Shown in pieces: positions 1 through 64,000 of a stretch of 64,000 nt of DNA. Within the stretch, counting starts at the first letter, position 1; each line of letters begins with the position of its first letter. The notes beneath the pieces were generated by a model that saw nothing but the letters and a program-made list of their open reading frames with translations, did no database searches and was not told the origin of the DNA. The position numbers and the translations under genes are program-made. The stretch lies in IMG/VR virus record IMGVR_UViG_3300042922_000643, positions 186,001 through 250,000 of that record; one strand, written 5' to 3'.

Positions 1-201
1 GCCTCATGCCTTATGCATGGAGATGGGAAGAAACTGATGCTAATGAGTTCGCCTCTGCCTATGGGAAGAAGGTAGCAAAAGGATGAACTTTATTAACTTC
101 TGCGAAATGATCTTCGGGCGCTATCCGAATATGGATGGCGCTTTATTGTTGTCGATGTGTGACGTCGCCTACCAAGAGCTCTTAGAGGAGGAACAGGGAA
201 T

Positions 202-402
202 ATGAGGCATCCTATTTTCCAAGTTATCTCTGATGAGCGTATCAAGCAATCCCTTACTATAGGTGCTCTTGCTGACAGATCGGGTTTGCCTTGTTCACTT
301 GTCATTCGCGCAGTCGTTACTGGAGAAGGAAACATGAATACCGTCATCACATTATTAGATACTCTCGGTTTTGAAGTCGAAGTCAAGAGAAAGGAGGTGT
401 AG
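202..402 (+). CDS. XRE/Cro-type helix-turn-helix protein
   Basis: ISDERIKQSLTIGALADRSGL pattern typical of XRE HTH; paralog of the next ORF. Confidence 0.75.
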   Translation: MRHPIFQVISDERIKQSLTIGALADRSGLPCSLVIRAVVTGEGNMNTVITLLDTLGFEVEVKRKEV

Positions 403-404
403 TC

Positions 405-617
405 TTGAAAACAGAAATCGCCAAATTAATAAGAGATGAACGTATTAAGCAAGGCCTGTCTATTCGCAGTTTAGCTGATAAGGCGGACTTGCATCACCCA
501 CAAATTGTTCGCCTGGAACAAGGTAAGGGTGATCTTACCACTTTCGAAAAGACACTGGCGGTGTTAGGCTACAAACTTCAAGTCATCAAGACGAATGAAG
601 AATCATCTGAAAAATAA
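405..617 (+). CDS. XRE/Cro-type helix-turn-helix protein
   Basis: IRDERIKQGLSIRSLADKADLHHPQIVRLEQG; AGGAGG RBS before TTG. Confidence 0.8.
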   Translation: MKTEIAKLIRDERIKQGLSIRSLADKADLHHPQIVRLEQGKGDLTTFEKTLAVLGYKLQVIKTNEESSEK

Positions 618-633
618 AGGAGAACTACCACTA

Positions 634-852
634 ATGCATACAACTTCAATCACACCTAAATTCACAACTCTGCTCGATCTGCTAGAATCACAGCACGTTG
701 CATGGGGCTTTTATATGCACGAAGAAAATGGAGAAGAGTCTGAACGCATCAAATTAACGAACATACCTAGTGATTACTTCTACAGAGATGAAGATGTTAA
801 CGGTAAAGCTGTCTATTGCTTAGGCTTTATCCCTCAGTCGCTCGTAGCTTAA
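634..852 (+). CDS. hypothetical protein
   Basis: AAGGAG RBS then ATG at 634, inside the track ORF 595..852. Confidence 0.5.
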   Translation: MHTTSITPKFTTLLDLLESQHVAWGFYMHEENGEESERIKLTNIPSDYFYRDEDVNGKAVYCLGFIPQSLVA

Positions 853-894
853 TCACGCATATAACTAAAAATATAACTATATGGAGGAATTACA

Positions 895-1458
895 ATGACT
901 ACACCTACAAGACAAATGATGAACAAGGCTAACAAGATGAATGCAGAAGGAGCTAACAAATTCTTGGATTTCGAATCAATGATGTTCAACAACATGGAAA
1001 AGTATAAGAACACTGCTGTCGTGGCAGAGAATGCTCGTATGTATGCCTATGAGGAAGTCCTCAAGGAATGTGTACGTGAGATTCACAAGCTCAGTAAGGT
1101 TATCGACAAACAAAATCAAAAGATAGAGGAGTTGGTAAATAAGAACGATGTACTGGCTATGCGTCTCACTCGTAACAAAAACATCCTGATCGAGGAAAAG
1201 GTTACAGAGACAACCATCACGGTATCTTCTGAGCAACCTGATCGTCCTTTCGTTCGTGAATCTAAATGGACTAAGGATACGATCTTCCGCACGTTTGATA
1301 TCTACAGAAGAGATCACTATCTCTTTAGTAATATCACACCTGAGATTGTGCGGGACAACTGGAGATCAGTATACAACTACTGCAAGAAGTACACTGGTAT
1401 GACGCTTAAAGAGCTGCTCAGAGAATATGCTGATGAGCGGAATCTCAACTTTGCCTAA
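895..1458 (+). CDS. hypothetical coiled-coil protein
   Basis: GGAGG RBS, 187 aa, central heptad-like segment. Confidence 0.65.
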   Translation: MTTPTRQMMNKANKMNAEGANKFLDFESMMFNNMEKYKNTAVVAENARMYAYEEVLKECVREIHKLSKVIDKQNQKIEELVNKNDVLAMRLTRNKNILIEEKVTETTITVSSEQPDRPFVRESKWTKDTIFRTFDIYRRDHYLFSNITPEIVRDNWRSVYNYCKKYTGMTLKELLREYADERNLNFA

Positions 1459-1535
1459 ATGTTTACGACATGGGCCTGTATAGATATAGAAAGAGATAAA
1501 TAAAAACTAACCCAAATTAAAAGGAGACTATTTCA

Positions 1536-1799
1536 ATGGACAAAATTATTCGCGTTACTGCAAAATCAAACACAAATTCGGTTGCTGGGTATCTCGCAAT
1601 GGCTCTGCGTGAACATGGACGGGTTGAGATTCACGCTATTGGCGGGGGTGCTGTAAATCAAGGGGTCAAGGCTATTGCAATCGCTCGCGGATATGTTGCT
1701 CCAAGCGGTGTTGATTTGATTTGCATTCCTGCCTTTGATCACACAGAGATCAACGGTGAAAGTAAAGTCCAGATCAAGTTCATCGTTGAACCTCGCTAA
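1536..1799 (+). CDS. spoVS: stage V sporulation protein S homolog
   Basis: SNTNSVAGYLA...VEIHAIGGGAVNQGVKAIAIARGYVAPSGVDLICIPAF closely matches the SpoVS signature (AIGAGAVNQAVKAIAIARG). Confidence 0.92.
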   Translation: MDKIIRVTAKSNTNSVAGYLAMALREHGRVEIHAIGGGAVNQGVKAIAIARGYVAPSGVDLICIPAFDHTEINGESKVQIKFIVEPR

Positions 1800-1869
1800 A
1801 TCGTACTTCGCTTATTCCCTAGCTCACACCTTATGTATACCTAAAATTAAAAATGAGGAGTGTTTATTC

Positions 1870-2331
1870 ATGCAAAGATTGCAAGGTATCGTGTCAGAAA
1901 TCCCTACCCCTCCAGTTGCTACTCCTGTTCAAGAAGAGAAAGCACCTATGCCTATTAAGCCTGCGCGGGAATTCAATGCTTATTCTCCGTACTCTTATGG
2001 CCGAATGATGGAGCTTGAAAGATTGTACGCTAGAGAGCAGAAAATGAAACGTCTCGAATCTTTTACGATCAAGGTATCTATTGCTCTGACTCTAGTATTC
2101 TTCTGCGGGTTTATTACAACGGAGGTCTTAGGAAATAAGGCTCCTTCTGTCGAATGGCAGAAAACTTATGTATATCCTGGCGATACGATGTGGGAACTGA
2201 TTAAGGAATACAACCCAGATAAAGCATCTAAGTATGATATGCGAGATCTTATTCAAATTATGACTGAACACAATGGTAATTCGAGTCGTATCCAGGCAGG
2301 TTCAATGATCAATGTACCCATTCTAAAATAG
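1870..2331 (+). CDS. membrane-anchored LysM-domain protein (YneA-like architecture)
   Basis: TM segment then VYPGDTMWELIKEY...IMTEHNGNSSRIQAGSMINVP; GAGGAG RBS before ATG 1870. Confidence 0.75.
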   Translation: MQRLQGIVSEIPTPPVATPVQEEKAPMPIKPAREFNAYSPYSYGRMMELERLYAREQKMKRLESFTIKVSIALTLVFFCGFITTEVLGNKAPSVEWQKTYVYPGDTMWELIKEYNPDKASKYDMRDLIQIMTEHNGNSSRIQAGSMINVPILK

Positions 2332-2342
2332 GAGTGATAACA

Positions 2343-2675
2343 ATGGCATTTAAAATTGCGGCATTATTTACAAGAAAATCGGAGGCAGACTTAGTGTTGA
2401 CACCTACGAACACGCTTAGCCAACGTCAAATTCAACGGATGTACAAAGTAGACTGGATGATCGAGTACAAGTACGGGATGCTGATGCTACTCGTTGGTTT
2501 AATTGCTGATGGCACAGAGGAACCTGGTGATATCCAGCTCGCCATTCATATCACTCGGGAGATTGAATATCTGATTGAAGTCAGTCAATACATTCCAGAG
2601 AAGCATAAGGAATCTGTAAACCAAGACAATAAAAGACTTCGCGAGTTCTTTGAGGGATTAACTGTAATTAACTAG
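2343..2675 (+). CDS. hypothetical protein
   Basis: GGAGTG RBS, ATG 2343. Confidence 0.6.
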   Translation: MAFKIAALFTRKSEADLVLTPTNTLSQRQIQRMYKVDWMIEYKYGMLMLLVGLIADGTEEPGDIQLAIHITREIEYLIEVSQYIPEKHKESVNQDNKRLREFFEGLTVIN

Positions 2676-2745
2676 GCGAAAGGGCACGTCGTGAGACGCC
2701 CCTCGTATAGAGTTTGCCTCTCTATACCTGATGATGCTAGGCATA
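2672..2745 (+). ncRNA. type II hammerhead ribozyme candidate
   Basis: CGAAA 2677-2681; stem III with GTGA tetraloop; TC 2703-2704; 8-bp stem I 2705-2712/2720-2727; CTGATGA 2728-2734; loop I TGCCT can pair with downstream AGGCA. Confidence 0.7.
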
Positions 2746-2852
2746 CGTATCACAGATAAGCAAATACAAATGAAGGAAGGTGATTGGCTAATTAATGGCA
2801 ATGCTCTACGTTTCATCCCATCTCATGTATCATCAAACCCAAAATTAAAGGA

Positions 2853-3719
2853 GTGTTAACTACTATGTTTATAACTTATATCCTACCCCTGATTGCAACT
2901 ATCTTATTCCTCTACTCCGCTGCTGCTTACCGCTTGAAAACAAAGAAGGCTCAACAACTAGAAGAAGAGGTTCGGGTGGCTGAAGAAAAGGAAGAGAAGG
3001 AAAGAGAAGTTGAAGCTAAGGAACGTGAAGTCATCATTAAGGAAGAACTGGTGATCAATCGTGATACTACTTTCAACTTTCCTCCTCGCATTCAAGGTCT
3101 TATCAAAGACTACAACTTCATCGTGTTCAAATTTACAGATGGGGATCGGACTACACCTTATGGTCGCTTGAATGACTTGATCAACTGTGAACAATTAACT
3201 CGGGAAGAGTTGGATAACCTCCGTAATTATGAGGCCCTGCTGAGTGAGCTACGCAGTAAAGCATATCAAGGTGTAAAACCTCGTGGCTACAAGATCTTTC
3301 TTGATATCATCGTGGGAGAAATCCTGCAATACAATCTAGGATATCTAGGTCTAACTGACCGCAACCAAGCTGCTGTTAAGATTGCTAAGCATGACGACAA
3401 TAATATGTATATCAGTCACATCTATTTCTCTGTCGATCTGCGTAGTGAAATTGTACGAGCTTATCCGATCTCTACAAAGGAAGGAGAAGAATTGTTTAAG
3501 AAGGAAATCCTCGCTGATTCATCTCTCTGCACGGTGTTCGATCTAGAACTGGAACGCTTCGAGCAATTGAAGAAGGAACTCCAGAAGTATAATCAACATC
3601 ACCGTAATATTAAACCTGTAGAGGGTAGCTCACGCATGGAATATGTTCAGGTTCCAAGTGTAGCTAAGGAAGATGAGGCTGTGGATTTCAACAATATACC
3701 AGTGGCTCCTCAGCGCTAG
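2853..3719 (+). CDS. hypothetical protein with N-terminal TM helix
   Basis: 288 aa, hydrophobic N-terminus followed by a Glu/Lys-rich coil. Confidence 0.7.
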   Translation: MLTTMFITYILPLIATILFLYSAAAYRLKTKKAQQLEEEVRVAEEKEEKEREVEAKEREVIIKEELVINRDTTFNFPPRIQGLIKDYNFIVFKFTDGDRTTPYGRLNDLINCEQLTREELDNLRNYEALLSELRSKAYQGVKPRGYKIFLDIIVGEILQYNLGYLGLTDRNQAAVKIAKHDDNNMYISHIYFSVDLRSEIVRAYPISTKEGEELFKKEILADSSLCTVFDLELERFEQLKKELQKYNQHHRNIKPVEGSSRMEYVQVPSVAKEDEAVDFNNIPVAPQR

Positions 3720-3764
3720 TATGGACACCATCGGATTGGCACACCCCATATAGGAGGGATCATC

Positions 3765-4313
3765 ATGACGATTGTTACTTTACTGTTACTCCTTGTCATT
3801 GGTGCCGTTACTCTGAAACTTTATGTTCGTTATCAGAGAATTCGAGTTAAGGAATTACGCAGGGAAAGAGAACCTGCTATCTTTCATGTAAACCCGCGAA
3901 AAGGAAGAATACACCTTCGTCAGCCTATCCAGAGAAATCTTCGGCGAGCTTCGTGGATGATTGCACAGAACAATCCCCGTGTTAACGACAACATTAGGGA
4001 GTATTGTGAAGTGTTAGGCGTTGACAATTCTTGTTCCTATTTAGACACCTCAAAGCTGTGGGATACGACGGGTGGTAGCGCTCGTCGTCTTCTTCTGCGA
4101 GCAAAACAAAAGATCTTTTCGGAATCTAGTCTGTTCAGCATGATTGCCCGTAACGATCTGAAGAAAGAATCTGTCTTGATCAATCGTGTATTGAACAAGG
4201 TTAGATGCAGAAGAAATCGCAGCTATAAACTACTAATCAAATTCATAAGAAAAGAAGGAGAAGTGGACCCACATGAAAACAAATCGCCAAGACTTATTCA
4301 CAGGTGTAAATAA
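3765..4313 (+). CDS. hypothetical basic protein with N-terminal TM helix
   Basis: GGAGG RBS, 182 aa. Confidence 0.6.
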   Translation: MTIVTLLLLLVIGAVTLKLYVRYQRIRVKELRREREPAIFHVNPRKGRIHLRQPIQRNLRRASWMIAQNNPRVNDNIREYCEVLGVDNSCSYLDTSKLWDTTGGSARRLLLRAKQKIFSESSLFSMIARNDLKKESVLINRVLNKVRCRRNRSYKLLIKFIRKEGEVDPHENKSPRLIHRCK

Positions 4314-4830
4314 CAATTCCGTATACAATGAAGCAGGTGTTGAGCTGTTCCTTCGTATCACACTGTATCGCACCTATCTGTTATATCACGCTCAGAACGT
4401 AATTTACAGAAAGAGTGTGATCAGCGATCATGTTGACTTAGAAGTGTATGGAGCAATCATTGAACAGTTCTATGTTGACGCAGACGGTGAAGAACATGTT
4501 GTGCAATCTATGGATAGTGGACCTCTCTCTGGGCAACAATATGAGGTTAGCTACCTAGTAAACAATCTTGTTCGTATGCCGATTGGTTCGTTGGATCAGG
4601 TCGCTGCCTTCATTACGGAAGAGAAAGCCACCTGGAATAAGAATATATGGGGCAACCCATTTGGTAAAGCAGCGGAGAATGCACTGAAAGAAAAGCGGAG
4701 AAGAGAAGCGTTCTCCTCAACGGAAGAGACTCATAACTACCAACGCAGCAAGAAGGCACTCGCTAGATTCAACCATGAGTCTGTATTTCTAAGCAAAGGA
4801 AACGCAACGAAAGGAGGACTGAATATCTAA
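4273..4830 (+). CDS. hypothetical protein
   Basis: 185 aa, overlaps both neighbours in operon fashion. Confidence 0.6.
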   Translation: MKTNRQDLFTGVNNNSVYNEAGVELFLRITLYRTYLLYHAQNVIYRKSVISDHVDLEVYGAIIEQFYVDADGEEHVVQSMDSGPLSGQQYEVSYLVNNLVRMPIGSLDQVAAFITEEKATWNKNIWGNPFGKAAENALKEKRRREAFSSTEETHNYQRSKKALARFNHESVFLSKGNATKGGLNI

Positions 4831-5255
4831 TGGCTATTCTGATTGCAGACACAATTGCGCATATTGTCTATAAGCTGAAGGATCAATTAGTTAGAGCACT
4901 TATCCAGCATGAATCTTTTGTTATTCACCTTGAGGACACTCATTTACACCCAGAACTTGCAGATTGCACTATTCCATGTGAATTCGATCAAAGTACACGC
5001 AGAGTAGAGAAGATTAAGGAACAGGTCGAGCAGTACAGCCTGTTTGATCCCTCACTGCTGGACTATATCGAACAAGTAGACCAAGAGATTGGTAATATAG
5101 CAGATCGCTTCTTAGGCTGGGCACATCGCAAAATGATCAGCACCAGAGAAGCTATGGATAAATTCGGTCGTTCACAATCAACGATCTATCGCTGGATACG
5201 GTCTGGCAAATTGCAGGCGGTAAAAGAAAGAGGTCGTTGGTTGATCTCCGCGTAA
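4830..5255 (+). CDS. protein with C-terminal excisionase/MerR-like HTH
   Basis: ISTREAMDKFGRSQSTIYRWIRSGKLQAVKERGRWLI. Confidence 0.75.
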   Translation: MAILIADTIAHIVYKLKDQLVRALIQHESFVIHLEDTHLHPELADCTIPCEFDQSTRRVEKIKEQVEQYSLFDPSLLDYIEQVDQEIGNIADRFLGWAHRKMISTREAMDKFGRSQSTIYRWIRSGKLQAVKERGRWLISA

Positions 5256-5765
5256 TTTCAGTATGTGTTTGACCGCTCACAAGTAACCTTGAATTCTGAG
5301 GTGAGGGGCTGCTAGAGATAGCAGTGATAAGGCAGGGCTTGGGTGAGCGTAAATAAGGTAAGGAGGAAGAGATCCAGACGGAGAGAGTCCGTCAACGAAC
5401 TGTATTTGCCTTTGGGAGAGGCAGTTACCGTAAATGAGGTTGTCTTTTGCAAAATACTCTAATCGTACCCTTTTCGCACCAGTAAAGAGACTTTTATTTA
5501 AAACTCTACGAAAAAGGTGACCTCACATGAACAACAAGACTATCAAAATCCCGAATACAACCAGATTGGCAGACGCACTGGGTTTTACCTCGCTAATAAA
5601 GGAGGTGATGCCGATGTAGATCCATTAGCACTTGAGCCATGCGTTTTTTAAGTGGAGGGTGGAGTTTCTCTTAGCCTGACCGACACGCCGTCCTAAAAGA
5701 ATTTGGATTTCTGTCCTGAAGTATGACACTAAACTGCTTACACCAACTATTAGGAGGATTTACAA

Positions 5766-6149
5766 ATGGAAAAGAATCAAATCATCACTATGTATGCCGC
5801 TTATCGTTTCGAGGATATTGAGATTGAGGAGCAAGCACAAATGCTTAAAGCAAACAATGCTGCTCTCTCCCCTACGATTCGTCGTGACGCTCTGGATTGC
5901 CTGGAAGTCATTGAGCTGATTAAAGAGGTCTATATGACCGCCGCTCAACAGGGTGTAAACATCCTGGGGATGCGCTTTGATCTGGCCTTCCAATACGCTA
6001 CAGGTCAAACCCTAGATCGTTATAAAGATCGTGGTATCGTTGGCTCGGCATGGTCTGGTGTAGACCGTGGCATTGACGTCTCTGTTGGCGTGATGCGTAC
6101 AGGGCTCAATCGCTTTGGTCAATGGCTGTCTAGTAAGACTGCTAAGTAA
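5766..6149 (+). CDS. hypothetical protein
   Basis: AGGAGG RBS, 127 aa. Confidence 0.65.
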   Translation: MEKNQIITMYAAYRFEDIEIEEQAQMLKANNAALSPTIRRDALDCLEVIELIKEVYMTAAQQGVNILGMRFDLAFQYATGQTLDRYKDRGIVGSAWSGVDRGIDVSVGVMRTGLNRFGQWLSSKTAK

Positions 6150-6211
6150 TCTAGTAAATCTATTAACCATCCGTCAGCTCAATAAGGAGCGGGATAAAGG
6201 AGAAAACTATT

Positions 6212-6739
6212 ATGTCTAACCTGTCTTTCGAACAAATCCGTAAAGCTATGTCCGTTAATGTTGCTACTGCCCCGTCTGCTGCTCTGGAGAAAACGAAGAA
6301 GGCTGTAAGCGCCGTAGGATCGTTTGTAGGCGGTGTTCTTCCTGCGACTAACAACGCCCTGGATGAACGTACAGAACGTCTCCTGGAGCTTCTGGTGATC
6401 ACTCAGATGGATCTCTCGCACTTGCGTGACCAACTCGGTATGGATATCAATCCAGAGGAGATGGATCAGCAGGCTATGACGGATGCCGTGTCCATGTATA
6501 TGAGCTCATTCAAGAAGAAGCGGGAGAAAGCTGTTGAACCTCAACCTCAAATGACTGCTCCTGGAACGGTAGAGCAATCACGTCTGCAAGCATTCCTTCA
6601 GGGGGGCACACAAGAAGCACCAGCTCCATCTGCGGCTCCTGTCGTAAACGTAGCGCCTGTGGTAGGGGTGAGCAAACCTACCACCCTTGGAGACATGACT
6701 GTCTCCATGGAATCCCCAACAGAATGGCATAAGATGTAG
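6212..6739 (+). CDS. hypothetical protein
   Basis: AAGGAG RBS, 175 aa, Pro/Ala-rich tail. Confidence 0.65.
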   Translation: MSNLSFEQIRKAMSVNVATAPSAALEKTKKAVSAVGSFVGGVLPATNNALDERTERLLELLVITQMDLSHLRDQLGMDINPEEMDQQAMTDAVSMYMSSFKKKREKAVEPQPQMTAPGTVEQSRLQAFLQGGTQEAPAPSAAPVVNVAPVVGVSKPTTLGDMTVSMESPTEWHKM

Positions 6740-6781
6740 TCTTGTCGTGTCGGGCTGTCTGCAAGTCTCGTACTACCAAAA

Positions 6782-6808
6782 AATCGCGCCCAAAGAGGCC
6801 AAAGGAGA
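6782..6808 (+). promoter_or_regulatory. repeated leader element, copy 1
   Basis: AATCGCGCCCAAAGAGGCCAAAGGAGA; near-identical copy at 8927-8953; each abuts an RBS. Confidence 0.6.
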
Positions 6809-6816
6809 AATTTCTA

Positions 6817-8820
6817 ATGAAAAATGTTAACGTTACTGCTGCTAGTTTTGTCGTAGGTAAGAATGCGGATCTGACTGTACGTGTTGCTGAAATGGTAGAG
6901 GCAGGCGTGTTGACAGACAAAGCATTTGAAATGGCTGAGCTGGTAAAAGCAGGTATGTCTGTTGGGATCACTGTTCGTAATCCTCACAACAAGAAAGAGC
7001 ATATCGCTGAGGTCAACGAATTGGTTGGCATCCTGAATCGTATGGTTGCTGAAGATCTGGAAGTTGTTGTTGAAGAAGCTCCAAAACAAACTACAAAGAA
7101 AGAAGTGGTAGAAATGAAAACAGCTCCAATGACAAAAGAAGATATTAAGGCTCGCATCATTCACCTGGAAGGCGAAATTGTATTGGCTGAGAAACTGTTC
7201 ACAGATGGCAAACTGAAATTCGACAAAAAGACTGAACGCATCAACGCTGCGGATCGTGAGATTGATATTCTCAGACGCAAGCTGGCTGAACTGTCTGCCC
7301 CTACTGAAACAATGAGCGGTCACACTCGTACAGCAAGAGAACTGTGGGCAGACCGTCATGTCGATATCAGCGCAGGTAGTGCGACTGCTGCTCAGAACGA
7401 TCACAGTAAGGGTGCAAGAAACGCTGCATTCCGTGAAATCTCGGATCGTATTGAATATGCAAAGAATGACTATATGGCATCCCTGAAGTCCAATGATGTT
7501 GTTGTGTATGACATCGTCTACAAACAGGGTGACTATGATCGTATTGGTAACATCGTATTCCGTGTTCCTGCTGGTATGATGGAAATCAGCAAATGGACAG
7601 GTGAAAAGTATGAATGGGTATCCATGGACGATCATGACTATGATGGTACACTGCCTACTAGACGTCGTCTGATGGCTGGTTCTGGCTTCATCCGTTTGGC
7701 TATCAAGATGGATGCCAACAAAATGCCATATATCTCTTGGCCGAAGTCCAAAGGTAAAAATGAAGGTCAGTACTATGAAGTATTCAAGACAGCTGATGCT
7801 CGCTTTGACTTCTTGACTTCCGATAACAACCTGAATCTGAAAGCAGCTCTGGAAACTTTCTTGCTCACCTTCTGGGGTAAGCTAATGACTGCCAACGTTC
7901 GTAATCGTTCAGCTTTCAATGCAAGCTGCAACAATTGCAGATTCAAGACTGACCTGCCAATCTATGATGGTGTGGATGAAGAGTATGAGCACAAAGCAAA
8001 TGCTATCGACACTTCTGAGCTGGGTCAATATGGTTCCCGTATGCCACAGCTGATCTGCACCGTGCATAGCCAACTGATGGACCGTGATCTGATTGAAGAA
8101 GTGAATGAATCGGAAGCTGTGCAAGGTAAACAGTATTTCGATGAAGAAGGTAATGTTCGCTTTGCGGGTCCGAATCATGTTGTGGTTGGTGGTAAGCCTG
8201 TTGCTCTGTATAATCTGCGGAGTCAGGCTACTGTAGACACTTGCGCTGGATGCCCGTTCTACTCCAAGAACGAACGCAAACCAGACAAACGTTATGACAA
8301 GGAAGTTGAAGAAGCAGTATTCGAATACACCAAGGCTGGTGGCAAGATCGTTCGTAAAGAAGAAGATGGCCGCCTGGATCTGAAAGCTATGGGCATCTAT
8401 GTGAGCAAATACTGGACAGATCGTGCAAATGCAAACGCTCAGCCTGTATTCACGAAGACTATCGAGCATGGTAATACAAAGTGGACTCTGGGCTTCCCTG
8501 GTGAATTCGAGAACCCACAAGACTTCATGGTTATGGGTATCGGCGGTATTCGTATCTATGGTTCCCCTGATGTACTGCGTGTTGCGAAATGGGACTTCGT
8601 TCCACAAGTCGAAGCATTCCGTGCAGAAGAAGCCTCGGTTCTTAAGCTGGTTGATATCATTCACCAGACTGCAAATCAGATCACTCGTATTGATCAGGCC
8701 ACCCTGGATAACGTCATTAAGATGATCCAGACTACACCTAAGCCAGTGAAGGAACCATTGGTGACTCGTTACAACCGTGCGATCAAACGTTTGGCTGATA
8801 CGATCCGCGAAAATCAATAA
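6817..8820 (+). CDS. large hypothetical protein; possible SpoVG-like nucleic-acid-binding domain plus Cys-rich (CxxC) region
   Basis: AAGGAG RBS before ATG 6817; PYISWPKSKG..GQYYEVFK resembles the SpoVG FVAMPSK..G.Y.D motif; CNNC and CAGC motifs. Confidence 0.7.
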   Translation: MKNVNVTAASFVVGKNADLTVRVAEMVEAGVLTDKAFEMAELVKAGMSVGITVRNPHNKKEHIAEVNELVGILNRMVAEDLEVVVEEAPKQTTKKEVVEMKTAPMTKEDIKARIIHLEGEIVLAEKLFTDGKLKFDKKTERINAADREIDILRRKLAELSAPTETMSGHTRTARELWADRHVDISAGSATAAQNDHSKGARNAAFREISDRIEYAKNDYMASLKSNDVVVYDIVYKQGDYDRIGNIVFRVPAGMMEISKWTGEKYEWVSMDDHDYDGTLPTRRRLMAGSGFIRLAIKMDANKMPYISWPKSKGKNEGQYYEVFKTADARFDFLTSDNNLNLKAALETFLLTFWGKLMTANVRNRSAFNASCNNCRFKTDLPIYDGVDEEYEHKANAIDTSELGQYGSRMPQLICTVHSQLMDRDLIEEVNESEAVQGKQYFDEEGNVRFAGPNHVVVGGKPVALYNLRSQATVDTCAGCPFYSKNERKPDKRYDKEVEEAVFEYTKAGGKIVRKEEDGRLDLKAMGIYVSKYWTDRANANAQPVFTKTIEHGNTKWTLGFPGEFENPQDFMVMGIGGIRIYGSPDVLRVAKWDFVPQVEAFRAEEASVLKLVDIIHQTANQITRIDQATLDNVIKMIQTTPKPVKEPLVTRYNRAIKRLADTIRENQ

Positions 8821-8839
8821 TTACTGTCGTCTAGTCGGC

Positions 8840-8875
8840 GGGGCTATGGGAGAGCACCTATAGCCCTTTTTGTTT
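8840..8875 (+). terminator. rho-independent terminator
   Basis: GGGCTAT...ATAGCCC followed by T-tract. Confidence 0.75.
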
Positions 8876-8926
8876 TGCATAGAAGAGGGATCAGCGTCTC
8901 TATCTATTAAAATGCTGAATAAAACT

Positions 8927-8953
8927 AATCGCCCCAAAGAGGGCCAAAGGAGA
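8927..8953 (+). promoter_or_regulatory. repeated leader element, copy 2
   Basis: AATCGCCCCAAAGAGGGCCAAAGGAGA before ATG 8962. Confidence 0.6.
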
Positions 8954-8961
8954 TCAATCAC

Positions 8962-10914
8962 ATGAACAAATTTTTCGCAGGCGTACAAAACGGTATCTAC
9001 ACTCAGTCCATCAAAGCTTCTGACCTGGTCAATGACAAGAAGCTGCAATCCGAGCTGGTAAGCCAAGCAATCTCTGAAGGCAAAGCATTCTCGATCACTT
9101 CGAATGATAAGCAGATGAAGACAGACGTGGCTCGTACGATGCAAAGTCAGTTCTCGGCTCGGGTTCAAGCATTGGTAGACTCTGCAATTGAACTGGAATC
9201 CACAGAGATTCTGGATCAGCTGCGTGAGGATGGCAAGATTGCCAAGGAAGTCTTTGAGTATGTAGAAGACCTGTATACCTCCCGCCTCGAAGAAATCCGC
9301 AACCCTTATGTTCCTGCTGCGGAAGTTATGATTGAAAAAGGTGTGAACCTCACCAAAGAACAAGTGCTGGCTCAAATGATGTCGATGGGTCTGATGCTGC
9401 ATGAAACTTGCATCACACCTGCTGGTGAAGGCGTAATCGTTGCGTTTGAAGCGACTGCAAGTGGCACCATTGCAGCTGTCTCCGTTGATGGTGCATCCCC
9501 ACGTCGCTATATGGCTACAAAGCTGGAAGGTCAAGGATTCCAAAACCAAACTCAAGGAGTGATTTCGATGGTAAACAAGAACGTACAATCTCAGGTGGCA
9601 ATCAGCAACGACAACAACAATACAATCAAAGGAGAAGTGAAAACAATGATGAACAACAATGTGAGTGAAGAGGCTAAGTCGATGGTAGAAAAAGCAATCC
9701 TGGGTGAAGTGTCCGAGAACATGCTGAATGACGAAGAATATGCTGAGCTGGTTGAACTGCGTTTGAACATGAGCGCTGAAGATCGTGAAGCATTGGCCGA
9801 TGCAAAGATCCAGCAAGAACTGGCTGCCTTGGCTCAGCAGGAAGATGCAGGTAAAGAAGAAGTGGCTAAGCTGGCGAACTCCGAAGCTGCTCAAGCATTC
9901 TTGGCACTGGCTGGAAGCGCACCAGCTCCAAAGGCTACTGAAGGCGAAGTTAAAGCCCCAGTAACTGGCGGAGCTCCTGTCATTGCCGCTAACCAACGCA
10001 ACAACCGTTCCAACAACACTACTCGTCAAGCTGCTGCCGCTGCTAGCCAACCACAAAACAACCAACCAAAAGGAGAAGTGAAAACAATGACAACAACTAC
10101 TAATAACAATGCAGGTAACAACAACAATGCAGGTTTCCAATCCGTACAGTCTTCCGCATTCTCGGGTGCAAATGCTGGTGCAGGCCGTTCTGCTAACACT
10201 ACACTGGAATTCGCATTCGGTGGAGCTAATACTGCTGCAACTGTACAGGGATGGGAAAACATTGAGTCCAAGCTGGCTGAAATCAACTTGGATGAATATG
10301 TAGGCCGCGGCACTAACGGTAACCAAGATTTCGTATGGTATGTACAAGAAGCTGCTAAATATGAAGGAATGATGATGGACCTGACTACTCTGCAAGAAAA
10401 CGCAATGGCTAACCCTGAGCTGGGTATCACTGCGATCAAATTCTACACTCCTGCTTCTGTTGCTGCTCTGTACAACCGTCAGCCAAACGAAAAAGACTTC
10501 ATCGTCGTTGAAGTGTTCTTCGGTCTGACTTCTTACGAGTTCACTTTCCGTCGTGGTACTTCCAACCGTGATTCCAAGCCTTACATCTACAGCAACAACA
10601 TCGCTCGTAAACAAGCTAAGAACAGCGCTAACTTCTATTGCGAATATGTTTCTTCCCGTCGTACTGACAAGCTGACTATCGTTCAACAAGCTGATGGCAC
10701 TTTCCGTGAAGCTCGTAAAGTATGGGAAAACGGCACACAAGTGATCCACACTGAAGATGCTCCATTCGCAGTTGAAGTGGGCGGCGACACTTGGGTGAAC
10801 GTAGCTCCTAACTACGGTATCAAGATTGGTCAGGCTGTATTCGTTCAAATCATGTTGCTGGTTGACGAAGTATCGGGTCTGAAAGGATTCCGCGACGCAA
10901 AAGCTAACAACTAA
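8962..10914 (+). CDS. large hypothetical protein with Ala/Asn/Gln/Thr low-complexity middle and internal in-frame RBS+ATG sites
   Basis: 650 aa; internal RBS-ATG at 9568, 9646 and 10087. Confidence 0.8.
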   Translation: MNKFFAGVQNGIYTQSIKASDLVNDKKLQSELVSQAISEGKAFSITSNDKQMKTDVARTMQSQFSARVQALVDSAIELESTEILDQLREDGKIAKEVFEYVEDLYTSRLEEIRNPYVPAAEVMIEKGVNLTKEQVLAQMMSMGLMLHETCITPAGEGVIVAFEATASGTIAAVSVDGASPRRYMATKLEGQGFQNQTQGVISMVNKNVQSQVAISNDNNNTIKGEVKTMMNNNVSEEAKSMVEKAILGEVSENMLNDEEYAELVELRLNMSAEDREALADAKIQQELAALAQQEDAGKEEVAKLANSEAAQAFLALAGSAPAPKATEGEVKAPVTGGAPVIAANQRNNRSNNTTRQAAAAASQPQNNQPKGEVKTMTTTTNNNAGNNNNAGFQSVQSSAFSGANAGAGRSANTTLEFAFGGANTAATVQGWENIESKLAEINLDEYVGRGTNGNQDFVWYVQEAAKYEGMMMDLTTLQENAMANPELGITAIKFYTPASVAALYNRQPNEKDFIVVEVFFGLTSYEFTFRRGTSNRDSKPYIYSNNIARKQAKNSANFYCEYVSSRRTDKLTIVQQADGTFREARKVWENGTQVIHTEDAPFAVEVGGDTWVNVAPNYGIKIGQAVFVQIMLLVDEVSGLKGFRDAKANN

Positions 10915-10928
10915 TATCCATTCACCAT

Positions 10929-10954
10929 GGGGAGTCCTTCGGGGCTCCTCTTTT
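10929..10954 (+). terminator. rho-independent terminator
   Basis: GGGGAGTCC-TTCG-GGGCTCCTC followed by TTTT. Confidence 0.8.
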
Positions 10955-10974
10955 ATTTTAAATTAGAGGAGACG

Positions 10975-11580
10975 ATGAAAATGATTAAACTCTTACCCAT
11001 AGCTCCAACATTAGAGATTAAAAAACCTGAAGACAAAATGCTCTCGGATATCTTTTGTGATATTCGTCAATATGTAGATAGTGAGCTCTGTGCTATTTGC
11101 TTGGTTGAGTTTAGTAGTGAATTGTCTGCGGATGGGGCGACCATTGAATTTTATAGTACAAAAGAGTCAGATGAATTGATCTACTCTCGCATCAAATTAG
11201 GTACGGGGCTCAAGGGAAATCCTGAGCTGTTAGTTATTAGCTATGCCCATGAGATAGGACATCTAGAGGATATCATTATGAATTTTGATAGCAAGTTGAA
11301 TGCTTATTCCGAGGTTTGTGGTGAACCAGGGAATCCTGAAGCTGAGCTCAGGGGAGAGGATCGGGCCTGGCTGAGATCTATCGATCTATTACACAGGCAT
11401 AAGTTTGCTCTATGGTCTTCTTTTTTGGATTGTGTCCAAAGTTCTTTGTTCACCTATGTCGAAGAAATGATGTTGTCTCGTCAAGATCAACACAGGCTTT
11501 TAACAAGTATGATGTCACGCTATCAGAAGAAAATTGATAGTTTGGTTCTTGAGCCCGAAACGAGCGAACGCGAGGCATAG
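10975..11580 (+). CDS. HExxH zinc metallopeptidase-like protein (ImmA/IrrE-like motif)
   Basis: ISYAHEIGH plus downstream E..AW; GAGGAG RBS before ATG 10975. Confidence 0.6.
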   Translation: MKMIKLLPIAPTLEIKKPEDKMLSDIFCDIRQYVDSELCAICLVEFSSELSADGATIEFYSTKESDELIYSRIKLGTGLKGNPELLVISYAHEIGHLEDIIMNFDSKLNAYSEVCGEPGNPEAELRGEDRAWLRSIDLLHRHKFALWSSFLDCVQSSLFTYVEEMMLSRQDQHRLLTSMMSRYQKKIDSLVLEPETSEREA

Positions 11581-11799
11581 GGCGACTTGCTGTAAGCAGT
11601 GGAAACCTAAAGACGTAGACACGTCGGTGGACGGCCTGAGGACCCTACGTGGTTAGGGCCTTCGGCAGGTTCATCGCCTACGGCTGATCGCTGATGGCGG
11701 TAACAAACCCGTGGCGGTAACACCCTCACCCTTTTTTTCATAAAGAGGTGGGTGATTTCGGTAACAGGAATCAACGAGTCCGAGGAAAGGATGATCGAT

Positions 11800-12171
11800 A
11801 TGAAATGGCTGGAAGTGTATATGCAGGGGGAATTGCGGTATCAGGCACCGATTGTGGTCTTAACGAAGATTTATGATCGTGAAACGGGAGAGGGGTATAT
11901 TGCTTATCTCTCCGAGGAATCCTTTGAGGGATTGAAACATGCGGTTCGTAGTTGCGAATCGACTTGGAGTTTCACGTATAGTTCTGTGGCTGACTTTGAG
12001 ACCCTGGTCTATGCGGCGACAGATTCGGTGAATAAGCTGCTGAAAAGCGCAAGGCATGGCTGGTGTCACCTACAGAATGCCTCGGACAAGAGGTTCGGGG
12101 TATCTTATGTGGTCGTGGACATCAATAATAGCGTGGCGGTGTCGTACCTGAGCGATATGGAGGACGAATAG
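11800..12171 (+). CDS. small protein with C-terminal N-x6-L-x-D/E motif
   Basis: ends DINNSVAVSYLSDMEDE. Confidence 0.7.
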   Translation: MKWLEVYMQGELRYQAPIVVLTKIYDRETGEGYIAYLSEESFEGLKHAVRSCESTWSFTYSSVADFETLVYAATDSVNKLLKSARHGWCHLQNASDKRFGVSYVVVDINNSVAVSYLSDMEDE

Positions 12172-12172
12172 G

Positions 12173-12547
12173 ATGAGGTATCTAGTCAGTCTCTTAACAG
12201 GAGAGAAGTACCAGATTATCGCGATGGAGAAAGCGCTGGAGCGGGGCTATGTCTGGGTGGGTGTACTGGCGACGCGTGATCGAGTCGTCTCTGACTTTGG
12301 GCGGGAGCAGGCCTATGGTGTGGGCGAACTGAGTGAAGCTCGGTGCCTTTACCTGGATGAGGAATACACGCATGTCTCTTTTGAAGAGATGATGCATCAT
12401 GCAGGCAACAGGTTCTACTGGATACGGTTTTTGATGGATATTCCGACGCTGGAGATCCAAGGCAAGGGGGCTGACGCTGCGGTGATCATCGCCGAAGAGT
12501 CAGGGAATGAAGTTTGCCTACGGCTCCTACAGGAGGTGGAGGAATGA
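12173..12547 (+). CDS. small protein with C-terminal motif
   Basis: ends SGNEVCLRLLQEVEE. Confidence 0.7.
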   Translation: MRYLVSLLTGEKYQIIAMEKALERGYVWVGVLATRDRVVSDFGREQAYGVGELSEARCLYLDEEYTHVSFEEMMHHAGNRFYWIRFLMDIPTLEIQGKGADAAVIIAEESGNEVCLRLLQEVEE

Positions 12548-12939
12548 AGCGGATACGCTTTACACGGCTAGAGACTGTCGTCGATAAAGAAGTCGTGGTG
12601 ATCAGCCAGGAGGAGAATCATGAGGGTCACTATTGGGTGCTTCATGAGGTTACCCCTGAAGAGATCGAATTGGATGCAAAGAATGGATATCCAGGGATCT
12701 TTGGGACCACAGGAGCGCCATTACGAGGGGAGCAGGTACTGTATGCCCGTCCAGGGTTTGACCTGTTTTCGGATGAAACCATTGGTGACTTGACCATGGA
12801 TAGTTCCAAGTATCGGTGGGAGAAAGTTAAACATTTGAGTGGTGTGGGGATGACAACGCAATCGCCCACCGAGCTGATGTTTTACGAGGATGATAGTAAT
12901 CAAGGATTTGTATCGATCCTGGAAGATATAGAGGAGTGA
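12544..12939 (+). CDS. small protein with C-terminal motif
   Basis: ATG 12544 after GGAGG; ends DSNQGFVSILEDIEE. Confidence 0.7.
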   Translation: MKRIRFTRLETVVDKEVVVISQEENHEGHYWVLHEVTPEEIELDAKNGYPGIFGTTGAPLRGEQVLYARPGFDLFSDETIGDLTMDSSKYRWEKVKHLSGVGMTTQSPTELMFYEDDSNQGFVSILEDIEE

Positions 12940-12943
12940 GGCA

Positions 12944-13084
12944 TTGCGAGTCATCATGATTCTCCTCATGGTCGGGATTGCCTTCGGCGCACTTGGACCT
13001 GTATTCTGGTTTGTGGCGGCGCTGTGGCTGATCCTGGCCTGTATTCAGAAGTACCGTGACTGGGAGAGGAGGCACAAGCTGTGA
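12944..13084 (+). CDS. small membrane protein (not in ORF track)
   Basis: GAGGAG RBS, TTG start, 46 aa hydrophobic (ILLMVGIAFGALGPVFWFVAALWLILAC). Confidence 0.5.
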   Translation: MRVIMILLMVGIAFGALGPVFWFVAALWLILACIQKYRDWERRHKL

Positions 13085-13497
13085 AGTTTTTAAAGATTAA
13101 GCAGGGAGCAGAGCTGTTTGGGAATTCCCTGGTCCCTGTTCACGCCATCATTGATCTGGGTCCCAATAGTAATTCAGAAAGAGGGCGGGATCGGCGGCGA
13201 TACCTATGGCTGATTACCTTACCTGAGCCGCTGATGAGGATCAGGTCTTCTCTTTCGGGGTACAGTGGGAGAACTAGCCTGGCAAGAGAGCTAAGGCGAT
13301 GGTACGATTTCCACGACATGTCAGGAGGGAGCTTTACCCTCTCTTATGTGGAGGCGAAGGTCTATCAGGATGAGGGGAGTCATTACGGTAACGATTTGCT
13401 GTGGATTCGTCCGAATGAAGTCGCTTATGTGGATGAGCTTGACGAAGAGCAGCTGGATAATGATCGCCTTGTAACGTACCTAGAGGAGGCGGAGTGA
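13081..13497 (+). CDS. paralog family A protein with C-terminal motif
   Basis: VPVHAIIDLG...YLWLITLP...LRRWYDFH; ends LDNDRLVTYLEEAE. Confidence 0.75.
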   Translation: MKFLKIKQGAELFGNSLVPVHAIIDLGPNSNSERGRDRRRYLWLITLPEPLMRIRSSLSGYSGRTSLARELRRWYDFHDMSGGSFTLSYVEAKVYQDEGSHYGNDLLWIRPNEVAYVDELDEEQLDNDRLVTYLEEAE

Positions 13498-13913
13498 TGA
13501 GTAAGTATCTACTTCGGCTGAACGAGGGAGCCCAGGCAATGGGACGGAGTTTCCTTGAGGTACATGCGATCATTGCCCTTGACGTGGGTGAGGGACGGTA
13601 TATTTATCTGATCTCCTTGCCGAAGGATCTGTCTTCGATGAAAGATTCCTTTCGCGGCTATGCCCTTCATCCTTCCGCATTGAATTCGAACCGAGTGAAG
13701 GAGCTACGGCACTTATATACCTTTCATACCGTTAGCTGCGCAGGATTCGAGGTGACCTACGCGGCAGACAAAGTGTACCGAGAACATGGAAGCGAGATCA
13801 CAGGGCGAAGAGACCTGATCTGGATTAACCCGCGAAAGAATGCGTATGTGGACTTGATCGAGCCCGACGCGCTGAACAACGAAATCTATGTGCAGTTACT
13901 GGAGGAGGGATAA
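13494..13913 (+). CDS. paralog family A protein with C-terminal motif
   Basis: LEVHAIIALD...YIYLISLP...LRHLYTFH; ends LNNEIYVQLLEEG. Confidence 0.75.
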   Translation: MMSKYLLRLNEGAQAMGRSFLEVHAIIALDVGEGRYIYLISLPKDLSSMKDSFRGYALHPSALNSNRVKELRHLYTFHTVSCAGFEVTYAADKVYREHGSEITGRRDLIWINPRKNAYVDLIEPDALNNEIYVQLLEEG

Positions 13914-13915
13914 CG

Positions 13916-14308
13916 ATGGGGGATCGTAGACAGTTCATCCTGCTGGATAAAGGTCCTGACTTTGCCGTCGGCGTTCCGATTCGGGTCTACTGTATGATCG
14001 AGGTGTGGGATAAGATCCTCTACCTGGTGGAAGAAGCGGACGTTTACCGCGACCAGAAGGGGACATTCTGCAAGCATTATGCAACCAATTCGGGGAGAGG
14101 GTCAAGTCATCGCGCTCTATGGTACGAAGAAGAAGTCTACGCGCGAGAAGGTACATCCTTACGGCCTGGACTCATTTGGATCTCCATTCGTGCGCCAGGA
14201 CGATTATCCCCCGAGGAACTGGCGAATACGGGAACGATTGACATGGCCACCGCGGAAGACCTCACGAATGAACAGGTCCTAGCAACCTTGGAAGAGGTGG
14301 AGCCATGA
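13916..14308 (+). CDS. family A-like protein with C-terminal motif
   Basis: EEEVYAREG...LIWI; ends LTNEQVLATLEEVEP. Confidence 0.7.
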   Translation: MGDRRQFILLDKGPDFAVGVPIRVYCMIEVWDKILYLVEEADVYRDQKGTFCKHYATNSGRGSSHRALWYEEEVYAREGTSLRPGLIWISIRAPGRLSPEELANTGTIDMATAEDLTNEQVLATLEEVEP

Positions 14309-14691
14309 GGTGGGTGATGCTTCTGTGCGAGAAGAACAATCAGGTCGAGGGCGTTCTCTTTCCTGTGTTTCGTATTCTGGAATTCAGAGGAGGGACCCAT
14401 GCCTACTTAATCGGTATGCCTGATACCTACAAGAGTCAGAGGTCGTTCGATTATATGCGCAAACAGATTGAGGAGAGTCGCTTTATGATAGACACTACCT
14501 CTCAGGCTGCGTCGATGAAGACCACGTATGCCGCCAAACCCGAGTATGCGGCAGCAGGTCCTAGGGAGATTCCCAATACCTGCTGGGTGCATACCAGCCG
14601 CTCCGATGCCGAAAGCTTTGTGGATATCGAAGGTGTGCTAAACAACGAACAAGCGTTACAGTTCCTATATACAGAGGATATGCAGGAATAG
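14305..14691 (+). CDS. family A-like protein with C-terminal motif
   Basis: ends LNNEQALQFLYTEDMQE. Confidence 0.7.
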   Translation: MRWVMLLCEKNNQVEGVLFPVFRILEFRGGTHAYLIGMPDTYKSQRSFDYMRKQIEESRFMIDTTSQAASMKTTYAAKPEYAAAGPREIPNTCWVHTSRSDAESFVDIEGVLNNEQALQFLYTEDMQE

Positions 14692-14770
14692 AAATGGTTT
14701 GGGCCTATTATTGACCATATCATGTATATTGATTGCATAAACGATGCATAAAAGGAGGAAATCATGCATA

Positions 14771-15181
14771 ATGTATATTCAATGTACGGATCATACAGGG
14801 TATAGCTATACAGGGAAGGTATTGCACCAAGCCAAAGGGCAGCAGGGAATGTACTACAAGGTGGAACGTACCCCTGATCTTCAAGCCTTTATCGAGGAAC
14901 GGAACTATATCGTCATGACTTCCTTGTCCCAGACCTGCCCCACTCAGTACCGCGACCCTGATTACACGAGTCAAAAGTGGAACGATCAGGATCGCCCTTG
15001 GCTTCGACAGCTCAAGATGGAGGAAATCGGCATCACCATAACCATTCTCCCAGGCCTCAACAACGAGGATATGCTCCTCATGCTCCCCGATCAGGACGAC
15101 GATCAAGGGATGCAACCTGGCCGTAAATACCCAAATACTGGGGGTCTAGGTACTAAAGGTAAGAGAGGTTGGGGTTGGTAG
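14771..15181 (+). CDS. small protein with near-C-terminal motif
   Basis: GLNNEDMLLMLPDQDDD followed by a ~20 aa tail. Confidence 0.6.
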   Translation: MYIQCTDHTGYSYTGKVLHQAKGQQGMYYKVERTPDLQAFIEERNYIVMTSLSQTCPTQYRDPDYTSQKWNDQDRPWLRQLKMEEIGITITILPGLNNEDMLLMLPDQDDDQGMQPGRKYPNTGGLGTKGKRGWGW

Positions 15182-15333
15182 AGGTAGGATAGTGGCTGAA
15201 TCCCTTGCTGCGTAAGGGTTTATTCATTTTCGCACTTTGAAAGGGGTAAACACACGGGGTAAGGGATTTTTCTATGTTCCTGTACGTGTTAATATGTATA
15301 CATATGTATTAAAACACACAAAGGAGGTATAGT

Positions 15334-15735
15334 ATGCAATTTAGATATCCCATAACTAGTAAGACTATGATTATTACTGTGACTGAAGGTATCCTTGATA
15401 TCTCCTTTCTGAACTATTATGCTGAAATGCAGAGTAAAGCTTCTGTCTCTGATCTACATAGTATTATTGTGTTCCTTGAGTGTGTAGACTATCTTAAAGA
15501 TAAGGACTATACAAAGGAACTGGTTACGGATGCTGATGGGTATATTGTTCTCTATAGAGCTAAGGATGCAATATGGGCTCAATTTAAGATTGGTAAGCAT
15601 AGTGGGAAGTATGTCTGTGTCTATACGTATAATCCTTCTTATATAGGAGAGGGTTATATACAATATACTCCTGAATATCCTATGGAACAGAAGGTATTCC
15701 CGCCGCAGCCACCTAAGGAGGATAATCATGGATAA
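15334..15735 (+). CDS. paralog family B protein
   Basis: SDLHSIIVFLECVDYL helix; ends VFPPQP. Confidence 0.7.
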   Translation: MQFRYPITSKTMIITVTEGILDISFLNYYAEMQSKASVSDLHSIIVFLECVDYLKDKDYTKELVTDADGYIVLYRAKDAIWAQFKIGKHSGKYVCVYTYNPSYIGEGYIQYTPEYPMEQKVFPPQPPKEDNHG

Positions 15736-15876
15736 GAAGGAAATTCTGAGTAAGATCAAGTTGTTGCTGGGTAGCGAGCATCTTATTGACGATATCGATG
15801 ATGATGTTCTTGGTGTAGATCTTGTCATTTATTCAGGAGGGAAGGTATTTATACTCAATCTGAAGGAGGCGTAAGT

Positions 15877-16221
15877 ATGCGTGAGTTAACCAAGGTTGAA
15901 GGTTTGGTCTTGTATGATATCAGTACTCGCTATGATGTAATGGGTATCCGTACTGAGGATCATTGTACACGTTTTACTGATGTAGTAGATACGCTTAAAG
16001 AAGAAGGGCATGTGTATTCGGATGCCGCGACCATTTTGAATGAGCTTATTGAATTGGGCCTTATTGTTCTCGACGATCACATGCCGCTGTATTCCCCGAC
16101 CAAAGCAGGGAATAAGTACTGTGATGATATGATGGGATATTCGAACAATGAACCTGCCTATACGTGTTTATGCCGCGGGGCCAATTTCTGCATTCAGTGT
16201 AATCCGAAACAGTTTATGTAG
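15877..16221 (+). CDS. possible winged-helix protein with Cys-rich tail
   Basis: AATILNELIELGLI...YSPTKAG; CLC..CIQC. Confidence 0.6.
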   Translation: MRELTKVEGLVLYDISTRYDVMGIRTEDHCTRFTDVVDTLKEEGHVYSDAATILNELIELGLIVLDDHMPLYSPTKAGNKYCDDMMGYSNNEPAYTCLCRGANFCIQCNPKQFM

Positions 16222-16245
16222 GACATACATAAGGGAGGGTACATA

Positions 16246-16668
16246 ATGTCCATTCTGATGAAGAAGGATAACACAGGTTACAATAGTGTAATCCTGAATG
16301 AGTTTGGGTTAGTGCTGAATCAAGTAACGTATATCCCTGAGAATGAACGGGATATGTATGACGGCGAAGAAGAAATGATAAGACAGGTTGGTGTACGTTA
16401 CGAGGACCTGAATACGACTATTGCTGTACTCTCTGCTTTGCGTAATGCTAACGCTTTGGGATTAGAGGTTAAGGGCCTCTTCCTCCATAGGTATGATGAT
16501 GTCAATCATATTGTTACTCCTAGAGGAGATGACTATGTGGTTATTCATCGTATGCCTTTTCTTCCTACTATGGATATGTATCCTAATAGTGCTGGATATG
16601 CTGTTAGTTCTATTCATAAGGATATAAAGGTAGAGGTATTCCCGCCGCAACCAAAAGGGGAGGTGTAG
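16246..16668 (+). CDS. paralog family B protein
   Basis: EDLNTTIAVLSALRNANALGLEV; ends VFPPQP. Confidence 0.7.
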   Translation: MSILMKKDNTGYNSVILNEFGLVLNQVTYIPENERDMYDGEEEMIRQVGVRYEDLNTTIAVLSALRNANALGLEVKGLFLHRYDDVNHIVTPRGDDYVVIHRMPFLPTMDMYPNSAGYAVSSIHKDIKVEVFPPQPKGEV

Positions 16669-16669
16669 T

Positions 16670-17248
16670 ATGACCATTGAACTGCACAAGCTTGAGGTGG
16701 AACCTCTGGTCGGCGGCGTGTTGATCACCGAGCTGGGGTCTGGTAAATATGGTGATGAAGACGAAACGGTAGCTGTATATCAGAAAGATATTGATAACCT
16801 TGTCGTTGTTCTGCACGCTTATAGCAATATGCTTAAGTTCGGTATGGATATGAGTTTGGAACTTAAGGTATATCAAGAATACATTGTTGTTAACTACCTT
16901 GGTTCTGCCTATACGATTGTTGGTTATCTCTCTGTAGATACGTATAGCTCCCGTACATCCAACTCTCTTAAGTGTATAGGCGAGAGCATGTTCATAAAAG
17001 AAGGTCTGAAGAGTCTCCCGCAGCAGTCTACTGTTTCCAATTATGATGATCTGCAAGTAGGCTGGCATGTCGATATCGTAGATAAGGAGCATGGATTCTT
17101 TAATCGTTTGGGCCAGATTGTCGGTACCCGTGATGATAAGAGAAAATTCATGGTGTTCTTTGAATCAAACGTCTGCCAACCTACGGATATAACACTAGAG
17201 TTTCGTCGTGATCAGATTAAGCGTAGAGTCATGAGGGGAGAAGTGTAA
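16670..17248 (+). CDS. family B domain plus C-terminal SH3/KOW-like domain
   Basis: KDIDNLVVVLHAYSNMLKFG; LQVGWHVDIVD...GQIVG. Confidence 0.65.
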   Translation: MTIELHKLEVEPLVGGVLITELGSGKYGDEDETVAVYQKDIDNLVVVLHAYSNMLKFGMDMSLELKVYQEYIVVNYLGSAYTIVGYLSVDTYSSRTSNSLKCIGESMFIKEGLKSLPQQSTVSNYDDLQVGWHVDIVDKEHGFFNRLGQIVGTRDDKRKFMVFFESNVCQPTDITLEFRRDQIKRRVMRGEV

Positions 17249-17250
17249 CA

Positions 17251-17616
17251 GTGAAGTATCTTATGCTATTATCATTATTAATATCTGTCCCTGGCTGGGT
17301 TGCTTATCTCTGTGGTAAGCGTAATAGAGACTGGATGTGGATGAGCTGGTTCATCACGGGTATACTGATCTTCGCTATCTCTATTGGCTGGTTAATCGGC
17401 TACGATGTTAGCAGAGATAACTATAGGGAATATCAGGCTCTTCAGAGTACGATTACCATGGTGAGGGAACGCGGCGCTTCTGATATCGAAGAAGCTACGT
17501 TTATCCCTATGATCATGGACGCGAATTCATCTTTGGCTCATGCAAAGCGTGTGAGTAATACAATATTCCAAGACATGATCATGGATAAGTATGCTGACTG
17601 TGATTATCTGAAATGA
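17251..17616 (+). CDS. two-TM membrane protein
   Basis: two hydrophobic segments. Confidence 0.65.
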   Translation: MKYLMLLSLLISVPGWVAYLCGKRNRDWMWMSWFITGILIFAISIGWLIGYDVSRDNYREYQALQSTITMVRERGASDIEEATFIPMIMDANSSLAHAKRVSNTIFQDMIMDKYADCDYLK

Positions 17617-17625
17617 GGTATTGTT

Positions 17626-17853
17626 ATGAAACCTGAACAAGCGGCAATTCGTCGTCAACACAGTCGTAACATGGCTACACTTATTGCCGTACTTGATGAG
17701 TATTCTGCCTACAATCTTGATAAAGTAGCAGGTAATGATTGCTATCGAGTTGTAGTTCATAGCCAGTACGGACTTGGATCTCCAGAGCTGGTTGGTTCTC
17801 CCGAAGAAATTATAGAAAAATTGGCTGTCATGAGGCGAATTCGTTTTAGGTAA
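17626..17853 (+). CDS. small protein, paralog of the C-terminal domain of 18687..19256
   Basis: YRVVVHSQYGLGSPELVGSPEEIIEKLA vs YRVTLYNDYGLASPEMTGSASEILAKIA. Confidence 0.7.
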   Translation: MKPEQAAIRRQHSRNMATLIAVLDEYSAYNLDKVAGNDCYRVVVHSQYGLGSPELVGSPEEIIEKLAVMRRIRFR

Positions 17854-18218
17854 ACCGCCAACTATTTGAAAGGAGCGTTGTCTTATGCAACCTGTATTAG
17901 AAACGCCGAAGAAAGAACATGACTGGAAGCCTGGGCATTCCAAAGGGTATTCTCTGGGTTGCTCCCGATGTGGTATTACTACATCGATTCAATCTCCGAT
18001 ATGGAATACTGTAATTCACAGCGAATGTAAGCCTGAAGTGCAGCTATGATGGGATTTTCTTCCTGGCGACTTTACAGACCAGATGGAGCTGATAGTGAGC
18101 GGATACGTTCCCTATGTGCTCGTGAATTTCTGAAGTCATTCCGCAAAGACGATCATACTGTAATCATTACTGTCTCTAAGGATGGTTTATTTGTTACTCT
18201 TGTGGAAGGAGTATAACT

Positions 18219-18671
18219 ATGACTATAGACTTGTTTGAAGATAGGTGGAATTCTCTTTCTATTAGTAAGGAGACTACCTACAAGGGTGGTAGCAGCTATG
18301 TTCTTACGGGTGTTACTACAAACGAAGAGAATGACTTTACTTATGAAACAGAAGTTCCTCTTTATCCTCATGAGCTGGGTGAAGTCGTATCTAAGCTTCT
18401 TGTCTACTGTAAAGAACAAGGTATACATGTAGGTTTCCCGCCGACGGTAGGAGAGCCTGTGAGTCAGATTCTTTATGTGACAGCACTTGTACGTATTAAA
18501 GATCCTGAATATCCGTTGTATGGGAAAGAAGGATATGTGTCTTGTCTATCCATACCTTTGGATACAAATAATGAGTACTGTACGGTTGTGTTATTAACTA
18601 CTATGCACGAGGTCATTGTATTAAGATCTCAAGTAGAGGTAATCCCGCCAAAAATAAGCAGCACTATTTGA
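18219..18671 (+). CDS. hypothetical protein with C-terminal SH3-like domain
   Basis: VRIKDPEYPLYGKEGYV. Confidence 0.6.
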   Translation: MTIDLFEDRWNSLSISKETTYKGGSSYVLTGVTTNEENDFTYETEVPLYPHELGEVVSKLLVYCKEQGIHVGFPPTVGEPVSQILYVTALVRIKDPEYPLYGKEGYVSCLSIPLDTNNEYCTVVLLTTMHEVIVLRSQVEVIPPKISSTI

Positions 18672-18686
18672 AAGGAGCGTTACATA

Positions 18687-19256
18687 ATGGCAAAGAATAA
18701 TTTTTATGGCGTGAAGGTTGGTGCGGCCCCAGGGGTGTATGAAACTTGGGCTGAGTGCCAGCAACATACCGATGGATATCCTGGCGCAAAGTACCAGGGT
18801 TTTAAGACCCGTGAAGAAGCAGAAGCTTTTGTTGGGATCGCCGCGTCTGCTCCAGAACCTCTACTGGCTACTGCTGTAAGTATCAATGACTCTGTGCAAG
18901 CAGCAATGGATCTCTTTAGTGGCCATCCTGTAAAAGACAATTTGAATCTTAAGCAGGCTCAGGATGTATCCGTGCCTTGGACGCCTGAAGTAGTAGCTGC
19001 TGTGTTTACGCCTAAGGAAATGGAAGAGATGGCTGAGAGTCGGAAGAAGGCACGTGTTTGGCATACGAATAAAGTGTTTGAGCTTATTGCTCTGTGTGAG
19101 CATTACTTTGCTTATGACTGGAATAAAGAAGGCAATGCCGATGGATATCGTGTGACCCTTTATAATGATTATGGCTTAGCTTCGCCCGAGATGACGGGTA
19201 GTGCTAGTGAGATACTGGCTAAAATAGCTATGTTGGAACCTGTCCATTTTAGATAA
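18687..19256 (+). CDS. RNase H1-type hybrid-binding (viroplasmin) N-terminal domain fused to a phage-specific domain
   Basis: FYGVKVGAAPGVYETWAECQQHTDGYPGAKYQGFKTREEAEAF; no RNase H catalytic domain. Confidence 0.8.
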   Translation: MAKNNFYGVKVGAAPGVYETWAECQQHTDGYPGAKYQGFKTREEAEAFVGIAASAPEPLLATAVSINDSVQAAMDLFSGHPVKDNLNLKQAQDVSVPWTPEVVAAVFTPKEMEEMAESRKKARVWHTNKVFELIALCEHYFAYDWNKEGNADGYRVTLYNDYGLASPEMTGSASEILAKIAMLEPVHFR

Positions 19257-19459
19257 GAGGGGGATCGCTTAATGAGAAGAAAACGTAGCTCAGGTCATTA
19301 CGTTTATACACCATTTATGCGTCCTATTATTATTACTGCCAGCGATTGGAATCCCCATAGAGCACATGAAACATTGGCTAGTCTCGTGGATTTATCAGGA
19401 ATGACTTATCATGTAGATGATGCTAATAACTTGCACGTTGTATTAATATAATGATAATG

Positions 19460-19494
19460 GCCGCCATCCATTCGTGGGTGAGCGGCTTTTTTAA
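19460..19494 (+). terminator. terminator hairpin, related copy at 21086-21116
   Basis: GCCGCCATCCATTCGTGGGTGAGCGGC followed by T-tract. Confidence 0.65.
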
Positions 19495-19518
19495 TGTCTA
19501 TAATAAGGAGGGGTCGAT

Positions 19519-19767
19519 GTGAAAACTGAGAAAGGAATGATCATTAAGATTGGCCCTCACCCTACCATTAATCCAAGTGCTCTAGGTTTAGTATACGTTA
19601 TTACAGAACCTAAAAGTTGGGGCAGCCTGGATACAGGGAAAGTTATTTCAAACCCAAATGGATGGTTAAGTGAAGAAGTAAGGCATGCGTTTGATCCTAA
19701 CTATGATGTTCTTTTGCCTGAAAATAATGAATATTACGCTAAATTTTTTCTAAAGGATGATTCGTAG
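19519..19767 (+). CDS. paralog family C protein with C-terminal motif variant
   Basis: KGMIIKIG..P....ALGLVY...RHAFDPNYD; ends ENNEYYAKFFLKDDS. Confidence 0.7.
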   Translation: MKTEKGMIIKIGPHPTINPSALGLVYVITEPKSWGSLDTGKVISNPNGWLSEEVRHAFDPNYDVLLPENNEYYAKFFLKDDS

Positions 19768-19789
19768 TTTCGGAAACCCATGAAAAATA

Positions 19790-20224
19790 ATGAATATGGA
19801 GAGGTTGATGAAAATGAGCACTATTACGGTCAAGGATACGGATAGCGTACGTTTGTCTATCATTGTAAACCAAAAACACATTCTTCTTCAGCAGATGGAG
19901 AAAGAAGAAGAGGATGCTGATTATCTACATAGTTCTATCGATGTGCATGATACTAATCTAGATCATCTGATTGCCGCGCTTTCTGCGATTTCAAATGCTA
20001 AGAAACTGGGCATCGAGATTACGAACCTAATTAATTACCATGGCTATATTTGTCAGGGATTAAGCGAGTTCGGTCAGATCGTTGTTCTTGCTTATGCCCA
20101 GCCCTATATGAAGATGGGTGATTTGGCAAAGTATGAATTGTCTACGGCTTATAGCTATAAGGTGGGGCAAATACTCGACGTGGATTTTGAATACTGGCAT
20201 CTGATTAACGAATTCGCCAAATAA
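19790..20224 (+). CDS. paralog family B protein
   Basis: TNLDHLIAALSAISNAKKLGIEI. Confidence 0.7.
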   Translation: MNMERLMKMSTITVKDTDSVRLSIIVNQKHILLQQMEKEEEDADYLHSSIDVHDTNLDHLIAALSAISNAKKLGIEITNLINYHGYICQGLSEFGQIVVLAYAQPYMKMGDLAKYELSTAYSYKVGQILDVDFEYWHLINEFAK

Positions 20225-20345
20225 TAAAAGAGGGTGAGTTTAAAAATGACACCTTTTCAAGTCTTAGGGGTATTCGCAATAGCGGGTACACTGGGTGGTC
20301 TTGCTGGAATCATTATTCGGCGTTATCAGAAATAGGAGGTGCAGT

Positions 20346-20585
20346 ATGGACACGCCGCTTAAATTAACGATCTATCCGTTTTATGCTGCACCTAAATATA
20401 TTCAAGATCTGAGTCGGAATGGTGGAGATGAGGATCATGTTTACATTATATACCAAGATGACGATAAGATATTTGGAGATCTGGTAGAAGACATTGTCGA
20501 TAAGATGGCGAAATGTGACTATCATCGGTATGAAGAGCTTTACCAAGGTCGTCCTTGTTATATATATATTACAAATCATGGGTAA
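20346..20585 (+). CDS. hypothetical protein
   Basis: GGAGG RBS, ATG 20346. Confidence 0.6.
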   Translation: MDTPLKLTIYPFYAAPKYIQDLSRNGGDEDHVYIIYQDDDKIFGDLVEDIVDKMAKCDYHRYEELYQGRPCYIYITNHG

Positions 20586-20597
20586 GGAGGCAAGATA

Positions 20598-21077
20598 ATG
20601 TCTGATTTCTCAGCTCTTACGGGATTTGAAAAGCTGATTGTTAATGCTATGCGTGTAGATTATTCCATTACAACGAAAGAAGCTGAACGTATCGTTCGTA
20701 AATACCTTCTGGTTATTCGAGATATTAACGATACTCAAGATACGCCACTCCTTCAAGCCGCTCGTTATTATGATGCACATAAGTTGAACACTGATCCTTT
20801 AATATGGCTTGAGCGTAATATAAAGATGAGAAAAGCGACCATTCCTGCGTATATTAATACACCTATGACGATTCCGTCGCTGTATAAGGTGTTTGTACTT
20901 GAAATTTCTGTTTATAACTTCAACGAAGTAGCTTATCAATATGAAAAAGAGTTTGAGGAAGAACCTACAGCGTCTGAAATTGTCTTGGCTTGCCAGTATA
21001 TCCGTAATAAATATGGCCCCTATAGGGTATCCGCCACCGTTTTTACACGCTATAACTACAGCGAACAACAAATCTAG
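20598..21077 (+). CDS. hypothetical protein
   Basis: AAGGAGG RBS, 159 aa. Confidence 0.65.
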   Translation: MSDFSALTGFEKLIVNAMRVDYSITTKEAERIVRKYLLVIRDINDTQDTPLLQAARYYDAHKLNTDPLIWLERNIKMRKATIPAYINTPMTIPSLYKVFVLEISVYNFNEVAYQYEKEFEEEPTASEIVLACQYIRNKYGPYRVSATVFTRYNYSEQQI

Positions 21078-21085
21078 GGAGCCTG

Positions 21086-21116
21086 CCGCCATCCAATCGG
21101 GTGAGCGGTTTTTTCT
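21086..21116 (+). terminator. terminator hairpin
   Basis: CCGCCATCCAATCGGGTGAGCGG followed by T-tract. Confidence 0.65.
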
Positions 21117-21150
21117 ATGTAGACTCATCAAAACCAAGGAGGTGCTAGTT

Positions 21151-21426
21151 ATGTCAATTGAAATAGGTAGCATTGTCCGTCTAGGTGAAAATCCTTCTGT
21201 GTATGAAACAGCATGGGGTCTAATTTTTGTCATTGAAAATTTTAAAGAAGAAGATACTGTTATTCAAGTTCATGGTCACATTTTAAAATCTCCTGGCGGT
21301 TGGTGGGGGTATATGAATGAGATCAGTCACGAATTTAATCCAGAGTATGATACTATAATGAAGGCTGATAACATCCAGCTGCTATCTCTCCTAGAGGAGG
21401 AGGATGAGTATGGAGATAAAGATTAA
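21151..21426 (+). CDS. paralog family C protein with C-terminal motif
   Basis: AWGLIF...HEFNPEYD; ADNIQLLSLLEEEDE. Confidence 0.7.
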   Translation: MSIEIGSIVRLGENPSVYETAWGLIFVIENFKEEDTVIQVHGHILKSPGGWWGYMNEISHEFNPEYDTIMKADNIQLLSLLEEEDEYGDKD

Positions 21427-21676
21427 AAAAGGCATGATTATTCAAATCGGGCAAAAGCCTAGTGTAGATAAATCTGCTCAAGGCTTGATCTATGAAGTTG
21501 TAGATGTCATGTCTACTTCGGGTAAAAGTACACGAACTTATGGAAAAGTTACTCATGATCCAGGTCATTGGGGAATGAGTGATGTTAGGCATACATTTGA
21601 CCCTGAATATGATAGTATTGTCACCTTTTCCAATGAACATGCTGTTACGTTTCTCAAAGATCAAGATGAGGGGTGA
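21410..21676 (+). CDS. paralog family C protein with C-terminal motif
   Basis: KGMIIQIG...AQGLIY...RHTFDPEYD; ends FSNEHAVTFLKDQDEG. Confidence 0.7.
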   Translation: MEIKIKKGMIIQIGQKPSVDKSAQGLIYEVVDVMSTSGKSTRTYGKVTHDPGHWGMSDVRHTFDPEYDSIVTFSNEHAVTFLKDQDEG

Positions 21677-21682
21677 TTACTT

Positions 21683-21874
21683 ATGCAGTATATTTACAAT
21701 AGTTTAATCTTTGCACTATTACTCATAATCTCTCTTGTCATTTTTGCGGCTCCATTGTGTCTTTCCTTGCTAATTTTTGCAAATATAGTATGGCCTCATT
21801 TCATTGCTGCATTCATTGGATTCGTTCTAATGGTTGCATTTATCCAATTCTCTGTTGAACTTGAGCTTTTTTAA
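21683..21874 (+). CDS. small membrane protein
   Basis: 63 aa, almost entirely hydrophobic. Confidence 0.6.
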   Translation: MQYIYNSLIFALLLIISLVIFAAPLCLSLLIFANIVWPHFIAAFIGFVLMVAFIQFSVELELF

Positions 21875-21891
21875 TTAAAGGAGGAGTTAAG

Positions 21892-22404
21892 ATGAAGAGC
21901 AAGGCTACAGGTATTACGCTGAGTGATCAGATGCTGAGGGAGTTTGGCGTAGAGAAAATGAGTATCTGTGAAAGTAGCGATGGGAACCACATGATTCCTG
22001 AGGATGCAGATGTTGTTGTATTCGGCGAGCTGAAGAATTTGGAGAAGGATATCCCTGTTCGGATTAACTATTTAACCAGCTTGATCAATGCGAAAGCTGC
22101 CTATGGTTCAGAACAGGCTGGTGGATACTTGCGCGGAAAGCGAGATGCCTATCAGGAAATCATGGCTGTCCTTGTTCCTGGAGAAATGGACAGGGGTAAT
22201 GCTGATATTCTATTGGAAGCTGCGGCTCGTCATGAGCGAGTAGCTAAGGCTAAAGCTGCTATTCATACTGCCATTCGTGTAGACGAGGATCAATATCGTC
22301 ATGTATCCATGGAAAAGCTTAGAGATGCAGTGGACGGCCTGGATGAGCTTACGCTGCGTGAACTGGTATTGGATCATGTCTATCGTGGTGGATCATTTAA
22401 TTAA
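21892..22404 (+). CDS. hypothetical protein
   Basis: AAGGAGG RBS, 170 aa. Confidence 0.65.
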   Translation: MKSKATGITLSDQMLREFGVEKMSICESSDGNHMIPEDADVVVFGELKNLEKDIPVRINYLTSLINAKAAYGSEQAGGYLRGKRDAYQEIMAVLVPGEMDRGNADILLEAAARHERVAKAKAAIHTAIRVDEDQYRHVSMEKLRDAVDGLDELTLRELVLDHVYRGGSFN

Positions 22405-22440
22405 TGTCGAATAGCAAAAATAGAAAGGTGGTACATATTA

Positions 22441-22788
22441 ATGGAATTATTACGTAGATTGGATACGGCATTGGCTTTGATTGAGAGCATGACAGATACG
22501 GTGAACGATGCGGAGCCTGCGCAGGAAAAGATTAAACGGGCTATTGAAATGGCCAGATCTGCACGGTGGGAAAATGGCGTATTGCTGACTTCTTATTTGT
22601 ATAAAGATGATGTGGAGGAATCCATCCTTAATGGTTTTGTAATCACTTTCAAAAGCGGATATTTTTATGTACGTCATCCGTCGTATCCCGATATCAGTTT
22701 GCTGGTCGTTAGAGAAATGGAAGACGTAGAAGAGTACTGTACGGAAAAGAAATTTGAAGAAGCAACAAAATTCCTGCTCGAAGGTTAA
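22441..22788 (+). CDS. hypothetical protein
   Basis: 115 aa, followed by a terminator. Confidence 0.6.
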   Translation: MELLRRLDTALALIESMTDTVNDAEPAQEKIKRAIEMARSARWENGVLLTSYLYKDDVEESILNGFVITFKSGYFYVRHPSYPDISLLVVREMEDVEEYCTEKKFEEATKFLLEG

Positions 22789-22792
22789 ATAC

Positions 22793-22830
22793 AGGGCCTT
22801 ACGTAGTTAACAGCTGCGTAGGGCTTTTTT
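22793..22830 (+). terminator. rho-independent terminator
   Basis: GCCTTACGTAG...CTGCGTAGGGC followed by T-tract. Confidence 0.7.
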
Positions 22831-22859
22831 TATGTTAATATACTTAAGGAGGATGATGT

Positions 22860-23123
22860 ATGAAAAAAGCTCTTTTCTTCTTCTCTTTAGTTACACTTCT
22901 TGTTGCTTGTAGCAGTGATTCTGTCGAAAGCAAGGGAACTCCAAACGGTTTCGAGTCAATCACCTATGATGAGATCAATGGTAAGGTTGTCATTATGATG
23001 CGTAACGTCCAAACAGGATGTTATTACGTATTCACTTCGAGTATGTCTACTTCTGGCATGGCTGTTGCACAAATGTACGTACCTGATACAATGACGGGCG
23101 ATCCTGAGCCTTATTGTGATTAA
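22860..23123 (+). CDS. predicted lipoprotein
   Basis: MKKALFFFSLVTLLVAC lipobox; MRNVQTGCYY. Confidence 0.7.
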   Translation: MKKALFFFSLVTLLVACSSDSVESKGTPNGFESITYDEINGKVVIMMRNVQTGCYYVFTSSMSTSGMAVAQMYVPDTMTGDPEPYCD

Positions 23124-23132
23124 AAGAAAGGA

Positions 23133-23420
23133 GTGATTAAAGTGAGTATGTCCACCCATATTTACGGTATTAAACCCGCTGACCAAAAGTTTGCGGATAT
23201 GAAGCTAGTCTGGGATACTTGCGAAAAAATGGGGATTTCTCCGCCGCAAGAAGTTTGGGAATTCTTCGGTAAAGAAGAACCTGACCCAGCGGGTGTTATC
23301 ACGGAACTTCCCGCGGAATGTATCACGCCAATTGAAGAAGAATTCAGAGAAGGGTGCTACATCGATATTCGGAAATTGCCACTTGACGTGAAGATCATTA
23401 AGTTTGTAAATAGCTACTAG
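23133..23420 (+). CDS. hypothetical protein
   Basis: AAGGAG RBS, 95 aa. Confidence 0.6.
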   Translation: MIKVSMSTHIYGIKPADQKFADMKLVWDTCEKMGISPPQEVWEFFGKEEPDPAGVITELPAECITPIEEEFREGCYIDIRKLPLDVKIIKFVNSY

Positions 23421-23453
23421 TAGTACATATTATAATTCGAGGAGGAATTTATT

Positions 23454-23966
23454 ATGTCTAATCCAACTTCTGTTACTGCATTCGTATACAATCTGGGGAT
23501 TACAGCTAAAGATCCAATAACAGGGTACCAGGGAATCATCATTGGCCGCGCTCATCACTTATTCGGTTGCTCGCAATATGGCATTGCTTCTCGGGATCTC
23601 GATAGCAGTGGTCAAGTTCGCAAAACAGAATGGTTTGATGAAGCTCGCATTGAAGTCGTCGGCGACGGCACTCGCACTGTCGAAGAGGTTCAAGAAAATG
23701 AATTTGCTAAAATCTTTGGGATCTCTATCGGCAAAAAGGTACGCGATAAGGTAACAGGCATTGTCGGTATTACTACGTATGCCCTCGAATACCTTTACGG
23801 TTCCAACCAATATGCTGTTGATCCTGGTATTGATAAAGAAGGCAAGATCCAAGACAGTTATTCTTACGATGAAGGCCGCCTTGAAGTCATTGACGAGGGT
23901 GTTAAGCCTGCGGAAGTTACAGGCCCAAAACGCGGAGGAATTAATCGTGACGCTCCTAGATTTTAA
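23454..23966 (+). CDS. protein made of two tandem SH3-like repeats
   Basis: LGITAKDPITGYQGII...FDEARIEVV and IGKKVRDKVTGIVGIT...YDEGRLEVI. Confidence 0.75.
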   Translation: MSNPTSVTAFVYNLGITAKDPITGYQGIIIGRAHHLFGCSQYGIASRDLDSSGQVRKTEWFDEARIEVVGDGTRTVEEVQENEFAKIFGISIGKKVRDKVTGIVGITTYALEYLYGSNQYAVDPGIDKEGKIQDSYSYDEGRLEVIDEGVKPAEVTGPKRGGINRDAPRF

Positions 23967-24237
23967 AAGGGAGCCCGTTGTCAGAACCTTTCTAGTTGTA
24001 ACCCGCACCAAAAACGGAGTCACTGTTCGTCGTTATTTGGTTGGTGCAGAAAACGCTGCTGGGGCGAAGAATACCCTAAGAAAATATCTTACAGGGGTTA
24101 ATTATCCGATATCTGTACAACAGGAAGTAAAAAATAGATTTTTGGAGCTTGGGCAAATCAAACATTACGATTAATAAATCCAAAGCCTCTTATCCTCTGT
24201 GGGTAGGAGGCTTTTTTTATGTGAAGGAGATGATCAT

Positions 24238-24435
24238 ATGTGGTATATTTATTTTCTGGCTTGTTTTACATCCGTTTATGTCGCTTACTGTGCTGGCAAA
24301 AAGAAGGGTCATGCTGAGAAAGAGCCTCGGATTCAATATTTGCTGGAATGTTATCTCAAGCAGAATGAATACTACGAAGATCAGCTTCGTCGTGCTAAGC
24401 GTGCTCTGCGGGAATGGCGTCTTAAAACTCAATAA
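24238..24435 (+). CDS. small TM plus coiled-coil protein
   Basis: AAGGAG RBS, ATG 24238. Confidence 0.6.
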   Translation: MWYIYFLACFTSVYVAYCAGKKKGHAEKEPRIQYLLECYLKQNEYYEDQLRRAKRALREWRLKTQ

Positions 24436-24456
24436 AATCCTGGGAGGTACATAAAT

Positions 24457-24924
24457 ATGGCTCTGATTATTCTTAAAGGCGATCTACTTAAAAGTGACTG
24501 TGATGTCATTGCTCATCAAGCAAACTGCTATAGTCGTATGGGCGCAGGCATTGCAAAACAAATTGTTCAGAAATGGCCTGTTGTTGCCGTTGAAGATCGC
24601 AATTTTCATATCACATCCCCCTCTAAGCGCCTTGGTCAGTTTTCCTACGCATTTGTCGAGCAGAATACTGTAATGGTCTGCAATTTGTACGGCCAGCTAA
24701 ATTACGGGACTGGAGCTGTTCAAACTAACTACGCCGCCTTAGAAAGCTCCATTCGCTTAATGATGGATTTTCTGAAACAAAGTCCCGTTTTCAAGAGTAA
24801 AAAGATAGGTTTCCCGTTTCGACTGGGATGTGGACTTGCGGGTGGCGACTGGGCCGTTGTTTCAAAGATCCTCAATCGTATTTCCGAAGAATATGACGTA
24901 GATCTCTACGCTTACAGTTTGTAA
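24457..24924 (+). CDS. macro domain protein (TARG1/Poa1p-like ADP-ribose hydrolase)
   Basis: LKGDLLKSDCDVIAHQANC...MGAGIAKQI...NLYGQ...IGFPFRLGCGLAGGDW. Confidence 0.88.
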   Translation: MALIILKGDLLKSDCDVIAHQANCYSRMGAGIAKQIVQKWPVVAVEDRNFHITSPSKRLGQFSYAFVEQNTVMVCNLYGQLNYGTGAVQTNYAALESSIRLMMDFLKQSPVFKSKKIGFPFRLGCGLAGGDWAVVSKILNRISEEYDVDLYAYSL

Positions 24925-25059
24925 TAAAAAGTTAAGACGGCTTATGCTGTCTTAATATAATCTCTAAGGTAGGTTTGGTCACCTTGAGTATGCTTATGGG
25001 GATAAGCGTGCTTTCCTTGGGGATTATATTAAGCCTGTATATAAAGGAGGTTACATATT

Positions 25060-25500
25060 ATGAGATTAACTACTCAATGTGGAGATTCTATTCTTCTTAA
25101 AGTTGGCGACAATGTTGTGATCAAATGCACCAAAGCTGCTGATGATTATACTTCTATCAGAGTTACACTGAATAAAGAGTATGATGCAACTGTTGGTAGT
25201 TCCACTTATCTGAATTTAGTTGATGATAATGGGGTTCCTTTCACCGTTTCTGTTGATAGTCATTATACTCTCGGAGAATATTTCGTAGCACTTGATAGAA
25301 ATACGATTGCTACAATTAATCCTTCTCTAAAGAAAAGTCGGCTAAAAGAATTTGTCAGCGGAGGATTTTTTGTTGATTCCAATCTCGATGATCAAATCAA
25401 TAAATGGCTTGACGATCATCCGAATGTTGAACTCGGTAACATTCATTACGTAAGAAGTGGTGAAGTTTCCGCGGCCATGATTGTTTATAAGGAGGCATAG
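25060..25500 (+). CDS. hypothetical protein with C-terminal Cse60/DUF2758-like domain
   Basis: LDDQINKWLDDHPNVELGNIHY...AAMIVYKE. Confidence 0.5.
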   Translation: MRLTTQCGDSILLKVGDNVVIKCTKAADDYTSIRVTLNKEYDATVGSSTYLNLVDDNGVPFTVSVDSHYTLGEYFVALDRNTIATINPSLKKSRLKEFVSGGFFVDSNLDDQINKWLDDHPNVELGNIHYVRSGEVSAAMIVYKEA

Positions 25501-25501
25501 T

Positions 25502-25663
25502 ATGATACTCTATGCTTTGAGTTCAACTTTACAGTTAATGGCTGCAATTTTCTTTTTTCGACAAATATTATCTAACAAAGGCTTCCTTCGCTATATTGCT
25601 ATTATATTAACTACTGTAAATATCTTTTTACTCTTTACTAATCTTTATACGGCAATTGGTTAA
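25502..25663 (+). CDS. small membrane protein
   Basis: two hydrophobic segments. Confidence 0.55.
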   Translation: MILYALSSTLQLMAAIFFFRQILSNKGFLRYIAIILTTVNIFLLFTNLYTAIG

Positions 25664-25674
25664 GGAGGTTCGTA

Positions 25675-25977
25675 ATGGCTGAAAAAAAGCCCAAGCTTAA
25701 TTTGTGCAATCAGGAATACAAAGGTATCCATATTAGGCTCATTGACCGCGGCTACTCTTCGGATGATAAGGCTAAACGGTATTTACTGATCGTTCCCGAT
25801 GGATTAAAGGCCCAGACGAATCAGAATGTCTGGATTCCAAACAAACACTTGGAAGAAGACGGAACCCTCAAGCCTGGTGAAAATATTGATTATGTGTTCC
25901 GTAAAGCACAGAATCAGTTGGAATACGCGGGTTATCTTGGCCCAATTATTGGAATTAAGCGTACAACAGAGGTCTAA
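25675..25977 (+). CDS. hypothetical phage protein
   Basis: AAGGAGG RBS, 100 aa. Confidence 0.65.
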   Translation: MAEKKPKLNLCNQEYKGIHIRLIDRGYSSDDKAKRYLLIVPDGLKAQTNQNVWIPNKHLEEDGTLKPGENIDYVFRKAQNQLEYAGYLGPIIGIKRTTEV

Positions 25978-26012
25978 ATGCCATTATATTACATAAAGGA
26001 GATTGGATAACT

Positions 26013-27131
26013 ATGAAAGTTGTACAAACTGGCGATATTTTTAGAATATTTGGTGATGATCTGCAAACTTTTGATCAGCTACCCGCAGGCAATTACAAAG
26101 TCTGTTTTGATCCTAAGCAGGGGTTCTTTCTGATCAGTACTGACTCATTCAAAGTGAGTGAGAAACAGTACGGTCAACATCCTTTAAAAATTGCTAAAGT
26201 TGAAAAACTTTTCGACACTCTGGATCGTAGCGCAGGGATCATCCTCAGCGGGGATAAAGGTATGGGTAAGTCGATGTTTGCGCGTACTCTTTCAGCGACT
26301 TTTGCGGAAGATCGTGAGAATCGGAATATGCCAACTATCATTGTTAATTATGCATACCCTGGCATTGTTGATTTTCTTGAATCAATTAAGCAAGAATGCG
26401 TTGTTTTATTCGACGAATTTGAAAAGGTCTTCAACGGCGAAGAACAAAAAGAGTCACAGGATAGATTACTGGGTCTCTTTGATGGTATTTCTCAGACAAA
26501 ACGACTATATGTGATTACTGTCAATGAAATTCGACGGGTTAGTCAGTATATGCTGAATCGTCCTGGTCGGTTCCATTACCACTTGCAGTTTGGATTTCCT
26601 TCACATGAGGAGATCGCTGAGTATCTGACCGACAAACTCAATCCAGAGTATGTTAACCAAATCCCTCTTGTGCAGCGGTTTTCAAGCCGCGGCAATCTGA
26701 ACTATGATGCTCTACGAGCGATTGCTCATGAGTTAAATCAAGGATACTCTTTTAAAGAGACCATCGAAGACTTAAATGTTTCTTCTACGGAAAATGATTC
26801 TTCTATCTATTCTGTAGAGATTCACTACAGCAATGGTTTTGTAGGGTCAACACAGGTCAGTCTTAACCTGATGAGTCCACGATTTAGATTTGATCATGAG
26901 ACTCCTAATGGCGACTATCTTTCTATAAGCTTCTGCCCTCTTGATGTTGTCATTACTGATAAAACACTTTTTACTGTAGAAGCTGGCGAAGTTCAACTAT
27001 CTGTGGATTTTGACAACGGCAATGAAGAATATACTGATAAAAGCAAGATATTTGTTGAACGAATGGTTTTCAAGATTGATGATAAAAGAAGACCAAAATA
27101 TGGCAAAGAAATTGAGAACTATCTGGTTTAA
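26013..27131 (+). CDS. AAA+ ATPase
   Basis: Walker A GDKGMGKS, Walker B VVLFDEFEK, SRH MLNRPGRF. Confidence 0.88.
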   Translation: MKVVQTGDIFRIFGDDLQTFDQLPAGNYKVCFDPKQGFFLISTDSFKVSEKQYGQHPLKIAKVEKLFDTLDRSAGIILSGDKGMGKSMFARTLSATFAEDRENRNMPTIIVNYAYPGIVDFLESIKQECVVLFDEFEKVFNGEEQKESQDRLLGLFDGISQTKRLYVITVNEIRRVSQYMLNRPGRFHYHLQFGFPSHEEIAEYLTDKLNPEYVNQIPLVQRFSSRGNLNYDALRAIAHELNQGYSFKETIEDLNVSSTENDSSIYSVEIHYSNGFVGSTQVSLNLMSPRFRFDHETPNGDYLSISFCPLDVVITDKTLFTVEAGEVQLSVDFDNGNEEYTDKSKIFVERMVFKIDDKRRPKYGKEIENYLV

Positions 27132-27142
27132 AAAACAGCTCT

Positions 27143-27170
27143 TATGCCCGCCTTTGTGCGGGCTTTTTTT
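27143..27170 (+). terminator. rho-independent terminator
   Basis: GCCCGC-CTTT-GTGCGGGC followed by T-tract. Confidence 0.75.
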
Positions 27171-27187
27171 ATGTAAAGGAGGCTTTC

Positions 27188-27466
27188 ATGATGGGAACTA
27201 AACGTGGAGTTATAATCCAATGTAGCAATCCAAGTTCATGGTATAAGTCTGCCATCGGTATGATTTTGGATGTTCAAGAAGGTTATCTTATTCGAAATTC
27301 TTATAGTGTTGTTGAGAATCAGCTTTCGGTAAGTCAATTTTCAATATTTAAAATCAGCGCAAGATTTAGACCTTCTGTTTGTTTAGTGCAAATCCAAGAT
27401 TTTTGTTTTGAAATCTCTAATGAAATGATGGTCGATAAATTACTCTCATCTGATGAGGAGGTATAA
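27188..27466 (+). CDS. paralog family D protein with C-terminal motif variant
   Basis: IIQCSNPSSWYKSAIG; ends ISNEMMVDKLLSSDEEV. Confidence 0.7.
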   Translation: MMGTKRGVIIQCSNPSSWYKSAIGMILDVQEGYLIRNSYSVVENQLSVSQFSIFKISARFRPSVCLVQIQDFCFEISNEMMVDKLLSSDEEV

Positions 27467-27467
27467 T

Positions 27468-27779
27468 ATGCAAATCGGGAAATATGTAACCGTCACTGAC
27501 GACTTTAAGAGTATTAACGTGTATACTCATATCGTTCCTTTCGAAGAGATGGAAGAATTGATCGCTGTTCTAGAATCTATTCAATTTATCAAACATACAG
27601 ATCCTGCTGGTTTTGATTTGAATAATCTTTATTACACGGGTGATGAGATGTGGATTCAGCGAAAATCTTCTACGAATAGTGTTGAATATGTTCAGGTCTA
27701 TGACCGAGATCTTCCACAATCCACTTATGACGTTTGCCTGGATATAGGCGAGCATAAAATAATACCTATCTTTCATTAA
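27468..27779 (+). CDS. family B-like protein
   Basis: FEEMEELIAVLESIQFIK. Confidence 0.6.
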   Translation: MQIGKYVTVTDDFKSINVYTHIVPFEEMEELIAVLESIQFIKHTDPAGFDLNNLYYTGDEMWIQRKSSTNSVEYVQVYDRDLPQSTYDVCLDIGEHKIIPIFH

Positions 27780-27865
27780 GGAGGAATAAGTATGCGTTTC
27801 TTTGAGATATTGATCGCTATTTTTGCTGTTATACTGGTAGGGCAAGGCGAAGAGGAGGCTTACTA

Positions 27866-28252
27866 ATGGGAAGGGTATTACGTATTTTTCTGGATGACCT
27901 TCGGCCCGCTCCTGAGGGATGGGTCTTGGTTAAAACAGCCGAAGAATGTCTCAATTTATTAGCAAAAAATAAAGGTTTAGTCAGTTCACTGTCTTTGGAT
28001 CATGATCTTGGTGACCAGAGTGAAGATGAAAAGCATGGCTACTGGTTTGTGAAACAAATGGTTGACCGCGGCCTTTATGCTGATGTCATTAACCTTCACA
28101 CTTCCAACCCCGTGGGCCGCGAAAATATGCTGATGTATCTTTTAAATGCCATTGACTTTGAGGCCTTGCCTAATCATATCCGTGTTCTGAACTGCCCACC
28201 AGCAGGATATCTCGAAAACGTAGAGAATGGCTGGTACGATAAGGAGGAATAA
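27866..28252 (+). CDS. cyclic-phosphate-processing receiver-like domain protein
   Basis: IFLDDLRPAPEGW...SLDHDLGD...GY...LHTSNPVGRENM. Confidence 0.75.
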   Translation: MGRVLRIFLDDLRPAPEGWVLVKTAEECLNLLAKNKGLVSSLSLDHDLGDQSEDEKHGYWFVKQMVDRGLYADVINLHTSNPVGRENMLMYLLNAIDFEALPNHIRVLNCPPAGYLENVENGWYDKEE

Positions 28253-28253
28253 T

Positions 28254-28439
28254 ATGCCAGGAGTTGTTATACTCACTATTGTTGTTTTCTTCTTCTGTTG
28301 CGTCGCAATTTTTAATTTGTTTGATGAAAATATCAAAGAATTCAACAAGGGAGTTCTTAGTACTATTGTCGTCCCGATTTTTCTTTCTATTATTTTCTCT
28401 GCCGTTTGGCAGTGGTTCGATTGGATTGGAGGATGGTGA
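28254..28439 (+). CDS. small membrane protein
   Basis: two TM segments. Confidence 0.55.
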   Translation: MPGVVILTIVVFFFCCVAIFNLFDENIKEFNKGVLSTIVVPIFLSIIFSAVWQWFDWIGGW

Positions 28440-28469
28440 TTATTCGCCATCTTTACTACATATAAGGAG

Positions 28470-29018
28470 TTGTTTGCTATGCCAAAAGTTGTTAAAGGAT
28501 CATTTGTCGCAATTGTAGCTAAAGATGCTCGTCCACTGTTTAAGGATCTTCGGTTGTCAGAAGAAATTCGGAATACAGAGATTCCCGTAGTCCTTATGAT
28601 TAATCGGGTAGACGGCAAGATTGGTTTTCCTGGCGGCACAATGGAAGAAGGAGAAACTCCGATTCAAACAGCACTGCGTGAAGTTGGCGAAGAAATCGGC
28701 ATCCTATGGGAACAAGATGACGCTGAGCTTGAGTATGTCGGTCAAACCACATATGAAGATGATCGTATTGATTTAAGTACGCATCTTTTTGTTCAGTTTG
28801 TTGATTATTCCGATCTCACATCTATCTGCGATGAGATTCGTCTCTGCGATCATTTTGGCTCTGAAATCAACGGATTTGTTGAACTCGGAATCTTCAATCA
28901 TCGTAAGGGTGGTTATTCTGAATTCTTGAAAAATAATTTCCCGCATACGGCTAAAGAACAACTAGAAATGCTGGTCGAAAAATACGGTCTTCTTGTCGAT
29001 CTAGTAAGTCCAGTGTAA
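28470..29018 (+). CDS. Nudix hydrolase, NUDT16-like
   Basis: LMINRVDGKIGFPGGTMEEGETPIQTALREVGEEIG Nudix box; DHFGSEING and EFLKNNF...AKEQL resemble NUDT16. Confidence 0.85.
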   Translation: MFAMPKVVKGSFVAIVAKDARPLFKDLRLSEEIRNTEIPVVLMINRVDGKIGFPGGTMEEGETPIQTALREVGEEIGILWEQDDAELEYVGQTTYEDDRIDLSTHLFVQFVDYSDLTSICDEIRLCDHFGSEINGFVELGIFNHRKGGYSEFLKNNFPHTAKEQLEMLVEKYGLLVDLVSPV

Positions 29019-29039
29019 AATCCTGTTAGGAGGAATCTT

Positions 29040-29249
29040 TTGATGATTAACGGGTACGGTTTTCTTACAATCATTGTTGTGTGTATAACGATTATTGTGA
29101 TGTATGAACAATTACAAAGCCGTAAAAAGTGGGAAGCTTATTATAAGCGCCCTCTTCCTCCTGGCGTTAAGTGGCTTAGACCTAATGGTACTAGAGAATA
29201 CTCGACTCAAAACGAAGAGGCACGAATAAAGGAGGATGATGACGATTGA
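29040..29249 (+). CDS. small TM protein
   Basis: N-terminal hydrophobic helix. Confidence 0.55.
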   Translation: MMINGYGFLTIIVVCITIIVMYEQLQSRKKWEAYYKRPLPPGVKWLRPNGTREYSTQNEEARIKEDDDD

Positions 29250-29662
29250 GTACAATTCATACCGCTGATGAGATTCAAGCATTATGCGATTATCTGCATG
29301 TAGGATTTGTGAACCATGATAATAAACAGGCTTTTTCCGATAGTGATAACATTATTATCGAAGATGAGACAGGAACTCCAGTCGCCGTCACCTTTCATGA
29401 ATTGGTAGAGGCCACAAAAGAGCCTATCGCTATTGATACAAAAGTCCGCCTGATCTTTAAAGACCATCAAGATGATAGTTGGCTTGTTGTACCTAGCGAT
29501 TTTGATAGTAGGGATACTCCCGAAGGATATCAAATTGCTCCAGGTTGGGGTATTGTTACAGGCTATGATCATGAAGACTCACGTTCGTATGGCGGTAAAA
29601 CCCCGATTGTCGTCGCTCGATTTATTTATGCAGGTTATGATCCTAAATATTGGAAAAGGTAA
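29246..29662 (+). CDS. hypothetical protein
   Basis: AAGGAGG RBS, 138 aa. Confidence 0.6.
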   Translation: MSTIHTADEIQALCDYLHVGFVNHDNKQAFSDSDNIIIEDETGTPVAVTFHELVEATKEPIAIDTKVRLIFKDHQDDSWLVVPSDFDSRDTPEGYQIAPGWGIVTGYDHEDSRSYGGKTPIVVARFIYAGYDPKYWKR

Positions 29663-29753
29663 GTGCTGTCGCCACTCTATTGCAGGGTGTGCGATTTTTT
29701 TTATAGAAATTGTGTTCCGAAAAGTAATTGACCACTACAAGGAGGAATGAATC

Positions 29754-30227
29754 ATGTATTATAATATTCGTTATGGACTTTATGGTATGATCGTCAAGGG
29801 TTCCGACGTTGTTGAAGCCATTCATAATTTCGTTAAAGATCGTGGCAATTATGCGGAAGGTAAAGGCGTCCTCTCTGAACTTGTTCAACAAGGTAAAATC
29901 CTCTACAGACGGGAAAATGACGTTCGTAAATATGACTGGGATGCACAAAAAGAGATTTCTGTCCCGACATATCGTATTGCTGAAATCTCTGGATATACTG
30001 ATTCTTCTTCGTGGATTAATATGCCGCCAAAGGTTGAAGAAATCGGAAGTAATAATCAGTCTTATCATGAAGGACATATTGTCAGCAAGGAATCATTCAA
30101 TGTCATTCATGAGCAAACGCTTCGTGGCCGTATTGACCTAGCACTTGAACGCGGAGACAAAGAACTCTTTACTATATTAAGTAAGGAGCTTTGCGAGCTT
30201 ATGCAGCCTAAGGAGGGCGCGATATGA
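29754..30227 (+). CDS. IDEAL-domain protein
   Basis: LRGRIDLALERGDKELFTILSKEL. Confidence 0.8.
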   Translation: MYYNIRYGLYGMIVKGSDVVEAIHNFVKDRGNYAEGKGVLSELVQQGKILYRRENDVRKYDWDAQKEISVPTYRIAEISGYTDSSSWINMPPKVEEIGSNNQSYHEGHIVSKESFNVIHEQTLRGRIDLALERGDKELFTILSKELCELMQPKEGAI

Positions 30228-30586
30228 AATATAATAATTATAAAGTTCATTACGGAAGTGATAGCTGGGCTGTTCAGGCTGACTCTCATGATGAGGCAGT
30301 CTTACATATTGTAGAATCTAATCCTGTTTTGAATCACTTTTTTGAAAAGGGAAAGATTCTTTATCGTTTTGAAGATTTCGTTAATGCTCGCGTAGCCGTA
30401 TATACTTCTGGGAATAAAGAACCAGGATGGATGTTCTTGAAGAAGAAAGCCAAGTATACGGATTTGGATCGGACGATTCTGGAGGCTACACTCCGCGGAC
30501 AGATCAATCGTGCTCTCGACACAGGAGACAAAGTGAAATTTATGGAGCTTACAAAACAATTAAACGATCTGCTAATTCTGAATTAA
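30224..30586 (+). CDS. IDEAL-domain protein, paralog of the previous ORF
   Basis: LRGQINRALDTGDKVKFMELTKQL; shares GKILYR. Confidence 0.8.
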   Translation: MKYNNYKVHYGSDSWAVQADSHDEAVLHIVESNPVLNHFFEKGKILYRFEDFVNARVAVYTSGNKEPGWMFLKKKAKYTDLDRTILEATLRGQINRALDTGDKVKFMELTKQLNDLLILN

Positions 30587-30597
30587 GGAGGATATCT

Positions 30598-31014
30598 ATG
30601 GAACATATTCGCAAGATCATTAACGAAAAAAAGAAATTGGAATGGAACATGTCCTTTATTGATAAGGATACTGTACACATCTTTCAAGAACCTCTTCCTT
30701 TCCGCAACGAACCAGACTCTATTTTTGTTTATCCTGAAAATATTGATGAAATGATCTTTACTTTGATTGCAATGCGTAATATGAAACTCCACAATCTTCC
30801 TGGGCCTATTTATACAATGGAAGGTCGTTACCTCGTTTGTGTTGTCGAATCTACCACGCATGATGGAGAAACTGTTGTTGTCACTGTTTGCGACAAGAAC
30901 ACCCTTAATGCTCAGGTTGGGGAAATTCATGATATTCATGGACTGGAACTCTCGCGATTGCGTACCTTGCATACAGGTGAAGAATATTTTGTTTATCGTT
31001 CAAAACAGGAATAA
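30598..31014 (+). CDS. family B-like protein
   Basis: ENIDEMIFTLIAMRNMK; ATG 30598 after AAGGAGG. Confidence 0.6.
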   Translation: MEHIRKIINEKKKLEWNMSFIDKDTVHIFQEPLPFRNEPDSIFVYPENIDEMIFTLIAMRNMKLHNLPGPIYTMEGRYLVCVVESTTHDGETVVVTVCDKNTLNAQVGEIHDIHGLELSRLRTLHTGEEYFVYRSKQE

Positions 31015-31030
31015 AGAAAGGGTGTTGTTC

Positions 31031-31441
31031 ATGTCTCCACTTACAGTTCTGGTTATTGCTACATTGAGCGTATTTTTTGGACTCCGTTCTTCGAAAATGT
31101 ACGAAAAAGGTAAGAAGGATGGTATCCGTCTTGCGAATCGTGAATCCAGTAAAGAAAAACATGCCCTCTTTTTGCAGGGACTTGAAATGTCTATGCAAAT
31201 TTCAATGATGGCCATGCGGCTCAATGAAATGAAACCCTACATGCATATTATCGACGAGTTGAATGAAGAGGCAAAAGAATCTGTTCATAGTAGCCTCCAA
31301 GACGCTCTAAACGGTAAGAGTAGAAGTAGTGAGTATGTTTCTGATGAGGCTGTAAAAGCACGTAGAGAGACAGCTAAAGAGACTTTGAAGAAAGTACATG
31401 AACAAATTCATGGTACTTCAGCCAGCGGATTTGATGTATAA
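31031..31441 (+). CDS. membrane-anchored hypothetical protein
   Basis: N-terminal TM, ATG 31031. Confidence 0.6.
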   Translation: MSPLTVLVIATLSVFFGLRSSKMYEKGKKDGIRLANRESSKEKHALFLQGLEMSMQISMMAMRLNEMKPYMHIIDELNEEAKESVHSSLQDALNGKSRSSEYVSDEAVKARRETAKETLKKVHEQIHGTSASGFDV

Positions 31442-31471
31442 CAATGCATAAATATACAGAGGAGGATCGTT

Positions 31472-32101
31472 ATGAAATTCCGCTTATTTCTGTTCAAAAA
31501 ATACTGTGATCACCCCAAATTATCGTTTTTAGCTTTCCCTCTTATTATGGCGTGTCTTCCAATGGATTTGGCTTATATGTATGCCTATATTGAAGGGAAC
31601 TTTCCGAAAAGAATTGAGCTTATGGCCTATCTACATAGAAATTATCGCAGATATATAAACTCCATCAATCTTGCTATGAAAATCAGCTGCTTTATGCAAT
31701 TGGGAGTGATCTCTCTAGTAACAGTCTCCTTTCCTTTGGGTTGGAGGGTGTTTGGCTTAATATCCATGTTGTCGTCTCTAGCATTATTGATTTTTACTTT
31801 TAACCTTCTTCACTGGATGAAAAAAGCGAGGGAAATCAACTCTTTTTATTACAATTTTTTCTATCATCAAAAGAAAAAAGAAGAAAAGAAAACAAATCCA
31901 GCGTCTTCGGAAAGCAAATTTCAAAAAGCGCTCCGTATTTTAGGAGTACCTTCTTCATGCACAGACTTAAGCGCTGTACGTCAGCAATATAAAAAGCTGA
32001 TGAAAATGTACCATCCCGATGTTTATAGAGGTCATGATGCGAATCAAAAGTCAAAGGAAATTATTGAAGCTTATCAACTGGTAGAAAAAACACTATCCTA
32101 G
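31472..32101 (+). CDS. membrane protein with C-terminal J (DnaJ) domain
   Basis: TM segments then ALRILGV...VRQQYKKLMKMYHPD...IIEAY. Confidence 0.85.
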   Translation: MKFRLFLFKKYCDHPKLSFLAFPLIMACLPMDLAYMYAYIEGNFPKRIELMAYLHRNYRRYINSINLAMKISCFMQLGVISLVTVSFPLGWRVFGLISMLSSLALLIFTFNLLHWMKKAREINSFYYNFFYHQKKKEEKKTNPASSESKFQKALRILGVPSSCTDLSAVRQQYKKLMKMYHPDVYRGHDANQKSKEIIEAYQLVEKTLS

Positions 32102-32281
32102 GAGGTATAAGTATGAAGAGCCGCTGGATTGATGATGCTGGAAATAGCTACACTATGCGTCCAGTTGAAAACAAGGGATTAGTTCAAATCGGCCAAGAAA
32201 TACTGATTGGAGTACTTATTGCTGTAGTTGCTGTCGGTGCTGTATTATTAGTTAGCGCGTTAATTTAGGGGGAAGATTACC

Positions 32282-32950
32282 ATGTCAACTGTTATGGAGC
32301 CCGTTGTGGAGCAGGCTTCTAATCCTGATGCTTTGTTCTTTGAACTTGTTGACTGCAAGGATGAAAATCGTCGTAAAGAAATCATTGATATTTTATATCT
32401 GCATCATAAAAATTTGGCATATTTCATTGTGAATAAAAGAATAACGGATAAAATATGTGAAAAATACCGCATGACGATGGATGAATTTTATTCTATCGCT
32501 TGCGAAAAGCTTTATCGTTGTATTCCGCTGTATGATCCGACCAGGAAAGTTATGTTTTCAACATATGCTGGCAGATCAGTAACATTAATTTTGCTTAACG
32601 TGTTTAGAGATTTTAAACATGTTGGCGAAACTGATACTCTTAATAAAAGTGATTCAAGTAGTGACGCTTCTTCTCAGAGCGAGGAAAAGATCTGTTTAAT
32701 CAAGGATTCTTTTGATTTATTAGAACAAACAGTCAATCGGAAAACGATACAGGAATTCTTCGATCACCTTTCCACTATAGAAAATCCTCGAAATGTAAAA
32801 GCTTACTACCTACACACTGTTAAAAGCATGACAATCAACCAGATCGCTGCCGAACTTGGTATGACAAGATCCAATGTGGGCCGCTTAATGCTCAAAATAA
32901 AAATCATAGCTCAGAAATACGCAGAAGAACACAATGTATTTGGGAGGTAA
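32282..32950 (+). CDS. sigma-70 family RNA polymerase sigma factor (sporulation/SigB-like size)
   Basis: region 2 (DEFYSIACEKLYRCIPLYDPTRKVMFSTYA) and region 4 HTH (MTINQIAAELGMTRSNVGRL). Confidence 0.8.
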   Translation: MSTVMEPVVEQASNPDALFFELVDCKDENRRKEIIDILYLHHKNLAYFIVNKRITDKICEKYRMTMDEFYSIACEKLYRCIPLYDPTRKVMFSTYAGRSVTLILLNVFRDFKHVGETDTLNKSDSSSDASSQSEEKICLIKDSFDLLEQTVNRKTIQEFFDHLSTIENPRNVKAYYLHTVKSMTINQIAAELGMTRSNVGRLMLKIKIIAQKYAEEHNVFGR

Positions 32951-33144
32951 GTATCATCTCTATTTTCTTTTTAATGGTAATCTGCATGATTATATCGGCA
33001 GCTCGGTTCTGTAGAGAATACAGCGAGCTGCCTTTTGGTCCGAAATTTCAGCTACTTTCTAGTATCCATATGTTTATTTCACTTGTGATCATTCTTGCTG
33101 GAGTATATCTTGGAGTTCATCTCCGACAGTAAGGAGGTATTGAA

Positions 33145-33333
33145 ATGAATGAGGGAGCGAAATACGAAGCGATGCTTAAATTATCGGCCGAAATGGTATT
33201 GTCCAAAGCTCTGATCAAATGGAAGCTAGAAAAACTGCTCCGAAATATTGATTCTGCTCTTGATACAGGTGATAAAGAAGCTTTCATTGTGTATTCAGAG
33301 GAGTTCAGGAGGTTGAAAGATGCTACAGTTTGA
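33145..33333 (+). CDS. stand-alone IDEAL-domain protein
   Basis: LLRNIDSALDTGDKEAFIVYSEEF. Confidence 0.8.
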   Translation: MNEGAKYEAMLKLSAEMVLSKALIKWKLEKLLRNIDSALDTGDKEAFIVYSEEFRRLKDATV

Positions 33334-33682
33334 TTTTGAAAATCTTAAACCTGTTGATTTTGAACTCAACCCGAGTATTCCGATTGGCACGAAAGTCATA
33401 CCTATTGATAAAAAAGTTGGATGTTCTTTAGAATATTCCGTTCTTGGACGTGCTAAAAATTATGGTAACGATCATCTTTATGTCGTGGGGTATAAAACAA
33501 TTCCTGGAATCTCTAAAAAGAATGAACGAGTCGTGGATTCATGTTTGACATATGTTTGTTTTCACAAAATGCTTGACTATAGCGATGGCGATTATTTCAT
33601 GTGTTCCGATTTGATTGTCGCAAACGATCTTAGCAATGCTTCAATTCTTCAAACTTTAAAAGATGTCGATGAAGGAGAGTAA
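33320..33682 (+). CDS. paralog family E protein with C-terminal motif
   Basis: PSIPIGTKVIPIDKK...GDYFMCSDLI; ends LSNASILQTLKDVDEGE. Confidence 0.75.
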   Translation: MLQFDFENLKPVDFELNPSIPIGTKVIPIDKKVGCSLEYSVLGRAKNYGNDHLYVVGYKTIPGISKKNERVVDSCLTYVCFHKMLDYSDGDYFMCSDLIVANDLSNASILQTLKDVDEGE

Positions 33683-33688
33683 TCAGAG

Positions 33689-34036
33689 ATGGATAATCCT
33701 AGAGGTATTCTTCCTCAAGACTTTGGTGATTCTCCATCTATACCGATGGGGACTCCCGTTGTCATCTTAAGTAAAAAATGGGGTGTCCCCCTTGTAGACA
33801 CTAAATACAGAATGTACTCAGGAGAAGGTCTATTTATTCTTTATGTGACAAGATACAGTCTTCGAAAATACTGGATTAACGACCAACAATATCAAGTGGT
33901 TGTCTACTCTTGTAGTGACAATAACGTTATCGGTGATGGTGGAGATCATTTTGTACGATCTGACCTGATGCCCGTGTCTGAAATAAGCAATGATGAATTT
34001 CTCTTTTTATTGAAGGAAGTTGATTCGGAAGCGTAG
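33689..34036 (+). CDS. paralog family E protein with C-terminal motif
   Basis: PSIPMGTPVVILSKK...GDHFVRSDLM; ends ISNDEFLFLLKEVDSEA. Confidence 0.75.
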   Translation: MDNPRGILPQDFGDSPSIPMGTPVVILSKKWGVPLVDTKYRMYSGEGLFILYVTRYSLRKYWINDQQYQVVVYSCSDNNVIGDGGDHFVRSDLMPVSEISNDEFLFLLKEVDSEA

Positions 34037-34049
34037 GAGGAGATGATCC

Positions 34050-34382
34050 TTGGCATTGGATTTTAGAAAACTTACCCCTCAAGATTTCTCCCAAAAAGGA
34101 ATACTTCCGATTGGTACTCCTGTTATTGCTATTGATAAGAGCTGCGGATGTACCCTTGACCTCTGTTTAAACGAATTTTATATGAAAGATAAGATTCCTT
34201 TAATTTACGTAAGCAAACATATGAAGTACCATCATTTTTCAGATGGAGTCGAAGCGGAAATGATTATATATGTTTGCAATGCGAAGAGCGATGAAAACTA
34301 TGGAAATTATTTTACCCGCTCAGATCTTATCCCTCTTGAACATATGAATAATGAAACTGCTCTAACTTTACTTGGTGAATAG
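34050..34382 (+). CDS. paralog family E protein with C-terminal motif
   Basis: LPIGTPVIAIDKS...GNYFTRSDLI; ends MNNETALTLLGE. Confidence 0.75.
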   Translation: MALDFRKLTPQDFSQKGILPIGTPVIAIDKSCGCTLDLCLNEFYMKDKIPLIYVSKHMKYHHFSDGVEAEMIIYVCNAKSDENYGNYFTRSDLIPLEHMNNETALTLLGE

Positions 34383-34498
34383 TTCCTGGTTTTTAGGGGG
34401 TGTGTGCCCTTCAGAGCTGGTCCCTCTGATTGTTTCGGCGACAGTATTTATGAGATACTGCATCGCCTAAAAGACAGGAGAAACAAGGAGGTAACGTT

Positions 34499-34756
34499 TT
34501 GAGTTTTCATAGCAAAGTAAAGATGCAACCTCATTACATTGAAGTTCTTCTCACTGGATGCATAGAACCTAGTTGGTGGTACCGTGGTTATATCGGGGAA
34601 ATATGTACACTCGATACCTCTAAAGTTGATGGTGTAGGCAAGTTGGCAGGTCATCCTATTGTTAATGGAGGTGGTGGCTGGATTGCTTTTTGTGATTACA
34701 TTGATCTGAACAATGCTAATAATGAACAACTTCTAATCTTATTACAAGAATATTAA
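34499..34756 (+). CDS. paralog family D protein with C-terminal motif
   Basis: CIEPSWWYRGYIG; ends ANNEQLLILLQEY. Confidence 0.7.
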   Translation: MSFHSKVKMQPHYIEVLLTGCIEPSWWYRGYIGEICTLDTSKVDGVGKLAGHPIVNGGGGWIAFCDYIDLNNANNEQLLILLQEY

Positions 34757-34788
34757 AAGGAGGGTATCAGCATGTAGGAGGTGAGTGA

Positions 34789-35046
34789 ATGGCTCGATAT
34801 ACTGGAGAATATTTACCTGGTTACGTCGATGTATTGATACTACGATGTTCAAAAGCAGAATGGTGGTATACGGGAAAAGCTGGTCAAATATTTACTGTTA
34901 ATACCCATAGAACACGTGGTCAAGGAAAAGAAGCAGGCTATTCTGTTTTAGATAGAGGCTCTTGCTGGATTGCACATGCCGATTGTATTCAACTTGGAGA
35001 GGGCATGAACAACTCAAACTTACTGCACTTATTACAAGATATTTAA
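34789..35046 (+). CDS. paralog family D protein with C-terminal motif
   Basis: CSKAEWWYTGKAG; ends MNNSNLLHLLQDI. Confidence 0.7.
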   Translation: MARYTGEYLPGYVDVLILRCSKAEWWYTGKAGQIFTVNTHRTRGQGKEAGYSVLDRGSCWIAHADCIQLGEGMNNSNLLHLLQDI

Positions 35047-35072
35047 ACCAACTCAAAGGAGAGTATGAAAAA

Positions 35073-35519
35073 ATGAAAACTCAAACGGAAACTAAGGTAG
35101 CTATCCATGCACGTAAATTCTTTGAAGACGGTGGAATTGACAAAAAGACCGTTCGCGTATCTGAAGCGAAGGTCCAAGAAGCCTCTATTCAGCTTTCTGA
35201 GGCAGGCTATGAAATTCTGCGTACTCAAACCGTTACGGTCAGTGCGATTTCTTATCTGTTCCGTGAAATAGCAGCGACACCAGAATATCCTGCTCAAGAA
35301 ATGCAATTGCTGGATCACGATGGCGAGTTTATCCTTCGGCATACCGTGTTCAATCCAGACAAGCCTGTTGTGAATGAGATTACGCTCTCCGAAAGCTTGA
35401 ATATCGTAGAGGCAAATGCAGCCTTTGCTGTGTATGCAAAAGAGAATAATCTTCCGCCACAGTTCCAAGCAGAAGATCTCACACTGTATACGGGTCACAC
35501 TTACGCATCAGTGTTGTAA
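35073..35519 (+). CDS. hypothetical protein
   Basis: AAGGAG RBS, ATG 35073. Confidence 0.65.
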   Translation: MKTQTETKVAIHARKFFEDGGIDKKTVRVSEAKVQEASIQLSEAGYEILRTQTVTVSAISYLFREIAATPEYPAQEMQLLDHDGEFILRHTVFNPDKPVVNEITLSESLNIVEANAAFAVYAKENNLPPQFQAEDLTLYTGHTYASVL

Positions 35520-35928
35520 AAATATGGAAGTTCCCGTTTAGATTCTAATAGGCAAGATTTACAGCTTATTTAGCAATCTTTAAAGGTTTGCAGCTACGTC
35601 GTAAAAGGCGAGAATAAACCGTACGTCCAAAAATGGACAGAGCTCGGGCCTTACAAAGCCACGCTCTGCGGCTTGTTAAGTTTTTTACGTTCTGCTCACG
35701 AGCACTGTAGCTGCTACCCGCGGCGAATGTCCTACCGTCCATTCTCTCGAACGCGCTGCTTCCTAGTTATGTTTTGCCGACTCTATTCTTCTTATGTTTA
35801 AACCACTAAAAGTTACTTGAGTCGGCGTTAGCAACAAAAACAACTGTAAGTAATACTGTCATACTATGATTAAAACGTGCTTTTTTAGCGAATAACACAC
35901 GGTTTTAAAAAGAAGTTGTGACAGAAAT

Positions 35929-36147
35929 GTGAACAAGAAAGGAGAGGGTGTAATGAATGCAAGAGTGTTCATTCTTCAGCTGCAAATCGTATTAACCTTG
36001 ACGAATACACTCATGTTTTTCGTCTACCCTTTGATTGGAGAATCTTTGGACTTGTTCTTCTTGTTCCTACTCGTTACAAGTTGGTGGATAACAATCTTCC
36101 ATAATCCCATAGCTAAAGAAGTGTGGGAAAAATGGCGTAAAAAATAA
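35929..36147 (+). CDS. small membrane protein
   Basis: two TM segments. Confidence 0.55.
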   Translation: MNKKGEGVMNARVFILQLQIVLTLTNTLMFFVYPLIGESLDLFFLFLLVTSWWITIFHNPIAKEVWEKWRKK

Positions 36148-36176
36148 CCTCTATCGTTACGAGGGGAGGTGAAAAA

Positions 36177-36512
36177 ATGACATCAATTCTTGAAATGACT
36201 CCGAAGGGTACGTTCAAAGACGGCTTTAACTTTGCTATTATGAATCATAAGTGGGCAATCACTAAAGTTATATGCCCCTTCTGTGAAGATACAAAGGATA
36301 AGCGTATGTGTCACCGCATTGATACCACAGAAGGAATGCTGGGCCGTGTAGTTCTCTGTTCAGAATGCGGCGCTGCCTTGTTCTTGGTATTTCAACCGTT
36401 ATTGGGTTTTGTAAGGCCCGTTCTTGGCTATTGGAAAATTAATAGAGAGGTAGGTGAACAAAATGGCATTAAGTCAGAAGGTGCTGGAAGGAATGAAGCA
36501 ATTCAGGGATAG
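36177..36512 (+). CDS. zinc-ribbon protein
   Basis: CPFC...CSEC. Confidence 0.65.
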   Translation: MTSILEMTPKGTFKDGFNFAIMNHKWAITKVICPFCEDTKDKRMCHRIDTTEGMLGRVVLCSECGAALFLVFQPLLGFVRPVLGYWKINREVGEQNGIKSEGAGRNEAIQG

Positions 36513-36840
36513 CCTTGCTGCTGAAAATGGGTTTGTCCTTGCAATTGTGGCGGAATCCGATTTCAATCAGAATTGTCTTTGTCCACATTGTAATTCTGAA
36601 CTTCCACCGCATCGGCTTGAAGGGATAATGGATTTACCGTCGCATCTTGGAGAACTGCTGCTTTGTGATGAATGCTTACAAGCTTTTGTTACAGTAGCGT
36701 ATCCGACATTGATGCACGATGAGTCACCCGTGTTCCTTAATGTTGTACTGCGAAAAGAAGAAGAATCTCCTCTTATCAAAGCTTTGATCAATGAGCGGGT
36801 TGGCGATATGATCGCTACCATTATGACCATCGATATTTAG
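36463..36840 (+). CDS. zinc-ribbon protein, paralog of the previous ORF
   Basis: CPHC...LGELLLCDEC vs LGRVVLCSEC. Confidence 0.65.
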   Translation: MALSQKVLEGMKQFRDSLAAENGFVLAIVAESDFNQNCLCPHCNSELPPHRLEGIMDLPSHLGELLLCDECLQAFVTVAYPTLMHDESPVFLNVVLRKEEESPLIKALINERVGDMIATIMTIDI

Positions 36841-36850
36841 AACAAACATG

Positions 36851-36882
36851 AAGACGCCTGTCTACGGATTGGCGTCTTTTTT
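36851..36882 (+). terminator. rho-independent terminator
   Basis: AAGACGCC...GGCGTCTT followed by T-tract. Confidence 0.75.
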
Positions 36883-36894
36883 ATTCTCCTGTTT

Positions 36895-36995
36895 TTGAAG
36901 GGGATTAAGAAGTTATACGCTCTTTGAACTTTCTTGTAACCAATCGCGGCTAAGGTTAGTTCATCTAAGGAGTCGAATCTTCTAATTCCCTTCAA
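36895..36995 (+). ncRNA. TATACG/CCGAA-family RNA cassette H
   Basis: ~17-bp outer stem; TATACG 36914-36919; TCGAA 36973-36977. Confidence 0.7.
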
Positions 36996-37020
36996 GAACC
37001 ATTATAAAGGAGGAATAAGA

Positions 37021-37377
37021 ATGTCATTGCTTGCGATTAGGCCCCAAAAGGAAAGACCGTTGATGCCAAAAGACTATTATAATCAGACTGCATCTTTATC
37101 CCTTAGGATGCTCTCAAATTTGTCTGACAAAATCGTATCTCTTCGCCAAGCTATGCGCGAAGTGGGTGTCAATGGAGATGCTGATGCTATCTACATTGAA
37201 CTCGACGGTACTGAACGTCTTTATTTCCATTATTTCAATCAGATGCGAATCGCAAGAGGATTTAAGCCGCTTGAAGGTGAAAAATTCTCGATGTCTCTTA
37301 GCTCTCAGCATAATCTTGATGCTATCACTGTATATGTTGACGAAGAAATTCGTTATGAATCTCTTCTTTTTAAGTAG
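37021..37377 (+). CDS. hypothetical protein
   Basis: AAGGAGG RBS, 118 aa. Confidence 0.65.
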   Translation: MSLLAIRPQKERPLMPKDYYNQTASLSLRMLSNLSDKIVSLRQAMREVGVNGDADAIYIELDGTERLYFHYFNQMRIARGFKPLEGEKFSMSLSSQHNLDAITVYVDEEIRYESLLFK

Positions 37378-37415
37378 GTTTTACACAGTATATAAAATCC
37401 AAGGAGGAATTACTT

Positions 37416-38216
37416 ATGCCAGCTTTAGTATCGATTGAATCCGCAGGAATCCTTTCAAAAAATGCTCGTCGTGTCCCAGGAAGATCTGTTATTGACGTTC
37501 GTCCGCAAATCGGAGATCCCGTGTTTACGCCGCCGATTGAATTGGCCCTCAAACGTATGAATAATCAGATGACCCTGAACGAATTTGTAGCGGAGTATTT
37601 AGTATTCTTGAATGAATCTGTGCAATCGAATCCAAAAGTTTGGGTGAAGACACTTCGTGAAAGAGCAGTTGTTTTTGCAGGAGGTGCCTTTATTACGGAA
37701 GTTGTTTCTTTGTTTATGACGAAAATGGGCGCTCAACTGCTTGAGTCAAAAACACCTTATCTTTCCTCCGAACAAAGAGTTATGATCCTTGATTTTAATA
37801 TTACACCCCTCCCTAAAGAACCTCGGGGAAGAATGGTTGTTGATCCTCTAGCGATCAACGCTATTCAGAGTTCGACTTGCCGTACGTGCCGTGAGAACCG
37901 CTCAGCATACGCTAAGGAGGACAACAATACGTATGTGTATACTTTTGTAGATAAGAATGAAAAAGACGATACGCTGGCAACCAGGAACGTTTCCTGCTGT
38001 GCTAGTAATACGTTCGCCGATGGTATTGTTTATCAATGTCCGATATTCCAACATTTGATTGATGGCTATAAAGCAGGTGTAACCAGTCAAGGTACGAATC
38101 TTAATCCTTGTAAAAACTGTGTAACGCATATCGACAATGGTGGTAACTGCATCGGAGACAGATGTCCTGACGGCACCTTTGATATTATTCCTGGATCGGG
38201 GCTTATTCGATCCTAA
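37416..38216 (+). CDS. hypothetical protein with Cys-rich C-terminal region
   Basis: CRTC, CC, C, CKNC and C motifs. Confidence 0.7.
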   Translation: MPALVSIESAGILSKNARRVPGRSVIDVRPQIGDPVFTPPIELALKRMNNQMTLNEFVAEYLVFLNESVQSNPKVWVKTLRERAVVFAGGAFITEVVSLFMTKMGAQLLESKTPYLSSEQRVMILDFNITPLPKEPRGRMVVDPLAINAIQSSTCRTCRENRSAYAKEDNNTYVYTFVDKNEKDDTLATRNVSCCASNTFADGIVYQCPIFQHLIDGYKAGVTSQGTNLNPCKNCVTHIDNGGNCIGDRCPDGTFDIIPGSGLIRS

Positions 38217-38231
38217 AGGGGTTGACAAGCC

Positions 38232-38501
38232 TTGAGTAGACGATCAATACCCGTTGAGCAGCGACTTCTCCCAGGCACAATCATAGTTGTTGGGGAGAAG
38301 TTTGCTGTTAAACATGGATATGCAGGTATCATTGGAAGTATTGGTAGAATCATAAATTATGAAGAGTCAACTAGAAACTATGATTGTTATAAAATACGGG
38401 CTTCTTCAGAAGGCTTGCGGAATTATTGGTATATTCAAATAGAAGACGCCAACGAAATAGATAATCAGTCGCTTCTTTCTTTGCTACCTGATTATGAGTA
38501 G
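38232..38501 (+). CDS. paralog family F (SH3/KOW-like) protein with C-terminal motif
   Basis: PGTIIVVG; ends IDNQSLLSLLPDYE. Confidence 0.7.
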   Translation: MSRRSIPVEQRLLPGTIIVVGEKFAVKHGYAGIIGSIGRIINYEESTRNYDCYKIRASSEGLRNYWYIQIEDANEIDNQSLLSLLPDYE

Positions 38502-38510
38502 GAGGATAAT

Positions 38511-38753
38511 ATGAGCTTAAAAATAGAGCCAGGAATGTCTGTAATTGTTGGCGATAAACACGCTGTATCTGAAAATTATTCTCCAGCCGTCGGATATCCA
38601 GGCAAGGTCGTACGCATTGCAACAGAAAACAGAGTTATAGTAGCAGTGGATCGGTCAGCAGGCTTAGCTAGTGGAAACTGGTTTATCAACAGTAATGACC
38701 TTATTCCTGCAAATAATGAAGTTCTTATTTCTAATCTAACTGACTATGAATAG
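38511..38753 (+). CDS. paralog family F protein with C-terminal motif
   Basis: PGMSVIVG; ends ANNEVLISNLTDYE. Confidence 0.7.
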   Translation: MSLKIEPGMSVIVGDKHAVSENYSPAVGYPGKVVRIATENRVIVAVDRSAGLASGNWFINSNDLIPANNEVLISNLTDYE

Positions 38754-38764
38754 GAGGTTTCTTA

Positions 38765-39025
38765 GTGCAATCTAATAAGCGACGTCCAAACAGTCTTCCT
38801 GTAGGTACTAAGATTCGAGTAGGTTCTGCTCAATCTGATCGAGGGTGGTATCAGGAAATCGTTGGAAATGATGCAGAGATTGCTCCTTATAATCAAAATG
38901 AAACTTTCCAAGGTTTTGATTATACAATTACAATGAAAAATGGAAGTACATGGTTTATTTATGAAGTCGATGCAATTCCATTTTACAATAGTAGTCTTAT
39001 AGATATGCTTCCTGATTATGAATAA
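38765..39025 (+). CDS. paralog family F protein with C-terminal motif
   Basis: PVGTKIRVG; ends FYNSSLIDMLPDYE. Confidence 0.7.
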   Translation: MQSNKRRPNSLPVGTKIRVGSAQSDRGWYQEIVGNDAEIAPYNQNETFQGFDYTITMKNGSTWFIYEVDAIPFYNSSLIDMLPDYE

Positions 39026-39026
39026 A

Positions 39027-39139
39027 TTGAGCTTACTATGAACTACTTAAAGGATTTATATAGTTTGGTTTGGACTCAGGGATTTACAACCCCTCCAACT
39101 GAACCTGAATATTCTTTGAGTAGTTCATAGTAAGCTCAA
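39027..39139 (+). ncRNA. RNA cassette G (variant TATATA...CTGAA)
   Basis: 28-bp outer stem 39027-39054/39112-39139 whose only imperfections are two G-U pairs. Confidence 0.7.
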
Positions 39140-39232
39140 ATGGATTTATAAGCGATTTTATTCTCTTGCCTGAATGGTAGACTCCAAGGAGCCAATGCCT
39201 TAGAGAGCGTGGAATCGCTGAATATCTGTTTG
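39137..39232 (+). ncRNA. RNA cassette I (variant TATAAG...CTGAA)
   Basis: 9-bp closing stem, same junction register as the other cassettes; overlaps the right arm of cassette G. Confidence 0.55.
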
Positions 39233-39270
39233 TAGCTTACTACCTAATATGAAACGGAGATGAAGTAAAC

Positions 39271-39819
39271 ATGACACAAAGTAGGGTAACATCGACCAGT
39301 AATGTTGTCATGACGGCGGAACAACTCCAGATTGCTGAAGAAGCATTGAGTCAAACTGTACGTCAGGGAACCATGAAAGTGGATGACGGAACTCCTCAGT
39401 TCGCGCCGACAATTAAACCCACTACCTTAGTACTGGAAGGCGCTCCACAGCGTCAGAACAGGGATTCTAAGTGGTATTTGAACCGCGAAGGGGAGTTATC
39501 CGTCGTAACAAACGAAGCCTCTAATGAGGCGCTGGGCATCCTTGAATTGCGTGTATCCAATGCAACAGAAAATCAGCAAGCCTCGGGAATTCTTTGCAAG
39601 GTTTCTATGAATTCACTAGTCGGATGGGATTATGGTATCAGCATTTTTGAATCCAGAAATGAACCTGGTGCAATCTACCTTCGGACAGACGGCAGCCGTG
39701 AAATCGGTACAGACTCCCGCGGTAAAAAGGAATACTACCGTCCTCGGCAATTGAACAACGCAACAGAAGCTCAAATTTTGAGTTTCGTATCGAAGTTCTT
39801 GAAACCACGTCAACAGTAA
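39271..39819 (+). CDS. possible SpoVG-like nucleic-acid-binding protein
   Basis: LELRVS...ILCKVSM...GISIFESRN..GAIYL...YYRPRQLNNATEAQI follows the SpoVG strand/helix order. Confidence 0.45.
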   Translation: MTQSRVTSTSNVVMTAEQLQIAEEALSQTVRQGTMKVDDGTPQFAPTIKPTTLVLEGAPQRQNRDSKWYLNREGELSVVTNEASNEALGILELRVSNATENQQASGILCKVSMNSLVGWDYGISIFESRNEPGAIYLRTDGSREIGTDSRGKKEYYRPRQLNNATEAQILSFVSKFLKPRQQ

Positions 39820-39870
39820 AGACCTCAAGGGGAGGGGTTAAACTCCCTCTCCAAAAGGAGGCTATCATAT

Positions 39871-40185
39871 ATGATTTTTGATCCTGGCAGTTTAATTGTT
39901 GCATTAGAAAATCCCTATACCATCACCAAAGAAGGGACAATTTGGACTGTTCTTTATACTTACACAACAAAGACCTTAGAAGATGCTATGATTGTTACAA
40001 GCCCAACGAATATCACAGCTATTCAACATTATAAAAAATCCATAGAAGTAAATCCTAAAGTATTCCCAATAAAAGGGGAATGTAAGGAATGCTATAGTGT
40101 TCTTTCTCGTTATTTTACTCAACTGAACGTCTTTAATAATGAAGAATCCTTAGTTTTTCTACAAGATTTAGAATTGGAGGTGTAA
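39871..40185 (+). CDS. small protein with C-terminal motif
   Basis: ends FNNEESLVFLQDLELEV. Confidence 0.7.
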   Translation: MIFDPGSLIVALENPYTITKEGTIWTVLYTYTTKTLEDAMIVTSPTNITAIQHYKKSIEVNPKVFPIKGECKECYSVLSRYFTQLNVFNNEESLVFLQDLELEV

Positions 40186-40187
40186 AA

Positions 40188-40964
40188 ATGACACAAGCAA
40201 TCAATGGGACTTTTGAGCTTGTGATGCTCGGAACAGGCTCCATGCAGGCAAATAACTATTTCAATAATAACGCTTTGTTGATGTCTACCGATTACACTCT
40301 AGCAATAGATTGTGGAACGACTTTTAAGCAAGCGTTATGCGAATTGGGTTTCAATTATGCAGATATCGATGGCATATTGATTACCCATATTCACTCTGAT
40401 CACGTCGGCGGCCTTGAAACACTCGCCTATGCAGGAAGATATGAACTCGAACGTAAGTTTGATTTAATCGGTGATTCTGAAATGATCAAAGAGCTCTGGG
40501 ATAGCACTCTTAAGGGTGGTCTTGAGCTCACCGCTGAAGGCAGAATGACGATCAACGATTATTTCAATGTTATTGAGCTTCCGAGAGATACTGAAAAGAT
40601 CATTGGCGGTTATGCTCTTGAGCTTTTAAAAACACCTCATGTTCCTCAAAAGGTGAACTATTCGGTATTCATCAATCGAAATATCTTCTATTCAGCAGAT
40701 GTCCGCTTCGATGAAAAGCTTGTTTATCACGCCTTGGAAGAAAGAAAATGTACATTAGCTTTCCATGATTGCAATTTTGGCGATCCGACAGTCGTTCATG
40801 CTTCTTTTCAAGACTTAGCAACATTGCCCCGTGAAGCCCAGCAAAGAATTTATTTGATGCATTACGGTGACAATGTTGAAGATTTCTACGGTCAAACGGG
40901 TGAAATGTCTATTCTTGAACAAGGTGTTTTTTATAACATCGTCAATGGTGTAATTACAAATTGA
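40188..40964 (+). CDS. apyc1: metallo-beta-lactamase-fold cyclic-nucleotide phosphodiesterase, anti-Pycsar Apyc1-like
   Basis: MLGTGS..ANNYFNNNALL, IDCG, THIHSDHVGGLE, LWDSTLKGGL, TPHVP, FYSAD, FHDC, VH, LMHYGD match the Apyc1 family pattern. Confidence 0.8.
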   Translation: MTQAINGTFELVMLGTGSMQANNYFNNNALLMSTDYTLAIDCGTTFKQALCELGFNYADIDGILITHIHSDHVGGLETLAYAGRYELERKFDLIGDSEMIKELWDSTLKGGLELTAEGRMTINDYFNVIELPRDTEKIIGGYALELLKTPHVPQKVNYSVFINRNIFYSADVRFDEKLVYHALEERKCTLAFHDCNFGDPTVVHASFQDLATLPREAQQRIYLMHYGDNVEDFYGQTGEMSILEQGVFYNIVNGVITN

Positions 40965-40982
40965 AAGTGAGGCGCTGAAAAA

Positions 40983-41810
40983 ATGTTTATTGCAGGTACT
41001 CAAGTCTATTATGTTGAAATTCGTCAGGGCAGCAAGGTTAAACGGATTGTTCTTCCTATGGAAGACGGCATCTTGGACAAGCTGAAGGCTTTCCTTTCAG
41101 AGTATCCTTATCTGTTTCATGCTCGGCAAGGTGAAGCGCAAGTGACTTCTCACGAAGTTGCAAATCCACCTGCTGTGATTTTTGATAATCTCCACTTCAA
41201 GGCAGATCATATCATTAATGCAACAATGTATGGTCATCCCGACATTCCATCAGGCACTCTTCGCTATTCTGCGGAATTGATTGCCGCGATTCAGGCGATG
41301 CAGCCGCTAAAATCACAGGTTGTTGAGGAAGAAGTAAAACCTCTTACTCCTGATGAAGAACTTCGGTTGAAGCTTGCAGGTCAACAGAGTGAAGCAGCTC
41401 AACAACAAGAAAAATCCAGTGTTCAGACAGTTGCTCCAGCGAAAGAGCCTGTAGTTATTCCTCCGCCAGCACCATCTGGTGAAGATCAGCTTAGACGCCA
41501 GCTCGAAGAAGCAAAACAAAGTAGGGTTTTTACCCCTCAGGCAGGCGCTGCTGGACAGGTTATACCTCATACTCAACAAGAAGCAGGTTCCGAAAGAAAG
41601 GTTTCAACGTACGCTTCAGTTAATGACGTTATCGATATTCTCGGAAGAATGAGTACGAAGCTTGATTTCGTGGTTGCTATGAGCAGTTTGCCTGCTGGTA
41701 ACCTGACAGGAAAAGAACTCTCAGTTTGGTTTGCGAAATCAACTGTTGAGCACGGCTACGACAAAACGTTTGAAATTTTGGCTTTGAAACTCCAAGGAAA
41801 GTTGGAATAG
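40983..41810 (+). CDS. hypothetical protein
   Basis: 275 aa with Pro/Gln-rich linker. Confidence 0.7.
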   Translation: MFIAGTQVYYVEIRQGSKVKRIVLPMEDGILDKLKAFLSEYPYLFHARQGEAQVTSHEVANPPAVIFDNLHFKADHIINATMYGHPDIPSGTLRYSAELIAAIQAMQPLKSQVVEEEVKPLTPDEELRLKLAGQQSEAAQQQEKSSVQTVAPAKEPVVIPPPAPSGEDQLRRQLEEAKQSRVFTPQAGAAGQVIPHTQQEAGSERKVSTYASVNDVIDILGRMSTKLDFVVAMSSLPAGNLTGKELSVWFAKSTVEHGYDKTFEILALKLQGKLE

Positions 41811-41813
41811 CCG

Positions 41814-42221
41814 ATGAATGATAACACGATTCAATTGATTAGGGACTATGTGGATCAAATATCCGCTTCCCTGGGTGTTGCCGCTGAAAAGGTCTTTGAG
41901 GCCTTGATGCGGCAGCAAATGATCGAAGGTGTAATGGGTATTATCGTTAAGTTGGTATTGTTTATTTCAGCCATTGTCGCTTTCAAATTGTATTATCGCT
42001 ATGTCTTTACAATGTATCTGAAGAATAAAGAAGCAGGTAAATACGACTACTTGGATGAAGGACCTATCTTCATATGTGTAGGCCTTGCGCTTTCAATCGT
42101 TTTTATCTTCGTCACTTTCTTAATTTTGATCTTGAATTTGACAACGCATTTAACTCAAATCCTCAACCCTCAATATCATGTATTGAAAGATCTTCTTTAT
42201 ATGGTAACGGGGAAACAATAA
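41814..42221 (+). CDS. two-TM membrane protein
   Basis: two hydrophobic segments. Confidence 0.65.
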   Translation: MNDNTIQLIRDYVDQISASLGVAAEKVFEALMRQQMIEGVMGIIVKLVLFISAIVAFKLYYRYVFTMYLKNKEAGKYDYLDEGPIFICVGLALSIVFIFVTFLILILNLTTHLTQILNPQYHVLKDLLYMVTGKQ

Positions 42222-42426
42222 AACTTTTTGTTATATCTTGGCAAGTACCTTAAAGTCAAGTATACTTAAAGGAGGCGAGGAAGATGTAATCCTTCAGGTA
42301 ACAACTAGATTAATTCTAGTATGCAAAATACATTTGGGCTAAAGGTCGCTAGTATTAGGGGCGGCCCAGCATGGCTTGAGGGGATTAGGGCTATGCACAA
42401 AATAATCATCTTGAGGAGGATGATGT

Positions 42427-44106
42427 ATGTCCTGGAAAAAAGTAAGTGACATCGTAAAAGACAGCCTGATTGATTTGAGGGGTGTCGAGTACAAGGTGAT
42501 CGAGAACAAACATTCCGATCTTCTTGTGGCTAAAGTCAGTAACCCTGCATTCGTACTCAGCTTAGAGACACTGATTGATATCGTTCAAAATGACGACTGG
42601 GAAGGATCGGCACATGAGATTTACGTGAAATCCGAACCCAAACCGCAGATTCCGCAATATACCGCGGCAAGAAAGCCAGGCGTTCAAGAGGACTTTGTTC
42701 ATTCAGAGATTCAATCTCGGTTTGCAGCCAAAGGCCCTTCGCTTGAAGATCAGCTGAAAGCTGCAACAGCAGGTACGACACCAGAACGCAAGGTATTTGC
42801 AACTGCCGTAGCAGGTCCAAGCCTTGAAGATCAACTCAGAGCAGCTAGAACCGAATCTGGAATCTCAGAAGTTCGTTCCCAGCTTGCTGGAGTTGGTGTC
42901 CAAGCAGCTTCGGCAGCACAGGGCGTTGCAAGGGTTGATCAGGCCGTTGAAAAGGTGGCTAAGCTCAATTCAGAACGTCACTACAACGTTCAAGGCCAGA
43001 TGTCTCGTGTAGAAGGCTCTGTTCGTAATGTCCAGAATCAGGCTACCGAGCTTAGCTGGCATGTGCAAAGCGTGCAGGACGATGTCGAAAACGTGGTGGA
43101 ACGCGTAAGTTCCTTAGAGCATCAGGCGCTCGAAGCCAGAATCAATCAAGACCTGAACACCCAAAAATCGGCGAAAGCCCAAGGAGGAAATTCTATGTCT
43201 ATCAAAAAATTGCTCGGTAACTTCACAGGTCTGTTCGGTAAGGTCGAAGGTCAGTTCGCTTATTCCCCAGCTGGTCTGGCAGTTCGTAAGAACCCTAACG
43301 AATACGGCTCCAACTGGATCGTATACGATGCTAAAACTCGCTCCCTGACTGACGTTCAAGACTTGGTTCTTGACTTCAATATCCCTGCATTCCAGCTGCC
43401 TGTCACTGAAGACGCCGTGAACGAAGGCGACATCATCCTGAACAACGGTAAATTCCAGTACGTTGTTGAGATCAATGATGGATACGTGAAAACGATCTCT
43501 CCTTCCGACAGCTCGTACAGCAGCGTTATCCCTACCCGTAACCAGTTCCTGAACAAAACGTTCTACACTACGGTGAAGACGCTTAGTCTGGCTGGCGAAG
43601 GTGGATTCGATCCGATGTTGCTGATGGCTATGAACAAAGGCGGCGACAAGCAAGATCTGCTTCCATTCCTGCTCATGAGCGGTGGACTGGGCGGTAATGG
43701 CGCAGCTGCAACTGGCGGCATTGATCCAATGATGCTGGCTCTGATCGGTGACAACACCGAAGACTTGCTTCCATTCCTGCTTCTGCAACAGGGCGGCGTG
43801 GCTGACAAAGGTATCAATCCTTTGATGCTGCTTCTGATGACTGACAAAGGCGGCGACTCGAAAGATAGCCTGCTTCCATTGCTCTTGATGGGTGGCGGTC
43901 TTGGTGGAGCTGGTGGCGCTCAAGCAGGTGGTATCCAGTCGATGCTTCCGTTCTTGCTCATGAGCGGTGATAAAGGCGGAGACAGCGGAATCAAAGACAT
44001 CTTGATGATGCAAGCACTGGGCGGTGGCGCTGGTTTCGGTAACCTCTTCGGTGGTACAGCACCAGCTGCAACTCCAGTAACTCCAGCGGCTCCAGCGGCT
44101 GAGTAA
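42427..44106 (+). CDS. coiled-coil protein with C-terminal Gly/Leu/Met hydrophobic helical repeats; internal start at 43195
   Basis: about 8 repeats such as DPMLLM and LLPFLLM; AAGGAGG-N7-ATG at 43182-43197. Confidence 0.8.
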   Translation: MSWKKVSDIVKDSLIDLRGVEYKVIENKHSDLLVAKVSNPAFVLSLETLIDIVQNDDWEGSAHEIYVKSEPKPQIPQYTAARKPGVQEDFVHSEIQSRFAAKGPSLEDQLKAATAGTTPERKVFATAVAGPSLEDQLRAARTESGISEVRSQLAGVGVQAASAAQGVARVDQAVEKVAKLNSERHYNVQGQMSRVEGSVRNVQNQATELSWHVQSVQDDVENVVERVSSLEHQALEARINQDLNTQKSAKAQGGNSMSIKKLLGNFTGLFGKVEGQFAYSPAGLAVRKNPNEYGSNWIVYDAKTRSLTDVQDLVLDFNIPAFQLPVTEDAVNEGDIILNNGKFQYVVEINDGYVKTISPSDSSYSSVIPTRNQFLNKTFYTTVKTLSLAGEGGFDPMLLMAMNKGGDKQDLLPFLLMSGGLGGNGAAATGGIDPMMLALIGDNTEDLLPFLLLQQGGVADKGINPLMLLLMTDKGGDSKDSLLPLLLMGGGLGGAGGAQAGGIQSMLPFLLMSGDKGGDSGIKDILMMQALGGGAGFGNLFGGTAPAATPVTPAAPAAE

Positions 44107-44122
44107 GAAAGGTTGATGTGTC

Positions 44123-44299
44123 TTGGGCGAGAAGGAACTTCGGCAAGCTGCTAGAGGGATGTATAAAACCGCTGAACAGATGAAGATGCTCAGACTTGCC
44201 CAAGAAGGCACATTGGCTCAGTATCTTCTCAAGAAAGAGTTCAGCAAGATGCAACGCAAGATGAATGCCAAGGTCCGCAAGGCTCTTGGTATCAAGTAG
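44123..44299 (+). CDS. small basic protein (not in ORF track)
   Basis: AAAGG RBS, TTG start, ...MYKTAEQMKMLRLAQEG...KVRKALGIK. Confidence 0.5.
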   Translation: MGEKELRQAARGMYKTAEQMKMLRLAQEGTLAQYLLKKEFSKMQRKMNAKVRKALGIK

Positions 44300-44473
44300 T
44301 CGAACCGACGTCGGGGCTCCTTGAAGTGATAAAGACTTCGGGAGCTCTCCTTTCTTAAAGTGACTAGATGAGGATGATGGCTGCGGGTAGGGGCAAGTTG
44401 GCTTGCTGTGTAATCTAGTTATTATTCATTCGTTTTACCCAAACCAAAACCCAAATTAGAGGAGTGTTGCATT

Positions 44474-44839
44474 ATGGCACGCACAGTACACTACGGAACT
44501 AACAAACCTTTCACTATCTTCGACGACAAACTTTCTATCGAAGACATCAAGAAGACTATGGCCGATTATTTCCCTGAAGTTGCAAACGCTACGGCACGCG
44601 TCGAAGGCGACAACATTTACCTGGAAGTGAAGGCTGGTACGAAAGGTTCGGGACCACGTACTGTTCATTACGGCACTAACAAGCCGTTCACAATCTTTGA
44701 CGAAAAGCTGTCGATTGAAGACATCAAGAAAACCATGGCTGACTACTTCCCTGAAGTAGCAAACGCCAGCGCTCGGGTTGAAGGTAACAACATCTACCTG
44801 GAAGTGAAAGCAGGCACTAAAGGCCTGATCTTGGCCTAA
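44474..44839 (+). CDS. tandem di-ubiquitin-like protein (PRTRC protein C / prokaryotic Ubl type)
   Basis: two ~56-aa near-identical units, each ending EVKAGTKG; YFPEVANA resembles the PRTRC-C YPEL..A motif. Confidence 0.85.
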   Translation: MARTVHYGTNKPFTIFDDKLSIEDIKKTMADYFPEVANATARVEGDNIYLEVKAGTKGSGPRTVHYGTNKPFTIFDEKLSIEDIKKTMADYFPEVANASARVEGNNIYLEVKAGTKGLILA

Positions 44840-44877
44840 TCTGCTTCTAGCAGAATTGGCTAGATTCTTGTAAACTA

Positions 44878-44918
44878 GGGCAGGAGGGGCTACCAAGCTC
44901 TTTCCTGCCTTTTTTTAT
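44878..44918 (+). terminator. rho-independent terminator after the Ubl gene
   Basis: GGCAGGAGGGGC...GCTCTTTCCTGCC followed by T-tract. Confidence 0.7.
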
Positions 44919-44960
44919 GTAACTTTGGGCAAATAGACTCAAAAGGAGGTTCGGAAAACA

Positions 44961-45404
44961 ATGGATGAAATCTTAATTACTAGTATTAATGGTGTACCCA
45001 TCAACAGAGCAGTCCCACTCACCACAGAAGAGGTTTTCTTCGGAGAAGATGATCAAGTTGAAGGCGGTAATGGGCTTGAGCAGGAAGCTGCAACAGCTGT
45101 AGAGCCTGAAGCACAAAAAGACGTCTGGGAAGCTAATGAATTCCAGTCCGTTTATCGTCAGCTCATTGGTCATTTCGAAACATTAGAATCCCGAGACACA
45201 CTGGATAGTCGGACACGGGAACTTATGAGCTTGATTGGTGAAGCTACAACTGTTTCCGAATTTGATAGTTATAGCGATGACCAACTCAACAGTTTTCTTT
45301 CTCAGATTCATAATGTTCTTCCGCGTCTTGAAAGAAACTTTAGCCAGTTCGATTCGGATATGGCTAGATCCCGCGCAGTCGTCGCCGATATTGATTTTAT
45401 TTAA
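44961..45404 (+). CDS. acidic hypothetical protein in the Ubl operon
   Basis: AAGGAGG RBS, 147 aa. Confidence 0.7.
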   Translation: MDEILITSINGVPINRAVPLTTEEVFFGEDDQVEGGNGLEQEAATAVEPEAQKDVWEANEFQSVYRQLIGHFETLESRDTLDSRTRELMSLIGEATTVSEFDSYSDDQLNSFLSQIHNVLPRLERNFSQFDSDMARSRAVVADIDFI

Positions 45405-45418
45405 GGAGGTGTTAGGTC

Positions 45419-47047
45419 ATGACAATCGGAGTAATTGATTCAGTTACAATCGCGCAGCGTATTCGTTACATCCAAGACACAAGAGAGCTTAAGTCTAAAG
45501 GTGTTCTTGAAGAGCCAGCTCCTATACCTAGGACCGAGCAAGAATGGAAAGATACTGTTCGCGATATGGTTTTTGCATACTTAAAGAAAACATTCCCTGG
45601 ATGCTACGTGCGTCCCCACCTGGGAACTGAAATTTTTGCGCTCCGTCTCGACACGGAGATATTCATGAAAGCGGAAAAGATCAAGCAATGGTATCGCCAA
45701 TCTGCATCATGGGGAACCTGGTTCCAAAATGCTTATACCAGTTTGTCGAATATCATCACAGATCAATCTTATTTCGATCTTAACAGTGAAACTGTGAAAA
45801 AGGTCGTCGTGGACGGTGAAAATTTTATTCACGTAACCTTTAATATGACGAATATGGGCGGTTACTCCCAACGCGGCATGACGAAGATTATTGAATTGTG
45901 TGATCGTATCGTCCAAAGAGAAACCGCTCTTAGCAACCATTTTGATAATATTCAAGCCGCGATTCGTGTTGAAGAAGCAAGAAGAGAAACTGTGCGTATT
46001 GAACGCGCTCGTGTCGAGAAAGCAAAATATATCCAAGAATTATCTTCTCGATTGTTGGTGCCATTGGGATCTTATAACCCTACAGGTATTACATTCGACG
46101 ATAAATTCAAGAAAAAGATGGCGGAATGGTGCGCCGAAAACGGCCATCAACCAGTCAGAGCTCATGAAGCAACCTATAAAACAATGGTTCCAGTGGATAC
46201 CGTTGTTCGTTTAATGAACAAAGTCGGTGAAAAAGATGCTGATTGGTATGCTGTTCCACAATTCGGTGGCCATGACGTACCAGAAGGATTCAATCTGGTT
46301 ACGAAAATTGGTAAAGTTACTGGCCATTCGGAAACAGAAGAGCGTTCGCGCGGTGGCGCAGCTCCGATTGTTGTTGAAAAGTTTGTTTACCTCTCTTTCG
46401 ATATGAAGTATTGGGAACATACTCTTCCAGAGAATTACAGGGAAATTCTTGAAGCGACCCTTCGGATTGAAGAGGAATCTAAGATCGAGTTTGAGCGCGA
46501 AGAAGCAATTCGTGAAGCAGAACGTAAACGTCGTGAAGAAATCGCTTTGCGTGTACAGACGGCGAAGAATCAGATTCGAGAGGAGATCAAGAGAAAAAAG
46601 GACTTAGCCAAAGAAGCTTATTACCAAAGCGTCAGAGAACTGGACATCGAGATGGAAAAGCTTATCAGCGAAATCGTGATCGAAGAACCGCCGTCAAGTC
46701 CAGAGATTGAAGCTCAAGCCTCGCTGCCTTCTTTCGAAGAATTCCTTGCGGGGTTGAAGCCAGTAGCAAAATCATCTTCAGCTGATCAGCTTGACGAAGA
46801 TATCATGGATGTTCTGAAGAAGATTAATCACGGCAGAGGTGCCTACTACAACGATAGAGCTGTTCCTTGGGAAAAGTTTGTCGCTGTTCACGGGCCATCG
46901 AGAACTATCCGAAAATGTTTCCCAACTCTTGAGAAGATGAAGGACTACGTCCGAGAACAAGGTTTCTCTGCTCTTACACTGAGGGATTTTGAAAAAGGCG
47001 TGTTCGACTATCTTGATCCTACGCAGAAGATCTGCGAATATAATTAA
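45419..47047 (+). CDS. large hypothetical protein in the Ubl operon with two domain+coiled-coil modules
   Basis: FIHVTFNM...IRVEEARRE and FVYLSFDM...LRIEEESK. Confidence 0.75.
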   Translation: MTIGVIDSVTIAQRIRYIQDTRELKSKGVLEEPAPIPRTEQEWKDTVRDMVFAYLKKTFPGCYVRPHLGTEIFALRLDTEIFMKAEKIKQWYRQSASWGTWFQNAYTSLSNIITDQSYFDLNSETVKKVVVDGENFIHVTFNMTNMGGYSQRGMTKIIELCDRIVQRETALSNHFDNIQAAIRVEEARRETVRIERARVEKAKYIQELSSRLLVPLGSYNPTGITFDDKFKKKMAEWCAENGHQPVRAHEATYKTMVPVDTVVRLMNKVGEKDADWYAVPQFGGHDVPEGFNLVTKIGKVTGHSETEERSRGGAAPIVVEKFVYLSFDMKYWEHTLPENYREILEATLRIEEESKIEFEREEAIREAERKRREEIALRVQTAKNQIREEIKRKKDLAKEAYYQSVRELDIEMEKLISEIVIEEPPSSPEIEAQASLPSFEEFLAGLKPVAKSSSADQLDEDIMDVLKKINHGRGAYYNDRAVPWEKFVAVHGPSRTIRKCFPTLEKMKDYVREQGFSALTLRDFEKGVFDYLDPTQKICEYN

Positions 47048-47059
47048 GGAGGATTTACC

Positions 47060-47839
47060 ATGGCAAATGAATCTGTTCAAGCTCCAGCTCCGACGGCTGC
47101 AACACCGAAAATTACCATTGAAATTATGGCAGACCATGCACAAATTACCACCGTGAAAAACGGTGTTCATGCAGTTAAAAGTACAACTCTTGCGGATATT
47201 CAAAGCGTTCTTGTTCGTGACCGTTCACTTGAGACTCCCCTTCTTCCAGGGGAGTTTGGAACTCAGAAGTATATCGCTTCAGGTTCCCGTGAATTGTACG
47301 CAGTAACGACTCCTGAGCATATTCGCAAGGTGACTTTCGATGCTCGTGGAGATGGCCGCGGACTTGTTGAATACAAGATTCCAGTTCCATCAATGCTCTG
47401 GATCATGATCGTTAATTGTAAGGACAATCGTCGTAGTTTGCATCACACCATGGCGTACGCAATTCGGAATCCTATCCTTAGTGAAAGAGATCCGATGTAC
47501 GTATTCCCGTTCTCTAATGTGAATCATGAGTACTGCTGCTGGGGTGAAAATGAAGTTTCGATCAGCATCCCAAAAAGTATTCAAACGATCCCTGATCAGT
47601 TCATGTCGGGCTACTTTAACAGTGATCTTGACGGCAATAAATTCCAATCATTCGATTGGAAGAAAAATGACCGTGTGATTTCCGCATTCCGTACGAGTCA
47701 TTTCTTTGAATATCTGGACGAAGAACAGAAGAAAGCTGAAGCCGACGGCAAGAACGCGGAATTCAAGTGGGATGCTCTTCATTCTGCTAATAAGAACTTC
47801 GCAGAAGCCATTGCTCAAGAAGCTCGGCGCTTAGGCTAA
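47060..47839 (+). CDS. prokaryotic E2-like protein (PRTRC protein B / Prok-E2 family D type)
   Basis: PSMLWI...YVFPFSNV..YCCWG...FMSGYFNSDL. Confidence 0.8.
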   Translation: MANESVQAPAPTAATPKITIEIMADHAQITTVKNGVHAVKSTTLADIQSVLVRDRSLETPLLPGEFGTQKYIASGSRELYAVTTPEHIRKVTFDARGDGRGLVEYKIPVPSMLWIMIVNCKDNRRSLHHTMAYAIRNPILSERDPMYVFPFSNVNHEYCCWGENEVSISIPKSIQTIPDQFMSGYFNSDLDGNKFQSFDWKKNDRVISAFRTSHFFEYLDEEQKKAEADGKNAEFKWDALHSANKNFAEAIAQEARRLG

Positions 47840-47984
47840 GAAGGAGAGGAATGTTGTGATCGAATACTGGAAACAGCGCTGGAATCTTGATATCGGCTTT
47901 ATAACCGAATACTGGTGGTTGTATATCATTCTTGCAGTCGTATATGTTCTTGTCTTTCTTTTTATGAAAGGACGGGATTAAGAT

Positions 47985-48413
47985 ATGCCACGCAAACCTT
48001 GTATAACTCACAATGATGTTAAAATTTGGCGGGTATACGACGGCGGAGATTCAAGAGCTTATTGGTTTGCGTGGCATCCTGGCCATACAGAGGACGGCGA
48101 CGATTTCCAATTCGATGTTCGTGATCTTTCCACTTACCGTCGTAGCTATGAAGAATATATTAAACAAGGTATGTCTGCTGCAAAAGCTTACGCAGGTTAT
48201 CAGTCAGATATCAGAAGATTCATTAAGGAGGCCATTGATAAAGAAGAGATACTTCCTGATGGCCCCATCCCTCGTGATGACAACAATATTAAAGAACATC
48301 GTCCCGAAAAGCTGAAGTTAATTCGTGAAGTTTATGAAGCTAAGCGGCGGCAAACTTGGGAAGAAATGATCAATCGTTTTAATAAATCAAAATCGGAAGG
48401 AATGAGTATATAA
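47985..48413 (+). CDS. hypothetical protein in the Ubl operon
   Basis: 142 aa, overlaps the JAB start. Confidence 0.65.
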   Translation: MPRKPCITHNDVKIWRVYDGGDSRAYWFAWHPGHTEDGDDFQFDVRDLSTYRRSYEEYIKQGMSAAKAYAGYQSDIRRFIKEAIDKEEILPDGPIPRDDNNIKEHRPEKLKLIREVYEAKRRQTWEEMINRFNKSKSEGMSI

Positions 48414-49789
48414 TGACAAAGAAAGAAAAAGCATTGGCAGCAGCAGCGGCAGCTGAAGCAACAACTGGAACAGCAACTACGGAGGTAACGGCTCCTGTTC
48501 AAACAAGAGAAGAAGCAATGGCAGCGTTTCGTGCTCAACTTGCTGGTGAAATTTGCCAGTATGTACCATTCTCCGTTGGCTTAACTCTTGATGATGTATC
48601 GAATATGCCTACAAACGTTGTTATCGCAAAAAATGGTCTGTTTCGTGTATCCAAGACACCTATCGGTTATTTTGCAACTCAGCTGGCCGTAGGAGACGCT
48701 AAATTCGTTATTCCTGGTGTTCAGGAAATCAAGAAGGGTGTTACGCTTTCTATTCCAAAAATTCCTTTCGAGTACTGGCTGGAAGTTCTGTCATTTTATC
48801 GTGATGTATATAACAAGGATAAAACAGAAGCATCATTATTGTTCTTCTGGAATGACCGCGAAATTACATTGCCTACTGAATTCACTGATGGTACTCCGAT
48901 TAAAGGTCTTTCGGAACGCGGCCAGCTAATCATGTATTGTCCGTCCCAGAAGAATAGTAGCGGTCTTTCAAACTTCACAGCAGATACTATGGTTCCATGG
49001 CTGCGGACGAACACAACGCCGTTACTCGAAACCCATTCTCACCATACAATGGGCGCTTTCTGGTCGTCAACGGATAATGACAATGAGAATATGAATCAGT
49101 TCTATGGCGTCTACGGTGAAATTTTGAAACCTGATCCAAAATTCCTTTTCCGTTATGTGCATGGAACAGACAAGTCGGATATTGACTTCTATGAACTGTT
49201 TGAAAAACCTGTCACTATTACTCAGGTTATCATCGGCGATAAAGTAATTGATATTCAAAATGCCGTAGAATACAAAGGTCCATGGCCAAATCTTGAATAT
49301 CCTGCTGACTGGATGGAGAAACACGCTGTTAGTTACACAGTGACTCCCAGTTATGGCGGCGCAGCGGGTGGATATGGACGTGGCGGCCAGGGCGGTGGAT
49401 ACGGTCAAAATAATGGATATGGTTATGGCGGCGGCGCAAGCGGGTACGGACGCGGTGGTCTTGGCTATGATGATGACTATGTTGCAAGCCAATATCGTGC
49501 AGGAGCTGGAGGAACCGCAGGTGCTGCGGGACAAGCCAAGCTGCTTGAATTCGATGAGAGCAAAAAAAACACCGTGGACGGGGAGGACGTGGCCGATCTG
49601 ACCGACGGAGTGGTCAAAAAGGTTATCGAAACAAAAACAAGCACCGTTGAGATCGTGGCCTTGCAAAGATTGTCCCCCTTTTCCGAAAAGCAGATTTTTT
49701 CGCTTTGTGAGGAATTGTCAGAGATGGGCTACGACCAAGTTATTCACGGGACGATCCAAGCGATGATTGGAATGACGGAGGAGGCGTAA
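48413..49789 (+). CDS. JAB/MPN metalloprotease (PRTRC protein A type) with Gly/Tyr-rich tail
   Basis: E (KTEAS) plus ETHSHHTMGAFWSSTD = HxH-x7-S-x2-D JAMM motif. Confidence 0.85.
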   Translation: MTKKEKALAAAAAAEATTGTATTEVTAPVQTREEAMAAFRAQLAGEICQYVPFSVGLTLDDVSNMPTNVVIAKNGLFRVSKTPIGYFATQLAVGDAKFVIPGVQEIKKGVTLSIPKIPFEYWLEVLSFYRDVYNKDKTEASLLFFWNDREITLPTEFTDGTPIKGLSERGQLIMYCPSQKNSSGLSNFTADTMVPWLRTNTTPLLETHSHHTMGAFWSSTDNDNENMNQFYGVYGEILKPDPKFLFRYVHGTDKSDIDFYELFEKPVTITQVIIGDKVIDIQNAVEYKGPWPNLEYPADWMEKHAVSYTVTPSYGGAAGGYGRGGQGGGYGQNNGYGYGGGASGYGRGGLGYDDDYVASQYRAGAGGTAGAAGQAKLLEFDESKKNTVDGEDVADLTDGVVKKVIETKTSTVEIVALQRLSPFSEKQIFSLCEELSEMGYDQVIHGTIQAMIGMTEEA

Positions 49790-49835
49790 TTGCCTCCTGT
49801 TTTTCTTTACTAAAAATTGATCGGAGGAATGGAAA

Positions 49836-50798
49836 ATGGATTTTGAATTGAAAAATAACTTCGTATTGGATGTAAAAGCAAATGAACCAAAACATTTTGT
49901 ACTGATCGGTTGCGGCGGTAATGGCGCATATTTCATTCGGGACTTCATTCGTCAAGTTGCTATTCAAAACATGCAAATGTCTATGTCTTTGGATAAACGT
50001 TCGCACTGCGTTACTGTTATCGATGCCGACGAAGTTGAAGACAAGAATTTGACTCGTCAAAACTTCGTACAGAAGGACGTCGGATCTAATAAATCACAGA
50101 TTCTTGCAAATCGTTACGGTTCAGCTTTCGGCGTACCGATTCGGTATGTGCCCGAATATATTCAGAACGAAGAGCATCTTTTGTCTATCATTCAGGGACA
50201 ACCAGGAACGCCTGTCATCCTCGGAGCTGTCGATAACAATAAGACCCGTAAGATCATCTATGATACCTATAAGAAGCTCAGCGGAGCCTTCTGGATCGAT
50301 GCTGGTAACGAGCAATATGCAGGCCAGGTTGTTTGTGGGTATAACTACCCTAGCGCACCTGACACAAGCAAAGCTCGGGAACCTCATCAGTTCTATATGC
50401 CTTGTGCAATTGATATTTATCCTGAAATCGCTGAAGCAACAGATAAACTTCCTGGTGAATTGTCCTGCGCAGAACGTTCAGTATCTGCACCGCAGAACAT
50501 TTTCACAAATATCACAGCTGCAACAATCATGATGGGATTTGCGAATATCATTCTCACCGCATCGAATGTTGCTGAAGGCGAAGGACTTCGCTGTCATGCT
50601 GTAACTTTCAATACTCATAATACCATCGCTCAGACTACTCGATTGAATCATGAAGATTTATTAGCTGCACGCTATGTAGCTCCTCCTGTAGCTGAAGCAC
50701 CAGAAGCTCCAGTCCCTACACCAGCGGTGAAGAAACCTGCATCCAAGAAAAAGAAAGCTCCTGCATCCGCTGCTCCTGTTCCTGCACCAACAGCATAA
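49836..50798 (+). CDS. E1-like ThiF-family adenylyltransferase (PRTRC ThiF type)
   Basis: LIGCGGNG, IDADEVEDKNLTRQNF, KS..LA.RY, VDNNKTR, DAGNE, ELSCAE (candidate catalytic Cys). Confidence 0.9.
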   Translation: MDFELKNNFVLDVKANEPKHFVLIGCGGNGAYFIRDFIRQVAIQNMQMSMSLDKRSHCVTVIDADEVEDKNLTRQNFVQKDVGSNKSQILANRYGSAFGVPIRYVPEYIQNEEHLLSIIQGQPGTPVILGAVDNNKTRKIIYDTYKKLSGAFWIDAGNEQYAGQVVCGYNYPSAPDTSKAREPHQFYMPCAIDIYPEIAEATDKLPGELSCAERSVSAPQNIFTNITAATIMMGFANIILTASNVAEGEGLRCHAVTFNTHNTIAQTTRLNHEDLLAARYVAPPVAEAPEAPVPTPAVKKPASKKKKAPASAAPVPAPTA

Positions 50799-50861
50799 CT
50801 GAATAAAAAAATGAAGGGGGAGGCGACTCTCCCTTGTACATATTATATTGAAGGAGGCGCT

Positions 50862-51278
50862 ATGATGCTTGAATTTGGTAACCGTCGGCGAATAGTCCGA
50901 CTTGAAAATAAAGTAATCGAACTGTTGAAAGAAAACAAAGAGCTTCAAAAAAGTTTAAAGGAAAAAAGAAAGTTCTACGATCCTCAATGGGGAAAAGAAA
51001 TCACCGTCTCTCCTTATGTATTTGAAAGGTATATCAAACATATAGGCCGACCCACTCTTGGAGGATACCTGGTATATTGTGAAGATGGTACTTCTTATAC
51101 GGTAAATATCGACGAAGAAATGAGTGACGGATATATCCGTTTTGAACAAGCTTTTGAAGAACCACACGGGGAATGTAAATATTGTTCTAAATTTTTTAAA
51201 CTTTTTGATGGGTACCCGAAAGATAGTCCTGATTTTTGTAGCCATGACTGCTATAATCGTTTCTTAAAGGAGACTTAA
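50862..51278 (+). CDS. hypothetical protein with treble-clef Zn finger
   Basis: CKYC...FCSHDC. Confidence 0.65.
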   Translation: MMLEFGNRRRIVRLENKVIELLKENKELQKSLKEKRKFYDPQWGKEITVSPYVFERYIKHIGRPTLGGYLVYCEDGTSYTVNIDEEMSDGYIRFEQAFEEPHGECKYCSKFFKLFDGYPKDSPDFCSHDCYNRFLKET

Positions 51279-51279
51279 C

Positions 51280-51585
51280 ATGAAAGTCCTACTTCCTAAT
51301 GGAAATTGGCCTTATAGTTTTAGACCTCAATTACCGTGTGCTGTCTTGATGACTATTCAATATGAACAGAAAATTTATCATCTTATTCATAGATCAAATT
51401 ATAATCCTATTTCCTATTCGGGTCTTTTACCTAGAGCCCAATTGCTTTACATTGATCCTAATCATACCCACTTACTTACTCTAATCAATTTTTCAGATTT
51501 TATGTGGACTGAAGAATCAGAGATTGATCTGTTCGAAGAATTTAATAATGAGTATCTATCCCACAAATTACTTACCGATTTCTAG
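51280..51585 (+). CDS. small protein with C-terminal motif variant
   Basis: ends FNNEYLSHKLLTDF. Confidence 0.6.
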   Translation: MKVLLPNGNWPYSFRPQLPCAVLMTIQYEQKIYHLIHRSNYNPISYSGLLPRAQLLYIDPNHTHLLTLINFSDFMWTEESEIDLFEEFNNEYLSHKLLTDF

Positions 51586-51919
51586 GACCAAGAAAGGAAT
51601 CAGTTTCTGGCTCTTTTCTTGGTCCTAGAAAAAGATGTTTCCACCTTTTACGACTCTGACATTGCGGAAACAAGAGTTCGTTCACGCGAAGGCTGAACTT
51701 ATTCTACTTTTTTTCTTCAACGACAAAATCCCACCTCTCCCCTTTCTATGACTAAACTAGAAAGTGATTACAATGTAACGGCCCGTCCAAAAGGCGTCAG
51801 TGGTTTTGTAGGATGCTATCCACGAGGGATAGCGGGATCGAGAGAGCACCAGGAAGTTTCGTGGGGACCTGGGTAAAAGTGAAGCATCTTTCTAGAACCA
51901 ACCAAATGAGGTGATCGTT

Positions 51920-52234
51920 ATGAGTATGGAAGGTATTCTTAAATTCTATCCAGAAGGTTCTATTATCTGGAAAGGAAAACACGATACAAGAGATAATTAC
52001 TGTTTTATTAAAGTAGTAAATCGTGAAAGTGGTTGCTCAATCCCTAAAGAATGTTATGAATATTTACACAAAATAGGATTAGGTGAGTTTACTCATGAAG
52101 GTAGAAGTTGGCCCTATACGTTGAGTAAAGGCTGGTCTACTATGGTAGATAGTCTCGACGGTATAGAAGTGGTTCCGCCTTTTCATATAAATAATGATAC
52201 TCTTATCCATATGCTTTTGGACGAGGAGGATTAA
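51920..52234 (+). CDS. paralog family G protein with C-terminal motif
   Basis: FYPEGSIIWKG...CSIPKECYEYL; ends INNDTLIHMLLDEED. Confidence 0.75.
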   Translation: MSMEGILKFYPEGSIIWKGKHDTRDNYCFIKVVNRESGCSIPKECYEYLHKIGLGEFTHEGRSWPYTLSKGWSTMVDSLDGIEVVPPFHINNDTLIHMLLDEED

Positions 52235-52237
52235 TCT

Positions 52238-52579
52238 ATGCGTCCTAATGATTATATTACAAAATATGTTCCTGACGGAGCAATTGTCTGGGCAGGTTTG
52301 GACCCAAGTTCTTCATACGAAACATATTGCAAGATTTATGTTTACACCTGGAGGGCTTTTGATGAGTGTTATATCCCAGATGAATGTGCCAAATATTTAA
52401 AGCGTATGGGACTGCAAGATTATATTTACCGTGACCCACATTCTAATGGTTATTTAAAAGGCGAATATCGTTTAATGGGTGGATATTATACTTCTTGTGA
52501 TAGAATGACATATGAAACTGTTTATTCTTTTAACAATTCAACTGCTATTACTTTTTTACCAGATTTGGAGGAGCACTAA
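52238..52579 (+). CDS. paralog family G protein with C-terminal motif
   Basis: YVPDGAIVWAG...CYIPDECAKYL; ends FNNSTAITFLPDLEEH. Confidence 0.75.
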   Translation: MRPNDYITKYVPDGAIVWAGLDPSSSYETYCKIYVYTWRAFDECYIPDECAKYLKRMGLQDYIYRDPHSNGYLKGEYRLMGGYYTSCDRMTYETVYSFNNSTAITFLPDLEEH

Positions 52580-52881
52580 TGAATAGTATAGCTGACTTCT
52601 TTCCAGTTAAAAGTGTACTTTGGTCGGGGTTGTCACCGATAGTTAATAGTACCTGTCATATCGAAGTTTGTAGTGACCCTTCCCACCACTGCTATATACC
52701 TCCAGAATGTGCTAAATTTTTAATAAGCATGGGGTATAAAGAATGCATAGTGGAAGATTATTACTCCTGGGAATACGCTTTAAGAGGAGGATTCCATGTA
52801 GGTGGCTTAAAAGAACCAACAGTCACTTTTAAACAAATCTCCAATTCTACTTTTGCAGAATTTTTGAAAGATACTGAATGA
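52579..52881 (+). CDS. paralog family G protein with C-terminal motif
   Basis: FFPVKSVLWSG...CYIPPECAKFL; ends ISNSTFAEFLKDTE. Confidence 0.75.
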   Translation: MNSIADFFPVKSVLWSGLSPIVNSTCHIEVCSDPSHHCYIPPECAKFLISMGYKECIVEDYYSWEYALRGGFHVGGLKEPTVTFKQISNSTFAEFLKDTE

Positions 52882-52886
52882 AGGTA

Positions 52887-52915
52887 TTGCAACTGTATTG
52901 ACGTTATGGTACAAT
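52887..52915 (+). promoter_or_regulatory. sigmaA-type promoter
   Basis: TTGCAA, 17-nt spacer, extended -10 TG-N-TACAAT. Confidence 0.7.
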
Positions 52916-52966
52916 CATTTTTGTTGAGAAGTGATCGGGAAAATACATTAAAAAGGTGGAGATAAA

Positions 52967-53515
52967 ATGAACCCAGTTCGAGAAGAAAATAAGATTACAA
53001 TTGCTGAAACCGTTGCTGTAAAAACCTATATGACACGTCACCTCAGCGAGCTGCAATCGGAGCGTACTCGTGCTGCTACAGAGGAAGTCGATAAAGGCGC
53101 TACTGCTGAAATTCCAGCACGTAACGTTGATGTAATCACAGATGAAATCTGGGAAACGTTCAAAGATATTCGAACTATTGAAAATCTCCTTGAACAAGCC
53201 AACATTCAAAATTATGTTGAATGGGATGGGCAAAAGATCACTGTTAGCGAAGCAATCTCTTTCGCTAAACAAATTCGTAGCCAAATTGATACGCTGAAGA
53301 GTCTCGGCCAACGAAAGAAGATTGATAAGGTTCCAAATCGTCCATTTGGCACAACGGATTCGGTTCCCCAAATTCGTGTGGCTCTTTACGATCCTGATAA
53401 ATACCGTGAATATGCGGCAAAGCTGGAACGTCAAGTCAATGCTCTTTCTAGAGACATTGATCACTCGAATCACACGAATTATATCGTGTTTGACGCTTCA
53501 AAATATATCGGATAA
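52967..53515 (+). CDS. DIP1984-like helical protein
   Basis: ITIAE.V..K...SELQSE...AN.QNYVEWDGQKITVSEAI..A.Q.R...YDPDKYR..A.KLERQ...L...I...N pattern. Confidence 0.6.
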   Translation: MNPVREENKITIAETVAVKTYMTRHLSELQSERTRAATEEVDKGATAEIPARNVDVITDEIWETFKDIRTIENLLEQANIQNYVEWDGQKITVSEAISFAKQIRSQIDTLKSLGQRKKIDKVPNRPFGTTDSVPQIRVALYDPDKYREYAAKLERQVNALSRDIDHSNHTNYIVFDASKYIG

Positions 53516-53559
53516 TATGGAGGTAGACATAATCATCTTCCTCTTTTACGTAACCTGAG

Positions 53560-54370
53560 CTAGCACTTTGATGCTGCTCAGCTTGAAGGATATAACGTTT
53601 ATACAGTGTTTTCGCTATAGACCGTTGACGCCTTAGCTGCTGAGGTTATATGCGATGTACGGCACTCGAAGACCTTGCATCCTTCAAGCTGAGCGAAGAA
53701 GATTATACGACGTGCTGAAGAGTAGCCATATCCGACGCCTGAGCGAACAGGGGCTAGGCTTTGAAATCCCCTGACTCCTAAGACATTAGCGTCCGAATTC
53801 TTCTCCCCAGCTTGAAGAGTATAAGTGGTAGTAGGCCTGGAAGCAGCCATCTTAAGAGTGGGACAGCGGCTATAACTTGCTCCGTGACACTGGGCTAACT
53901 CGGGTAGCGGATAAAAGCATTTTATAGAGAGGAAATAAGGAGGCACCCCGTAACTGGTAAGGCCGACCTTTCCCTTTAGCGTAATAGCACACCATTTATA
54001 CTTTTCAAGCTGTTTGGGGAACAGCAATCGTCTATTTCCAGAAAATCAGCCTCTATCATGAGGGAGGAGAGAAATCTCCTCCACAGCTTGAAGCTCCCAA
54101 GTTAAATAAAATAGTCGTTCAAATCGACGGCGTGGGTTATCCTCGCCAGCCATTGGAGGCACTTGGGAGTTACAAGCTGTGGGAACACAGCAGCAGGAAG
54201 ATGTGAGCAACAGGGTTCTAGCCAGCTGACCTGGTTAGACGCGTATCGGCGGTGGTTATCCAGCGTGCGAGACACAACCAAACCAACTTGACATTGGTGT
54301 TACCTTAGGCAGGTACAAGAACCAACGTATAAGCGAATAACGGTTGACACCTTACGATAGTCACATCTAA
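53560..54370 (+). ncRNA. large multi-domain structured RNA with six alternately oriented CAGCTTGAAG repeats; contains cassettes F and D
   Basis: stems 53576-53591/53679-53694, 53808-53829/53991-54012, 54081-54102/54161-54182, 54199-54206/54361-54368; no credible ORF. Confidence 0.7.
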
Positions 54371-54494
54371 CATACTCCTTTGGATATTTCCTTTCGGAAA
54401 TTCGGAAAAGTCTCTGCTTCCTGCTTTATTTTAATATTCTCTAGGGGGACACATGGTGTGTCCTCTTTTCCATTTCTATAAGGCGGTGATATTT

Positions 54495-54890
54495 ATGAAT
54501 TACCTTGATCCACGAGAAGGAAAAGAAATCACAGGTAGTACGGGGGAAATCCGCGTCAGACTCGTTGGTGGATCATTTCATGAATCTGCCTTTGCTACTG
54601 TTAAAGAGGGGGACGAAGTTACCCTTCAAAAAGAACCCAAAAATAAATATGACAGATATGCTATTGTAGTGCTCTCTGAAAATAACCGTGTTTTGGGTTA
54701 TATTGCCAATAGAGTAGAAACTATTGGGAGAAACAAAGCAACAAATTCCGCAGCGGATGTATATAGACATATCAACGATAGAACATCAGCTATCATAATT
54801 GATAAGAGTCCAAGCTCTGCCGTACTTTTGATTAATGCTTCGAATGAAGTTTTTTTAAATAGATTAAAGGAGGAGAAGTTCGATGATTAA
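54495..54890 (+). CDS. HIRAN domain protein with C-terminal motif
   Basis: VKEGDEVTLQKEPKNKYDRYAIVVL....LGYI; ends ASNEVFLNRLKEEKFDD. Confidence 0.85.
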   Translation: MNYLDPREGKEITGSTGEIRVRLVGGSFHESAFATVKEGDEVTLQKEPKNKYDRYAIVVLSENNRVLGYIANRVETIGRNKATNSAADVYRHINDRTSAIIIDKSPSSAVLLINASNEVFLNRLKEEKFDD

Positions 54891-55176
54891 TTCTAGATCA
54901 TCTTCTTTAGTAGAATTAATAGAGATGTCTCTCTTAGCTAATCACGAAATTCTAGTTCTTTTATCTCGTAACTCTGGTTTTAGTTCACAAGCTGGAGAAA
55001 AAGAAGTAGGTCGTATTTTAAAATCTATTGGTTATATGAACGAACCTTGGTTTAAAGTTGAATGGAGCATCAGAAGAACTACCAACAATTATCCATTAGA
55101 GGATCTTATCATTATTTCTTCAACGGACTTTAATAATGAAAATCTTTCTAAGATTTATCTTAGAGATATGGATTAG
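54883..55176 (+). CDS. paralog family H protein with C-terminal motif variant
   Basis: VGRI...WFKVEW...NNYPLEDL; ends FNNENLSKIYLRDMD. Confidence 0.7.
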   Translation: MINSRSSSLVELIEMSLLANHEILVLLSRNSGFSSQAGEKEVGRILKSIGYMNEPWFKVEWSIRRTTNNYPLEDLIIISSTDFNNENLSKIYLRDMD

Positions 55177-55190
55177 GAGGTTCGTTCTAT

Positions 55191-55472
55191 ATGATTACAG
55201 AAGAAATTATTTTAAGCCATATTCGTCATGGAAAAGTGATAGAAGTTTTGCTATCTCGATATTCTGAATACGCTGAACAAGCAAAAGAAGATGAAATCGG
55301 AAAAATTACTGGCAAACTGGATGATGATGGTGATCTTGAAGGTATATGGTTTCAAGTCGAATGGGATTCAGGCGATGTGAATTATTATCATTTATCAGAT
55401 CTGATTTTCATTAATTTTTCTACGGATAATTACAGTATGCTTTCTCTTCTCCAAGATATCGACGACGTATAA
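55191..55472 (+). CDS. paralog family H protein with C-terminal motif
   Basis: IGKI...WFQVEW...NYYHLSDL; ends TDNYSMLSLLQDIDDV. Confidence 0.7.
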   Translation: MITEEIILSHIRHGKVIEVLLSRYSEYAEQAKEDEIGKITGKLDDDGDLEGIWFQVEWDSGDVNYYHLSDLIFINFSTDNYSMLSLLQDIDDV

Positions 55473-55610
55473 AGTAAAGTCACAATAGGATTTATACGCT
55501 TCGATATAGTCAAGACCCGTAGTCTATTACTGGGTTGAAGCCACGTAACCTTCCATCGGAAACGTGGCTGTCTATAAATCTGCCGAAGATCCTATTGTGA
55601 CTTTACTTTA
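55470..55610 (+). ncRNA. RNA cassette E
   Basis: perfect 22-bp stem 55470-55491/55589-55610 plus U-G; TATACG 55493-55498; CCGAA 55583-55587. Confidence 0.8.
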
Positions 55611-55629
55611 TAATAAGGTGGGAACATTT

Positions 55630-57789
55630 ATGAGAACGTTAGTCCTTACTCGTGGTATAATGGCTTCTTCAAAATCAACATGGATTGCTGAAAATGGTCT
55701 TGCACCTTTTACTTTATCTAGTGATAACTTGCGTCTACTCCATTCTGCTCCACAGCTTCAAGAAGATGGCAAGCAGGTAATAGCGGGATCGCAAGAAGGT
55801 AAGATCTGGAAACTTTTATTTGAAGTTTTGGAGCGACGTATGCAAAACGGCGATTTTACCGTCATTGATGCAACACATATTACTTCGAGTTCCATTTCTG
55901 AGTATCGTGAACTGGCTAATAAATATCGTTATCGCGTGTTTGTAGTGGATTTTACTAATGTTCCTTTGGAAATAGCTTTAGAGCGGAATAAAAATCGTGA
56001 AGAATATAAGTATGTTCCAGAACATAAGATTGAAATAGCTTATGCTAAGCTTTCAGAAAATCATGTGCCTTCTTATGCGAAAGTTATTAAACCAGAAGAA
56101 TTCTGGGATCATGTTTCATATACAAAAATTGATTACAGCTCTTATCGCAAAATTCATCATATCGGGGATGTTCATGGATGCTACAGTGCATTAATGACTT
56201 ACCTTTCAGGCGAAATGAAGGAAGACGAGTTGTATATTTTTGTTGGTGATTATCTAGACCGCGGCATTCAGAACCGCGAAGTTTTAGAATTCCTCATTCA
56301 GATTAAAGACCTTCCAAATGTTATTCTTCTTGAAGGTAATCATGAAACTCATCTTCGCAAATGGTCAATGGATGAAACCGTTAAAAGTTTAGCATTCAAC
56401 CACTATACCGAAAAAGAGATTCATGATGTTAATAAGTCCGCTGTTCGTGAACTGTGCAGAAAGTTCAGACAGGTTTGTTATTATGAATATTACGGCAAAA
56501 CAGTGCTCGTCACTCATGGAGGCTTATCCTGCATTCCAAACGAACTTGCTTTGATCTCGACTTCTCAATTTATTAAAGGAGTAGGAAATTATGAAGTTGA
56601 TATTGATGCTATTTTCTCGGCTTCTGAACAAGATGGAACGTACCAGGTCCATGGTCATCGCAACATCTTCAGACTGCCTATGCAAGCCGCTGAGCGTTCT
56701 TTTAACCTGGAGGGTAGAGTTGAATCAGGAGGAGACTTAAGGGCTCTTACACTAACTCCTGAGGGGTTTCAAGAGCATTGTATCCAGAATCATGTTTTTA
56801 CAACAGAACATTCTCCAATGCCTCCCGTTGTAGGTTCCAAAACAACTACAGACAATTTCATTGAATACCTTCAGTCACACAAAATGGTTAAAGAAACACA
56901 GATAACTGATCATATTTCATCTTTTAACTTTACACGTAAAGCATTCAATAATGGCGTTTGGGATACGCTTAACATCAAGGCTCGCGGCCTTTTTGTGAAT
57001 AAGCATACTCGAAAGATCGTTAGCCGATCTTATGATAAGTTTTTTAATATTGACGAAGTTCCAGCTACAAAGATGGGAACATTAGCCAATACCCTGGAAT
57101 TTCCTGTGATTTTGTCAGAAAAACCGAATGGATACCTAGGTATTATCGGGTATGATGAGGAGACAGATGAACTGATCTACTCTTCCAAGTCTGAAACTCG
57201 TGGTACTTATGCGGTATCATTCAGAAAACTTTTCGAAGAAAAAGTTCCTGTTGAAATACGTGCTTGGCTTAAAGGATATCTTTACGGAAATGACGTGTCG
57301 ATAACTTTTGAGGTTATTCTTCCACAAGAAGATCCACACATCATAGAATATAAAGAGAATACTTTGATCTTACTCGATATTATCCAGCGAAATGTTCAGT
57401 TCCAAAAGAGATCTTATTCCGAGGTTGTTGAGCTCGCAATGAATCTTCTTCTTCCATATCGTAAAATCAAATATGTCTTCCATAACTGGTTAAGTTTCTA
57501 TCACTGGTATCAAAACGCATCTCAAGATTATTCTGTTAAAGAAGAAGGGTATGTCCTTGAAGATAATTCAGGTTTTATGACAAAGATAAAATTACCGTAC
57601 TATCTTTTCTGGAAGCAAATGCGTACAGCAAAATTCCAGGTGAAGATGGAGGGCTATATGCTTCCTCAGTGGTTGCCGCCAATTCCTGACGATCTTAAAA
57701 ATTTCGTTGGGTGGGCTAAACAGCAAGATCAGGAGTATTTGAAACGCGTGGATGTTATCCAGTTGCGTACAGATTACGAGGGCTCTTAA
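55630..57789 (+). CDS. polynucleotide 5'-kinase / metallophosphoesterase / RNA ligase fusion (Pnkp-like RNA repair enzyme)
   Basis: P-loop-like RGIMASSKST and DATH; phosphoesterase GDVHG, GDYLDRG, GNHE, THGG, HGH; ligase KARGLF, EKPNG, EEGYV, KIK; start taken at ATG 55630. Confidence 0.88.
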   Translation: MRTLVLTRGIMASSKSTWIAENGLAPFTLSSDNLRLLHSAPQLQEDGKQVIAGSQEGKIWKLLFEVLERRMQNGDFTVIDATHITSSSISEYRELANKYRYRVFVVDFTNVPLEIALERNKNREEYKYVPEHKIEIAYAKLSENHVPSYAKVIKPEEFWDHVSYTKIDYSSYRKIHHIGDVHGCYSALMTYLSGEMKEDELYIFVGDYLDRGIQNREVLEFLIQIKDLPNVILLEGNHETHLRKWSMDETVKSLAFNHYTEKEIHDVNKSAVRELCRKFRQVCYYEYYGKTVLVTHGGLSCIPNELALISTSQFIKGVGNYEVDIDAIFSASEQDGTYQVHGHRNIFRLPMQAAERSFNLEGRVESGGDLRALTLTPEGFQEHCIQNHVFTTEHSPMPPVVGSKTTTDNFIEYLQSHKMVKETQITDHISSFNFTRKAFNNGVWDTLNIKARGLFVNKHTRKIVSRSYDKFFNIDEVPATKMGTLANTLEFPVILSEKPNGYLGIIGYDEETDELIYSSKSETRGTYAVSFRKLFEEKVPVEIRAWLKGYLYGNDVSITFEVILPQEDPHIIEYKENTLILLDIIQRNVQFQKRSYSEVVELAMNLLLPYRKIKYVFHNWLSFYHWYQNASQDYSVKEEGYVLEDNSGFMTKIKLPYYLFWKQMRTAKFQVKMEGYMLPQWLPPIPDDLKNFVGWAKQQDQEYLKRVDVIQLRTDYEGS

Positions 57790-57816
57790 GAGCCCTTTCT
57801 CTTAGGAGGTGAGACC

Positions 57817-58236
57817 ATGTCATATCATTACTATACAACCTCAACAACTTCGACAACTTATAGTGGTTATTACAATACAAGTCAAAGAAAGAAAGCTGCT
57901 AAAAAACACAGACCCTTATCAGAAGAGTCAGAATTACTATCCATCATGATATCCGACAAATTAAAAAGGAATAAGGAAGTATTCATAAGCCTTAAAATGG
58001 ATACCCGTATTTTAAGGGATTTGAATAGGGTCTCTGGGGGTACGATAAATCAGACAACTGTTTTAAAAGTACTCGGTGTTTACGTGAGTTCCTTTGGAAA
58101 TCATAGCGTTATTACTCAGCATCCTGACATTTTAGCAGGAAGAGATATTAAAATATCTTTTTGTGATTTGGAACCAAAATTTGTAAATGAATTCGATACG
58201 GAAGATATGTTAATCATACTTCCTGATTTTGAATGA
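57817..58236 (+). CDS. small protein with C-terminal motif variant
   Basis: ends FDTEDMLIILPDFE. Confidence 0.65.
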   Translation: MSYHYYTTSTTSTTYSGYYNTSQRKKAAKKHRPLSEESELLSIMISDKLKRNKEVFISLKMDTRILRDLNRVSGGTINQTTVLKVLGVYVSSFGNHSVITQHPDILAGRDIKISFCDLEPKFVNEFDTEDMLIILPDFE

Positions 58237-58241
58237 AGAAT

Positions 58242-58362
58242 CGCCTAATCAAAAGAGCATACTTATTATACGAACTGATTTGCCTGCCCTCGATGGAGGG
58301 TCGCTGACAGTAAGTCGTTGTGCTTACCTGTTCCGAAGTAAGTATGTTCCTTTGATTAGGCG
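58242..58362 (+). ncRNA. RNA cassette A
   Basis: ~24-bp stem 58242-58266/58338-58362; TATACG 58267-58272; CCGAA 58333-58337. Confidence 0.8.
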
Positions 58363-58721
58363 CATATGAGACATCTTTACTCATGCTGTTAAGAGATGGC
58401 AGCCTTCTCGTAGGTCTATCCTCCGAGGAGTACGAATCGGCTTCGTATCGCGTGTTATGTGAACAAGTCGGCTGGCGTGGTGTGCTGGCTTAATTGAATA
58501 CCCCAAGTTGCCACATGCGTAAAGAAAGATCTGAGAACCTAATCACGGTGAGGTTATAAGGACCTAGAGCCATACTTGAGCTAATCCCAGGGAACGTAAT
58601 TCGAGACGGAAGTATGGAGAGAGCGATCTCCAGAACCCAAGATCGTAAATCGTAGACGGACGAGGCCATGTCATTACTCAATGTGGTCCTGAATCCTTGC
58701 CAAAAAACTTTTTCGCTGATG

Positions 58722-58795
58722 ACAAGATTAACTCAGTTGGTAGAGTAGCCGCCATTATTGGAGGTCAGTCGCAGGTTCAAGTCCTGCATCTTGAA
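58722..58795 (+). ncRNA. tRNA-like RNA without a canonical anticodon loop
   Basis: D-arm ACTC-AGTTGGTA-GAGT; T-arm GCAGG-TTCAAGT-CCTGC; 6-bp acceptor; anticodon arm closes on a 4-nt TTAT loop; no CCA. Confidence 0.7.
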
Positions 58796-58817
58796 AGTGG
58801 CGAAACATAAGTCAGTA

Positions 58818-58896
58818 TTCCGCAGGTATAGCTCAGAGGTAGAGCGGGGCCAGGTTGCTGGTCATGTCGCGGGTTCGATCCCCGTTATCCGTGGAA
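58818..58896 (+). ncRNA. tRNA-like RNA, apparently tRNA-Asn-derived, without a canonical anticodon loop
   Basis: D-arm GCTC-AGAGGTA-GAGC; T-arm GCGGG-TTCGATC-CCCGT; arm GGCCAG-GTTG-CTGGTC; extended ~11-bp acceptor; no CCA. Confidence 0.7.
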
Positions 58897-59029
58897 TGCT
58901 GATGCTTTTAAAAAATTTACAGCAAGAGGTATTTTCTTCTTGTTTTCTTGCCAATTATTGTTTATATTATCTATAGTGAAAATGTAGATAATATCTGGGC
59001 AGGAAAGTAAACCAAGGAGCTGACACATT

Positions 59030-59449
59030 ATGATTAAGAGATTGCGACCTTTTGTAACTTCTTTCAGCGAAGCCATCATGTCCCAGCACACACATGGGGA
59101 AGAGGTATGCGTTGGTGGAGAAGTTAAACATGTGCTCGACGGCTCCCTATTCCTGAGTGAAAAGGATATGGAAGACACAAATAAGGACCCAGGCGTTTAC
59201 TTGAAACTAGACGACGGGGTTGGCTTTAATTATATCGTAGCACCTAAAATCGTTTGCGAACGGTTTGAAAAGGAACATGGTCCCTTACAAGGAGCTGTTG
59301 TCCTTGCCGTTGGCAAAATAATGGAGCTCGACATGAGGCAGGAGAAAAAAAGAAATGTTACGTTTACGGACCATCCAGAAAAGACCAAGCGCGTGGCTGC
59401 GTACTATCTCGGCCTTGTCCCTGAGCTTAATGAAGAAACTGGTGATTAA
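59030..59449 (+). CDS. stand-alone OB-fold protein resembling the DnaE C-terminal OB domain
   Basis: GEEVCVGGEV...YLKLDDGVG..YIV aligns by eye with GDRFDTAGII...FVDLDTIEG..IV of the downstream DnaE. Confidence 0.5.
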   Translation: MIKRLRPFVTSFSEAIMSQHTHGEEVCVGGEVKHVLDGSLFLSEKDMEDTNKDPGVYLKLDDGVGFNYIVAPKIVCERFEKEHGPLQGAVVLAVGKIMELDMRQEKKRNVTFTDHPEKTKRVAAYYLGLVPELNEETGD

Positions 59450-59481
59450 GGAGGGGTATTCCTCTCCTTGATTATTGGTTG

Positions 59482-59595
59482 TATAGATATTAAAAGAAGC
59501 TTTGATTTATACGCGAATGACTGCTGATGCCTCCCGATGCGAGGTTTGAGACGTCGATAATTTGCCGAAGATCAAGGCTTCTTTTAGTATCTATA
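59482..59595 (+). ncRNA. RNA cassette B
   Basis: 25-bp stem with two G-U; TATACG 59508-59513; CCGAA 59565-59569. Confidence 0.8.
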
Positions 59596-59609
59596 TCCAT
59601 GTTGTTTCC

Positions 59610-59717
59610 TTGAAGGAAAAGAGAAGCTATACGTAGGCCGTATACTAGAGGCAATTCGTCCACCGTTGGTAGCGGGAGTATATATCTTTATCTGCCGAAA
59701 CTTTTCTTTTCCTTCAA
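59610..59717 (+). ncRNA. RNA cassette C
   Basis: 17-bp stem with one G-U; TATACG 59628-59633; CCGAA 59695-59699. Confidence 0.8.
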
Positions 59718-59734
59718 CAAAATAATATGATATC

Positions 59735-62348
59735 ATGAGCTTATCTAGGGAAAAGGAAGTGATAGTTTACGTGACCTCGACGCAAGATTTATCTTTAGCC
59801 GCTGCGAAAGAAGAGCGGGGAGTCAGTTCACAACGCTTTACGCATCTTCATCTGCACACACCAGGTAGTTTGCTAGATGGATTTTGTCGTATAGCTGATC
59901 TAGTAAAACTCGCTAAAGAATTTGGTATGGACGCCGTGGGTATTAGTGACCATGGAAATTGCCATTCTCATGTCGAGTTTTTTCAAGCTTGTAAAGAAGC
60001 AGGAATTAAACCAATTATGGGTATGGAAGGTTATATTACGCCTCACCGTAGTTGGAAAAAACCTGAGTTTACAGCCAAGCATTACAAAAAGCTTTCCTAT
60101 CGTTATCGCACTAAAGCAGAGATGCAAGAAGACGGCGCGGAACAAATCGTTATGGATGGCAAGAATCTCGTTCCTAATGAGATCATTGATGCCTATCTCC
60201 GTAGTGAATTGGCAAGCCTAAACCGTTTGATTAAAGATGAGAGAGAAAACGGTAATGATCCAGAGCTGTTGAAGGATTTGTACGCGGCCAAGGATGATAC
60301 TCGTATCTCAATCAATGCTTTGATCAGCTCAGGAGATCTTATTTATTCAGCGGTTCCTTCTCTAGCGACAGCAAATCTTTTTGAAATGCGGCCGAAGACG
60401 GCACATCTTTTAATGATTGCACGAACGAACGAAGGATATCAGAATCTGCTTAAAATCACCAGTATTGCTCAGCTTGAGGGTGTTTATTACAAACCACGTG
60501 CTGATTATAAGTTAATTAAACAGTATGGGAAAGGCATCATTGCTACTAGTGCGTGTCTTGGCGGAGAAATCCCTCAGCTTATTCGTAAAGGGAAAGAAAG
60601 ACTCGCTAAGAACATTGCACGGTTTTACCAAAGCTGCTTCGATGAGTTTTACTTTGAGCTACAACCAAGCCATTTGGAAGAGCAACACTATGTAAATGAA
60701 GTCCTGATCCGCTGGAGCGAAGAAATGGATATTCCGCTCGTTGCGACTTCAGATGCTCATATGCTGCGTCCAGAAGACCTGCCTATTCACTCCGCATTAA
60801 CCAAGATTGGTAAAGCCCAAGATGATGCGGATATCAACGTTTATGAAAGCTGTTACTTCAAAAGCGCAGATGAAATGCTAGAAGGCGGAATGCCTGTAAT
60901 TGCACTAGAGAATGCGTATCTCATTTCTCAGAAGTGTAATGTTGAGCTTCCCCTCGGTAGAATTCACCTGCCTAGATTCACAGTTCCACCCGAGTATACA
61001 TCAGACACCTACCTTTTAGAGCTTACAGACAATGCTTTGTTCCAGATGGCGCTCGAAAAGGATATTGATATCACCGTATATAAAGATCGTTTGAAGGAAG
61101 AACTTCTCGTTATCTTCGAGAAAGGATTTTCTGATTACTTTCTTATCGTTTGGGACTATATTGCTTTTGCGCGGCGTCAAGGCATTCTAGTAGGACCAGG
61201 CCGCGGTAGTGCAGGAGGTTCTCTTGTTGCCTATCTGCTGAAAATCACCAATATTGACCCTATCAAGTATGATCTTCTCTTCGAACGGTTCCTTGACCCT
61301 TCGCGTATGGACTTGCCCGATATTGACAGTGACTTTGATTATGTACGAAGACACGAGGTTGTTGAATATATCGCTGGAAAATATGGTCAAGATCATGTAG
61401 CTCAAGTTATTACATTCGGGTCTCTATCTTCAAAAGCGGCATTCAAAGACGTGGGCCGTATTTTAGGTATTGACCATAATATTATTAACACAATGAATAA
61501 ACTAATTCCTGTTGTCTTTGGAAAGCCTTATGGCATTGACAAGGCCTTAGAAGAAGTCGAAGAATTAAGGGAGTATGAAAGACGCTATCCTGAAATGTTC
61601 GATCTTGCTCGAAAAGTTCATTCCCTGCCTCGGTCTACAGGTATTCATGCTTGTGCTCTTGTTATTACACCAGAGCCTATTGAGGAAATGGTACCCTTGA
61701 TCAAGGGAAAAGCAGGAGAAATCGTTACCCAGTACGACGGCCCTACATTAGCGGAACAGTACGGTATCCTCAAGGTTGACTTGTTGGGACTGAAAAACCT
61801 ATCTGTCATTGATATCGCCCGTAAGCTTGTCCTAGAGCGATATGACCGCGATATCGATCCTGATACATTAGAGTTTGATGATCCGCGCGTATTCAAGACT
61901 ATTCAACAGGGGCACACGGCGGGGCTCTTCCAAATTGAGAGCAGCGGGATGACCAAAATGTTTCAAAGTCTAAACCGCGTTACATTCGATGACCTTGTAG
62001 CAGGAATAGCTTTATACCGTCCAGGCCCAATGCAGCATATTCCCGACTACTGTGCTCGTGCAAATGGATACACAGAGGTAACTTATCCATGTGAAGAACT
62101 GCGTCCTGTGCTAGAAAAAACGCATGGTATTGCCGTCTATCAAGAATCTATCATGGCAATGTCCAGAGTTATGGCGGGATACACAAAAGCTGAGACTACT
62201 AAGCTGCGTAAAGCGATTTCCAAGAAAAAAGAAGAGGTTATGCGTCCAGCCTTGGATGAGCTTTTCAAACGAGTCACGATGAATGGCCACTCGGAAGAAT
62301 TGGCAAAGAAAATCATCGACATCATCGAGCCTTTCGTAGGCTATGCGT
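59735..62348 (+). CDS. dnaE: DNA polymerase III alpha subunit, exon 1
   Basis: PHP HLHLHT..SLLDG, SDHG, GRGSAGGSLVAY, FERFL, PDIDSDF, KVDLLGLKNL, ALYRPGPM; true start may be GTG 59771. Confidence 0.95.
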
Positions 62349-62818
62349 TAATAGATGAACGGAAGTGTTCATGAGCGCCCTTGGCGAGCAATCGCCATTG
62401 AATAACTAGGTGAATTTAGGGGAGTCCTGGAGCAACAGTCGTGAGACAGATGTATGGTGACCCTAAGCGAAGTTTTGTGTAGATGGTGGCGGAATAGGTA
62501 GACGATAGGTCGGCTTAGTAGGTTTGGGTTGTGGTTCGAATCCACGATGCGCAATACGCGTAGACGCCGTGACGGTAAAAACCTGGCTATGTGAGGTGCA
62601 AATCCTCACCCACTATACAAAAAACGTTCAACGACTATTCTTGAAATGGCCATGAGAATTGGCAACAGAAGTAGGGCCTATGCTTATAAAGATAGGCGGG
62701 TGAGAGTCCCTTAATCCGAAGCGCCTAGCATCCTCAGAACTTTGGGGATGGTGATATAGTCTACTCCCTCTCTGCTCGACAGAGAATTCAAAATATGGGG
62801 AAACCCAGGGTGAGATGG
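62349..62818 (+). ncRNA. group I self-splicing intron (IA-like core, no endonuclease ORF)
   Basis: removal restores GYAFNKSHSVAY; exon ends in U, intron ends in G; P7 strands GACTA 62633-62637 and TAGTC 62757-62761 within TCAACGACTA and GATATAGTC. Confidence 0.9.
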
Positions 62819-63750
62819 TTAACAAATCCCACAGTGTAGCATATGCTATCGTCTGCTACATGACCGCTTACTTTAAAACATATTACCCTTTGGAGTTTAT
62901 GGCGGCGTTGTTAACAGTATTTGGTAGTAATGTTAAGAAAGCAGTCCCTTATATCGCTGAATGCAAACGTATGGGATTCGAAGTATTGCCACCCGATGTA
63001 AACAAATCGGGATACGGTTTCGTAATCGAAGGCACAAATCTTCGTTTTGGCTTGAACAGCTTAAAAGGTCTTGGTGAAGTTGCGCTTGAACGCATTATAG
63101 AAGAGCGTCCTTTTGTAGATCTGGAAGATGCGATCAAACGAGTTCCGAAGAAGTTCTTGAACAAACGCGTCGTCGATGTGCTTAGCCTTTGCGGAGCCTT
63201 TGATGATCTTGCGAATGAAAAGAATCGGATGAAAATCGTTGAGAAAGCATATAAACTTCGTGGAGAGAAGAAATTTGATCTCACAAGTTTTATTGAAAAC
63301 TTCGATCAAAAGGCTAAGCTTGATCATGAGAAAGCTATTCTAGGCGTCTACGTCAGTGGTCACCCACTAGATGGCTACGCTACCGCTGTCGGGCCTTGGC
63401 TTGAAAAGTCTGAAGGGGATCGATTCGATACCGCGGGAATTATTGCCGAATTCAACGTGATTAAAACCAAGAAAGGTGATGAAATGGCCTTTGTAGATTT
63501 GGATACTATCGAAGGTCTGCAAACTATTGTCATCTTCCCTCAGCAGTATTCGTCCATTCGTGGCCAGCTTGTTGAGGAACTGATCATGAAGATTACGGTT
63601 CAAGTCGAATACAATGCTGTGCGCGGCGAACGTAATTACATCGCCAAGAAGATCACGATTCCGAAGAAGATCAATAAGGGACTTTATATCCCGAAAGCTG
63701 CTTTGGAAGAAGAAGACACTACCAGTGAATATGAACAATGGGCACAATAG
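62819..63750 (+). CDS. dnaE: DNA polymerase III alpha subunit, exon 2
   Basis: NKSHSVAY, YFKTYYPLEFMAALL, LPPDVNKS, FGLNSLKGLG, C-terminal OB fold. Confidence 0.95.
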
Positions 63751-63927
63751 GGAGGTGATGTAAGTGCTGACTGAATTTGAGAAAGAATTGCTTATAGAAA
63801 TACTCAACCATCAGATTAGCTGGCGCTTGCATAATCGCTCCCGCATGAATCAAATCTATGATCTTCGTCAGATCAAGAAGAAAATTGAGGAAATGCCAAC
63901 GGAGTGACATATCTCACAAAGTCAATA

Positions 63928-63956
63928 TTGAAATAAAAGTTTCTATCGTGTACAAT
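63928..63956 (+). promoter_or_regulatory. sigmaA-type promoter
   Basis: TTGAAA, 17-nt spacer, TACAAT. Confidence 0.65.
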
Positions 63957-64000
63957 ATACTTCACAAGGAGCGTTCCTGCTATGGACGCTCCCTTTCTTT

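Follow-up and report, generated by a model that had tools for sequence, protein, structure and literature searches.

A portable C-terminal box on small proteins of a group of large phages, a likely common tag

The box genes and their C-termini

The 64,000-nucleotide stretch of DNA analysed here (the window) contains 29 plus-strand genes for small proteins that carry a common C-terminal box (Table 1). Translation from each listed start found the box in all 29 ORFs, 23 with an exact N-x6-L-x-[DE] and six with one-residue variants, the same numbers as in the first-pass annotation. The box Asn (position 0) lies 10–15 codons before the stop in 27 of the 29; in the two outliers, 21151 and 14771, the distance is 18 and 39 codons, respectively. 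The genes form tandem arrays with clear paralogy. They lie in the early/middle arm, where they share a strand with the replication genes, and apart from the structural genes. Box genes adjoin Apyc1, a Tad2-like gene and Pnkp/RNA ligase, and the box proteins are acidic (mean pI 5.3).

Table 1. Genes of the window that encode a C-terminal box, with the position of the box in each (window coordinates).
Gene	Strand	Carrier	Box	Score (bits)	Remarks
11800..12171	+	singleton family	12121-12162	16.3 (leave-one-out)	GC-rich island; box INNSVAVSYLSDME
12173..12547	+	singleton	12500-12541	9.8	GC-rich island
12544..12939	+		12892-12933		GC-rich island; has low-GC paralogs among the box genes downstream of the window (E 9e-5 to L062:7948)
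13081..13497	+	family A (alpha/beta)	13453-13494		GC-rich island
13494..13913	+	family A	13872-13910		AF2 model alpha/beta, box helix at residues 129-138
13916..14308	+	distant relative of family A	14261-14302
14305..14691	+		14638-14679	18.7	variant, Y-T replacing x-[DE]
14771..15181	+		15056-15097	23.2	box followed by 27-aa Gly/Lys/Trp-rich extension
19519..19767	+	family B (SH3-like)	19720-19764		one-residue-insertion variant; weak homolog in L014 bears that genome's own variant
21151..21426	+	family B	21364-21405	20.5
21410..21676	+	family B	21626-21667	25.1
27188..27466	+	family B outlier	27413-27454	3.4	weak variant L-S-S-D; directly 3' of AAA+ ATPase gene
33320..33682	+	family C	33629-33670
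33689..34036	+	family C	33983-34024
34050..34382	+	family C	34344-34379		protein ends at +9
34499..34756	+	family B	34715-34753
34789..35046	+	family B	35005-35043
38232..38501	+	family B	38457-38498		ends LPDYE; AF2 model SH3-like barrel with helix from box Asn
38511..38753	+	family B	38709-38750
38765..39025	+	family B	38981-39022
39871..40185	+	singleton	40132-40173		2 nt upstream of Apyc1 (anti-Pycsar) gene
51280..51585	+	singleton	51541-51582		one-residue-insertion variant; directly after E1 operon
51920..52234	+	family D	52187-52228
52238..52579	+	family D	52529-52570
52579..52881	+	family D	52837-52878
54495..54890	+	HIRAN-domain protein	54837-54878	10.7 (leave-one-out)	maximum background 0.6 bits
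54883..55176	+	family E	55129-55173		one-residue-insertion variant
55191..55472	+	family E	55422-55463		matches phrog_11307, 9469, 18715
57817..58236	+	singleton	58192-58233	13.2	T replacing N; ends LPDFE

The box extends from position −2 to +11 or +12, with the consensus h-[NSD]-N-[ESD]-x-h-[LVI]-x-h-L-x-[DE]-h-[ED]; this corrects the extent first described. Hydrophobic residues occupy +3, +4, +7 and +10, while the most conserved positions are polar, namely N0 and the acids at +9 and +11 (or K at +8 in phage WH1, described below). L-x-[DE], with the acid at +9, is found in 24 of the 26 ungapped copies. In the canonical form the protein stops at +11: 19 of 40 copies, counting those downstream of the window, have exactly two residues after +9. 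The tails of the window copies comprise 0–5 acidic residues.

The enrichment at C-termini, for which a shuffled null and an HMM had been proposed as the check, is evident. Of the 109 genes in a greedy plus-strand set, 21 carry the exact motif within their last 20 residues, where chance would give 0.3 (from the internal rate, 4 matches in 15,249 positions), 0.6 (whole-protein shuffles) or 1.7 (shuffling of the last 20 residues alone; maximum 8 in 1000). On the minus strand, 147 ORFs gave no such C-terminal match. A 25-position HMM run against the six frames retrieved the 26 ungapped members at E<1e-3 and no other match. When a core matrix spanning −2 to +11 was built leaving each family out, all 26 ungapped members scored 3.4–25 bits (24 of them at least 9.8), as against 1.1 bits at most for the 81 non-box genes of the window. 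Box and non-box C-termini are sharply bimodal.

Carrier folds and copies in other phages

What kinds of protein carry the box? By phmmer, the carriers fall into 15 groups in the window and 25 with the downstream copies, and hhalign between these groups gave no significant match. The 54495 protein matches the Pfam HIRAN profile PF08797 at 40.7 bits, above the gathering score of 24.7 (residues 17–74 on profile positions 2–58 of 96), in line with its first assignment as a clear HIRAN domain, and has weak matches to HLTF HIRAN structures. The AF2 model of the family B protein 38232 (pLDDT 76) is a five-strand SH3-like barrel with a C-terminal helix. In Foldseek searches, its best PDB match was YorP of B. 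subtilis SPbeta (E 9.5e-3, TM 0.61–0.64), and BFVD gave a match at E 2e-4; Pfam and HMMER searches gave no sequence-profile match for the family. This predicted likeness to SH3-like barrels of the YorP/KOW/PsaE type, which also have five strands and a C-terminal helix, concerns only the family B carriers and not the box. The carriers of 47–73 aa look all-alpha by eye. A HIRAN domain (Pfam), a predicted SH3-like barrel (AF2/Foldseek), an alpha/beta family and all-alpha mini-proteins all bear the box, and this diversity supports the earlier view of a portable module, acting at the amino-acid level on carriers without detectable mutual similarity.

In both predicted structures (38232 and 13494), the helix begins at the conserved Asn, consistent with the N-capped helix initially suggested. 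When the box profile was compared with PDB sequences, the closest matches fell on the helix starts of designed repeat proteins, and the box therefore reads as an idealised helix start.

The set of copies does not end at position 58236, as the first-pass annotation had it: the same phage has 10–11 more, 5–30 kb downstream of the window, all ending exactly two residues after +9, which brings the total to about 40. Nor is the box unique to this phage. Two cultured relatives, the Bacillus cereus phages WH1 and Edson, carry the variant N-x6-[LFM]-K-x-[ED], with 25 matches among 95 small genes in a 50-kb stretch of WH1 and 25 among 91 in a 50-kb stretch of Edson, about 3 being expected in each. K occupies +8 in 20/25 WH1 and 15/25 Edson copies, and the acid lies at +10 (25/25 and 24/25, respectively) rather than at +9 as in the source phage. 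A third variant occurs in a further uncultivated relative; in the IMG/VR locus L014, five tandem genes end in N-x6-L-[SD]-K-E-[WY]. The box-bearing group includes IMGVR_UViG_3300038393_000804, whereas phage KLEB27-3 has no box copy. Searches of Pfam, PHROGs, the PDB and the literature returned no named family for the box, as stated at the outset, but the motif itself reaches beyond both the window and the phage.

Four phage lineages carry 5–40 copies each, and every genome keeps uniformly to a variant of its own, a pattern that points to a single co-evolving receptor. The uniformity could also stem from independent expansions, with one founder per lineage. A switch of variant between genomes was seen in one orthologous pair only, L063:13184 and WH1 gp190 (E 6e-7), each member of which bears the variant of its own genome. 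Between WH1 and Edson, orthologous box proteins are 57% identical and other small proteins 75%, a difference that arms-race genes would be expected to show. Taken as a whole, the box segment is not better conserved than the remainder of these proteins (0.55 vs 0.57); its key positions alone are.

Comparison with known tags

The box was compared with known terminal tags. In the T-even phages, the CTS of IPI, IPII, IPIII and Alt, about 10 residues long, is the sole feature common to hyper-variable small proteins, many of them anti-defence, and addresses all its bearers to one assembly (PMC3012670). The box is likewise a short peptide common to variable small phage proteins; however, the CTS is N-terminal, is cut off by the prohead protease and is present in 3–4 copies per genome, whereas the box has 25–40 copies and no sequence similarity to it. 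A CTS of the T4 type was rejected on position, as the box lies in the last 10–15 residues in 27/29. Encapsulin cargo-loading and BMC encapsulation peptides, which dock inside an HK97-type or BMC shell, are also short, terminal and portable between unrelated cargo enzymes, but have another consensus, and their cargo genes adjoin the shell gene, while the box genes are far from the capsid module.

The SSB-Ct (DDD[IL]PF) and the tails of T7 gp2.5 and gp4 bind many partners through an acidic C-terminus that includes a hydrophobic or aromatic residue. Box copies commonly have endings of the D-[YF]-E kind and in this resemble these hub tails, but the box conserves a helix with N0 and L7 and not the last residue. 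No box copy ends in D-D-D-[IL]-P-F; the SSB of the source phage itself has the classical DDDLPF end. The sliding-clamp binding consensus is a pentapeptide of the Q-L-[SD]-L-F type, and was rejected since the position table of the box has neither a fixed Q nor a terminal F. In sortase, exosortase and T9SS sorting signals, the motif precedes a hydrophobic span and a basic tail; these were rejected because the box tails are short, acidic and without such a span.

The ClpX-binding peptide of SspB and the ESCRT-III MIM, bound by the Vps4 MIT, combine a variable binding domain with a C-terminal element, a short conserved peptide or an amphipathic helix, docking on an AAA+ N-domain. Their tails have no sequence match to the box, and the candidate AAA+ ATPase of this phage does not consistently co-vary with it. 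Among viral adaptors, the poxvirus PRANC/F-box-like boxes and the BC-boxes of Vif and E4orf6 are C-terminal helix boxes through which many viral paralogs, differing in their recognition parts, plug into one ligase. These are eukaryotic, however, and the phage's own type of E1/JAB/Ub-like operon is widespread without the box.

Candidate roles of the box

Does selection act on the DNA or on the peptide? The invariant Leu is encoded by all six of its codons, CTA being used somewhat too often (chi-square p=0.007), and the Asn by both AAT and AAC; the +9 acid is mostly GAT, and therefore cannot belong to GGAGG. An SD-like sequence is present in the last 18 nt of 17/29 members and absent from 12/29, which bears on the original caveat that the terminal Glu runs partly reflect overlapping SDs, and the gap to the next gene exceeds 50 nt in 10/29. 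The six Leu codons, together with the 12 members without an overlapping ribosome-binding site, indicate that selection on the box acts at the peptide level and not on DNA. A signal in nucleic acid or translation, such as an overlapping SD or coupling element, the remnant of a repeat or a pause caused by the nascent peptide ahead of termination, would suit the location at gene 3' ends, the constrained distance from the stop codon and the SD overlap of the 17, but codon usage largely refutes it, the box of 14771 sits 29 residues before the protein end, and we regard such a signal as very improbable.

Two systems encoded near the box genes are candidate partners. The AAA+ ATPase gene at 26013–27131 lies among them and has a homolog in WH1 gp183 (E 2e-92). 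ATPase and box occur together in the source phage, in WH1 and, judged by position, in Edson, and KLEB27-3 lacks both; however, its homologs at about 42% identity in 12 contigs have no box within 10 kb. The E1/JAB/Ub-like operon precedes box genes in the source phage, L014 and WH1, but it is also found in KLEB27-3 and in 14 IMG/VR and 33 metagenome loci, where the box is lacking, although four of the IMG/VR loci (L013–L016) bear the third variant. An adaptor box for Ub-like conjugation was rejected on these 47 loci and KLEB27-3. The operon does not track the box across genomes, and the ATPase does not do so consistently. The earlier proposal of a docking tag into one machine gains from the portability of the box and the genome-uniform variants; of the partners that it named, the operon occurs widely, and the AAA+ ATPase family in 12 contigs, without the box.

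The box might still be a degron that sets when early proteins are removed, or an adaptor tail delivering host defence proteins to a Clp-type protease, the AAA+ ATPase or the phage Ub-like system, for which the ClpX-binding tail of SspB, the MIM helices bound by Vps4 and the viral BC-box/F-box adaptors are models. The combination of a variable domain with a short docking peptide near the free end agrees with such a role, as do the position of the ATPase and operon genes and the ClpP encoded by relatives of the clade. The box-free homologs of both candidate systems speak against it, and the bacterial degrons known so far have a non-polar or basic character, not an acidic one, so that we hold this role to be a minor possibility. 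A similarly small chance attaches to virion loading, in which the box, as a C-terminal counterpart of the T-even CTS, would direct a repertoire of small anti-defence effectors to the inside of the prohead or tail for injection with the DNA. The T4 prohead-protease site is L/I-x-E, which the L-x-[DE] of the box resembles; the box genes lie among anti-defence genes, and gp208 and gp211, their neighbours in the box arm of WH1, are annotated as virion structural proteins. Yet no box-region small protein of WH1 or KLEB27-3 is annotated structural, the genes accompany replication rather than structural genes, the proteins are acidic, and cleavage after L-x-[DE] of a C-terminal tag would take off only 0–5 residues.

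It is unlikely, finally, that the box is a fold-intrinsic helix, the only part still recognisable in descendants of a single ancestral small protein, with no shared partner or with self-association only. The tandem paralogous arrays, the resemblance to a generic ideal helix start and the helix found at the same place in weak outgroup homologs of the carriers all fit this explanation. SH3-like and chromo-like folds, moreover, own an integral C-terminal helix, which normally packs on its own barrel, and the hydrophobic face of the box in family B may therefore be buried. Nevertheless, the carriers of the HIRAN, alpha/beta and all-alpha kinds do not resemble SH3-like folds, none of the 81 other window genes has a similar C-terminus, the spacing to the C-terminus is fixed, and the most conserved positions are the polar ones, which change together within each genome.

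We therefore favour, with somewhat better than even confidence, the reading of the box as a clade-specific C-terminal tag, most likely a docking element for one shared putative receptor. Its bearers are a group of Bacillus jumbo myophages: the uncultivated source phage, WH1, Edson and IMGVR_UViG_3300038393_000804. In each genome, the tag would be attached to, or retained on, 25–40 fast-evolving small accessory proteins, as a short amphipathic helix predicted to begin at the invariant Asn and to end in an acidic stretch. Its hydrophobic face, Asn and acidic end would bind the receptor, whose existence as a single partner we infer, and a repertoire of unrelated domains would thereby be handled by one machine.

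The box and the selection acting on it

All of the 29 ORF starts listed in the first-pass annotation give ORFs with the C-terminal N-x6-L-x-[DE] helix motif, hereafter called the "box" (Asn at position 0, Leu at +7, and the acid at +9). Twenty-three copies are exact, and six are one-residue variants. The comparison with a shuffled null proposed there bears out the enrichment at the C-terminus: the exact motif lies within the last 20 residues of 21 of the 109 plus-strand genes in the window, while 0.3 copies are expected from the internal rate, 0.6 from whole-protein shuffles, and 1.7 from shuffles of the last 20 residues only, with a maximum of eight in 1000. None of the 147 minus-strand ORFs of the window carries the motif. 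A block HMM sets 26 ungapped members apart from all else in the six frames. With a core matrix from which the tested family was left out, the ungapped members score 3.4-25 bits, 24 of them at 9.8 bits or higher, as compared to 1.1 bits for the best of the 81 non-box genes. Three one-residue-insertion variants were counted as members because of their paralogy or position. The conserved core spans positions -2 to +11/+12, and reads h-[NSD]-N-[ESD]-x-h-[LVI]-x-h-L-x-[DE]-h-[ED].

A DNA-level repeat or an SD artefact as the origin of the motif was rejected on the basis of codon usage. The invariant Leu is encoded by all six codons and the Asn by both, while the +9 acid codon is mostly GAT. The annotation had cautioned that overlapping GAGGAG sequences contribute terminal Glu residues, and they do account for some of these, but not for the box. 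This is because, besides the codon spread, an SD-like sequence near the stop codon is absent in 12 of the 29 box genes, and the gap to the next gene exceeds 50 nt in 10. In the search for signals of transcription timing, sigma-70-type promoter scans performed no better than shuffles, and the intergenic k-mers contained nothing but SD sequences.

The box genes occupy the range of 11800-58236 as annotated, but further copies lie downstream of the window, in the stretches of the same phage designated L062, L063, and L065 (see table). All of these downstream copies end exactly two residues past +9, a spacing found in 19 of all 40 copies. In the 9 kb that precede the window, no copy was found. The gene at 14771-15181 encodes the sole copy with a long post-box extension, consisting of 27 Gly/Lys/Trp-rich residues with the end GWGW.

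Carriers of the box and their neighbourhood

The box is carried by diverse proteins, as the annotation had held in counting at least eight paralog families. After trimming of the box, phmmer sorts the window's carriers into five multi-member families and 10 singletons, and the profile-profile comparison between the carrier groups detected no significant similarity. One carrier is indeed a HIRAN domain protein, and its box scores 10.7 bits by the leave-family-out core matrix. The proposed SH3/KOW-like carriers are represented by family B, which is predicted to form a five-strand SH3-like barrel followed by a helix beginning at the box Asn (pLDDT 76). In the Foldseek search, SPbeta YorP was the top PDB match to this model, with KOW, Tudor, and chromo domains next. 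Family B also has weak profile matches to PsaE and NdhS, and BFVD matches at E = 2e-4, which include several paralogs whose UniProt accessions neighbour each other and which probably come from a single cultured phage. For family A, an alpha/beta fold is predicted (pLDDT 62), in which residues 129-138 form the box helix, and Foldseek found no meaningful fold match to this model. Some of the downstream carriers have 47-73 residues and appear all-helical by eye.

Among the carriers, only the HIRAN protein and the product of gene 55191 have PHROGs matches. A full HMMER search of 1.84 billion representatives with the family B profile returned only its own nine members and one spurious repeat protein. 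A word-indexed search of 5.8 billion proteins, using the 29-protein and family A profiles and the HIRAN-box protein, returned the window's own proteins only, and the family A scans of genomes and IMG/VR likewise found only the family itself. Eight consecutive box genes form a compositional island at 11752-15181, with a GC content of 0.49-0.54 and a GC3 of 0.49-0.62, as compared to a GC content of 0.30-0.41 in the flanking and other box genes and a GC3 of 0.17-0.38 in the other box genes. No source of the island was found in any collection searched. Gene 12544, within the island, nevertheless has paralogs among the low-GC box genes, about 57 kb downstream.

The window covers bases 186,001-250,000 of IMGVR_UViG_3300042922_000643, an uncultivated phage with 251.5 kb of sequence, and several metagenome assemblies match this phage at 99.99% identity. 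Its PolIII alpha (DNA polymerase III alpha) shares about 57% identity with the enzymes of three Bacillus jumbo myophages, vB_BauM_KLEB27-3, vB_BceM_WH1, and Edson. All substantial genes of the window lie on the plus strand, in an arm that begins at a divergent junction about 2 kb ahead of the window and runs from a long accessory region into replication and nucleotide-metabolism genes. About 90 of the 109 window genes lack a homolog even in KLEB27-3. The Apyc1 homolog, the Pnkp/RNA-ligase fusion, and the Tad2-like gene each directly adjoin box genes, and the box genes thus populate anti-defence neighbourhoods.

Features of the window and of the downstream stretches of the same phage
Feature	Location	Strand	Remarks
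AAA+ ATPase	26013-27131	+	phrog_2376, E = 3e-107
Apyc1 anti-Pycsar homolog	40188-40964	+	E = 1.6e-62
Ub-like/JAB/ThiF-E1 operon	44474-51278	+	
Minus-strand ORFs	52904-53473, 53599-54027	-	
TTGACA-18-TAACAT site	54344-54373		Upstream of the HIRAN-box gene
Pnkp/RNA-ligase fusion (polynucleotide kinase-phosphatase)	55564-57789	+	
Two tRNA-like genes	58722-58795, 58822-58893		Just upstream of the polymerase
PolIII alpha gene, two parts	59735-62374, 62815-63750		Divided by the group I intron
Group I intron	62357-62786		Rfam RF00028, 50.1 bits
Eight box genes	L062:4962-8283		Flank the Tad2-like gene
Tad2-like gene	L062:5907-6227		
Two box genes	L063:12871-13480		Between thymidylate synthase and DHFR
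Probable box gene, one	L065:8084-8344		

Several other features of this arm were observed. The genes at 42427-44106 and 44474-44839 are homologs of WH1 gp208 and gp211, both of which are annotated as "virion structural protein". Four tandem repeats of the 121-aa domain found in 44474 make up WH1 gp211, and this domain gives a faint Prok_Ub match; the Ub-like/E1/JAB operon therefore adjoins possible virion proteins. In this otherwise tightly packed arm, the 937 nt at 53516-54452 contain no plus-strand ORF. At the position equivalent to the split in PolIII alpha, KLEB27-3 has an HNH endonuclease gene. Only the first of the two tRNA-like genes is called by ARAGORN, with an anticodon that it cannot assign.

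Genome-specific variants in related phages

Is the box present in other phages? We counted a relaxed pattern, N-x6-[LMF]-x(1,2)-[DE] within the last 22 residues of small genes, against a shuffle control. In 50 kb of WH1, 25 of the 95 small genes carry it, as compared to about three expected from shuffles. In 50 kb of Edson, it is present in 25 of the 91 small genes, all on the coding strand, with 2.8 expected. The consensus in both phages is N-x6-[LFM]-K-x-[ED], with Lys at +8 in 20 of 25 WH1 copies and 15 of 25 Edson copies, and an acid at +10 in 25 of 25 and 24 of 25, respectively. A third variant appears in IMGVR_UViG_3300038393_000804, where five tandem genes have the ends N-x6-L-[SD]-K-E-[WY]. 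Among the WH1 carriers, phmmer distinguishes 11 groups, none with a Pfam domain. One carrier family is common to the window's phage and WH1 (E = 6e-7); its members bear the variants of their respective genomes. Between the WH1 and Edson orthologs (from WH1 145001-195000 and Edson 142001-192000), the box proteins are 57% identical and thus clearly more diverged than the other small proteins of this arm, which are 75% identical.

In the whole genome of KLEB27-3, seven small genes carry the relaxed pattern, which equals the 7.0 expected from shuffles. KLEB27-3 gp167 (150792-151157), next to the polymerase, ends with the box-like LDDQEAIQLLKD plus ten residues; this only case in that genome is possibly a relic. 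The first box HMM and matrix, which were fitted to the variant of the window's phage and miss those of WH1, Edson, and IMGVR_UViG_3300038393_000804, found no match in KLEB27-3, 14 IMG/VR loci, and 33 E1-anchored metagenome loci. A metagenome scan by the E1 protein alone and a search of IMG/VR with the KLEB27-3 RecA also yielded no match.

A proposed docking tag and its possible receptor

The selection on the peptide, its portability across folds, the favoured C-terminal spacing, and the genome-specific variants, each uniform across its genome, lead us to propose that the box is best explained as a docking tag for one receptor that co-evolves with it. In the SH3-like carriers, the box may instead be no more than a structural helix retained from a common ancestor, but this explanation accounts for neither the polar invariant positions nor the genome-wide switch of the variant. 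Membrane-targeting helices and sorting signals were rejected, since the acidic tails contain no hydrophobic span. Mimicry of SSB-Ct was also rejected.

What would the docking tag be for? The nearest parallel in biology is the capsid targeting sequence (CTS) of T-even phages, which a diverse set of anti-restriction internal proteins has in common (PMC3012670). For the box, a role as an adaptor or degron tail is about as likely as a CTS-like signal. As a tentative and rather doubtful extension, the C-terminal helix and one phage-encoded, co-evolving receptor would serve in giant Bacillus phages as a "cargo address" that routes 25-40 effectors, rapidly diversifying anti-defence or host-takeover proteins, to a common fate. 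They might be loaded into the virion for co-injection, in which case the tag would be a C-terminal analogue of the T4 CTS on a massively expanded scale, or they might tether host targets to a phage AAA+, Clp, or Ub-like machine. To recruit a new effector, the gain of the tag would suffice.

Among the candidates for the shared receptor, the E1/JAB proteins, which the annotation had named among the candidate machines, do not track the box, as many relatives have their operon but no box. The AAA+ ATPase gene lies among box genes in the window's phage and in WH1, accompanies the box by position in Edson, and is absent from KLEB27-3, while its homologs also occur in 12 low-GC jumbo-phage contigs that show no box in the vicinity. 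The host lineage may also be relevant to the distribution of the box: WH1 and Edson infect B. cereus, and KLEB27-3 infects B. australimaris.

The motif has no named family in Pfam, PHROGs, or the PDB, in agreement with the annotation. Literature searches returned no mention of it, or of KLEB27-3 and WH1, and a survey of 224 jumbo-phage genomes does not describe it. The tag is present on about one quarter of the accessory-arm genes of these phages, nearly all of which are unannotated orphans. With WH1 and Edson in culture, the proposal is directly testable, and the genome-specific variants provide natural specificity controls. If one receptor reads the tag, then a single pull-down would reveal a common pathway for 25-40 dark-matter proteins per genome, and the tag would suffice to recognise new effectors. 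Should it prove to be a packaging signal, foreign proteins could be loaded by means of this portable handle.

What the first reader, a model, noticed from the sequence alone, without database searches (positions are those of the whole stretch)
11800..58236. Hypothesis: box proteins act as substrate adaptors for the phage ubiquitin-like or Clp machinery
Established: eukaryotic F-box/SOCS-box proteins and poxviral PRANC proteins pair variable substrate-binding domains with a short conserved box that docks on one ligase. Seen: this window has E1, E2, JAB and Ubl but no recognisable E3, plus dozens of variable-domain-plus-box proteins, five of them just downstream of the E1 gene or close by (51280-52881 and 54495 onward). 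Inference only: the box could supply E3-like specificity against many host defence proteins.
Basis: inference. Interest (0 to 1): 0.65.

Follow-up and report, generated by a model that had tools for sequence, protein, structure and literature searches.

The report
Phage gene family sharing one tail helix
A 251-kb Bacillus-type jumbo phage carries about 30 fast-evolving small early genes that all end in the same short helix, next to a complete ubiquitin-like conjugation operon, but nothing yet shows that the two work together.

Summary
The window has 29 small + strand genes (about 34 in the 251,543-bp phage genome). Each ends in one motif, an Asn-capped amphipathic helix plus a short, mostly acidic tail. 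Reversed-proteome controls give no hits.

The N-terminal parts differ: SH3-like barrel, HIRAN, P-loop, and in a relative a Ubl-like domain. The box is therefore a portable module.

The neighbouring operon is a genuine ubiquitin-like system. It has a poly-Ubl precursor, a Prok-E2_D-like E2, a JAB peptidase with an intact motif, and a ThiF-type E1. The genome has no ClpP.

The proposed link between box and operon is unproven.
- For it: the box family occurs only in the phage clade that has the operon. A box gene sits just after E1 in most relatives. The family co-occurs (11 of 11 against 0 of 2) with a coiled-coil gene at the head of the operon.
- Against it: two relatives keep the whole core operon with no box genes. 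All co-occurrence reduces to one or two evolutionary events. No box resembles a known E3, E2-binding or F-box element.

The complex prediction gave no answer.

Best reading: a hypervariable adaptor-like family with a shared docking helix whose partner is still unknown.

The parts
11752..15181 (+). Box-gene array A: eight tandem paralogs of 124-145 aa (11752-12171, 12173-12547, 12514-12939, 13081-13497, 13494-13913, 13916-14308, 14305-14691, 14744-15181). The last one carries the box internally, followed by a 27-aa extension. The stretch is locally GC-rich (0.51).
   Evidence: alignment A9: W110, N129 and L136 invariant; GC; AF2 model of low confidence (pLDDT 58.6)
19519..21676 (+). Box genes 19519-19767, 20941-21426 and 21404-21676. 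They share an 'HxFxPxYD' stretch before the box.
   Evidence: the N-domain of 19519-19767 matches a G002 box protein that carries the G002-type box
27188..27466 (+). Single box gene, starting 57 nt after the AAA ATPase gene.
33320..35046 (+). Box-gene array D: 33320-33682, 33689-34036, 34050-34382, 34499-34756, 34789-35046. All are SH3-like plus box.
38232..40185 (+). Box-gene array E: 38232-38501, 38511-38753, 38765-39025, 39871-40185. Gene 38511-38753 was folded as an SH3-like barrel plus a C-terminal helix at residues 69-75.
   Evidence: pLDDT 79.3; KOW/Tudor/L21e/NdhS/YorP-like, TM about 0.6-0.74; ortholog in WH1 carries the WH1-type box
51280..52881 (+). Box genes just downstream of E1: 51280-51585 (start 1 nt after the end of the Zn-finger gene), then 51911-52234, 52238-52579 and 52579-52881.
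54453..55472 (+). Box genes 54453-54890 (HIRAN domain plus box), 54883-55176 and 55191-55472.
   Evidence: HIRAN PF08797 at 2.5e-10; HIRAN-plus-box homologs at the same relative position in L101 and L102
57817..58236 (+). Last box gene of the window (139 aa).
40983..44299 (+). Upstream extension of the Ubl locus: 275-aa protein (40983-41810), 135-aa hydrophobic protein (41814-42221), 559-aa coiled-coil protein with a Gly/Ala/Pro-rich tail (42427-44106) and a 58-aa basic protein (44123-44299). The 559-aa gene has the same phyletic pattern as the box family.
   Evidence: p559 present in 11 of 11 box-bearing sources, absent in KLEB27-3 and G005; no Pfam, PDB or Atlas assignment
44474..44839 (+). 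Poly-Ubl precursor: two 58-residue repeats each ending AGTKG, plus the cap LILA.
   Evidence: repeat structure; 2-6 repeats in relatives; weak Prok_Ub PF14454; alignment A8
44961..47047 (+). 147-aa protein ending in a conserved D-F-I-COOH (44961-45404) and a 542-aa conserved protein of unknown fold (45419-47047). The 542-aa protein is a candidate for the 'novel alpha-helical protein' of operon type 6d.
   Evidence: Iyer et al. 2006, Table 1 row 6d (PMC1779556)
47060..47839 (+). E2-like protein (Prok-E2_D type), invariant Cys160.
48413..49789 (+). JAB/JAMM peptidase with an N-terminal extra domain and a Gly/Tyr-rich linker. Active-site motif at residues 208-221. The preceding gene 47985-48413 (142 aa) has no homolog in the seven other genomes searched.
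49836..50798 (+). E1-like ThiF adenylyltransferase (PRTRC type). The GxGGxG motif and Cys211 are invariant in 40 homologs.
50811..51278 (+). 155-aa protein with a C-terminal CxxC...CxxxC cluster, between E1 and the first downstream box gene. Its only homolog among the genomes compared is in phage Edson.
   Evidence: (phrog_29812, phrog_34503; function unknown)
26013..27131 (+). Classical AAA ATPase (phrog_2376) with the same phyletic pattern as the box family. It is considered as an alternative docking partner.

Best explanation
The box is a portable C-terminal module. It is an Asn-capped amphipathic helix of about 9-10 residues followed by a short tail that differs between phage lineages. It is attached to many unrelated or very divergent small binding domains: SH3-like barrels, HIRAN, a P-loop domain, and Ubl-like domains in a relative.

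The about 30 proteins are early-region products that diversify much faster than their neighbours.

The most economical mechanism is an adaptor family. The N-terminal domain binds a target, and the common helix tethers every member to one shared partner.

The partner is not identified. The box consensus changes as a block between phage lineages (acidic, Lys-x-Glu, Lys-Glu-Trp, or basic tails). I therefore infer a fast-evolving partner, probably encoded by the phage. The proteins of the extended Ubl locus are the leading but unproven candidates.

Shown: the family, its modularity, its fast divergence, and its phyletic pattern. Inferred: that the helix docks on a partner, that all members share one partner, and what that partner is.
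For: - The motif is real and strictly C-terminal. The constraint is at protein level, because the invariant Leu uses six codons.
- The N-domains differ. HIRAN is found in 54453-54890. An SH3-like barrel is modelled for 38511-38753. A P-loop is seen in genome 51220-51897. Two WH1 members have an N-domain like the Ubl repeat. One helix packing identically on four folds is unlikely.
- Each genome's box HMM finds almost only that genome's own members: own 24-25, WH1 37-38, G002 9-10, with a single cross-hit in all. Orthologous N-domains nevertheless carry the box of their own genome. The box therefore co-varies within a genome.
- Divergence is fast. Box proteins of WH1 have a median 50% identity to their best match in Edson, against 79.5% for non-box genes matched for size and region (Mann-Whitney p = 5e-8).
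- Loss is all-or-none. KLEB27-3 is sister to G002 with bootstrap 100 and has no member at all. This is what one expects if all members depend on one shared component.
- The helix has lower model confidence (about 64) than the barrel (78-88).
Against: - No binding partner was found. The only complex job scored 0.00 and counts as no answer.
- Between WH1 and Edson orthologs the box is no better conserved in residue identity than the N-domain (0.44 against 0.49). Only four or five positions are constrained.
- Part of the acidic tail is a side effect of embedding the next gene's Shine-Dalgarno sequence. Non-box genes with a gap of 15 nt or less also have about twice as many acidic residues in their last six positions (1.48 against 0.76). 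Box genes are higher still (2.91 and 1.91).
- Many members may share one SH3-like ancestor (alignment A5). Some of the apparent variability of the N-domains is then divergence rather than domain shuffling.
Confidence: 0.5

Rival explanations
1. The box docks on the phage Ubl machinery (E2, E1, Ubl or another protein of the locus), so each box protein acts as an E3-like substrate receptor that directs Ubl conjugation to a different host protein.
For: - The box family is seen only in the clade that has the operon. Both relatives without E1 (0305phi8-36 and MTATph1) lack it.
- A box gene lies zero to two genes after E1 in every box-bearing source. The order is E1-box-NT5C in L101, L102, L104, L105 and L107. 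In Edson it is E1-box. In the phage studied here it is E1-Zn155-box with starts 13 nt and 1 nt after the preceding gene ends.
- The 559-aa gene at the head of the locus co-occurs with the family, 11 of 11 against 0 of 2.
- Two WH1 box proteins have Ubl-repeat-like N-domains. One box protein here has HIRAN, a domain known from my own knowledge in the Rad5/HLTF ubiquitin ligases.
- No E3 is recognisable, and E2-binding single helices exist in eukaryotic E3s (own knowledge).
Against: - KLEB27-3 and G005 retain poly-Ubl, p542, E2, JAB and E1 without any box gene.
- All co-occurrence maps to one gain and one loss on the tree.
- The whole region keeps its gene order in these relatives and about 30% of early genes are box genes, so adjacency is weak evidence.
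- E1-adjacent box proteins from different lineages are not detectably orthologous.
- No Pfam similarity to F-box, SOCS-box or PRANC.
- The complex job gave no answer and is not counted either way.
Confidence: 0.2
2. The box addresses a host component. Either it mimics the tail of a host hub protein, or it is a degron that hands these early proteins or their cargo to a host protease or unfoldase. Box proteins with a C-terminal docking peptide would resemble SspB-type adaptors of ClpX.
For: - The architecture of a small beta-barrel plus a C-terminal peptide, with hydrophobic and acidic residues at the very end, parallels the SspB XB tail, the SSB C-terminal tail and HbYX motifs (own knowledge).
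- The distance from the Asn cap to the carboxyl end is most often 12 residues in this genome and in G002.
- The genes lie in the early, host-takeover-like block together with Apyc1, a sigma factor and a J-domain protein.
- The phage has no ClpP of its own, so any proteolytic route would have to use the host's.
Against: - Host hubs are conserved across Bacillus, yet the tail switches between acidic, Lys/Glu, aromatic-terminal, basic (L106) and long forms among related phages.
- In L101 and L102 the box is followed by 8-20 more residues, so a free carboxyl end is not required.
- The complete loss in KLEB27-3 is not explained by this reading.
Confidence: 0.15
3. The box has no docking role. It is simply the best-conserved structural element (a terminal capping helix) of one old, rapidly diverging paralog family. 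Its acidic end largely reflects ribosome-binding sites for the next gene.
For: - Fourteen members align over their full length with a shared pattern of PxGxxV, GxW(F/Y), DLIP and box.
- Tandem neighbours are clear paralogs.
- The acidic tail is partly explained by Shine-Dalgarno embedding.
- The box is not more conserved than the rest between orthologs.
Against: - The same helix is attached to HIRAN, P-loop, Ubl-like and SH3-like domains.
- The consensus shifts in concert per genome even on orthologous N-domains.
- Box genes are more acidic than controls even when the gap to the next gene is long.
- The helix has lower confidence than the barrel in the model.
Confidence: 0.15
4. The shared partner is the phage AAA ATPase (26013-27131), possibly together with the vWA-TerF-like protein (genome 24426-25199). 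Box proteins would be its substrate adaptors.
For: - Both genes have exactly the phyletic pattern of the box family among eight complete genomes: present in this phage, WH1, Edson and G002; absent in KLEB27-3, G005, 0305phi8-36 and MTATph1.
- A box gene starts 57 nt after the ATPase gene.
- AAA+ adaptors with short docking motifs are a known principle (own knowledge).
- vWA MIDAS sites bind acidic ligands (own knowledge).
Against: - The ATPase family (phrog_2376) is found in 376 phage records, mostly Herelleviridae, Enterococcus and Escherichia phages.
- The 40-kb early region of TsarBomba around its ATPase has no box genes.
- About 5 of roughly 125 shared genes show the same pattern, so the match is not specific.
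Confidence: 0.05

Closest known systems
F-box / SOCS-box / poxviral PRANC substrate-receptor families
   Same: Large, fast-evolving families in which diverse binding domains share one short conserved element at an end of the protein. The families expand in tandem arrays and turn over quickly between close relatives.
   Different: There is no sequence or Pfam similarity. The box here is a single helix of about 10 residues plus a tail, not a 40-50-residue three-helix module. No Skp1, Elongin or cullin-like scaffold is recognisable, and binding to any ligase component is not shown.
Prokaryotic Ubl operon type '6d' of Iyer, Burroughs and Aravind 2006 (PRTRC-type: Prok_Ub, Prok-E2_D, Prok-JAB, ThiF)
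   Same: The gene set is the same: Ubl, a large conserved protein, an E2-like protein with a conserved Cys, a JAB with an extra N-terminal domain, and E1. The paper lists B. cereus and B. thuringiensis among carriers, and notes tandem Ubl repeats in related systems (PMC1779556).
   Different: This one sits in a lytic-type jumbo phage. The Ubl is a 2-6-repeat head-to-tail precursor with a C-terminal cap. NCBIfam scores for PRTRC_A and PRTRC_ThiF are below the curated cut-offs. No ParB was looked for. The locus has an upstream coiled-coil extension and is flanked by box genes.
SspB-type adaptors of AAA+ unfoldases
   Same: A small beta-barrel substrate-binding domain followed by a short docking peptide at the extreme C-terminus.
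   Different: This is an analogy only. There is no homology, no phage ClpP, and no demonstrated unfoldase partner.
SH3-like small barrels of phage and prophage proteins (for example B. subtilis SPbeta YorP, PDB 2heq)
   Same: The fold of the modelled member (TM about 0.6).
   Different: YorP was compared by fold only, and its sequence was not checked for the box. Its function is also unknown.

Membership tests
F-box / SOCS-box / PRANC adaptor families | Variable target-binding domain joined to one short conserved box | tested here: met
   HIRAN, SH3-like, P-loop and Ubl-like N-domains all carry the same C-terminal motif
F-box / SOCS-box / PRANC adaptor families | Sequence homology of the box to PF00646, PF07525 or PF09372 | tested here: not met
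   No such Pfam hit in 20 box proteins scanned at E up to 0.05-0.1. The box is too short (about 12-16 aa) to be such a module.
F-box / SOCS-box / PRANC adaptor families | The box binds a ligase adaptor or scaffold | tested here: inconclusive
   Complex prediction of E1 + E2 + Ubl + an 80-aa box protein scored 0.00, which is no answer. No Skp1, Elongin or cullin-like protein was recognised among the locus proteins scanned.
Prokaryotic Ubl conjugation operon (Iyer 2006 type 6d / PRTRC-like) | E1-like ThiF with nucleotide-binding glycines and a conserved Cys | tested here: met
   PF00899 at 1.2e-12; PRTRC_ThiF at 1.8e-31 (109 bits, below the 144.75 cut-off). G25, G27, G28, G30 and C211 are invariant in 40 homologs.
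Prokaryotic Ubl conjugation operon (Iyer 2006 type 6d / PRTRC-like) | E2-like (UBC-fold) protein with a conserved Cys | tested here: met
   Atlas places it with Prok-E2_D clusters (0.96, TM 0.62-0.72). Four homologs carry PF14460. C160 is invariant in 15 sequences. There was no direct Pfam hit on the window protein.
Prokaryotic Ubl conjugation operon (Iyer 2006 type 6d / PRTRC-like) | JAB/JAMM metallopeptidase motif | tested here: met
   HSHHTMGAFWSSTD (HxHx7Sx2D) is conserved in five genomes. Prok-JAB 0.002, PRTRC_A 5e-7.
Prokaryotic Ubl conjugation operon (Iyer 2006 type 6d / PRTRC-like) | Ubl with a C-terminal Gly exposed by processing | tested here: met
   Head-to-tail repeats each end in AGTKG and are followed by a cap peptide. 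Prok_Ub hits are weak or faint. The beta-grasp fold itself was not modelled.
Prokaryotic Ubl conjugation operon (Iyer 2006 type 6d / PRTRC-like) | ParB-family partner (the 'PR' of PRTRC) | not tested
   No ParB was searched for in the genome.
HIRAN domain proteins | Match to PF08797 above the gathering score | tested here: met
   54453-54890: 40.5 bits against a cut-off of 24.7, E 2.5e-10.
SH3-like small beta-barrel fold | Five-stranded barrel topology matching solved SH3, KOW or Tudor domains | tested here: met
   AF2 model pLDDT 79.3 with strands 10-13, 30-36, 41-46, 56-60 and 64-66. Foldseek TM is 0.55-0.64 to L21e, NdhS, NusG-KOW, Tudor and YorP, but E-values are only about 1e-2.

The most novel reading that the evidence does not exclude
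A jumbo phage runs its own ubiquitin-like conjugation system, with a polyubiquitin-style precursor, E1, E2 and a JAB protease. It equips that system with a rapidly evolving repertoire of about 30 interchangeable substrate receptors that plug in through one C-terminal helix. This would be a viral, prokaryotic-world counterpart of the SCF/F-box or PRANC receptor network, aimed at host (defence) proteins.
Probability: 0.15. Interest if true: 0.9.

Novelty: new variant of a known kind. Interest (0 to 1): 0.6.

Why it matters
Phage-encoded Ubl conjugation has no known function. Bacterial Ubl systems (Bil, Bub, CBASS Cap2) are currently understood as host defences (own knowledge).

This phage clade offers a compact, complete system (poly-Ubl, E1, E2, JAB) next to a hypervariable family with a common handle. 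If the two are linked, this would be the first substrate-receptor logic for a prokaryotic or viral Ubl system, and a rich source of proteins that bind host defences.

Even if they are not linked, the box family is a clean example of a portable docking tag that evolves in concert within each phage genome. It also gives a direct experimental route to the tag's partner: pull down with and without the box.

Tried and rejected
- Complex prediction of E1 + E2 + Ubl monomer with the 80-aa box protein as partner scored 0.00, 'no answer'. It is not evidence either way.
- Pfam and PHROG scans of box proteins gave nothing except HIRAN in one.
- The word-based homolog search of one member found only itself.
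- The exhaustive profile search with A5 over 1.84 billion representatives found 15 hits. All are from this phage or a near-identical strain, plus two genes on one 2.7-kb contig. A wide co-occurrence statistic was therefore impossible.
- Megablast of 20 kb against phages gave no match.
- E1 as a single query in IMG/VR found nothing. The alignment query found 7 loci.
- The idea that the box derives from the first strand of the Ubl repeat was rejected. One WH1 alignment suggested it, but the three lineage consensus sequences do not match their own Ubl repeats.
- Orthology of the E1-adjacent box genes across lineages is not supported.
- Promoter and terminator scans of 40000-56000 gave counts no higher than shuffles.
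- The Atlas search for the 275-aa protein gave no usable hit.
- PDB sequence searches for p559 and p542 were empty.
- The AF2 model of array-A member 13494-13913 was too poor (pLDDT 58.6) to classify.
- Literature searches for WH1, KLEB27-3 and phage-encoded Ubl systems in jumbo phages found nothing specific.
- ClpP is absent from the genome.

Full report
WHAT THE WINDOW IS

The window is bases 186001-250000 of a 251,543-bp IMG/VR virus record with 42% GC. Almost all genes in it are on the + strand.

The major capsid protein is about 70% identical to those of Bacillus jumbo phages Edson, vB_BceM_WH1 and vB_BauM_KLEB27-3. It is 47% identical to that of Moorella phage MTATph1 and 37% to that of Bacillus phage 0305phi8-36.

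I built a maximum-likelihood tree from 16 core proteins (5,472 columns). It gives ((this phage,((WH1,Edson),(G002,KLEB27-3))),G005),(0305phi8-36,MTATph1), with bootstrap 100 at every node. G002 and G005 are complete IMG/VR contigs found through the E1 protein.

THE BOX

The last roughly 16 residues of many small ORFs share one pattern. Counted from an invariant Asn, it reads N-[EDSQ]-x-phi-phi-x-x-L-x-[DE]-x-[DE], and the protein most often ends exactly 12 residues after the Asn.

- An HMM of this stretch finds about 32 ORFs at 9 bits or more in the six-frame translation of the genome. All matches are at the ORF end. The reversed control peaks at 7.9 bits.
- An independent search with alignment A2 gives 30 matches.
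- Iterated models give no hit in reversed proteomes and none away from a C-terminus.
- I count 29 members in the window, between 11752 and 58236. About five more lie at genome positions 23-3077 and 16715-17333, and one lies on the minus strand at 51220-51897.
- The invariant Leu is written with six different codons, so the constraint acts on the protein.
- Part of the acidic tail has a mundane cause. Small non-box genes followed within 15 nt by another gene also end acidic (1.48 against 0.76 acidic residues in the last six), because the next gene's Shine-Dalgarno sequence lies in their last codons. Box genes exceed this in both gap classes (2.91 and 1.91).

ARE THE N-TERMINAL PARTS VARIABLE?

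By BLAST only tandem neighbours resemble each other. Fourteen members from five arrays nevertheless align over their full length.

An AlphaFold model of 38511-38753 (pLDDT 79.3) is a five-stranded SH3-like barrel followed by the box helix. The helix is the least confident part of the model. Foldseek places the barrel with L21e, KOW, Tudor, NdhS and the SPbeta protein YorP (TM about 0.6), and with unnamed small phage proteins.

Other members are clearly different:
- 54453-54890 has a HIRAN domain (2.5e-10).
- The 225-aa minus-strand member has a P-loop.
- Two WH1 members have an N-domain homologous to the Ubl repeat (1e-7).
- The eight-gene array at 11752-15181 could not be classified.

The box is therefore a portable module. 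Even so, much of the variability is extreme divergence of one barrel rather than shuffling of unrelated domains.

BEHAVIOUR ACROSS RELATIVES

I fetched eight complete genomes and scanned them.

| Genome | Box genes | E1 present |
|---|---|---|
| This phage | about 25-34 | yes |
| WH1 | 38 | yes |
| Edson | at least 19 | yes |
| G002 | 10-13 | yes |
| KLEB27-3 | 0 | yes |
| G005 | 0 | yes |
| 0305phi8-36 | 0 | no |
| MTATph1 | 0 | no |

- Each lineage has its own version of the box. WH1 and Edson have N-E-x-x-phi-x-x-phi-K-x-E followed by a few residues. G002 has N-K-E-A-x-x-L-L-x-K-E-W. Further relatives have basic tails (L106) or long tails (L101, L102).
- Each genome's HMM finds essentially only that genome's members. 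N-domains that are detectably orthologous between genomes nevertheless carry the box type of their own genome. This concerted, genome-specific change is what a motif tuned to a co-evolving partner would show. A founder effect in each expansion is the alternative explanation.
- Between the close pair WH1 and Edson, box proteins have a median 50% identity to their best match. Size- and region-matched non-box genes have 79.5%, and larger proteins 92% (p = 5e-8).
- A profile search of 1.84 billion representative proteins found the family only in this phage or a near-identical strain, and on one 2.7-kb contig.

THE UBL OPERON

- 49836-50798 is a ThiF-type E1.
- 48413-49789 is a JAB peptidase with an intact HxHx7Sx2D motif.
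- 47060-47839 is E2-like. The ESM Atlas puts it with Prok-E2_D clusters, four homologs carry PF14460, and Cys160 is invariant.
- 44474-44839 encodes two head-to-tail 58-residue repeats, each ending AGTKG, then four cap residues. Relatives have 2, 4, 5 or 6 repeats. This layout resembles a polyubiquitin precursor.
- The set, together with a conserved 542-aa protein and a small protein ending D-F-I, matches operon type 6d of Iyer et al. 2006. That paper lists B. cereus and B. thuringiensis among the carriers (PMC1779556).
- No E3-type family was reported by the scans. A 155-aa Cys-cluster protein follows E1.
- The genome has no ClpP.

IS THE BOX FAMILY TIED TO THE OPERON?

In favour:
- The family is known only inside the operon-bearing clade.
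- In seven further relatives reached through E2 and E1 homologs, box genes again lie near the operon. The local order is E1-box-NT5C in five of them.
- In this phage the order is E1, the Zn-cluster gene and a box gene, whose starts lie 13 nt and 1 nt after the preceding gene ends.
- The coiled-coil 559-aa gene that opens the locus is present in all 11 box-bearing sources and absent from the two operon-bearing genomes without box genes.

Against:
- KLEB27-3 and G005 keep poly-Ubl, p542, E2, JAB and E1 with no box gene. KLEB27-3 is nested within the box-bearing clade. The operon therefore functions without the family, and the family was lost as a whole.
- Every co-occurrence reduces to one gain and one loss.
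- Gene order in the region is conserved throughout these relatives, and about a third of early genes are box genes.
- The E1-adjacent box proteins of different lineages are not detectably orthologous.
- An AAA ATPase (26013-27131) and a vWA-TerF-like protein (genome 24426-25199) share the same phyletic pattern. The ATPase family is common in phages that have no box genes.
- The one complex prediction allowed gave no answer.

VERDICT

The adaptor-like architecture is supported. The Clp variant is not supported.

The specific claim that the box supplies E3-like specificity to the Ubl system remains an untested inference. I put it at about 0.2.

My best reading, at about 0.5, is a hypervariable early-gene family whose common C-terminal helix docks all members on one shared, fast-evolving partner. 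That partner is probably phage-encoded and is not yet identified.

Noticed in passing
window 44474-44839; L017:915-1994; L025:5264-5644: The Ubl gene is a polyubiquitin-style precursor. It consists of 2 to 6 nearly identical head-to-tail repeats of 56-61 residues, each ending AG(T/V)KG, followed by a short cap peptide that varies between phages. The repeat number differs between related phages.
   Followed up: yes
window 40188-40964: Strong match to the anti-Pycsar nuclease Apyc1 (PF23023, 1.6e-62). This known anti-defence gene sits among the box arrays.
   Followed up: no
window 15334-15735, 16246-16668, 18219-18671: A possible second C-terminal motif family. Three ORFs end in a similar '(V/K)-(E/V)-V-F/I-P-P-(Q-P)-K' stretch that is unrelated to the box.
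   Followed up: no
window 55564-57789: A single 741-aa protein fuses a polynucleotide-kinase-like P-loop (AAA_33), a calcineurin-like phosphoesterase and a T4-type RNA ligase 1 domain. This is a complete RNA (tRNA) repair enzyme. In KLEB27-3 the RNA ligase and the kinase are separate genes.
   Followed up: partly
window 59735-62374 and 62815-63750: DNA polymerase III alpha is split into two ORFs (PHP/core/finger, then HHH_6) with a 440-nt gap. Relative L107 has one 1,125-aa gene, and WH1 has three pieces. This suggests an intervening element (intron or homing element).
   Followed up: no
window 26013-27131, 31472-32101, 32282-32950: An AAA ATPase (phrog_2376), a J-domain protein and a sigma-70-like factor lie among the box arrays. 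In the Herelleviridae phage TsarBomba an ATPase, a metal-dependent hydrolase and a DnaJ-like gene lie close together, which hints at a shared early-gene module.
   Followed up: partly
window 12001-14000: The eight-gene box array A is markedly GC-richer (0.51) than the rest of the window (0.37-0.47). It also has a strong GC skew (0.22).
   Followed up: no
window 50811-51278: A 155-aa protein with a C-terminal CxxC...CxxxC cluster lies directly after E1. It is found otherwise only in Edson. Iyer et al. 2006 proposed Zn-finger proteins of related operons as possible target recognisers.
   Followed up: partly
window 28470-29018 and 18687-19256: A Nudt16-like NUDIX (RNA-decapping-type) hydrolase (7e-21), and a protein with an RNase H1 N-terminal dsRNA/hybrid-binding domain (2.7e-20). 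The latter has a short paralog at 17626-17853 with a similar C-terminal end.
   Followed up: no
genome 24426-25199 (L063:4426-5199); L004:14926-16256; L101 and L102 upstream of the operon: A vWA-TerF-like protein (1.3e-56) is present in this phage. In relatives, TerD and TerC genes sit next to the Ubl locus, giving a tellurite-resistance-like module in these jumbo phages.
   Followed up: partly
L103:10775-16737: In one relative the JAB and E1 genes are interrupted by three LAGLIDADG-type ORFs, probably inteins or homing endonucleases.
   Followed up: no

What the first reader, a model, noticed from the sequence alone, without database searches (positions are those of the whole stretch)
52887..54370. 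sigmaA promoter, DIP1984-like gene and a ~900-nt RNA built on six alternately oriented CAGCTTGAAG repeats
Seen: repeats R1+ 53579, R2- 53682, R3+ 53808, R4- 54003, R5+ 54084 and R6- 54170. The 1-2, 3-4 and 5-6 pairings extend to 16, 22 and 22 bp, with G-U as nearly the only imperfections; 2-3 and 4-5 form an alternative register. A fourth domain is closed by 54199-54206/54361-54368. A strong promoter drives the upstream helical protein, which I recognise as DIP1984-like (function unknown). Inference: a protein-plus-large-RNA unit in which the repeated dsRNA core is a binding or cleavage site, within an RNA-repair neighbourhood.
Basis: partly seen in the sequence, partly recalled or inferred. 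Interest (0 to 1): 0.8.

Follow-up and report, generated by a model that had tools for sequence, protein, structure and literature searches.

The report
Modular phage RNA with ribosome mimic
Right after a small helical protein gene of unknown function, this jumbo phage encodes a roughly 950-base folded RNA whose core is shared with Bacillus-group bacteria and phages and is missing from RNA catalogues, and one of its three added hairpin cassettes copies the ribosome's L11-binding site.

Summary
The repeats and the three long pairings are real, and they are far more than chance. It is the conserved core (about 190-250 nt) of an RNA family that directly follows DIP1984/DUF6847-like genes in about 20 lineages: Paenibacillus, Bacillus and Thermoactinomycetaceae chromosomes, Agatevirus phages and jumbo phages. 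The core has strong covariation: 18 of 24 pairs show compensatory changes, and 91% of cells are paired against 43-51% in controls. A covariance model built from it recovers relatives that were not used to build it. No Rfam 15 family matches, and I found no paper describing it.

The core carries an array of U-N-A-C motifs with conserved 7-7-9-7 spacing. The repeated helix reads CUUNAAG on both strands and occurs once in the bacterial versions. This phage has three copies, each closing an inserted cassette. Cassette 2 copies 23S rRNA helices 42-44, the L11/GTPase-associated centre, with G at position 1067 and an extra arm. The same mimic stands alone inside tRNA gene clusters of more than 10 other large phages.

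Transcription, processing and protein binding were not shown. The protein family is acidic, so direct RNA binding is uncertain. My best reading is a co-transcribed protein-plus-RNA module that acts on the translation apparatus.

The parts
52887..52915 (+). Sigma-A-type promoter-like site: -35 TTGCAA, 17-nt spacer, extended -10 TGgTACAAT
   Evidence: 9 of 12 matches with TG; sequence read. Consensus match only; such sites are not enriched over shuffles.
52967..53515 (+). 182-aa DIP1984/DUF6847-like helical protein, function unknown, acidic
   Evidence: NCBIfam DIP1984_fam scores 16.2 bits (cut-off 70). 71 of 83 relatives match it and 61 of 83 match PF20935. The family profile hits PDB 3kdq at E = 1.6e-11. 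The AF2 model has pLDDT 96 and its only fold match is 3kdq, TM 0.68/0.80. PHROG 25222, E = 6e-21. pI 5.7.
53516..54442 (+). Whole non-coding structured RNA region between the stop codon and the terminator (about 930 nt)
   Evidence: No ORF in it matches a protein family. GC is raised. Fold z = -5.4. No Rfam match.
53575..53695 (+). Cassette 1, closed by helix I (53575-53598/53672-53695). No relative found for its interior.
53808..54012 (+). Cassette 2, closed by helix II (53808-53829/53991-54012): a 23S rRNA H42-H44 (L11/GTPase-associated centre) mimic with an inserted arm of about 125 nt
   Evidence: Helix II has 3 compensatory changes against L019 (sequences, read by eye). rRNA matches are.
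53826..53857 (+). H43-like hairpin plus junction strand, equivalent to E. coli 23S 1055-1088; G at the position of A1067
   Evidence: printed alignment with E. coli and P. megaterium 23S.
53975..53992 (+). H44-like hairpin (loop GUAAUA kept), equivalent to E. coli 23S 1090-1104
   Evidence: A co-linear second match was reached by 0 of 3000 shuffles.
54080..54183 (+). Cassette 3, closed by helix III (54080-54102/54161-54183)
   Evidence: The equivalent 22-bp helix in L002 keeps pairing through many two-sided changes (sequence, read by eye).
54176..54191 (+). Hairpin GCUGUG-GGAA-CACAGC (GNRA loop). It overlaps the 3' arm of helix III, so the two exclude each other.
   Evidence: It covaries: GCUGGU-GCAA-ACCAGC in Agatevirus and GCUGA...UCAGC in L002.
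54186..54432 (+). Conserved family core. P1 is 54192-54200/54417-54425. P2 is 54202-54207/54412-54416, with two one-base bulges.
   Evidence: Model R1 scores 109.6 bits, E = 1e-24; it is the only hit in 64 kb and there is none on the - strand. Covariation.
54217..54239 (+). Hairpin A of the core (9 bp, 5-nt loop)
   Evidence: All 8 modelled pairs show two-sided changes across 15 sequences.
54323..54375 (+). Array of U-N-A-C motifs (UAAC, UGAC, UUAC, UCAC, UAAC) spaced 7-7-9-7
   Evidence: T, A and C of each repeat are invariant or nearly so in A7/A8. The same spacing is seen in P. lautus L031 (sequence, counted by eye).
54443..54477 (+). Intrinsic terminator-like hairpin (11 pairs) plus T run
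   Evidence: An equivalent terminator follows the core in L002.

Best explanation
This is a two-part module: a DIP1984/DUF6847-like protein gene and, co-transcribed as its 3' extension, a structured RNA of a family not yet catalogued.

Shown:
- The RNA core is conserved.
- The core covaries.
- The core sits directly after the gene in bacteria and phages.

Inferred:
1. Transcription starts at the promoter-like site at 52887, runs through the ORF and the RNA, and stops at 54443-54477.
2. The long helices that read CUUNAAG on both strands are two-fold symmetric duplexes recognised by a dimeric double-strand RNA factor. RNase III is the most economical candidate and the co-encoded protein the alternative. 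Cutting there would separate the mRNA from the RNA and would release or delimit the cassettes.
3. The mature core presents its heptad-spaced U-N-A-C array as a platform for several copies of a partner.
4. In this phage, three copies of the signature helix carry inserted cassettes. Cassette 2 folds like the L11-binding GTPase-associated centre of 23S rRNA and captures free uL11 or another ligand of that site.

The net effect would be an RNA or RNP that titrates or re-routes components of the host translation apparatus during infection.
For: Co-occurrence:
- A non-coding gap of 360-1070 nt follows the gene in L002, L013, L014, L016, L019-L022, L024, L027-L031, L033, L035 and the Agatevirus phages.
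- Model R1 hits 21 of the loci, always on the + strand and right after the gene. These include the Agatevirus loci, L023 and L033, which were not in the seed. It gives no hit in rRNA operons.

Structure:
- 90.8% of cells are paired against 43-51% when partners are slid.
- 18 of 24 pairs have two-sided changes.
- 0 of 500 shuffles reach the observed covariation score.

Strand:
- G-U pairs in all three long helices.
- The + strand folds better.
- + strand terminators.

Signature helix: CTTNAAG occurs 11 times in the pre-core regions against 0.8 expected; the highest of 500 shuffles is 5.

Array: T-N-A-C columns are invariant or nearly so.

rRNA mimic:
- The H43 match has p of about 0.02 for the window and was reached by 0 of 300 shuffles for L019.
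- The co-linear H44 match was reached by 0 of 3000 shuffles.
- The only Rfam hits to this cassette are LSU rRNA, at H43 (window; L019 also into H44).
- The same signature lies in 14 further loci from viral contigs (11 distinct sequences), inside tRNA clusters. The closing stems differ between contigs but stay complementary, as read by eye.

Weak sign of expression: soil metatranscriptome runs hold 11-46% of the 31-mers of the P. lautus copy.
Against: - There is no RNA evidence for this locus. Only three soil DNA runs hold it.
- The protein family is acidic (median pI 5.5, net charge -3), which is unusual for a direct RNA binder.
- More distant homologues lack the core (L034, L037, L038), so the link holds for a subfamily only.
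- No processing enzyme or partner was identified.
- The mimic has G at the position of A1067 and an extra arm, so L11 binding is unproven.
- Cassettes 1 and 3 have no relatives and no assigned role.
- Predicted pairing probability of the array is intermediate (0.52), so it is not clearly single-stranded.
Confidence: 0.5

Rival explanations
1. The RNA works on its own, as ROOL, GOLLD or raiA may do. It sits behind the DIP1984-like gene only because it borrows that gene's promoter, and the protein is not a partner.
For: - The protein is acidic.
- The GAC-mimic module occurs in other phages with no DIP1984-like gene within about 5 kb.
- Distant homologues of the protein lack the RNA.
Against: - Gene and RNA stay adjacent in the same order and orientation across bacterial chromosomes with unrelated neighbours and across several phage groups.
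- No copy of the core was found away from such a gene in about 320 kb of fetched loci.
Confidence: 0.2
2. It is a cis-acting 3' untranslated element that stabilises or autoregulates the DIP1984-like mRNA, for example as a 3' exonuclease block or a protein feedback site.
For: - The first long hairpin begins within 0-60 nt of the stop codon in all members.
- No terminator separates the ORF from the RNA.
Against: - A core of 190-250 nt with invariant single-stranded motifs, and cassettes of up to 900 nt including an rRNA mimic, is far more than a stabiliser needs.
- The shared RNA blocks are about 90% identical between the window and L019, while the two proteins are only 41% identical.
Confidence: 0.15
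3. It is a toxin-antitoxin-like or decoy pair. In this reading the U-N-A-C array is a pseudo-substrate that soaks up a sequence-specific endoribonuclease, and the protein is the other half of the pair.
For: - Repeated short motifs.
- Chromosomal stand-alone two-gene modules with variable neighbours.
- Presence in phages next to RNA-repair genes.
Against: - No tandem direct repeats like ToxI. The ToxI model scores 19 bits against a threshold of 50.
- The protein has no nuclease fold; only 3kdq matches.
- The PADLOC library was not searched.
Confidence: 0.08
4. The inverted repeats act at the DNA level, as inversion or recombination sites or as terminal repeats of small inserted mobile elements. 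In this reading the region is not a functional RNA.
For: - Three pairs of 22-23-nt inverted repeats share a 10-mer.
- The cassettes look like insertions relative to the bacterial versions.
Against: - The helices keep pairing through two-sided changes in L019 and L002, and they contain G-U pairs that would be A-C mismatches on the other strand.
- No target-site duplications flank them.
- Three metagenome assemblies give one arrangement with no joints. Contigs can hide rare variants.
Confidence: 0.04

Closest known systems
ROOL and GOLLD large ornate RNAs of phages and Bacillota
   Same: They are several hundred nucleotides long and highly structured. They are encoded by phages or prophages, often beside tRNA genes, and their function is unknown.
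   Different: Neither covariance model matches here, although the same kind of search finds a true ROOL in locus L045. This RNA is tied to a specific upstream protein gene, has a different core, and is built from cassettes closed by one repeated helix.
OLE RNA with its Oap protein partners in Bacillota
   Same: A large structured RNA of Bacillota, encoded next to the genes of proteins it works with.
   Different: No sequence or structure match. The partner here is a soluble acidic helical protein, not a membrane protein. The RNA lies 3' of the gene.
L11-binding GTPase-associated centre of 23S rRNA (helices 42-44), and ribosomal-protein mRNA sites that mimic rRNA
   Same: Cassette 2 keeps the closing stem, the H43 hairpin with the GAAGCAGCC loop, the junction strand and the H44 loop GUAAUA, all in the same order.
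   Different: It has G where rRNA has A1067 and A where rRNA has U1061. An extra arm of 50-270 nt is inserted before H44. It lies in a phage non-coding RNA rather than in rRNA or a ribosomal-protein leader. Binding of L11 was not tested.
Protein-titrating RNAs with spaced short motifs (CsrB/RsmZ with GGA; TRAP- and HutP-binding arrays)
   Same: Five to seven copies of a 3-4-nt motif at a fixed period; HutP sites also have a period of 7 (from my own knowledge).
   Different: The motif is U-N-A-C. The partner is unknown. The array is enclosed in a larger conserved fold.
ToxI-type RNA antitoxins and phage pseudo-ToxI decoys
   Same: A protein gene paired with a repetitive RNA, also found in phages.
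   Different: There are no tandem 34-36-nt repeats. The RNA lies downstream, not upstream. The protein is not a Kid/MazF-like nuclease.

Membership tests
ROOL RNA (Rfam RF03087) | Covariance-model score at or above the gathering score (99.1 bits) | tested here: not met
   No hit at gathering score or at E up to 10. Positive control: L045 scores 307.6 bits.
GOLLD, OLE, raiA, HEARO and all other Rfam 15 families | Covariance-model score at or above the family's gathering score | tested here: not met
   Only chance-level hits in the region: MIR396 at 21.9 bits against 80, and ToxI at 19.2 against 50.
DIP1984 family / DUF6847 (protein) | NCBIfam NF038048 score of at least 70 bits, or Pfam PF20935 above its gathering score | tested here: not met
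   16.2 bits, E = 0.0088; no Pfam hit for this protein.
DIP1984 family / DUF6847 (protein) | Profile-level homology and the same fold as the solved member 3kdq | tested here: met
   - Family profile against 3kdq: E = 1.6e-11 over the full length.
- 71 of 83 relatives match NF038048.
- Foldseek: E = 3e-5, TM 0.68/0.80, and no other fold match.
23S rRNA GTPase-associated centre (H42-H44) | H43 and H44 hairpins with their loop sequences, in order, closed by a stem | tested here: met
   The closing stems differ between 12 phage lineages but stay complementary (read by eye).
23S rRNA GTPase-associated centre (H42-H44) | A at position 1067 and a compact three-way junction | tested here: not met
   G replaces A1067 in the window and L019; in the contigs it was fixed by the search pattern. 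An arm of 51-269 nt is inserted before H44.
23S rRNA GTPase-associated centre (H42-H44) | Binds ribosomal protein uL11 | not testable with these tools
   Needs a binding assay.
Type III toxin-antitoxin RNA (ToxI-like) | Tandem direct repeats of about 34-36 nt upstream of an endoribonuclease gene | tested here: not met
   No tandem family among the direct repeats. ToxI model scores 19.2 bits against 50. The protein fold is helical.
DIP1984-gene 3' RNA (family defined here, model R1) | P1/P2 closing helix with two bulges, hairpin A and the U-N-A-C array, directly 3' of a DIP1984-like gene | tested here: met
   109.6 bits, E = 1e-24, at 54186-54432 on the + strand. The window was one of the 15 seed sequences, so its own score is by construction. 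The non-seed hits L009-L012, L023 and L033 validate the model.

The most novel reading that the evidence does not exclude
Bacillales and their phages carry an undescribed RNP system: a DIP1984-like protein plus a scaffold RNA with a heptad U-N-A-C array. Large phages have turned it into a modular decoy by plugging ribosome-mimic cassettes into copies of one symmetric helix. The GAC mimic, which many large phages also encode alone inside tRNA clusters, sequesters uL11 or a GAC-binding factor such as RelA or a translational GTPase, in order to blunt the stringent response or a ribosome-directed defence.
Probability: 0.2. Interest if true: 0.92.

Novelty: categorically new. Interest (0 to 1): 0.8.

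Why it matters
If this holds, there are three consequences.
- It gives a first functional handle on a widespread protein family of unknown function (DIP1984/DUF6847, with a solved structure, 3kdq): a dedicated RNA partner or co-product.
- It adds a new conserved structured RNA family to Bacillota and their phages. Covariation already supports it, and there are cultivable hosts to test it in: Paenibacillus lautus NBRC 15380, and B. pumilus with phiAGATE or Bobb.
- It reveals that large phages encode stand-alone copies of the ribosome's L11/GTPase-associated centre. That would be a new kind of molecular mimicry aimed at the translation machinery or the stringent response.

As a concept, protein-linked structured RNAs and rRNA mimicry have precedents. 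As a sequence and structure family, this matches nothing catalogued.

Tried and rejected
Known RNA families. Rfam at gathering and E-value thresholds, run on the window, the region and 24 related loci, found nothing relevant.

Close relatives by DNA. Nucleotide BLAST of the region against INPHARED phages gave only a 57-nt chance hit.

Retrieving loci:
- A word-indexed protein search found only 2 proteins; the exhaustive HMMER search was needed.

The idea that the whole RNA is made of rRNA pieces:
- Matches to the L1 stalk, H89, H45 and others looked attractive against E. coli 23S.
- They are no better than shuffles or minus-strand hits, and they do not reproduce against P. megaterium rRNA.
- Only the H43/H44 mimic survived.
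- The conserved block GGCACCCCGUAACUGGUAAGGC inside the mimic's arm (window, L019, L042) resembles a 23S hairpin only weakly (p = 0.065).

Other ideas rejected or left open:
- That the U-N-A-C motifs (NAC codons) pair with anticodons of Tyr/His/Asn/Asp tRNAs. Individual RNAs do not carry all four variants, and nothing tests the idea, so I keep it only as a thought.
- That AAACGGA pairs with UCCGUUU. This conflicts with the covarying P1.
- ORFs inside the gap. None matches a protein family.
- DNA inversion. No joints in three assemblies.

No help from:
- Fold searches and the Atlas, which gave no functional annotation beyond automatic names such as 'septicolysin' and 'Gp157'.
- Literature searches, which found nothing on DIP1984/DUF6847 function or on phage GAC mimics.
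Full report
**What is there**

The window is part of a phage contig of about 250 kb from soil (IMG/VR UViG 3300042922_000643). Three soil metagenome assemblies hold the region unchanged.

Between the stop codon of a 182-aa ORF (52967-53515) and a terminator-like hairpin (54443-54467 plus a T run) lie about 930 nt.
- No ORF in this stretch matches any protein family.
- GC is 47-50% against 33-42% in the flanks.
- The + strand folds much better than its shuffles (z = -5.4), and better than the - strand does (z = -3.8).

**The observation**

- Four copies are exact, R4 has one mismatch, and R6 is degenerate at 8 of 10.
- The enrichment is significant: 13 matches at up to one mismatch against 4.6 expected, reached by 0 of 100 shuffles.
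- Pairs 1-2, 3-4 and 5-6 extend to 16 contiguous pairs, 22 pairs and 22-23 pairs. G-U pairs are the main imperfections.
- G-U pairs would be A-C mismatches on the other strand, so the + strand is the RNA strand.

**The protein**

It scores below the curated thresholds of NCBIfam DIP1984_fam (16 bits against 70) and has no Pfam hit. An exhaustive HMMER search nevertheless finds 117 cluster representatives.
- 71 of 83 aligned relatives match DIP1984_fam, and 61 of 83 match DUF6847.
- The family profile hits PDB 3kdq at E = 1.6e-11.
- The AlphaFold model (pLDDT 96) matches only 3kdq.

So 'DIP1984-like' is right at the level of a distant subfamily. Nothing is known about the function. The family is acidic, with a median pI of 5.5.

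**The key result: a conserved RNA follows this gene**

I fetched the genomic surroundings of diverse homologues.
- Jumbo-phage-like contigs with the same synteny: L002, L024.
- Other phage contigs: L013, L014, L016, L019, L021.
- The cultured Agatevirus phages phiAGATE, Bobb, SDFMU_Pbc and Bp8p-C: L009-L012.
- Bacterial chromosomes: L020, L022, five Paenibacillus loci L027-L031, a Bacillus MAG L033 and a Thermoactinomycetaceae MAG L032.
- Two metagenome contigs: L035, L036.

In almost all of them a non-coding stretch of 360-1070 nt begins at the stop codon. In most, a terminator-like hairpin with a T run follows on the + strand (scanned; read by eye). In the bacteria the neighbouring genes are unrelated from genome to genome. 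The unit is therefore the gene plus the RNA.

**The core**

A 15-sequence alignment (A7) gives three elements.
- A closing helix, P1/P2: 16 pairs with two conserved one-base bulges. In the window it is 54192-54200/54417-54425 plus 54202-54207/54412-54416.
- Hairpin A, at 54217-54239.
- An array of U-N-A-C motifs.

The two helices covary strongly.
- 90.8% of cells are paired, against 43-51% when the partners are slid by 1-3 columns.
- 18 of 24 pairs have two-sided changes.
- 0 of 500 shuffles reach the observed covariation score.
- A clear example is GAGC/GCUC changing to GGGC/GCCC in several Paenibacillus and related loci.

A covariance model built from this alignment (R1) behaves as a real family model should.
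- It recovers loci that were not in the seed: Agatevirus at 29-35 bits (E from 1e-5 to 1e-7), L023 and L033.
- It hits the window once, at 54186-54432 on the + strand.
- It hits nothing on minus strands and nothing in two rRNA operons.

Homologues at or below about 32% identity (L034, L037, L038) and L013 (45%) lack the core. L036 and L037, where the gene follows a B3_4-domain gene, have a smaller version: a closing helix around an xNAC array.

It competes with P1/P2, however, and it is not the pairing that covaries.

**The array**

In the window the array spans 54323-54375 and reads UAAC, UGAC, UUAC, UCAC, UAAC with spacing 7-7-9-7. P. lautus has the same spacing with different middle bases. 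The U, A and C columns are invariant or nearly so, while N varies. This looks like a platform for several copies of one ligand. Nothing identifies that ligand.

**The repeated helix is a family signature**

Bacterial members, L013 and L002 begin with one long hairpin whose stem reads CUUCAAG on one strand and (C/U)UUGAAG on the other.
- Variants keep the pairing (for example CUCCAAG/UUUGGAG) or place a G-G mismatch at the centre.
- The exact heptamer CTTNAAG occurs 11 times in the pre-core regions against 0.8 expected; the highest of 500 shuffles is 5.
- Both strands read the same 5' to 3', so the duplex has two-fold symmetry and looks the same in either orientation. That explains why the window's copies are 'inverted' relative to the bacterial ones. 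It also suggests a dimeric double-strand RNA factor.
- The window has three copies, each closing a cassette.
- Helix II keeps pairing against L019 through three two-sided changes, and helix III against L002 through many (sequences, read by eye). This argues for selection at the RNA level and against terminal repeats of inserted DNA elements.
- The 3' arm of helix III overlaps a covarying GNRA hairpin (54176-54191), so the two structures exclude each other.

**Cassette 2 is a mimic of the ribosome's GTPase-associated centre**

- Positions 53826-53857 match E. coli 23S 1055-1088 (H43 and the junction strand).
- Positions 53975-53992 match 23S 1090-1104 (H44, with its GUAAUA loop).
- The two matches are in the same order, and the continuation of helix II closes them as H42 does.
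- The first match alone has p of about 0.02 for the window and was reached by 0 of 300 shuffles for L019. The co-linear second match was reached by 0 of 3000 shuffles.
- The only Rfam hits to this cassette are LSU rRNA at exactly this element.
- Differences from rRNA: G at position 1067, A at position 1061, and an arm of about 125 nt inserted before H44.

A pattern scan for the mimic's H43 signature found 14 further loci from viral contigs of 8-435 kb (11 distinct sequences).
- The element stands alone there, 130-350 nt long, inside dense tRNA gene clusters. In L040 it fills the space between two tRNAs exactly.
- No DIP1984-like gene lies nearby.
- Nine of the eleven distinct contig sequences, as well as the window and L019, have the H44-like 3' part. 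Their closing stems differ but stay complementary, as read by eye: for example AAAUACUUGG/CCAAGUAUUU against AAAUAGUUGG/CCAACUAUUU.
- No Rfam family covers them, and I found no paper on them.

Other apparent rRNA resemblances (L1 stalk, H89) did not survive controls. Cassettes 1 and 3 have no relatives among the loci fetched.

**How it most likely works**

Shown:
- The RNA family exists.
- It is structured.
- It is on the + strand.
- It is tied to the gene.
- One cassette mimics 23S helices 42-44.

Inferred:
- It is co-transcribed from the promoter-like site at 52887.
- A dimeric factor recognises or cleaves the symmetric helices. RNase III is the simplest candidate.
- The array serves as a multivalent platform.
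- The mimic captures uL11 or another ligand of that site.

There is some context for a translation theme.
- The window has an RNA-repair fusion enzyme and tRNAs downstream.
- L019 has PTH2 and an HD_4 domain gene beside the unit.
- Bacterial copies often sit near translation genes.

That context is suggestive only. The acidic protein is the main reason for caution about a direct RNP.

**Expression**

No RNA run holds the window's sequence. Four soil metatranscriptome runs hold 11-46% of the sampled words of the P. lautus copy. That is a weak sign of transcription, and I could not follow it up.

**Verdict**

The thing itself is an uncatalogued RNA family with a lineage-specific modular expansion, and that expansion includes a ribosomal RNA mimic that turns out to be widespread in large phages.

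Noticed in passing
L039-L052 (for example L040:1196-1382, L042:4235-4365, L045:7850-8010): A stand-alone mimic of 23S H42-H44 lies inside tRNA gene clusters in 14 loci from viral contigs of 8-435 kb (11 distinct sequences). It has G at position 1067 and a variable extra arm of 51-269 nt. No Rfam family covers it and no DIP1984-like gene is nearby. It looks like an undescribed phage RNA family in its own right.
   Followed up: partly
L036:2295-2480 and L037:2517-2670: In a more distant branch, the DIP1984-like gene directly follows a B3_4 (tRNA-synthetase-type) domain gene. It is followed by a smaller RNA: a closing helix around an xNAC(C)-rich array. In L037 the neighbours are QueG, a SpoU methylase and ProRS.
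   Followed up: partly
window 54128-54142 and 54247-54261: A direct repeat, CGGCG(T/G)(G/T)GGTTATCC, places two similar hairpins with a GGUUAUCC loop, one in cassette 3 and one in the variable part of the core. Its meaning is unknown.
   Followed up: no
window 53936-53965; L019:1776-1804; L042:4303-4337: A nearly identical block, GGCACCCCGUAACUGGUAAGGC, sits inside the extra arm of the GAC mimic in three otherwise diverged lineages. It resembles a 23S domain IV hairpin only weakly (p = 0.065).
   Followed up: partly
window 53490-53518: A second promoter-like site (TTGACG-17-TAATAT) lies at the very end of the ORF and could drive the RNA on its own. It is not conserved in L002.
   Followed up: no
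window 55564-57789: A 741-aa fusion of polynucleotide kinase (AAA_33), metallophosphatase and T4 Rnl1-type RNA ligase. Its best phage relatives are SPbeta-like Bacillus phages at about 47% identity.
   Followed up: partly
window 58722-58795, 58822-58893 and 62357-62786: Two tRNA genes, the first called by ARAGORN with an undetermined anticodon (reported as 'ta'), and a group I intron (Rfam 50.1 bits, just at the threshold).
   Followed up: no
window 49836-50798 and 54453-54890; L002, L004, L024: Conserved synteny around the unit in jumbo-phage relatives: a ThiF-like E1 (with Prok-E2_D in L004), an NT5C nucleotidase, NADAR, then the DIP1984-like gene plus RNA, then a HIRAN-domain protein.
   Followed up: no
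L019:2397-4114: Just downstream of the unit, this phage contig encodes a PTH2 peptidyl-tRNA hydrolase and an HD_4 (RelA/SpoT-type hydrolase) domain protein. An RNase H-like RVT_3 protein lies upstream.
   Followed up: no
L045:2696-3274: A bona fide ROOL RNA (307.6 bits) lies in the same tRNA-rich region as a stand-alone GAC mimic (at 7873).
   Followed up: no
L002:6995-7011: The long variable part of the L002 RNA contains a tRNA T-arm-like hairpin, GAGGUUCAAAUCCUC. No full tRNA is called there.
   Followed up: no
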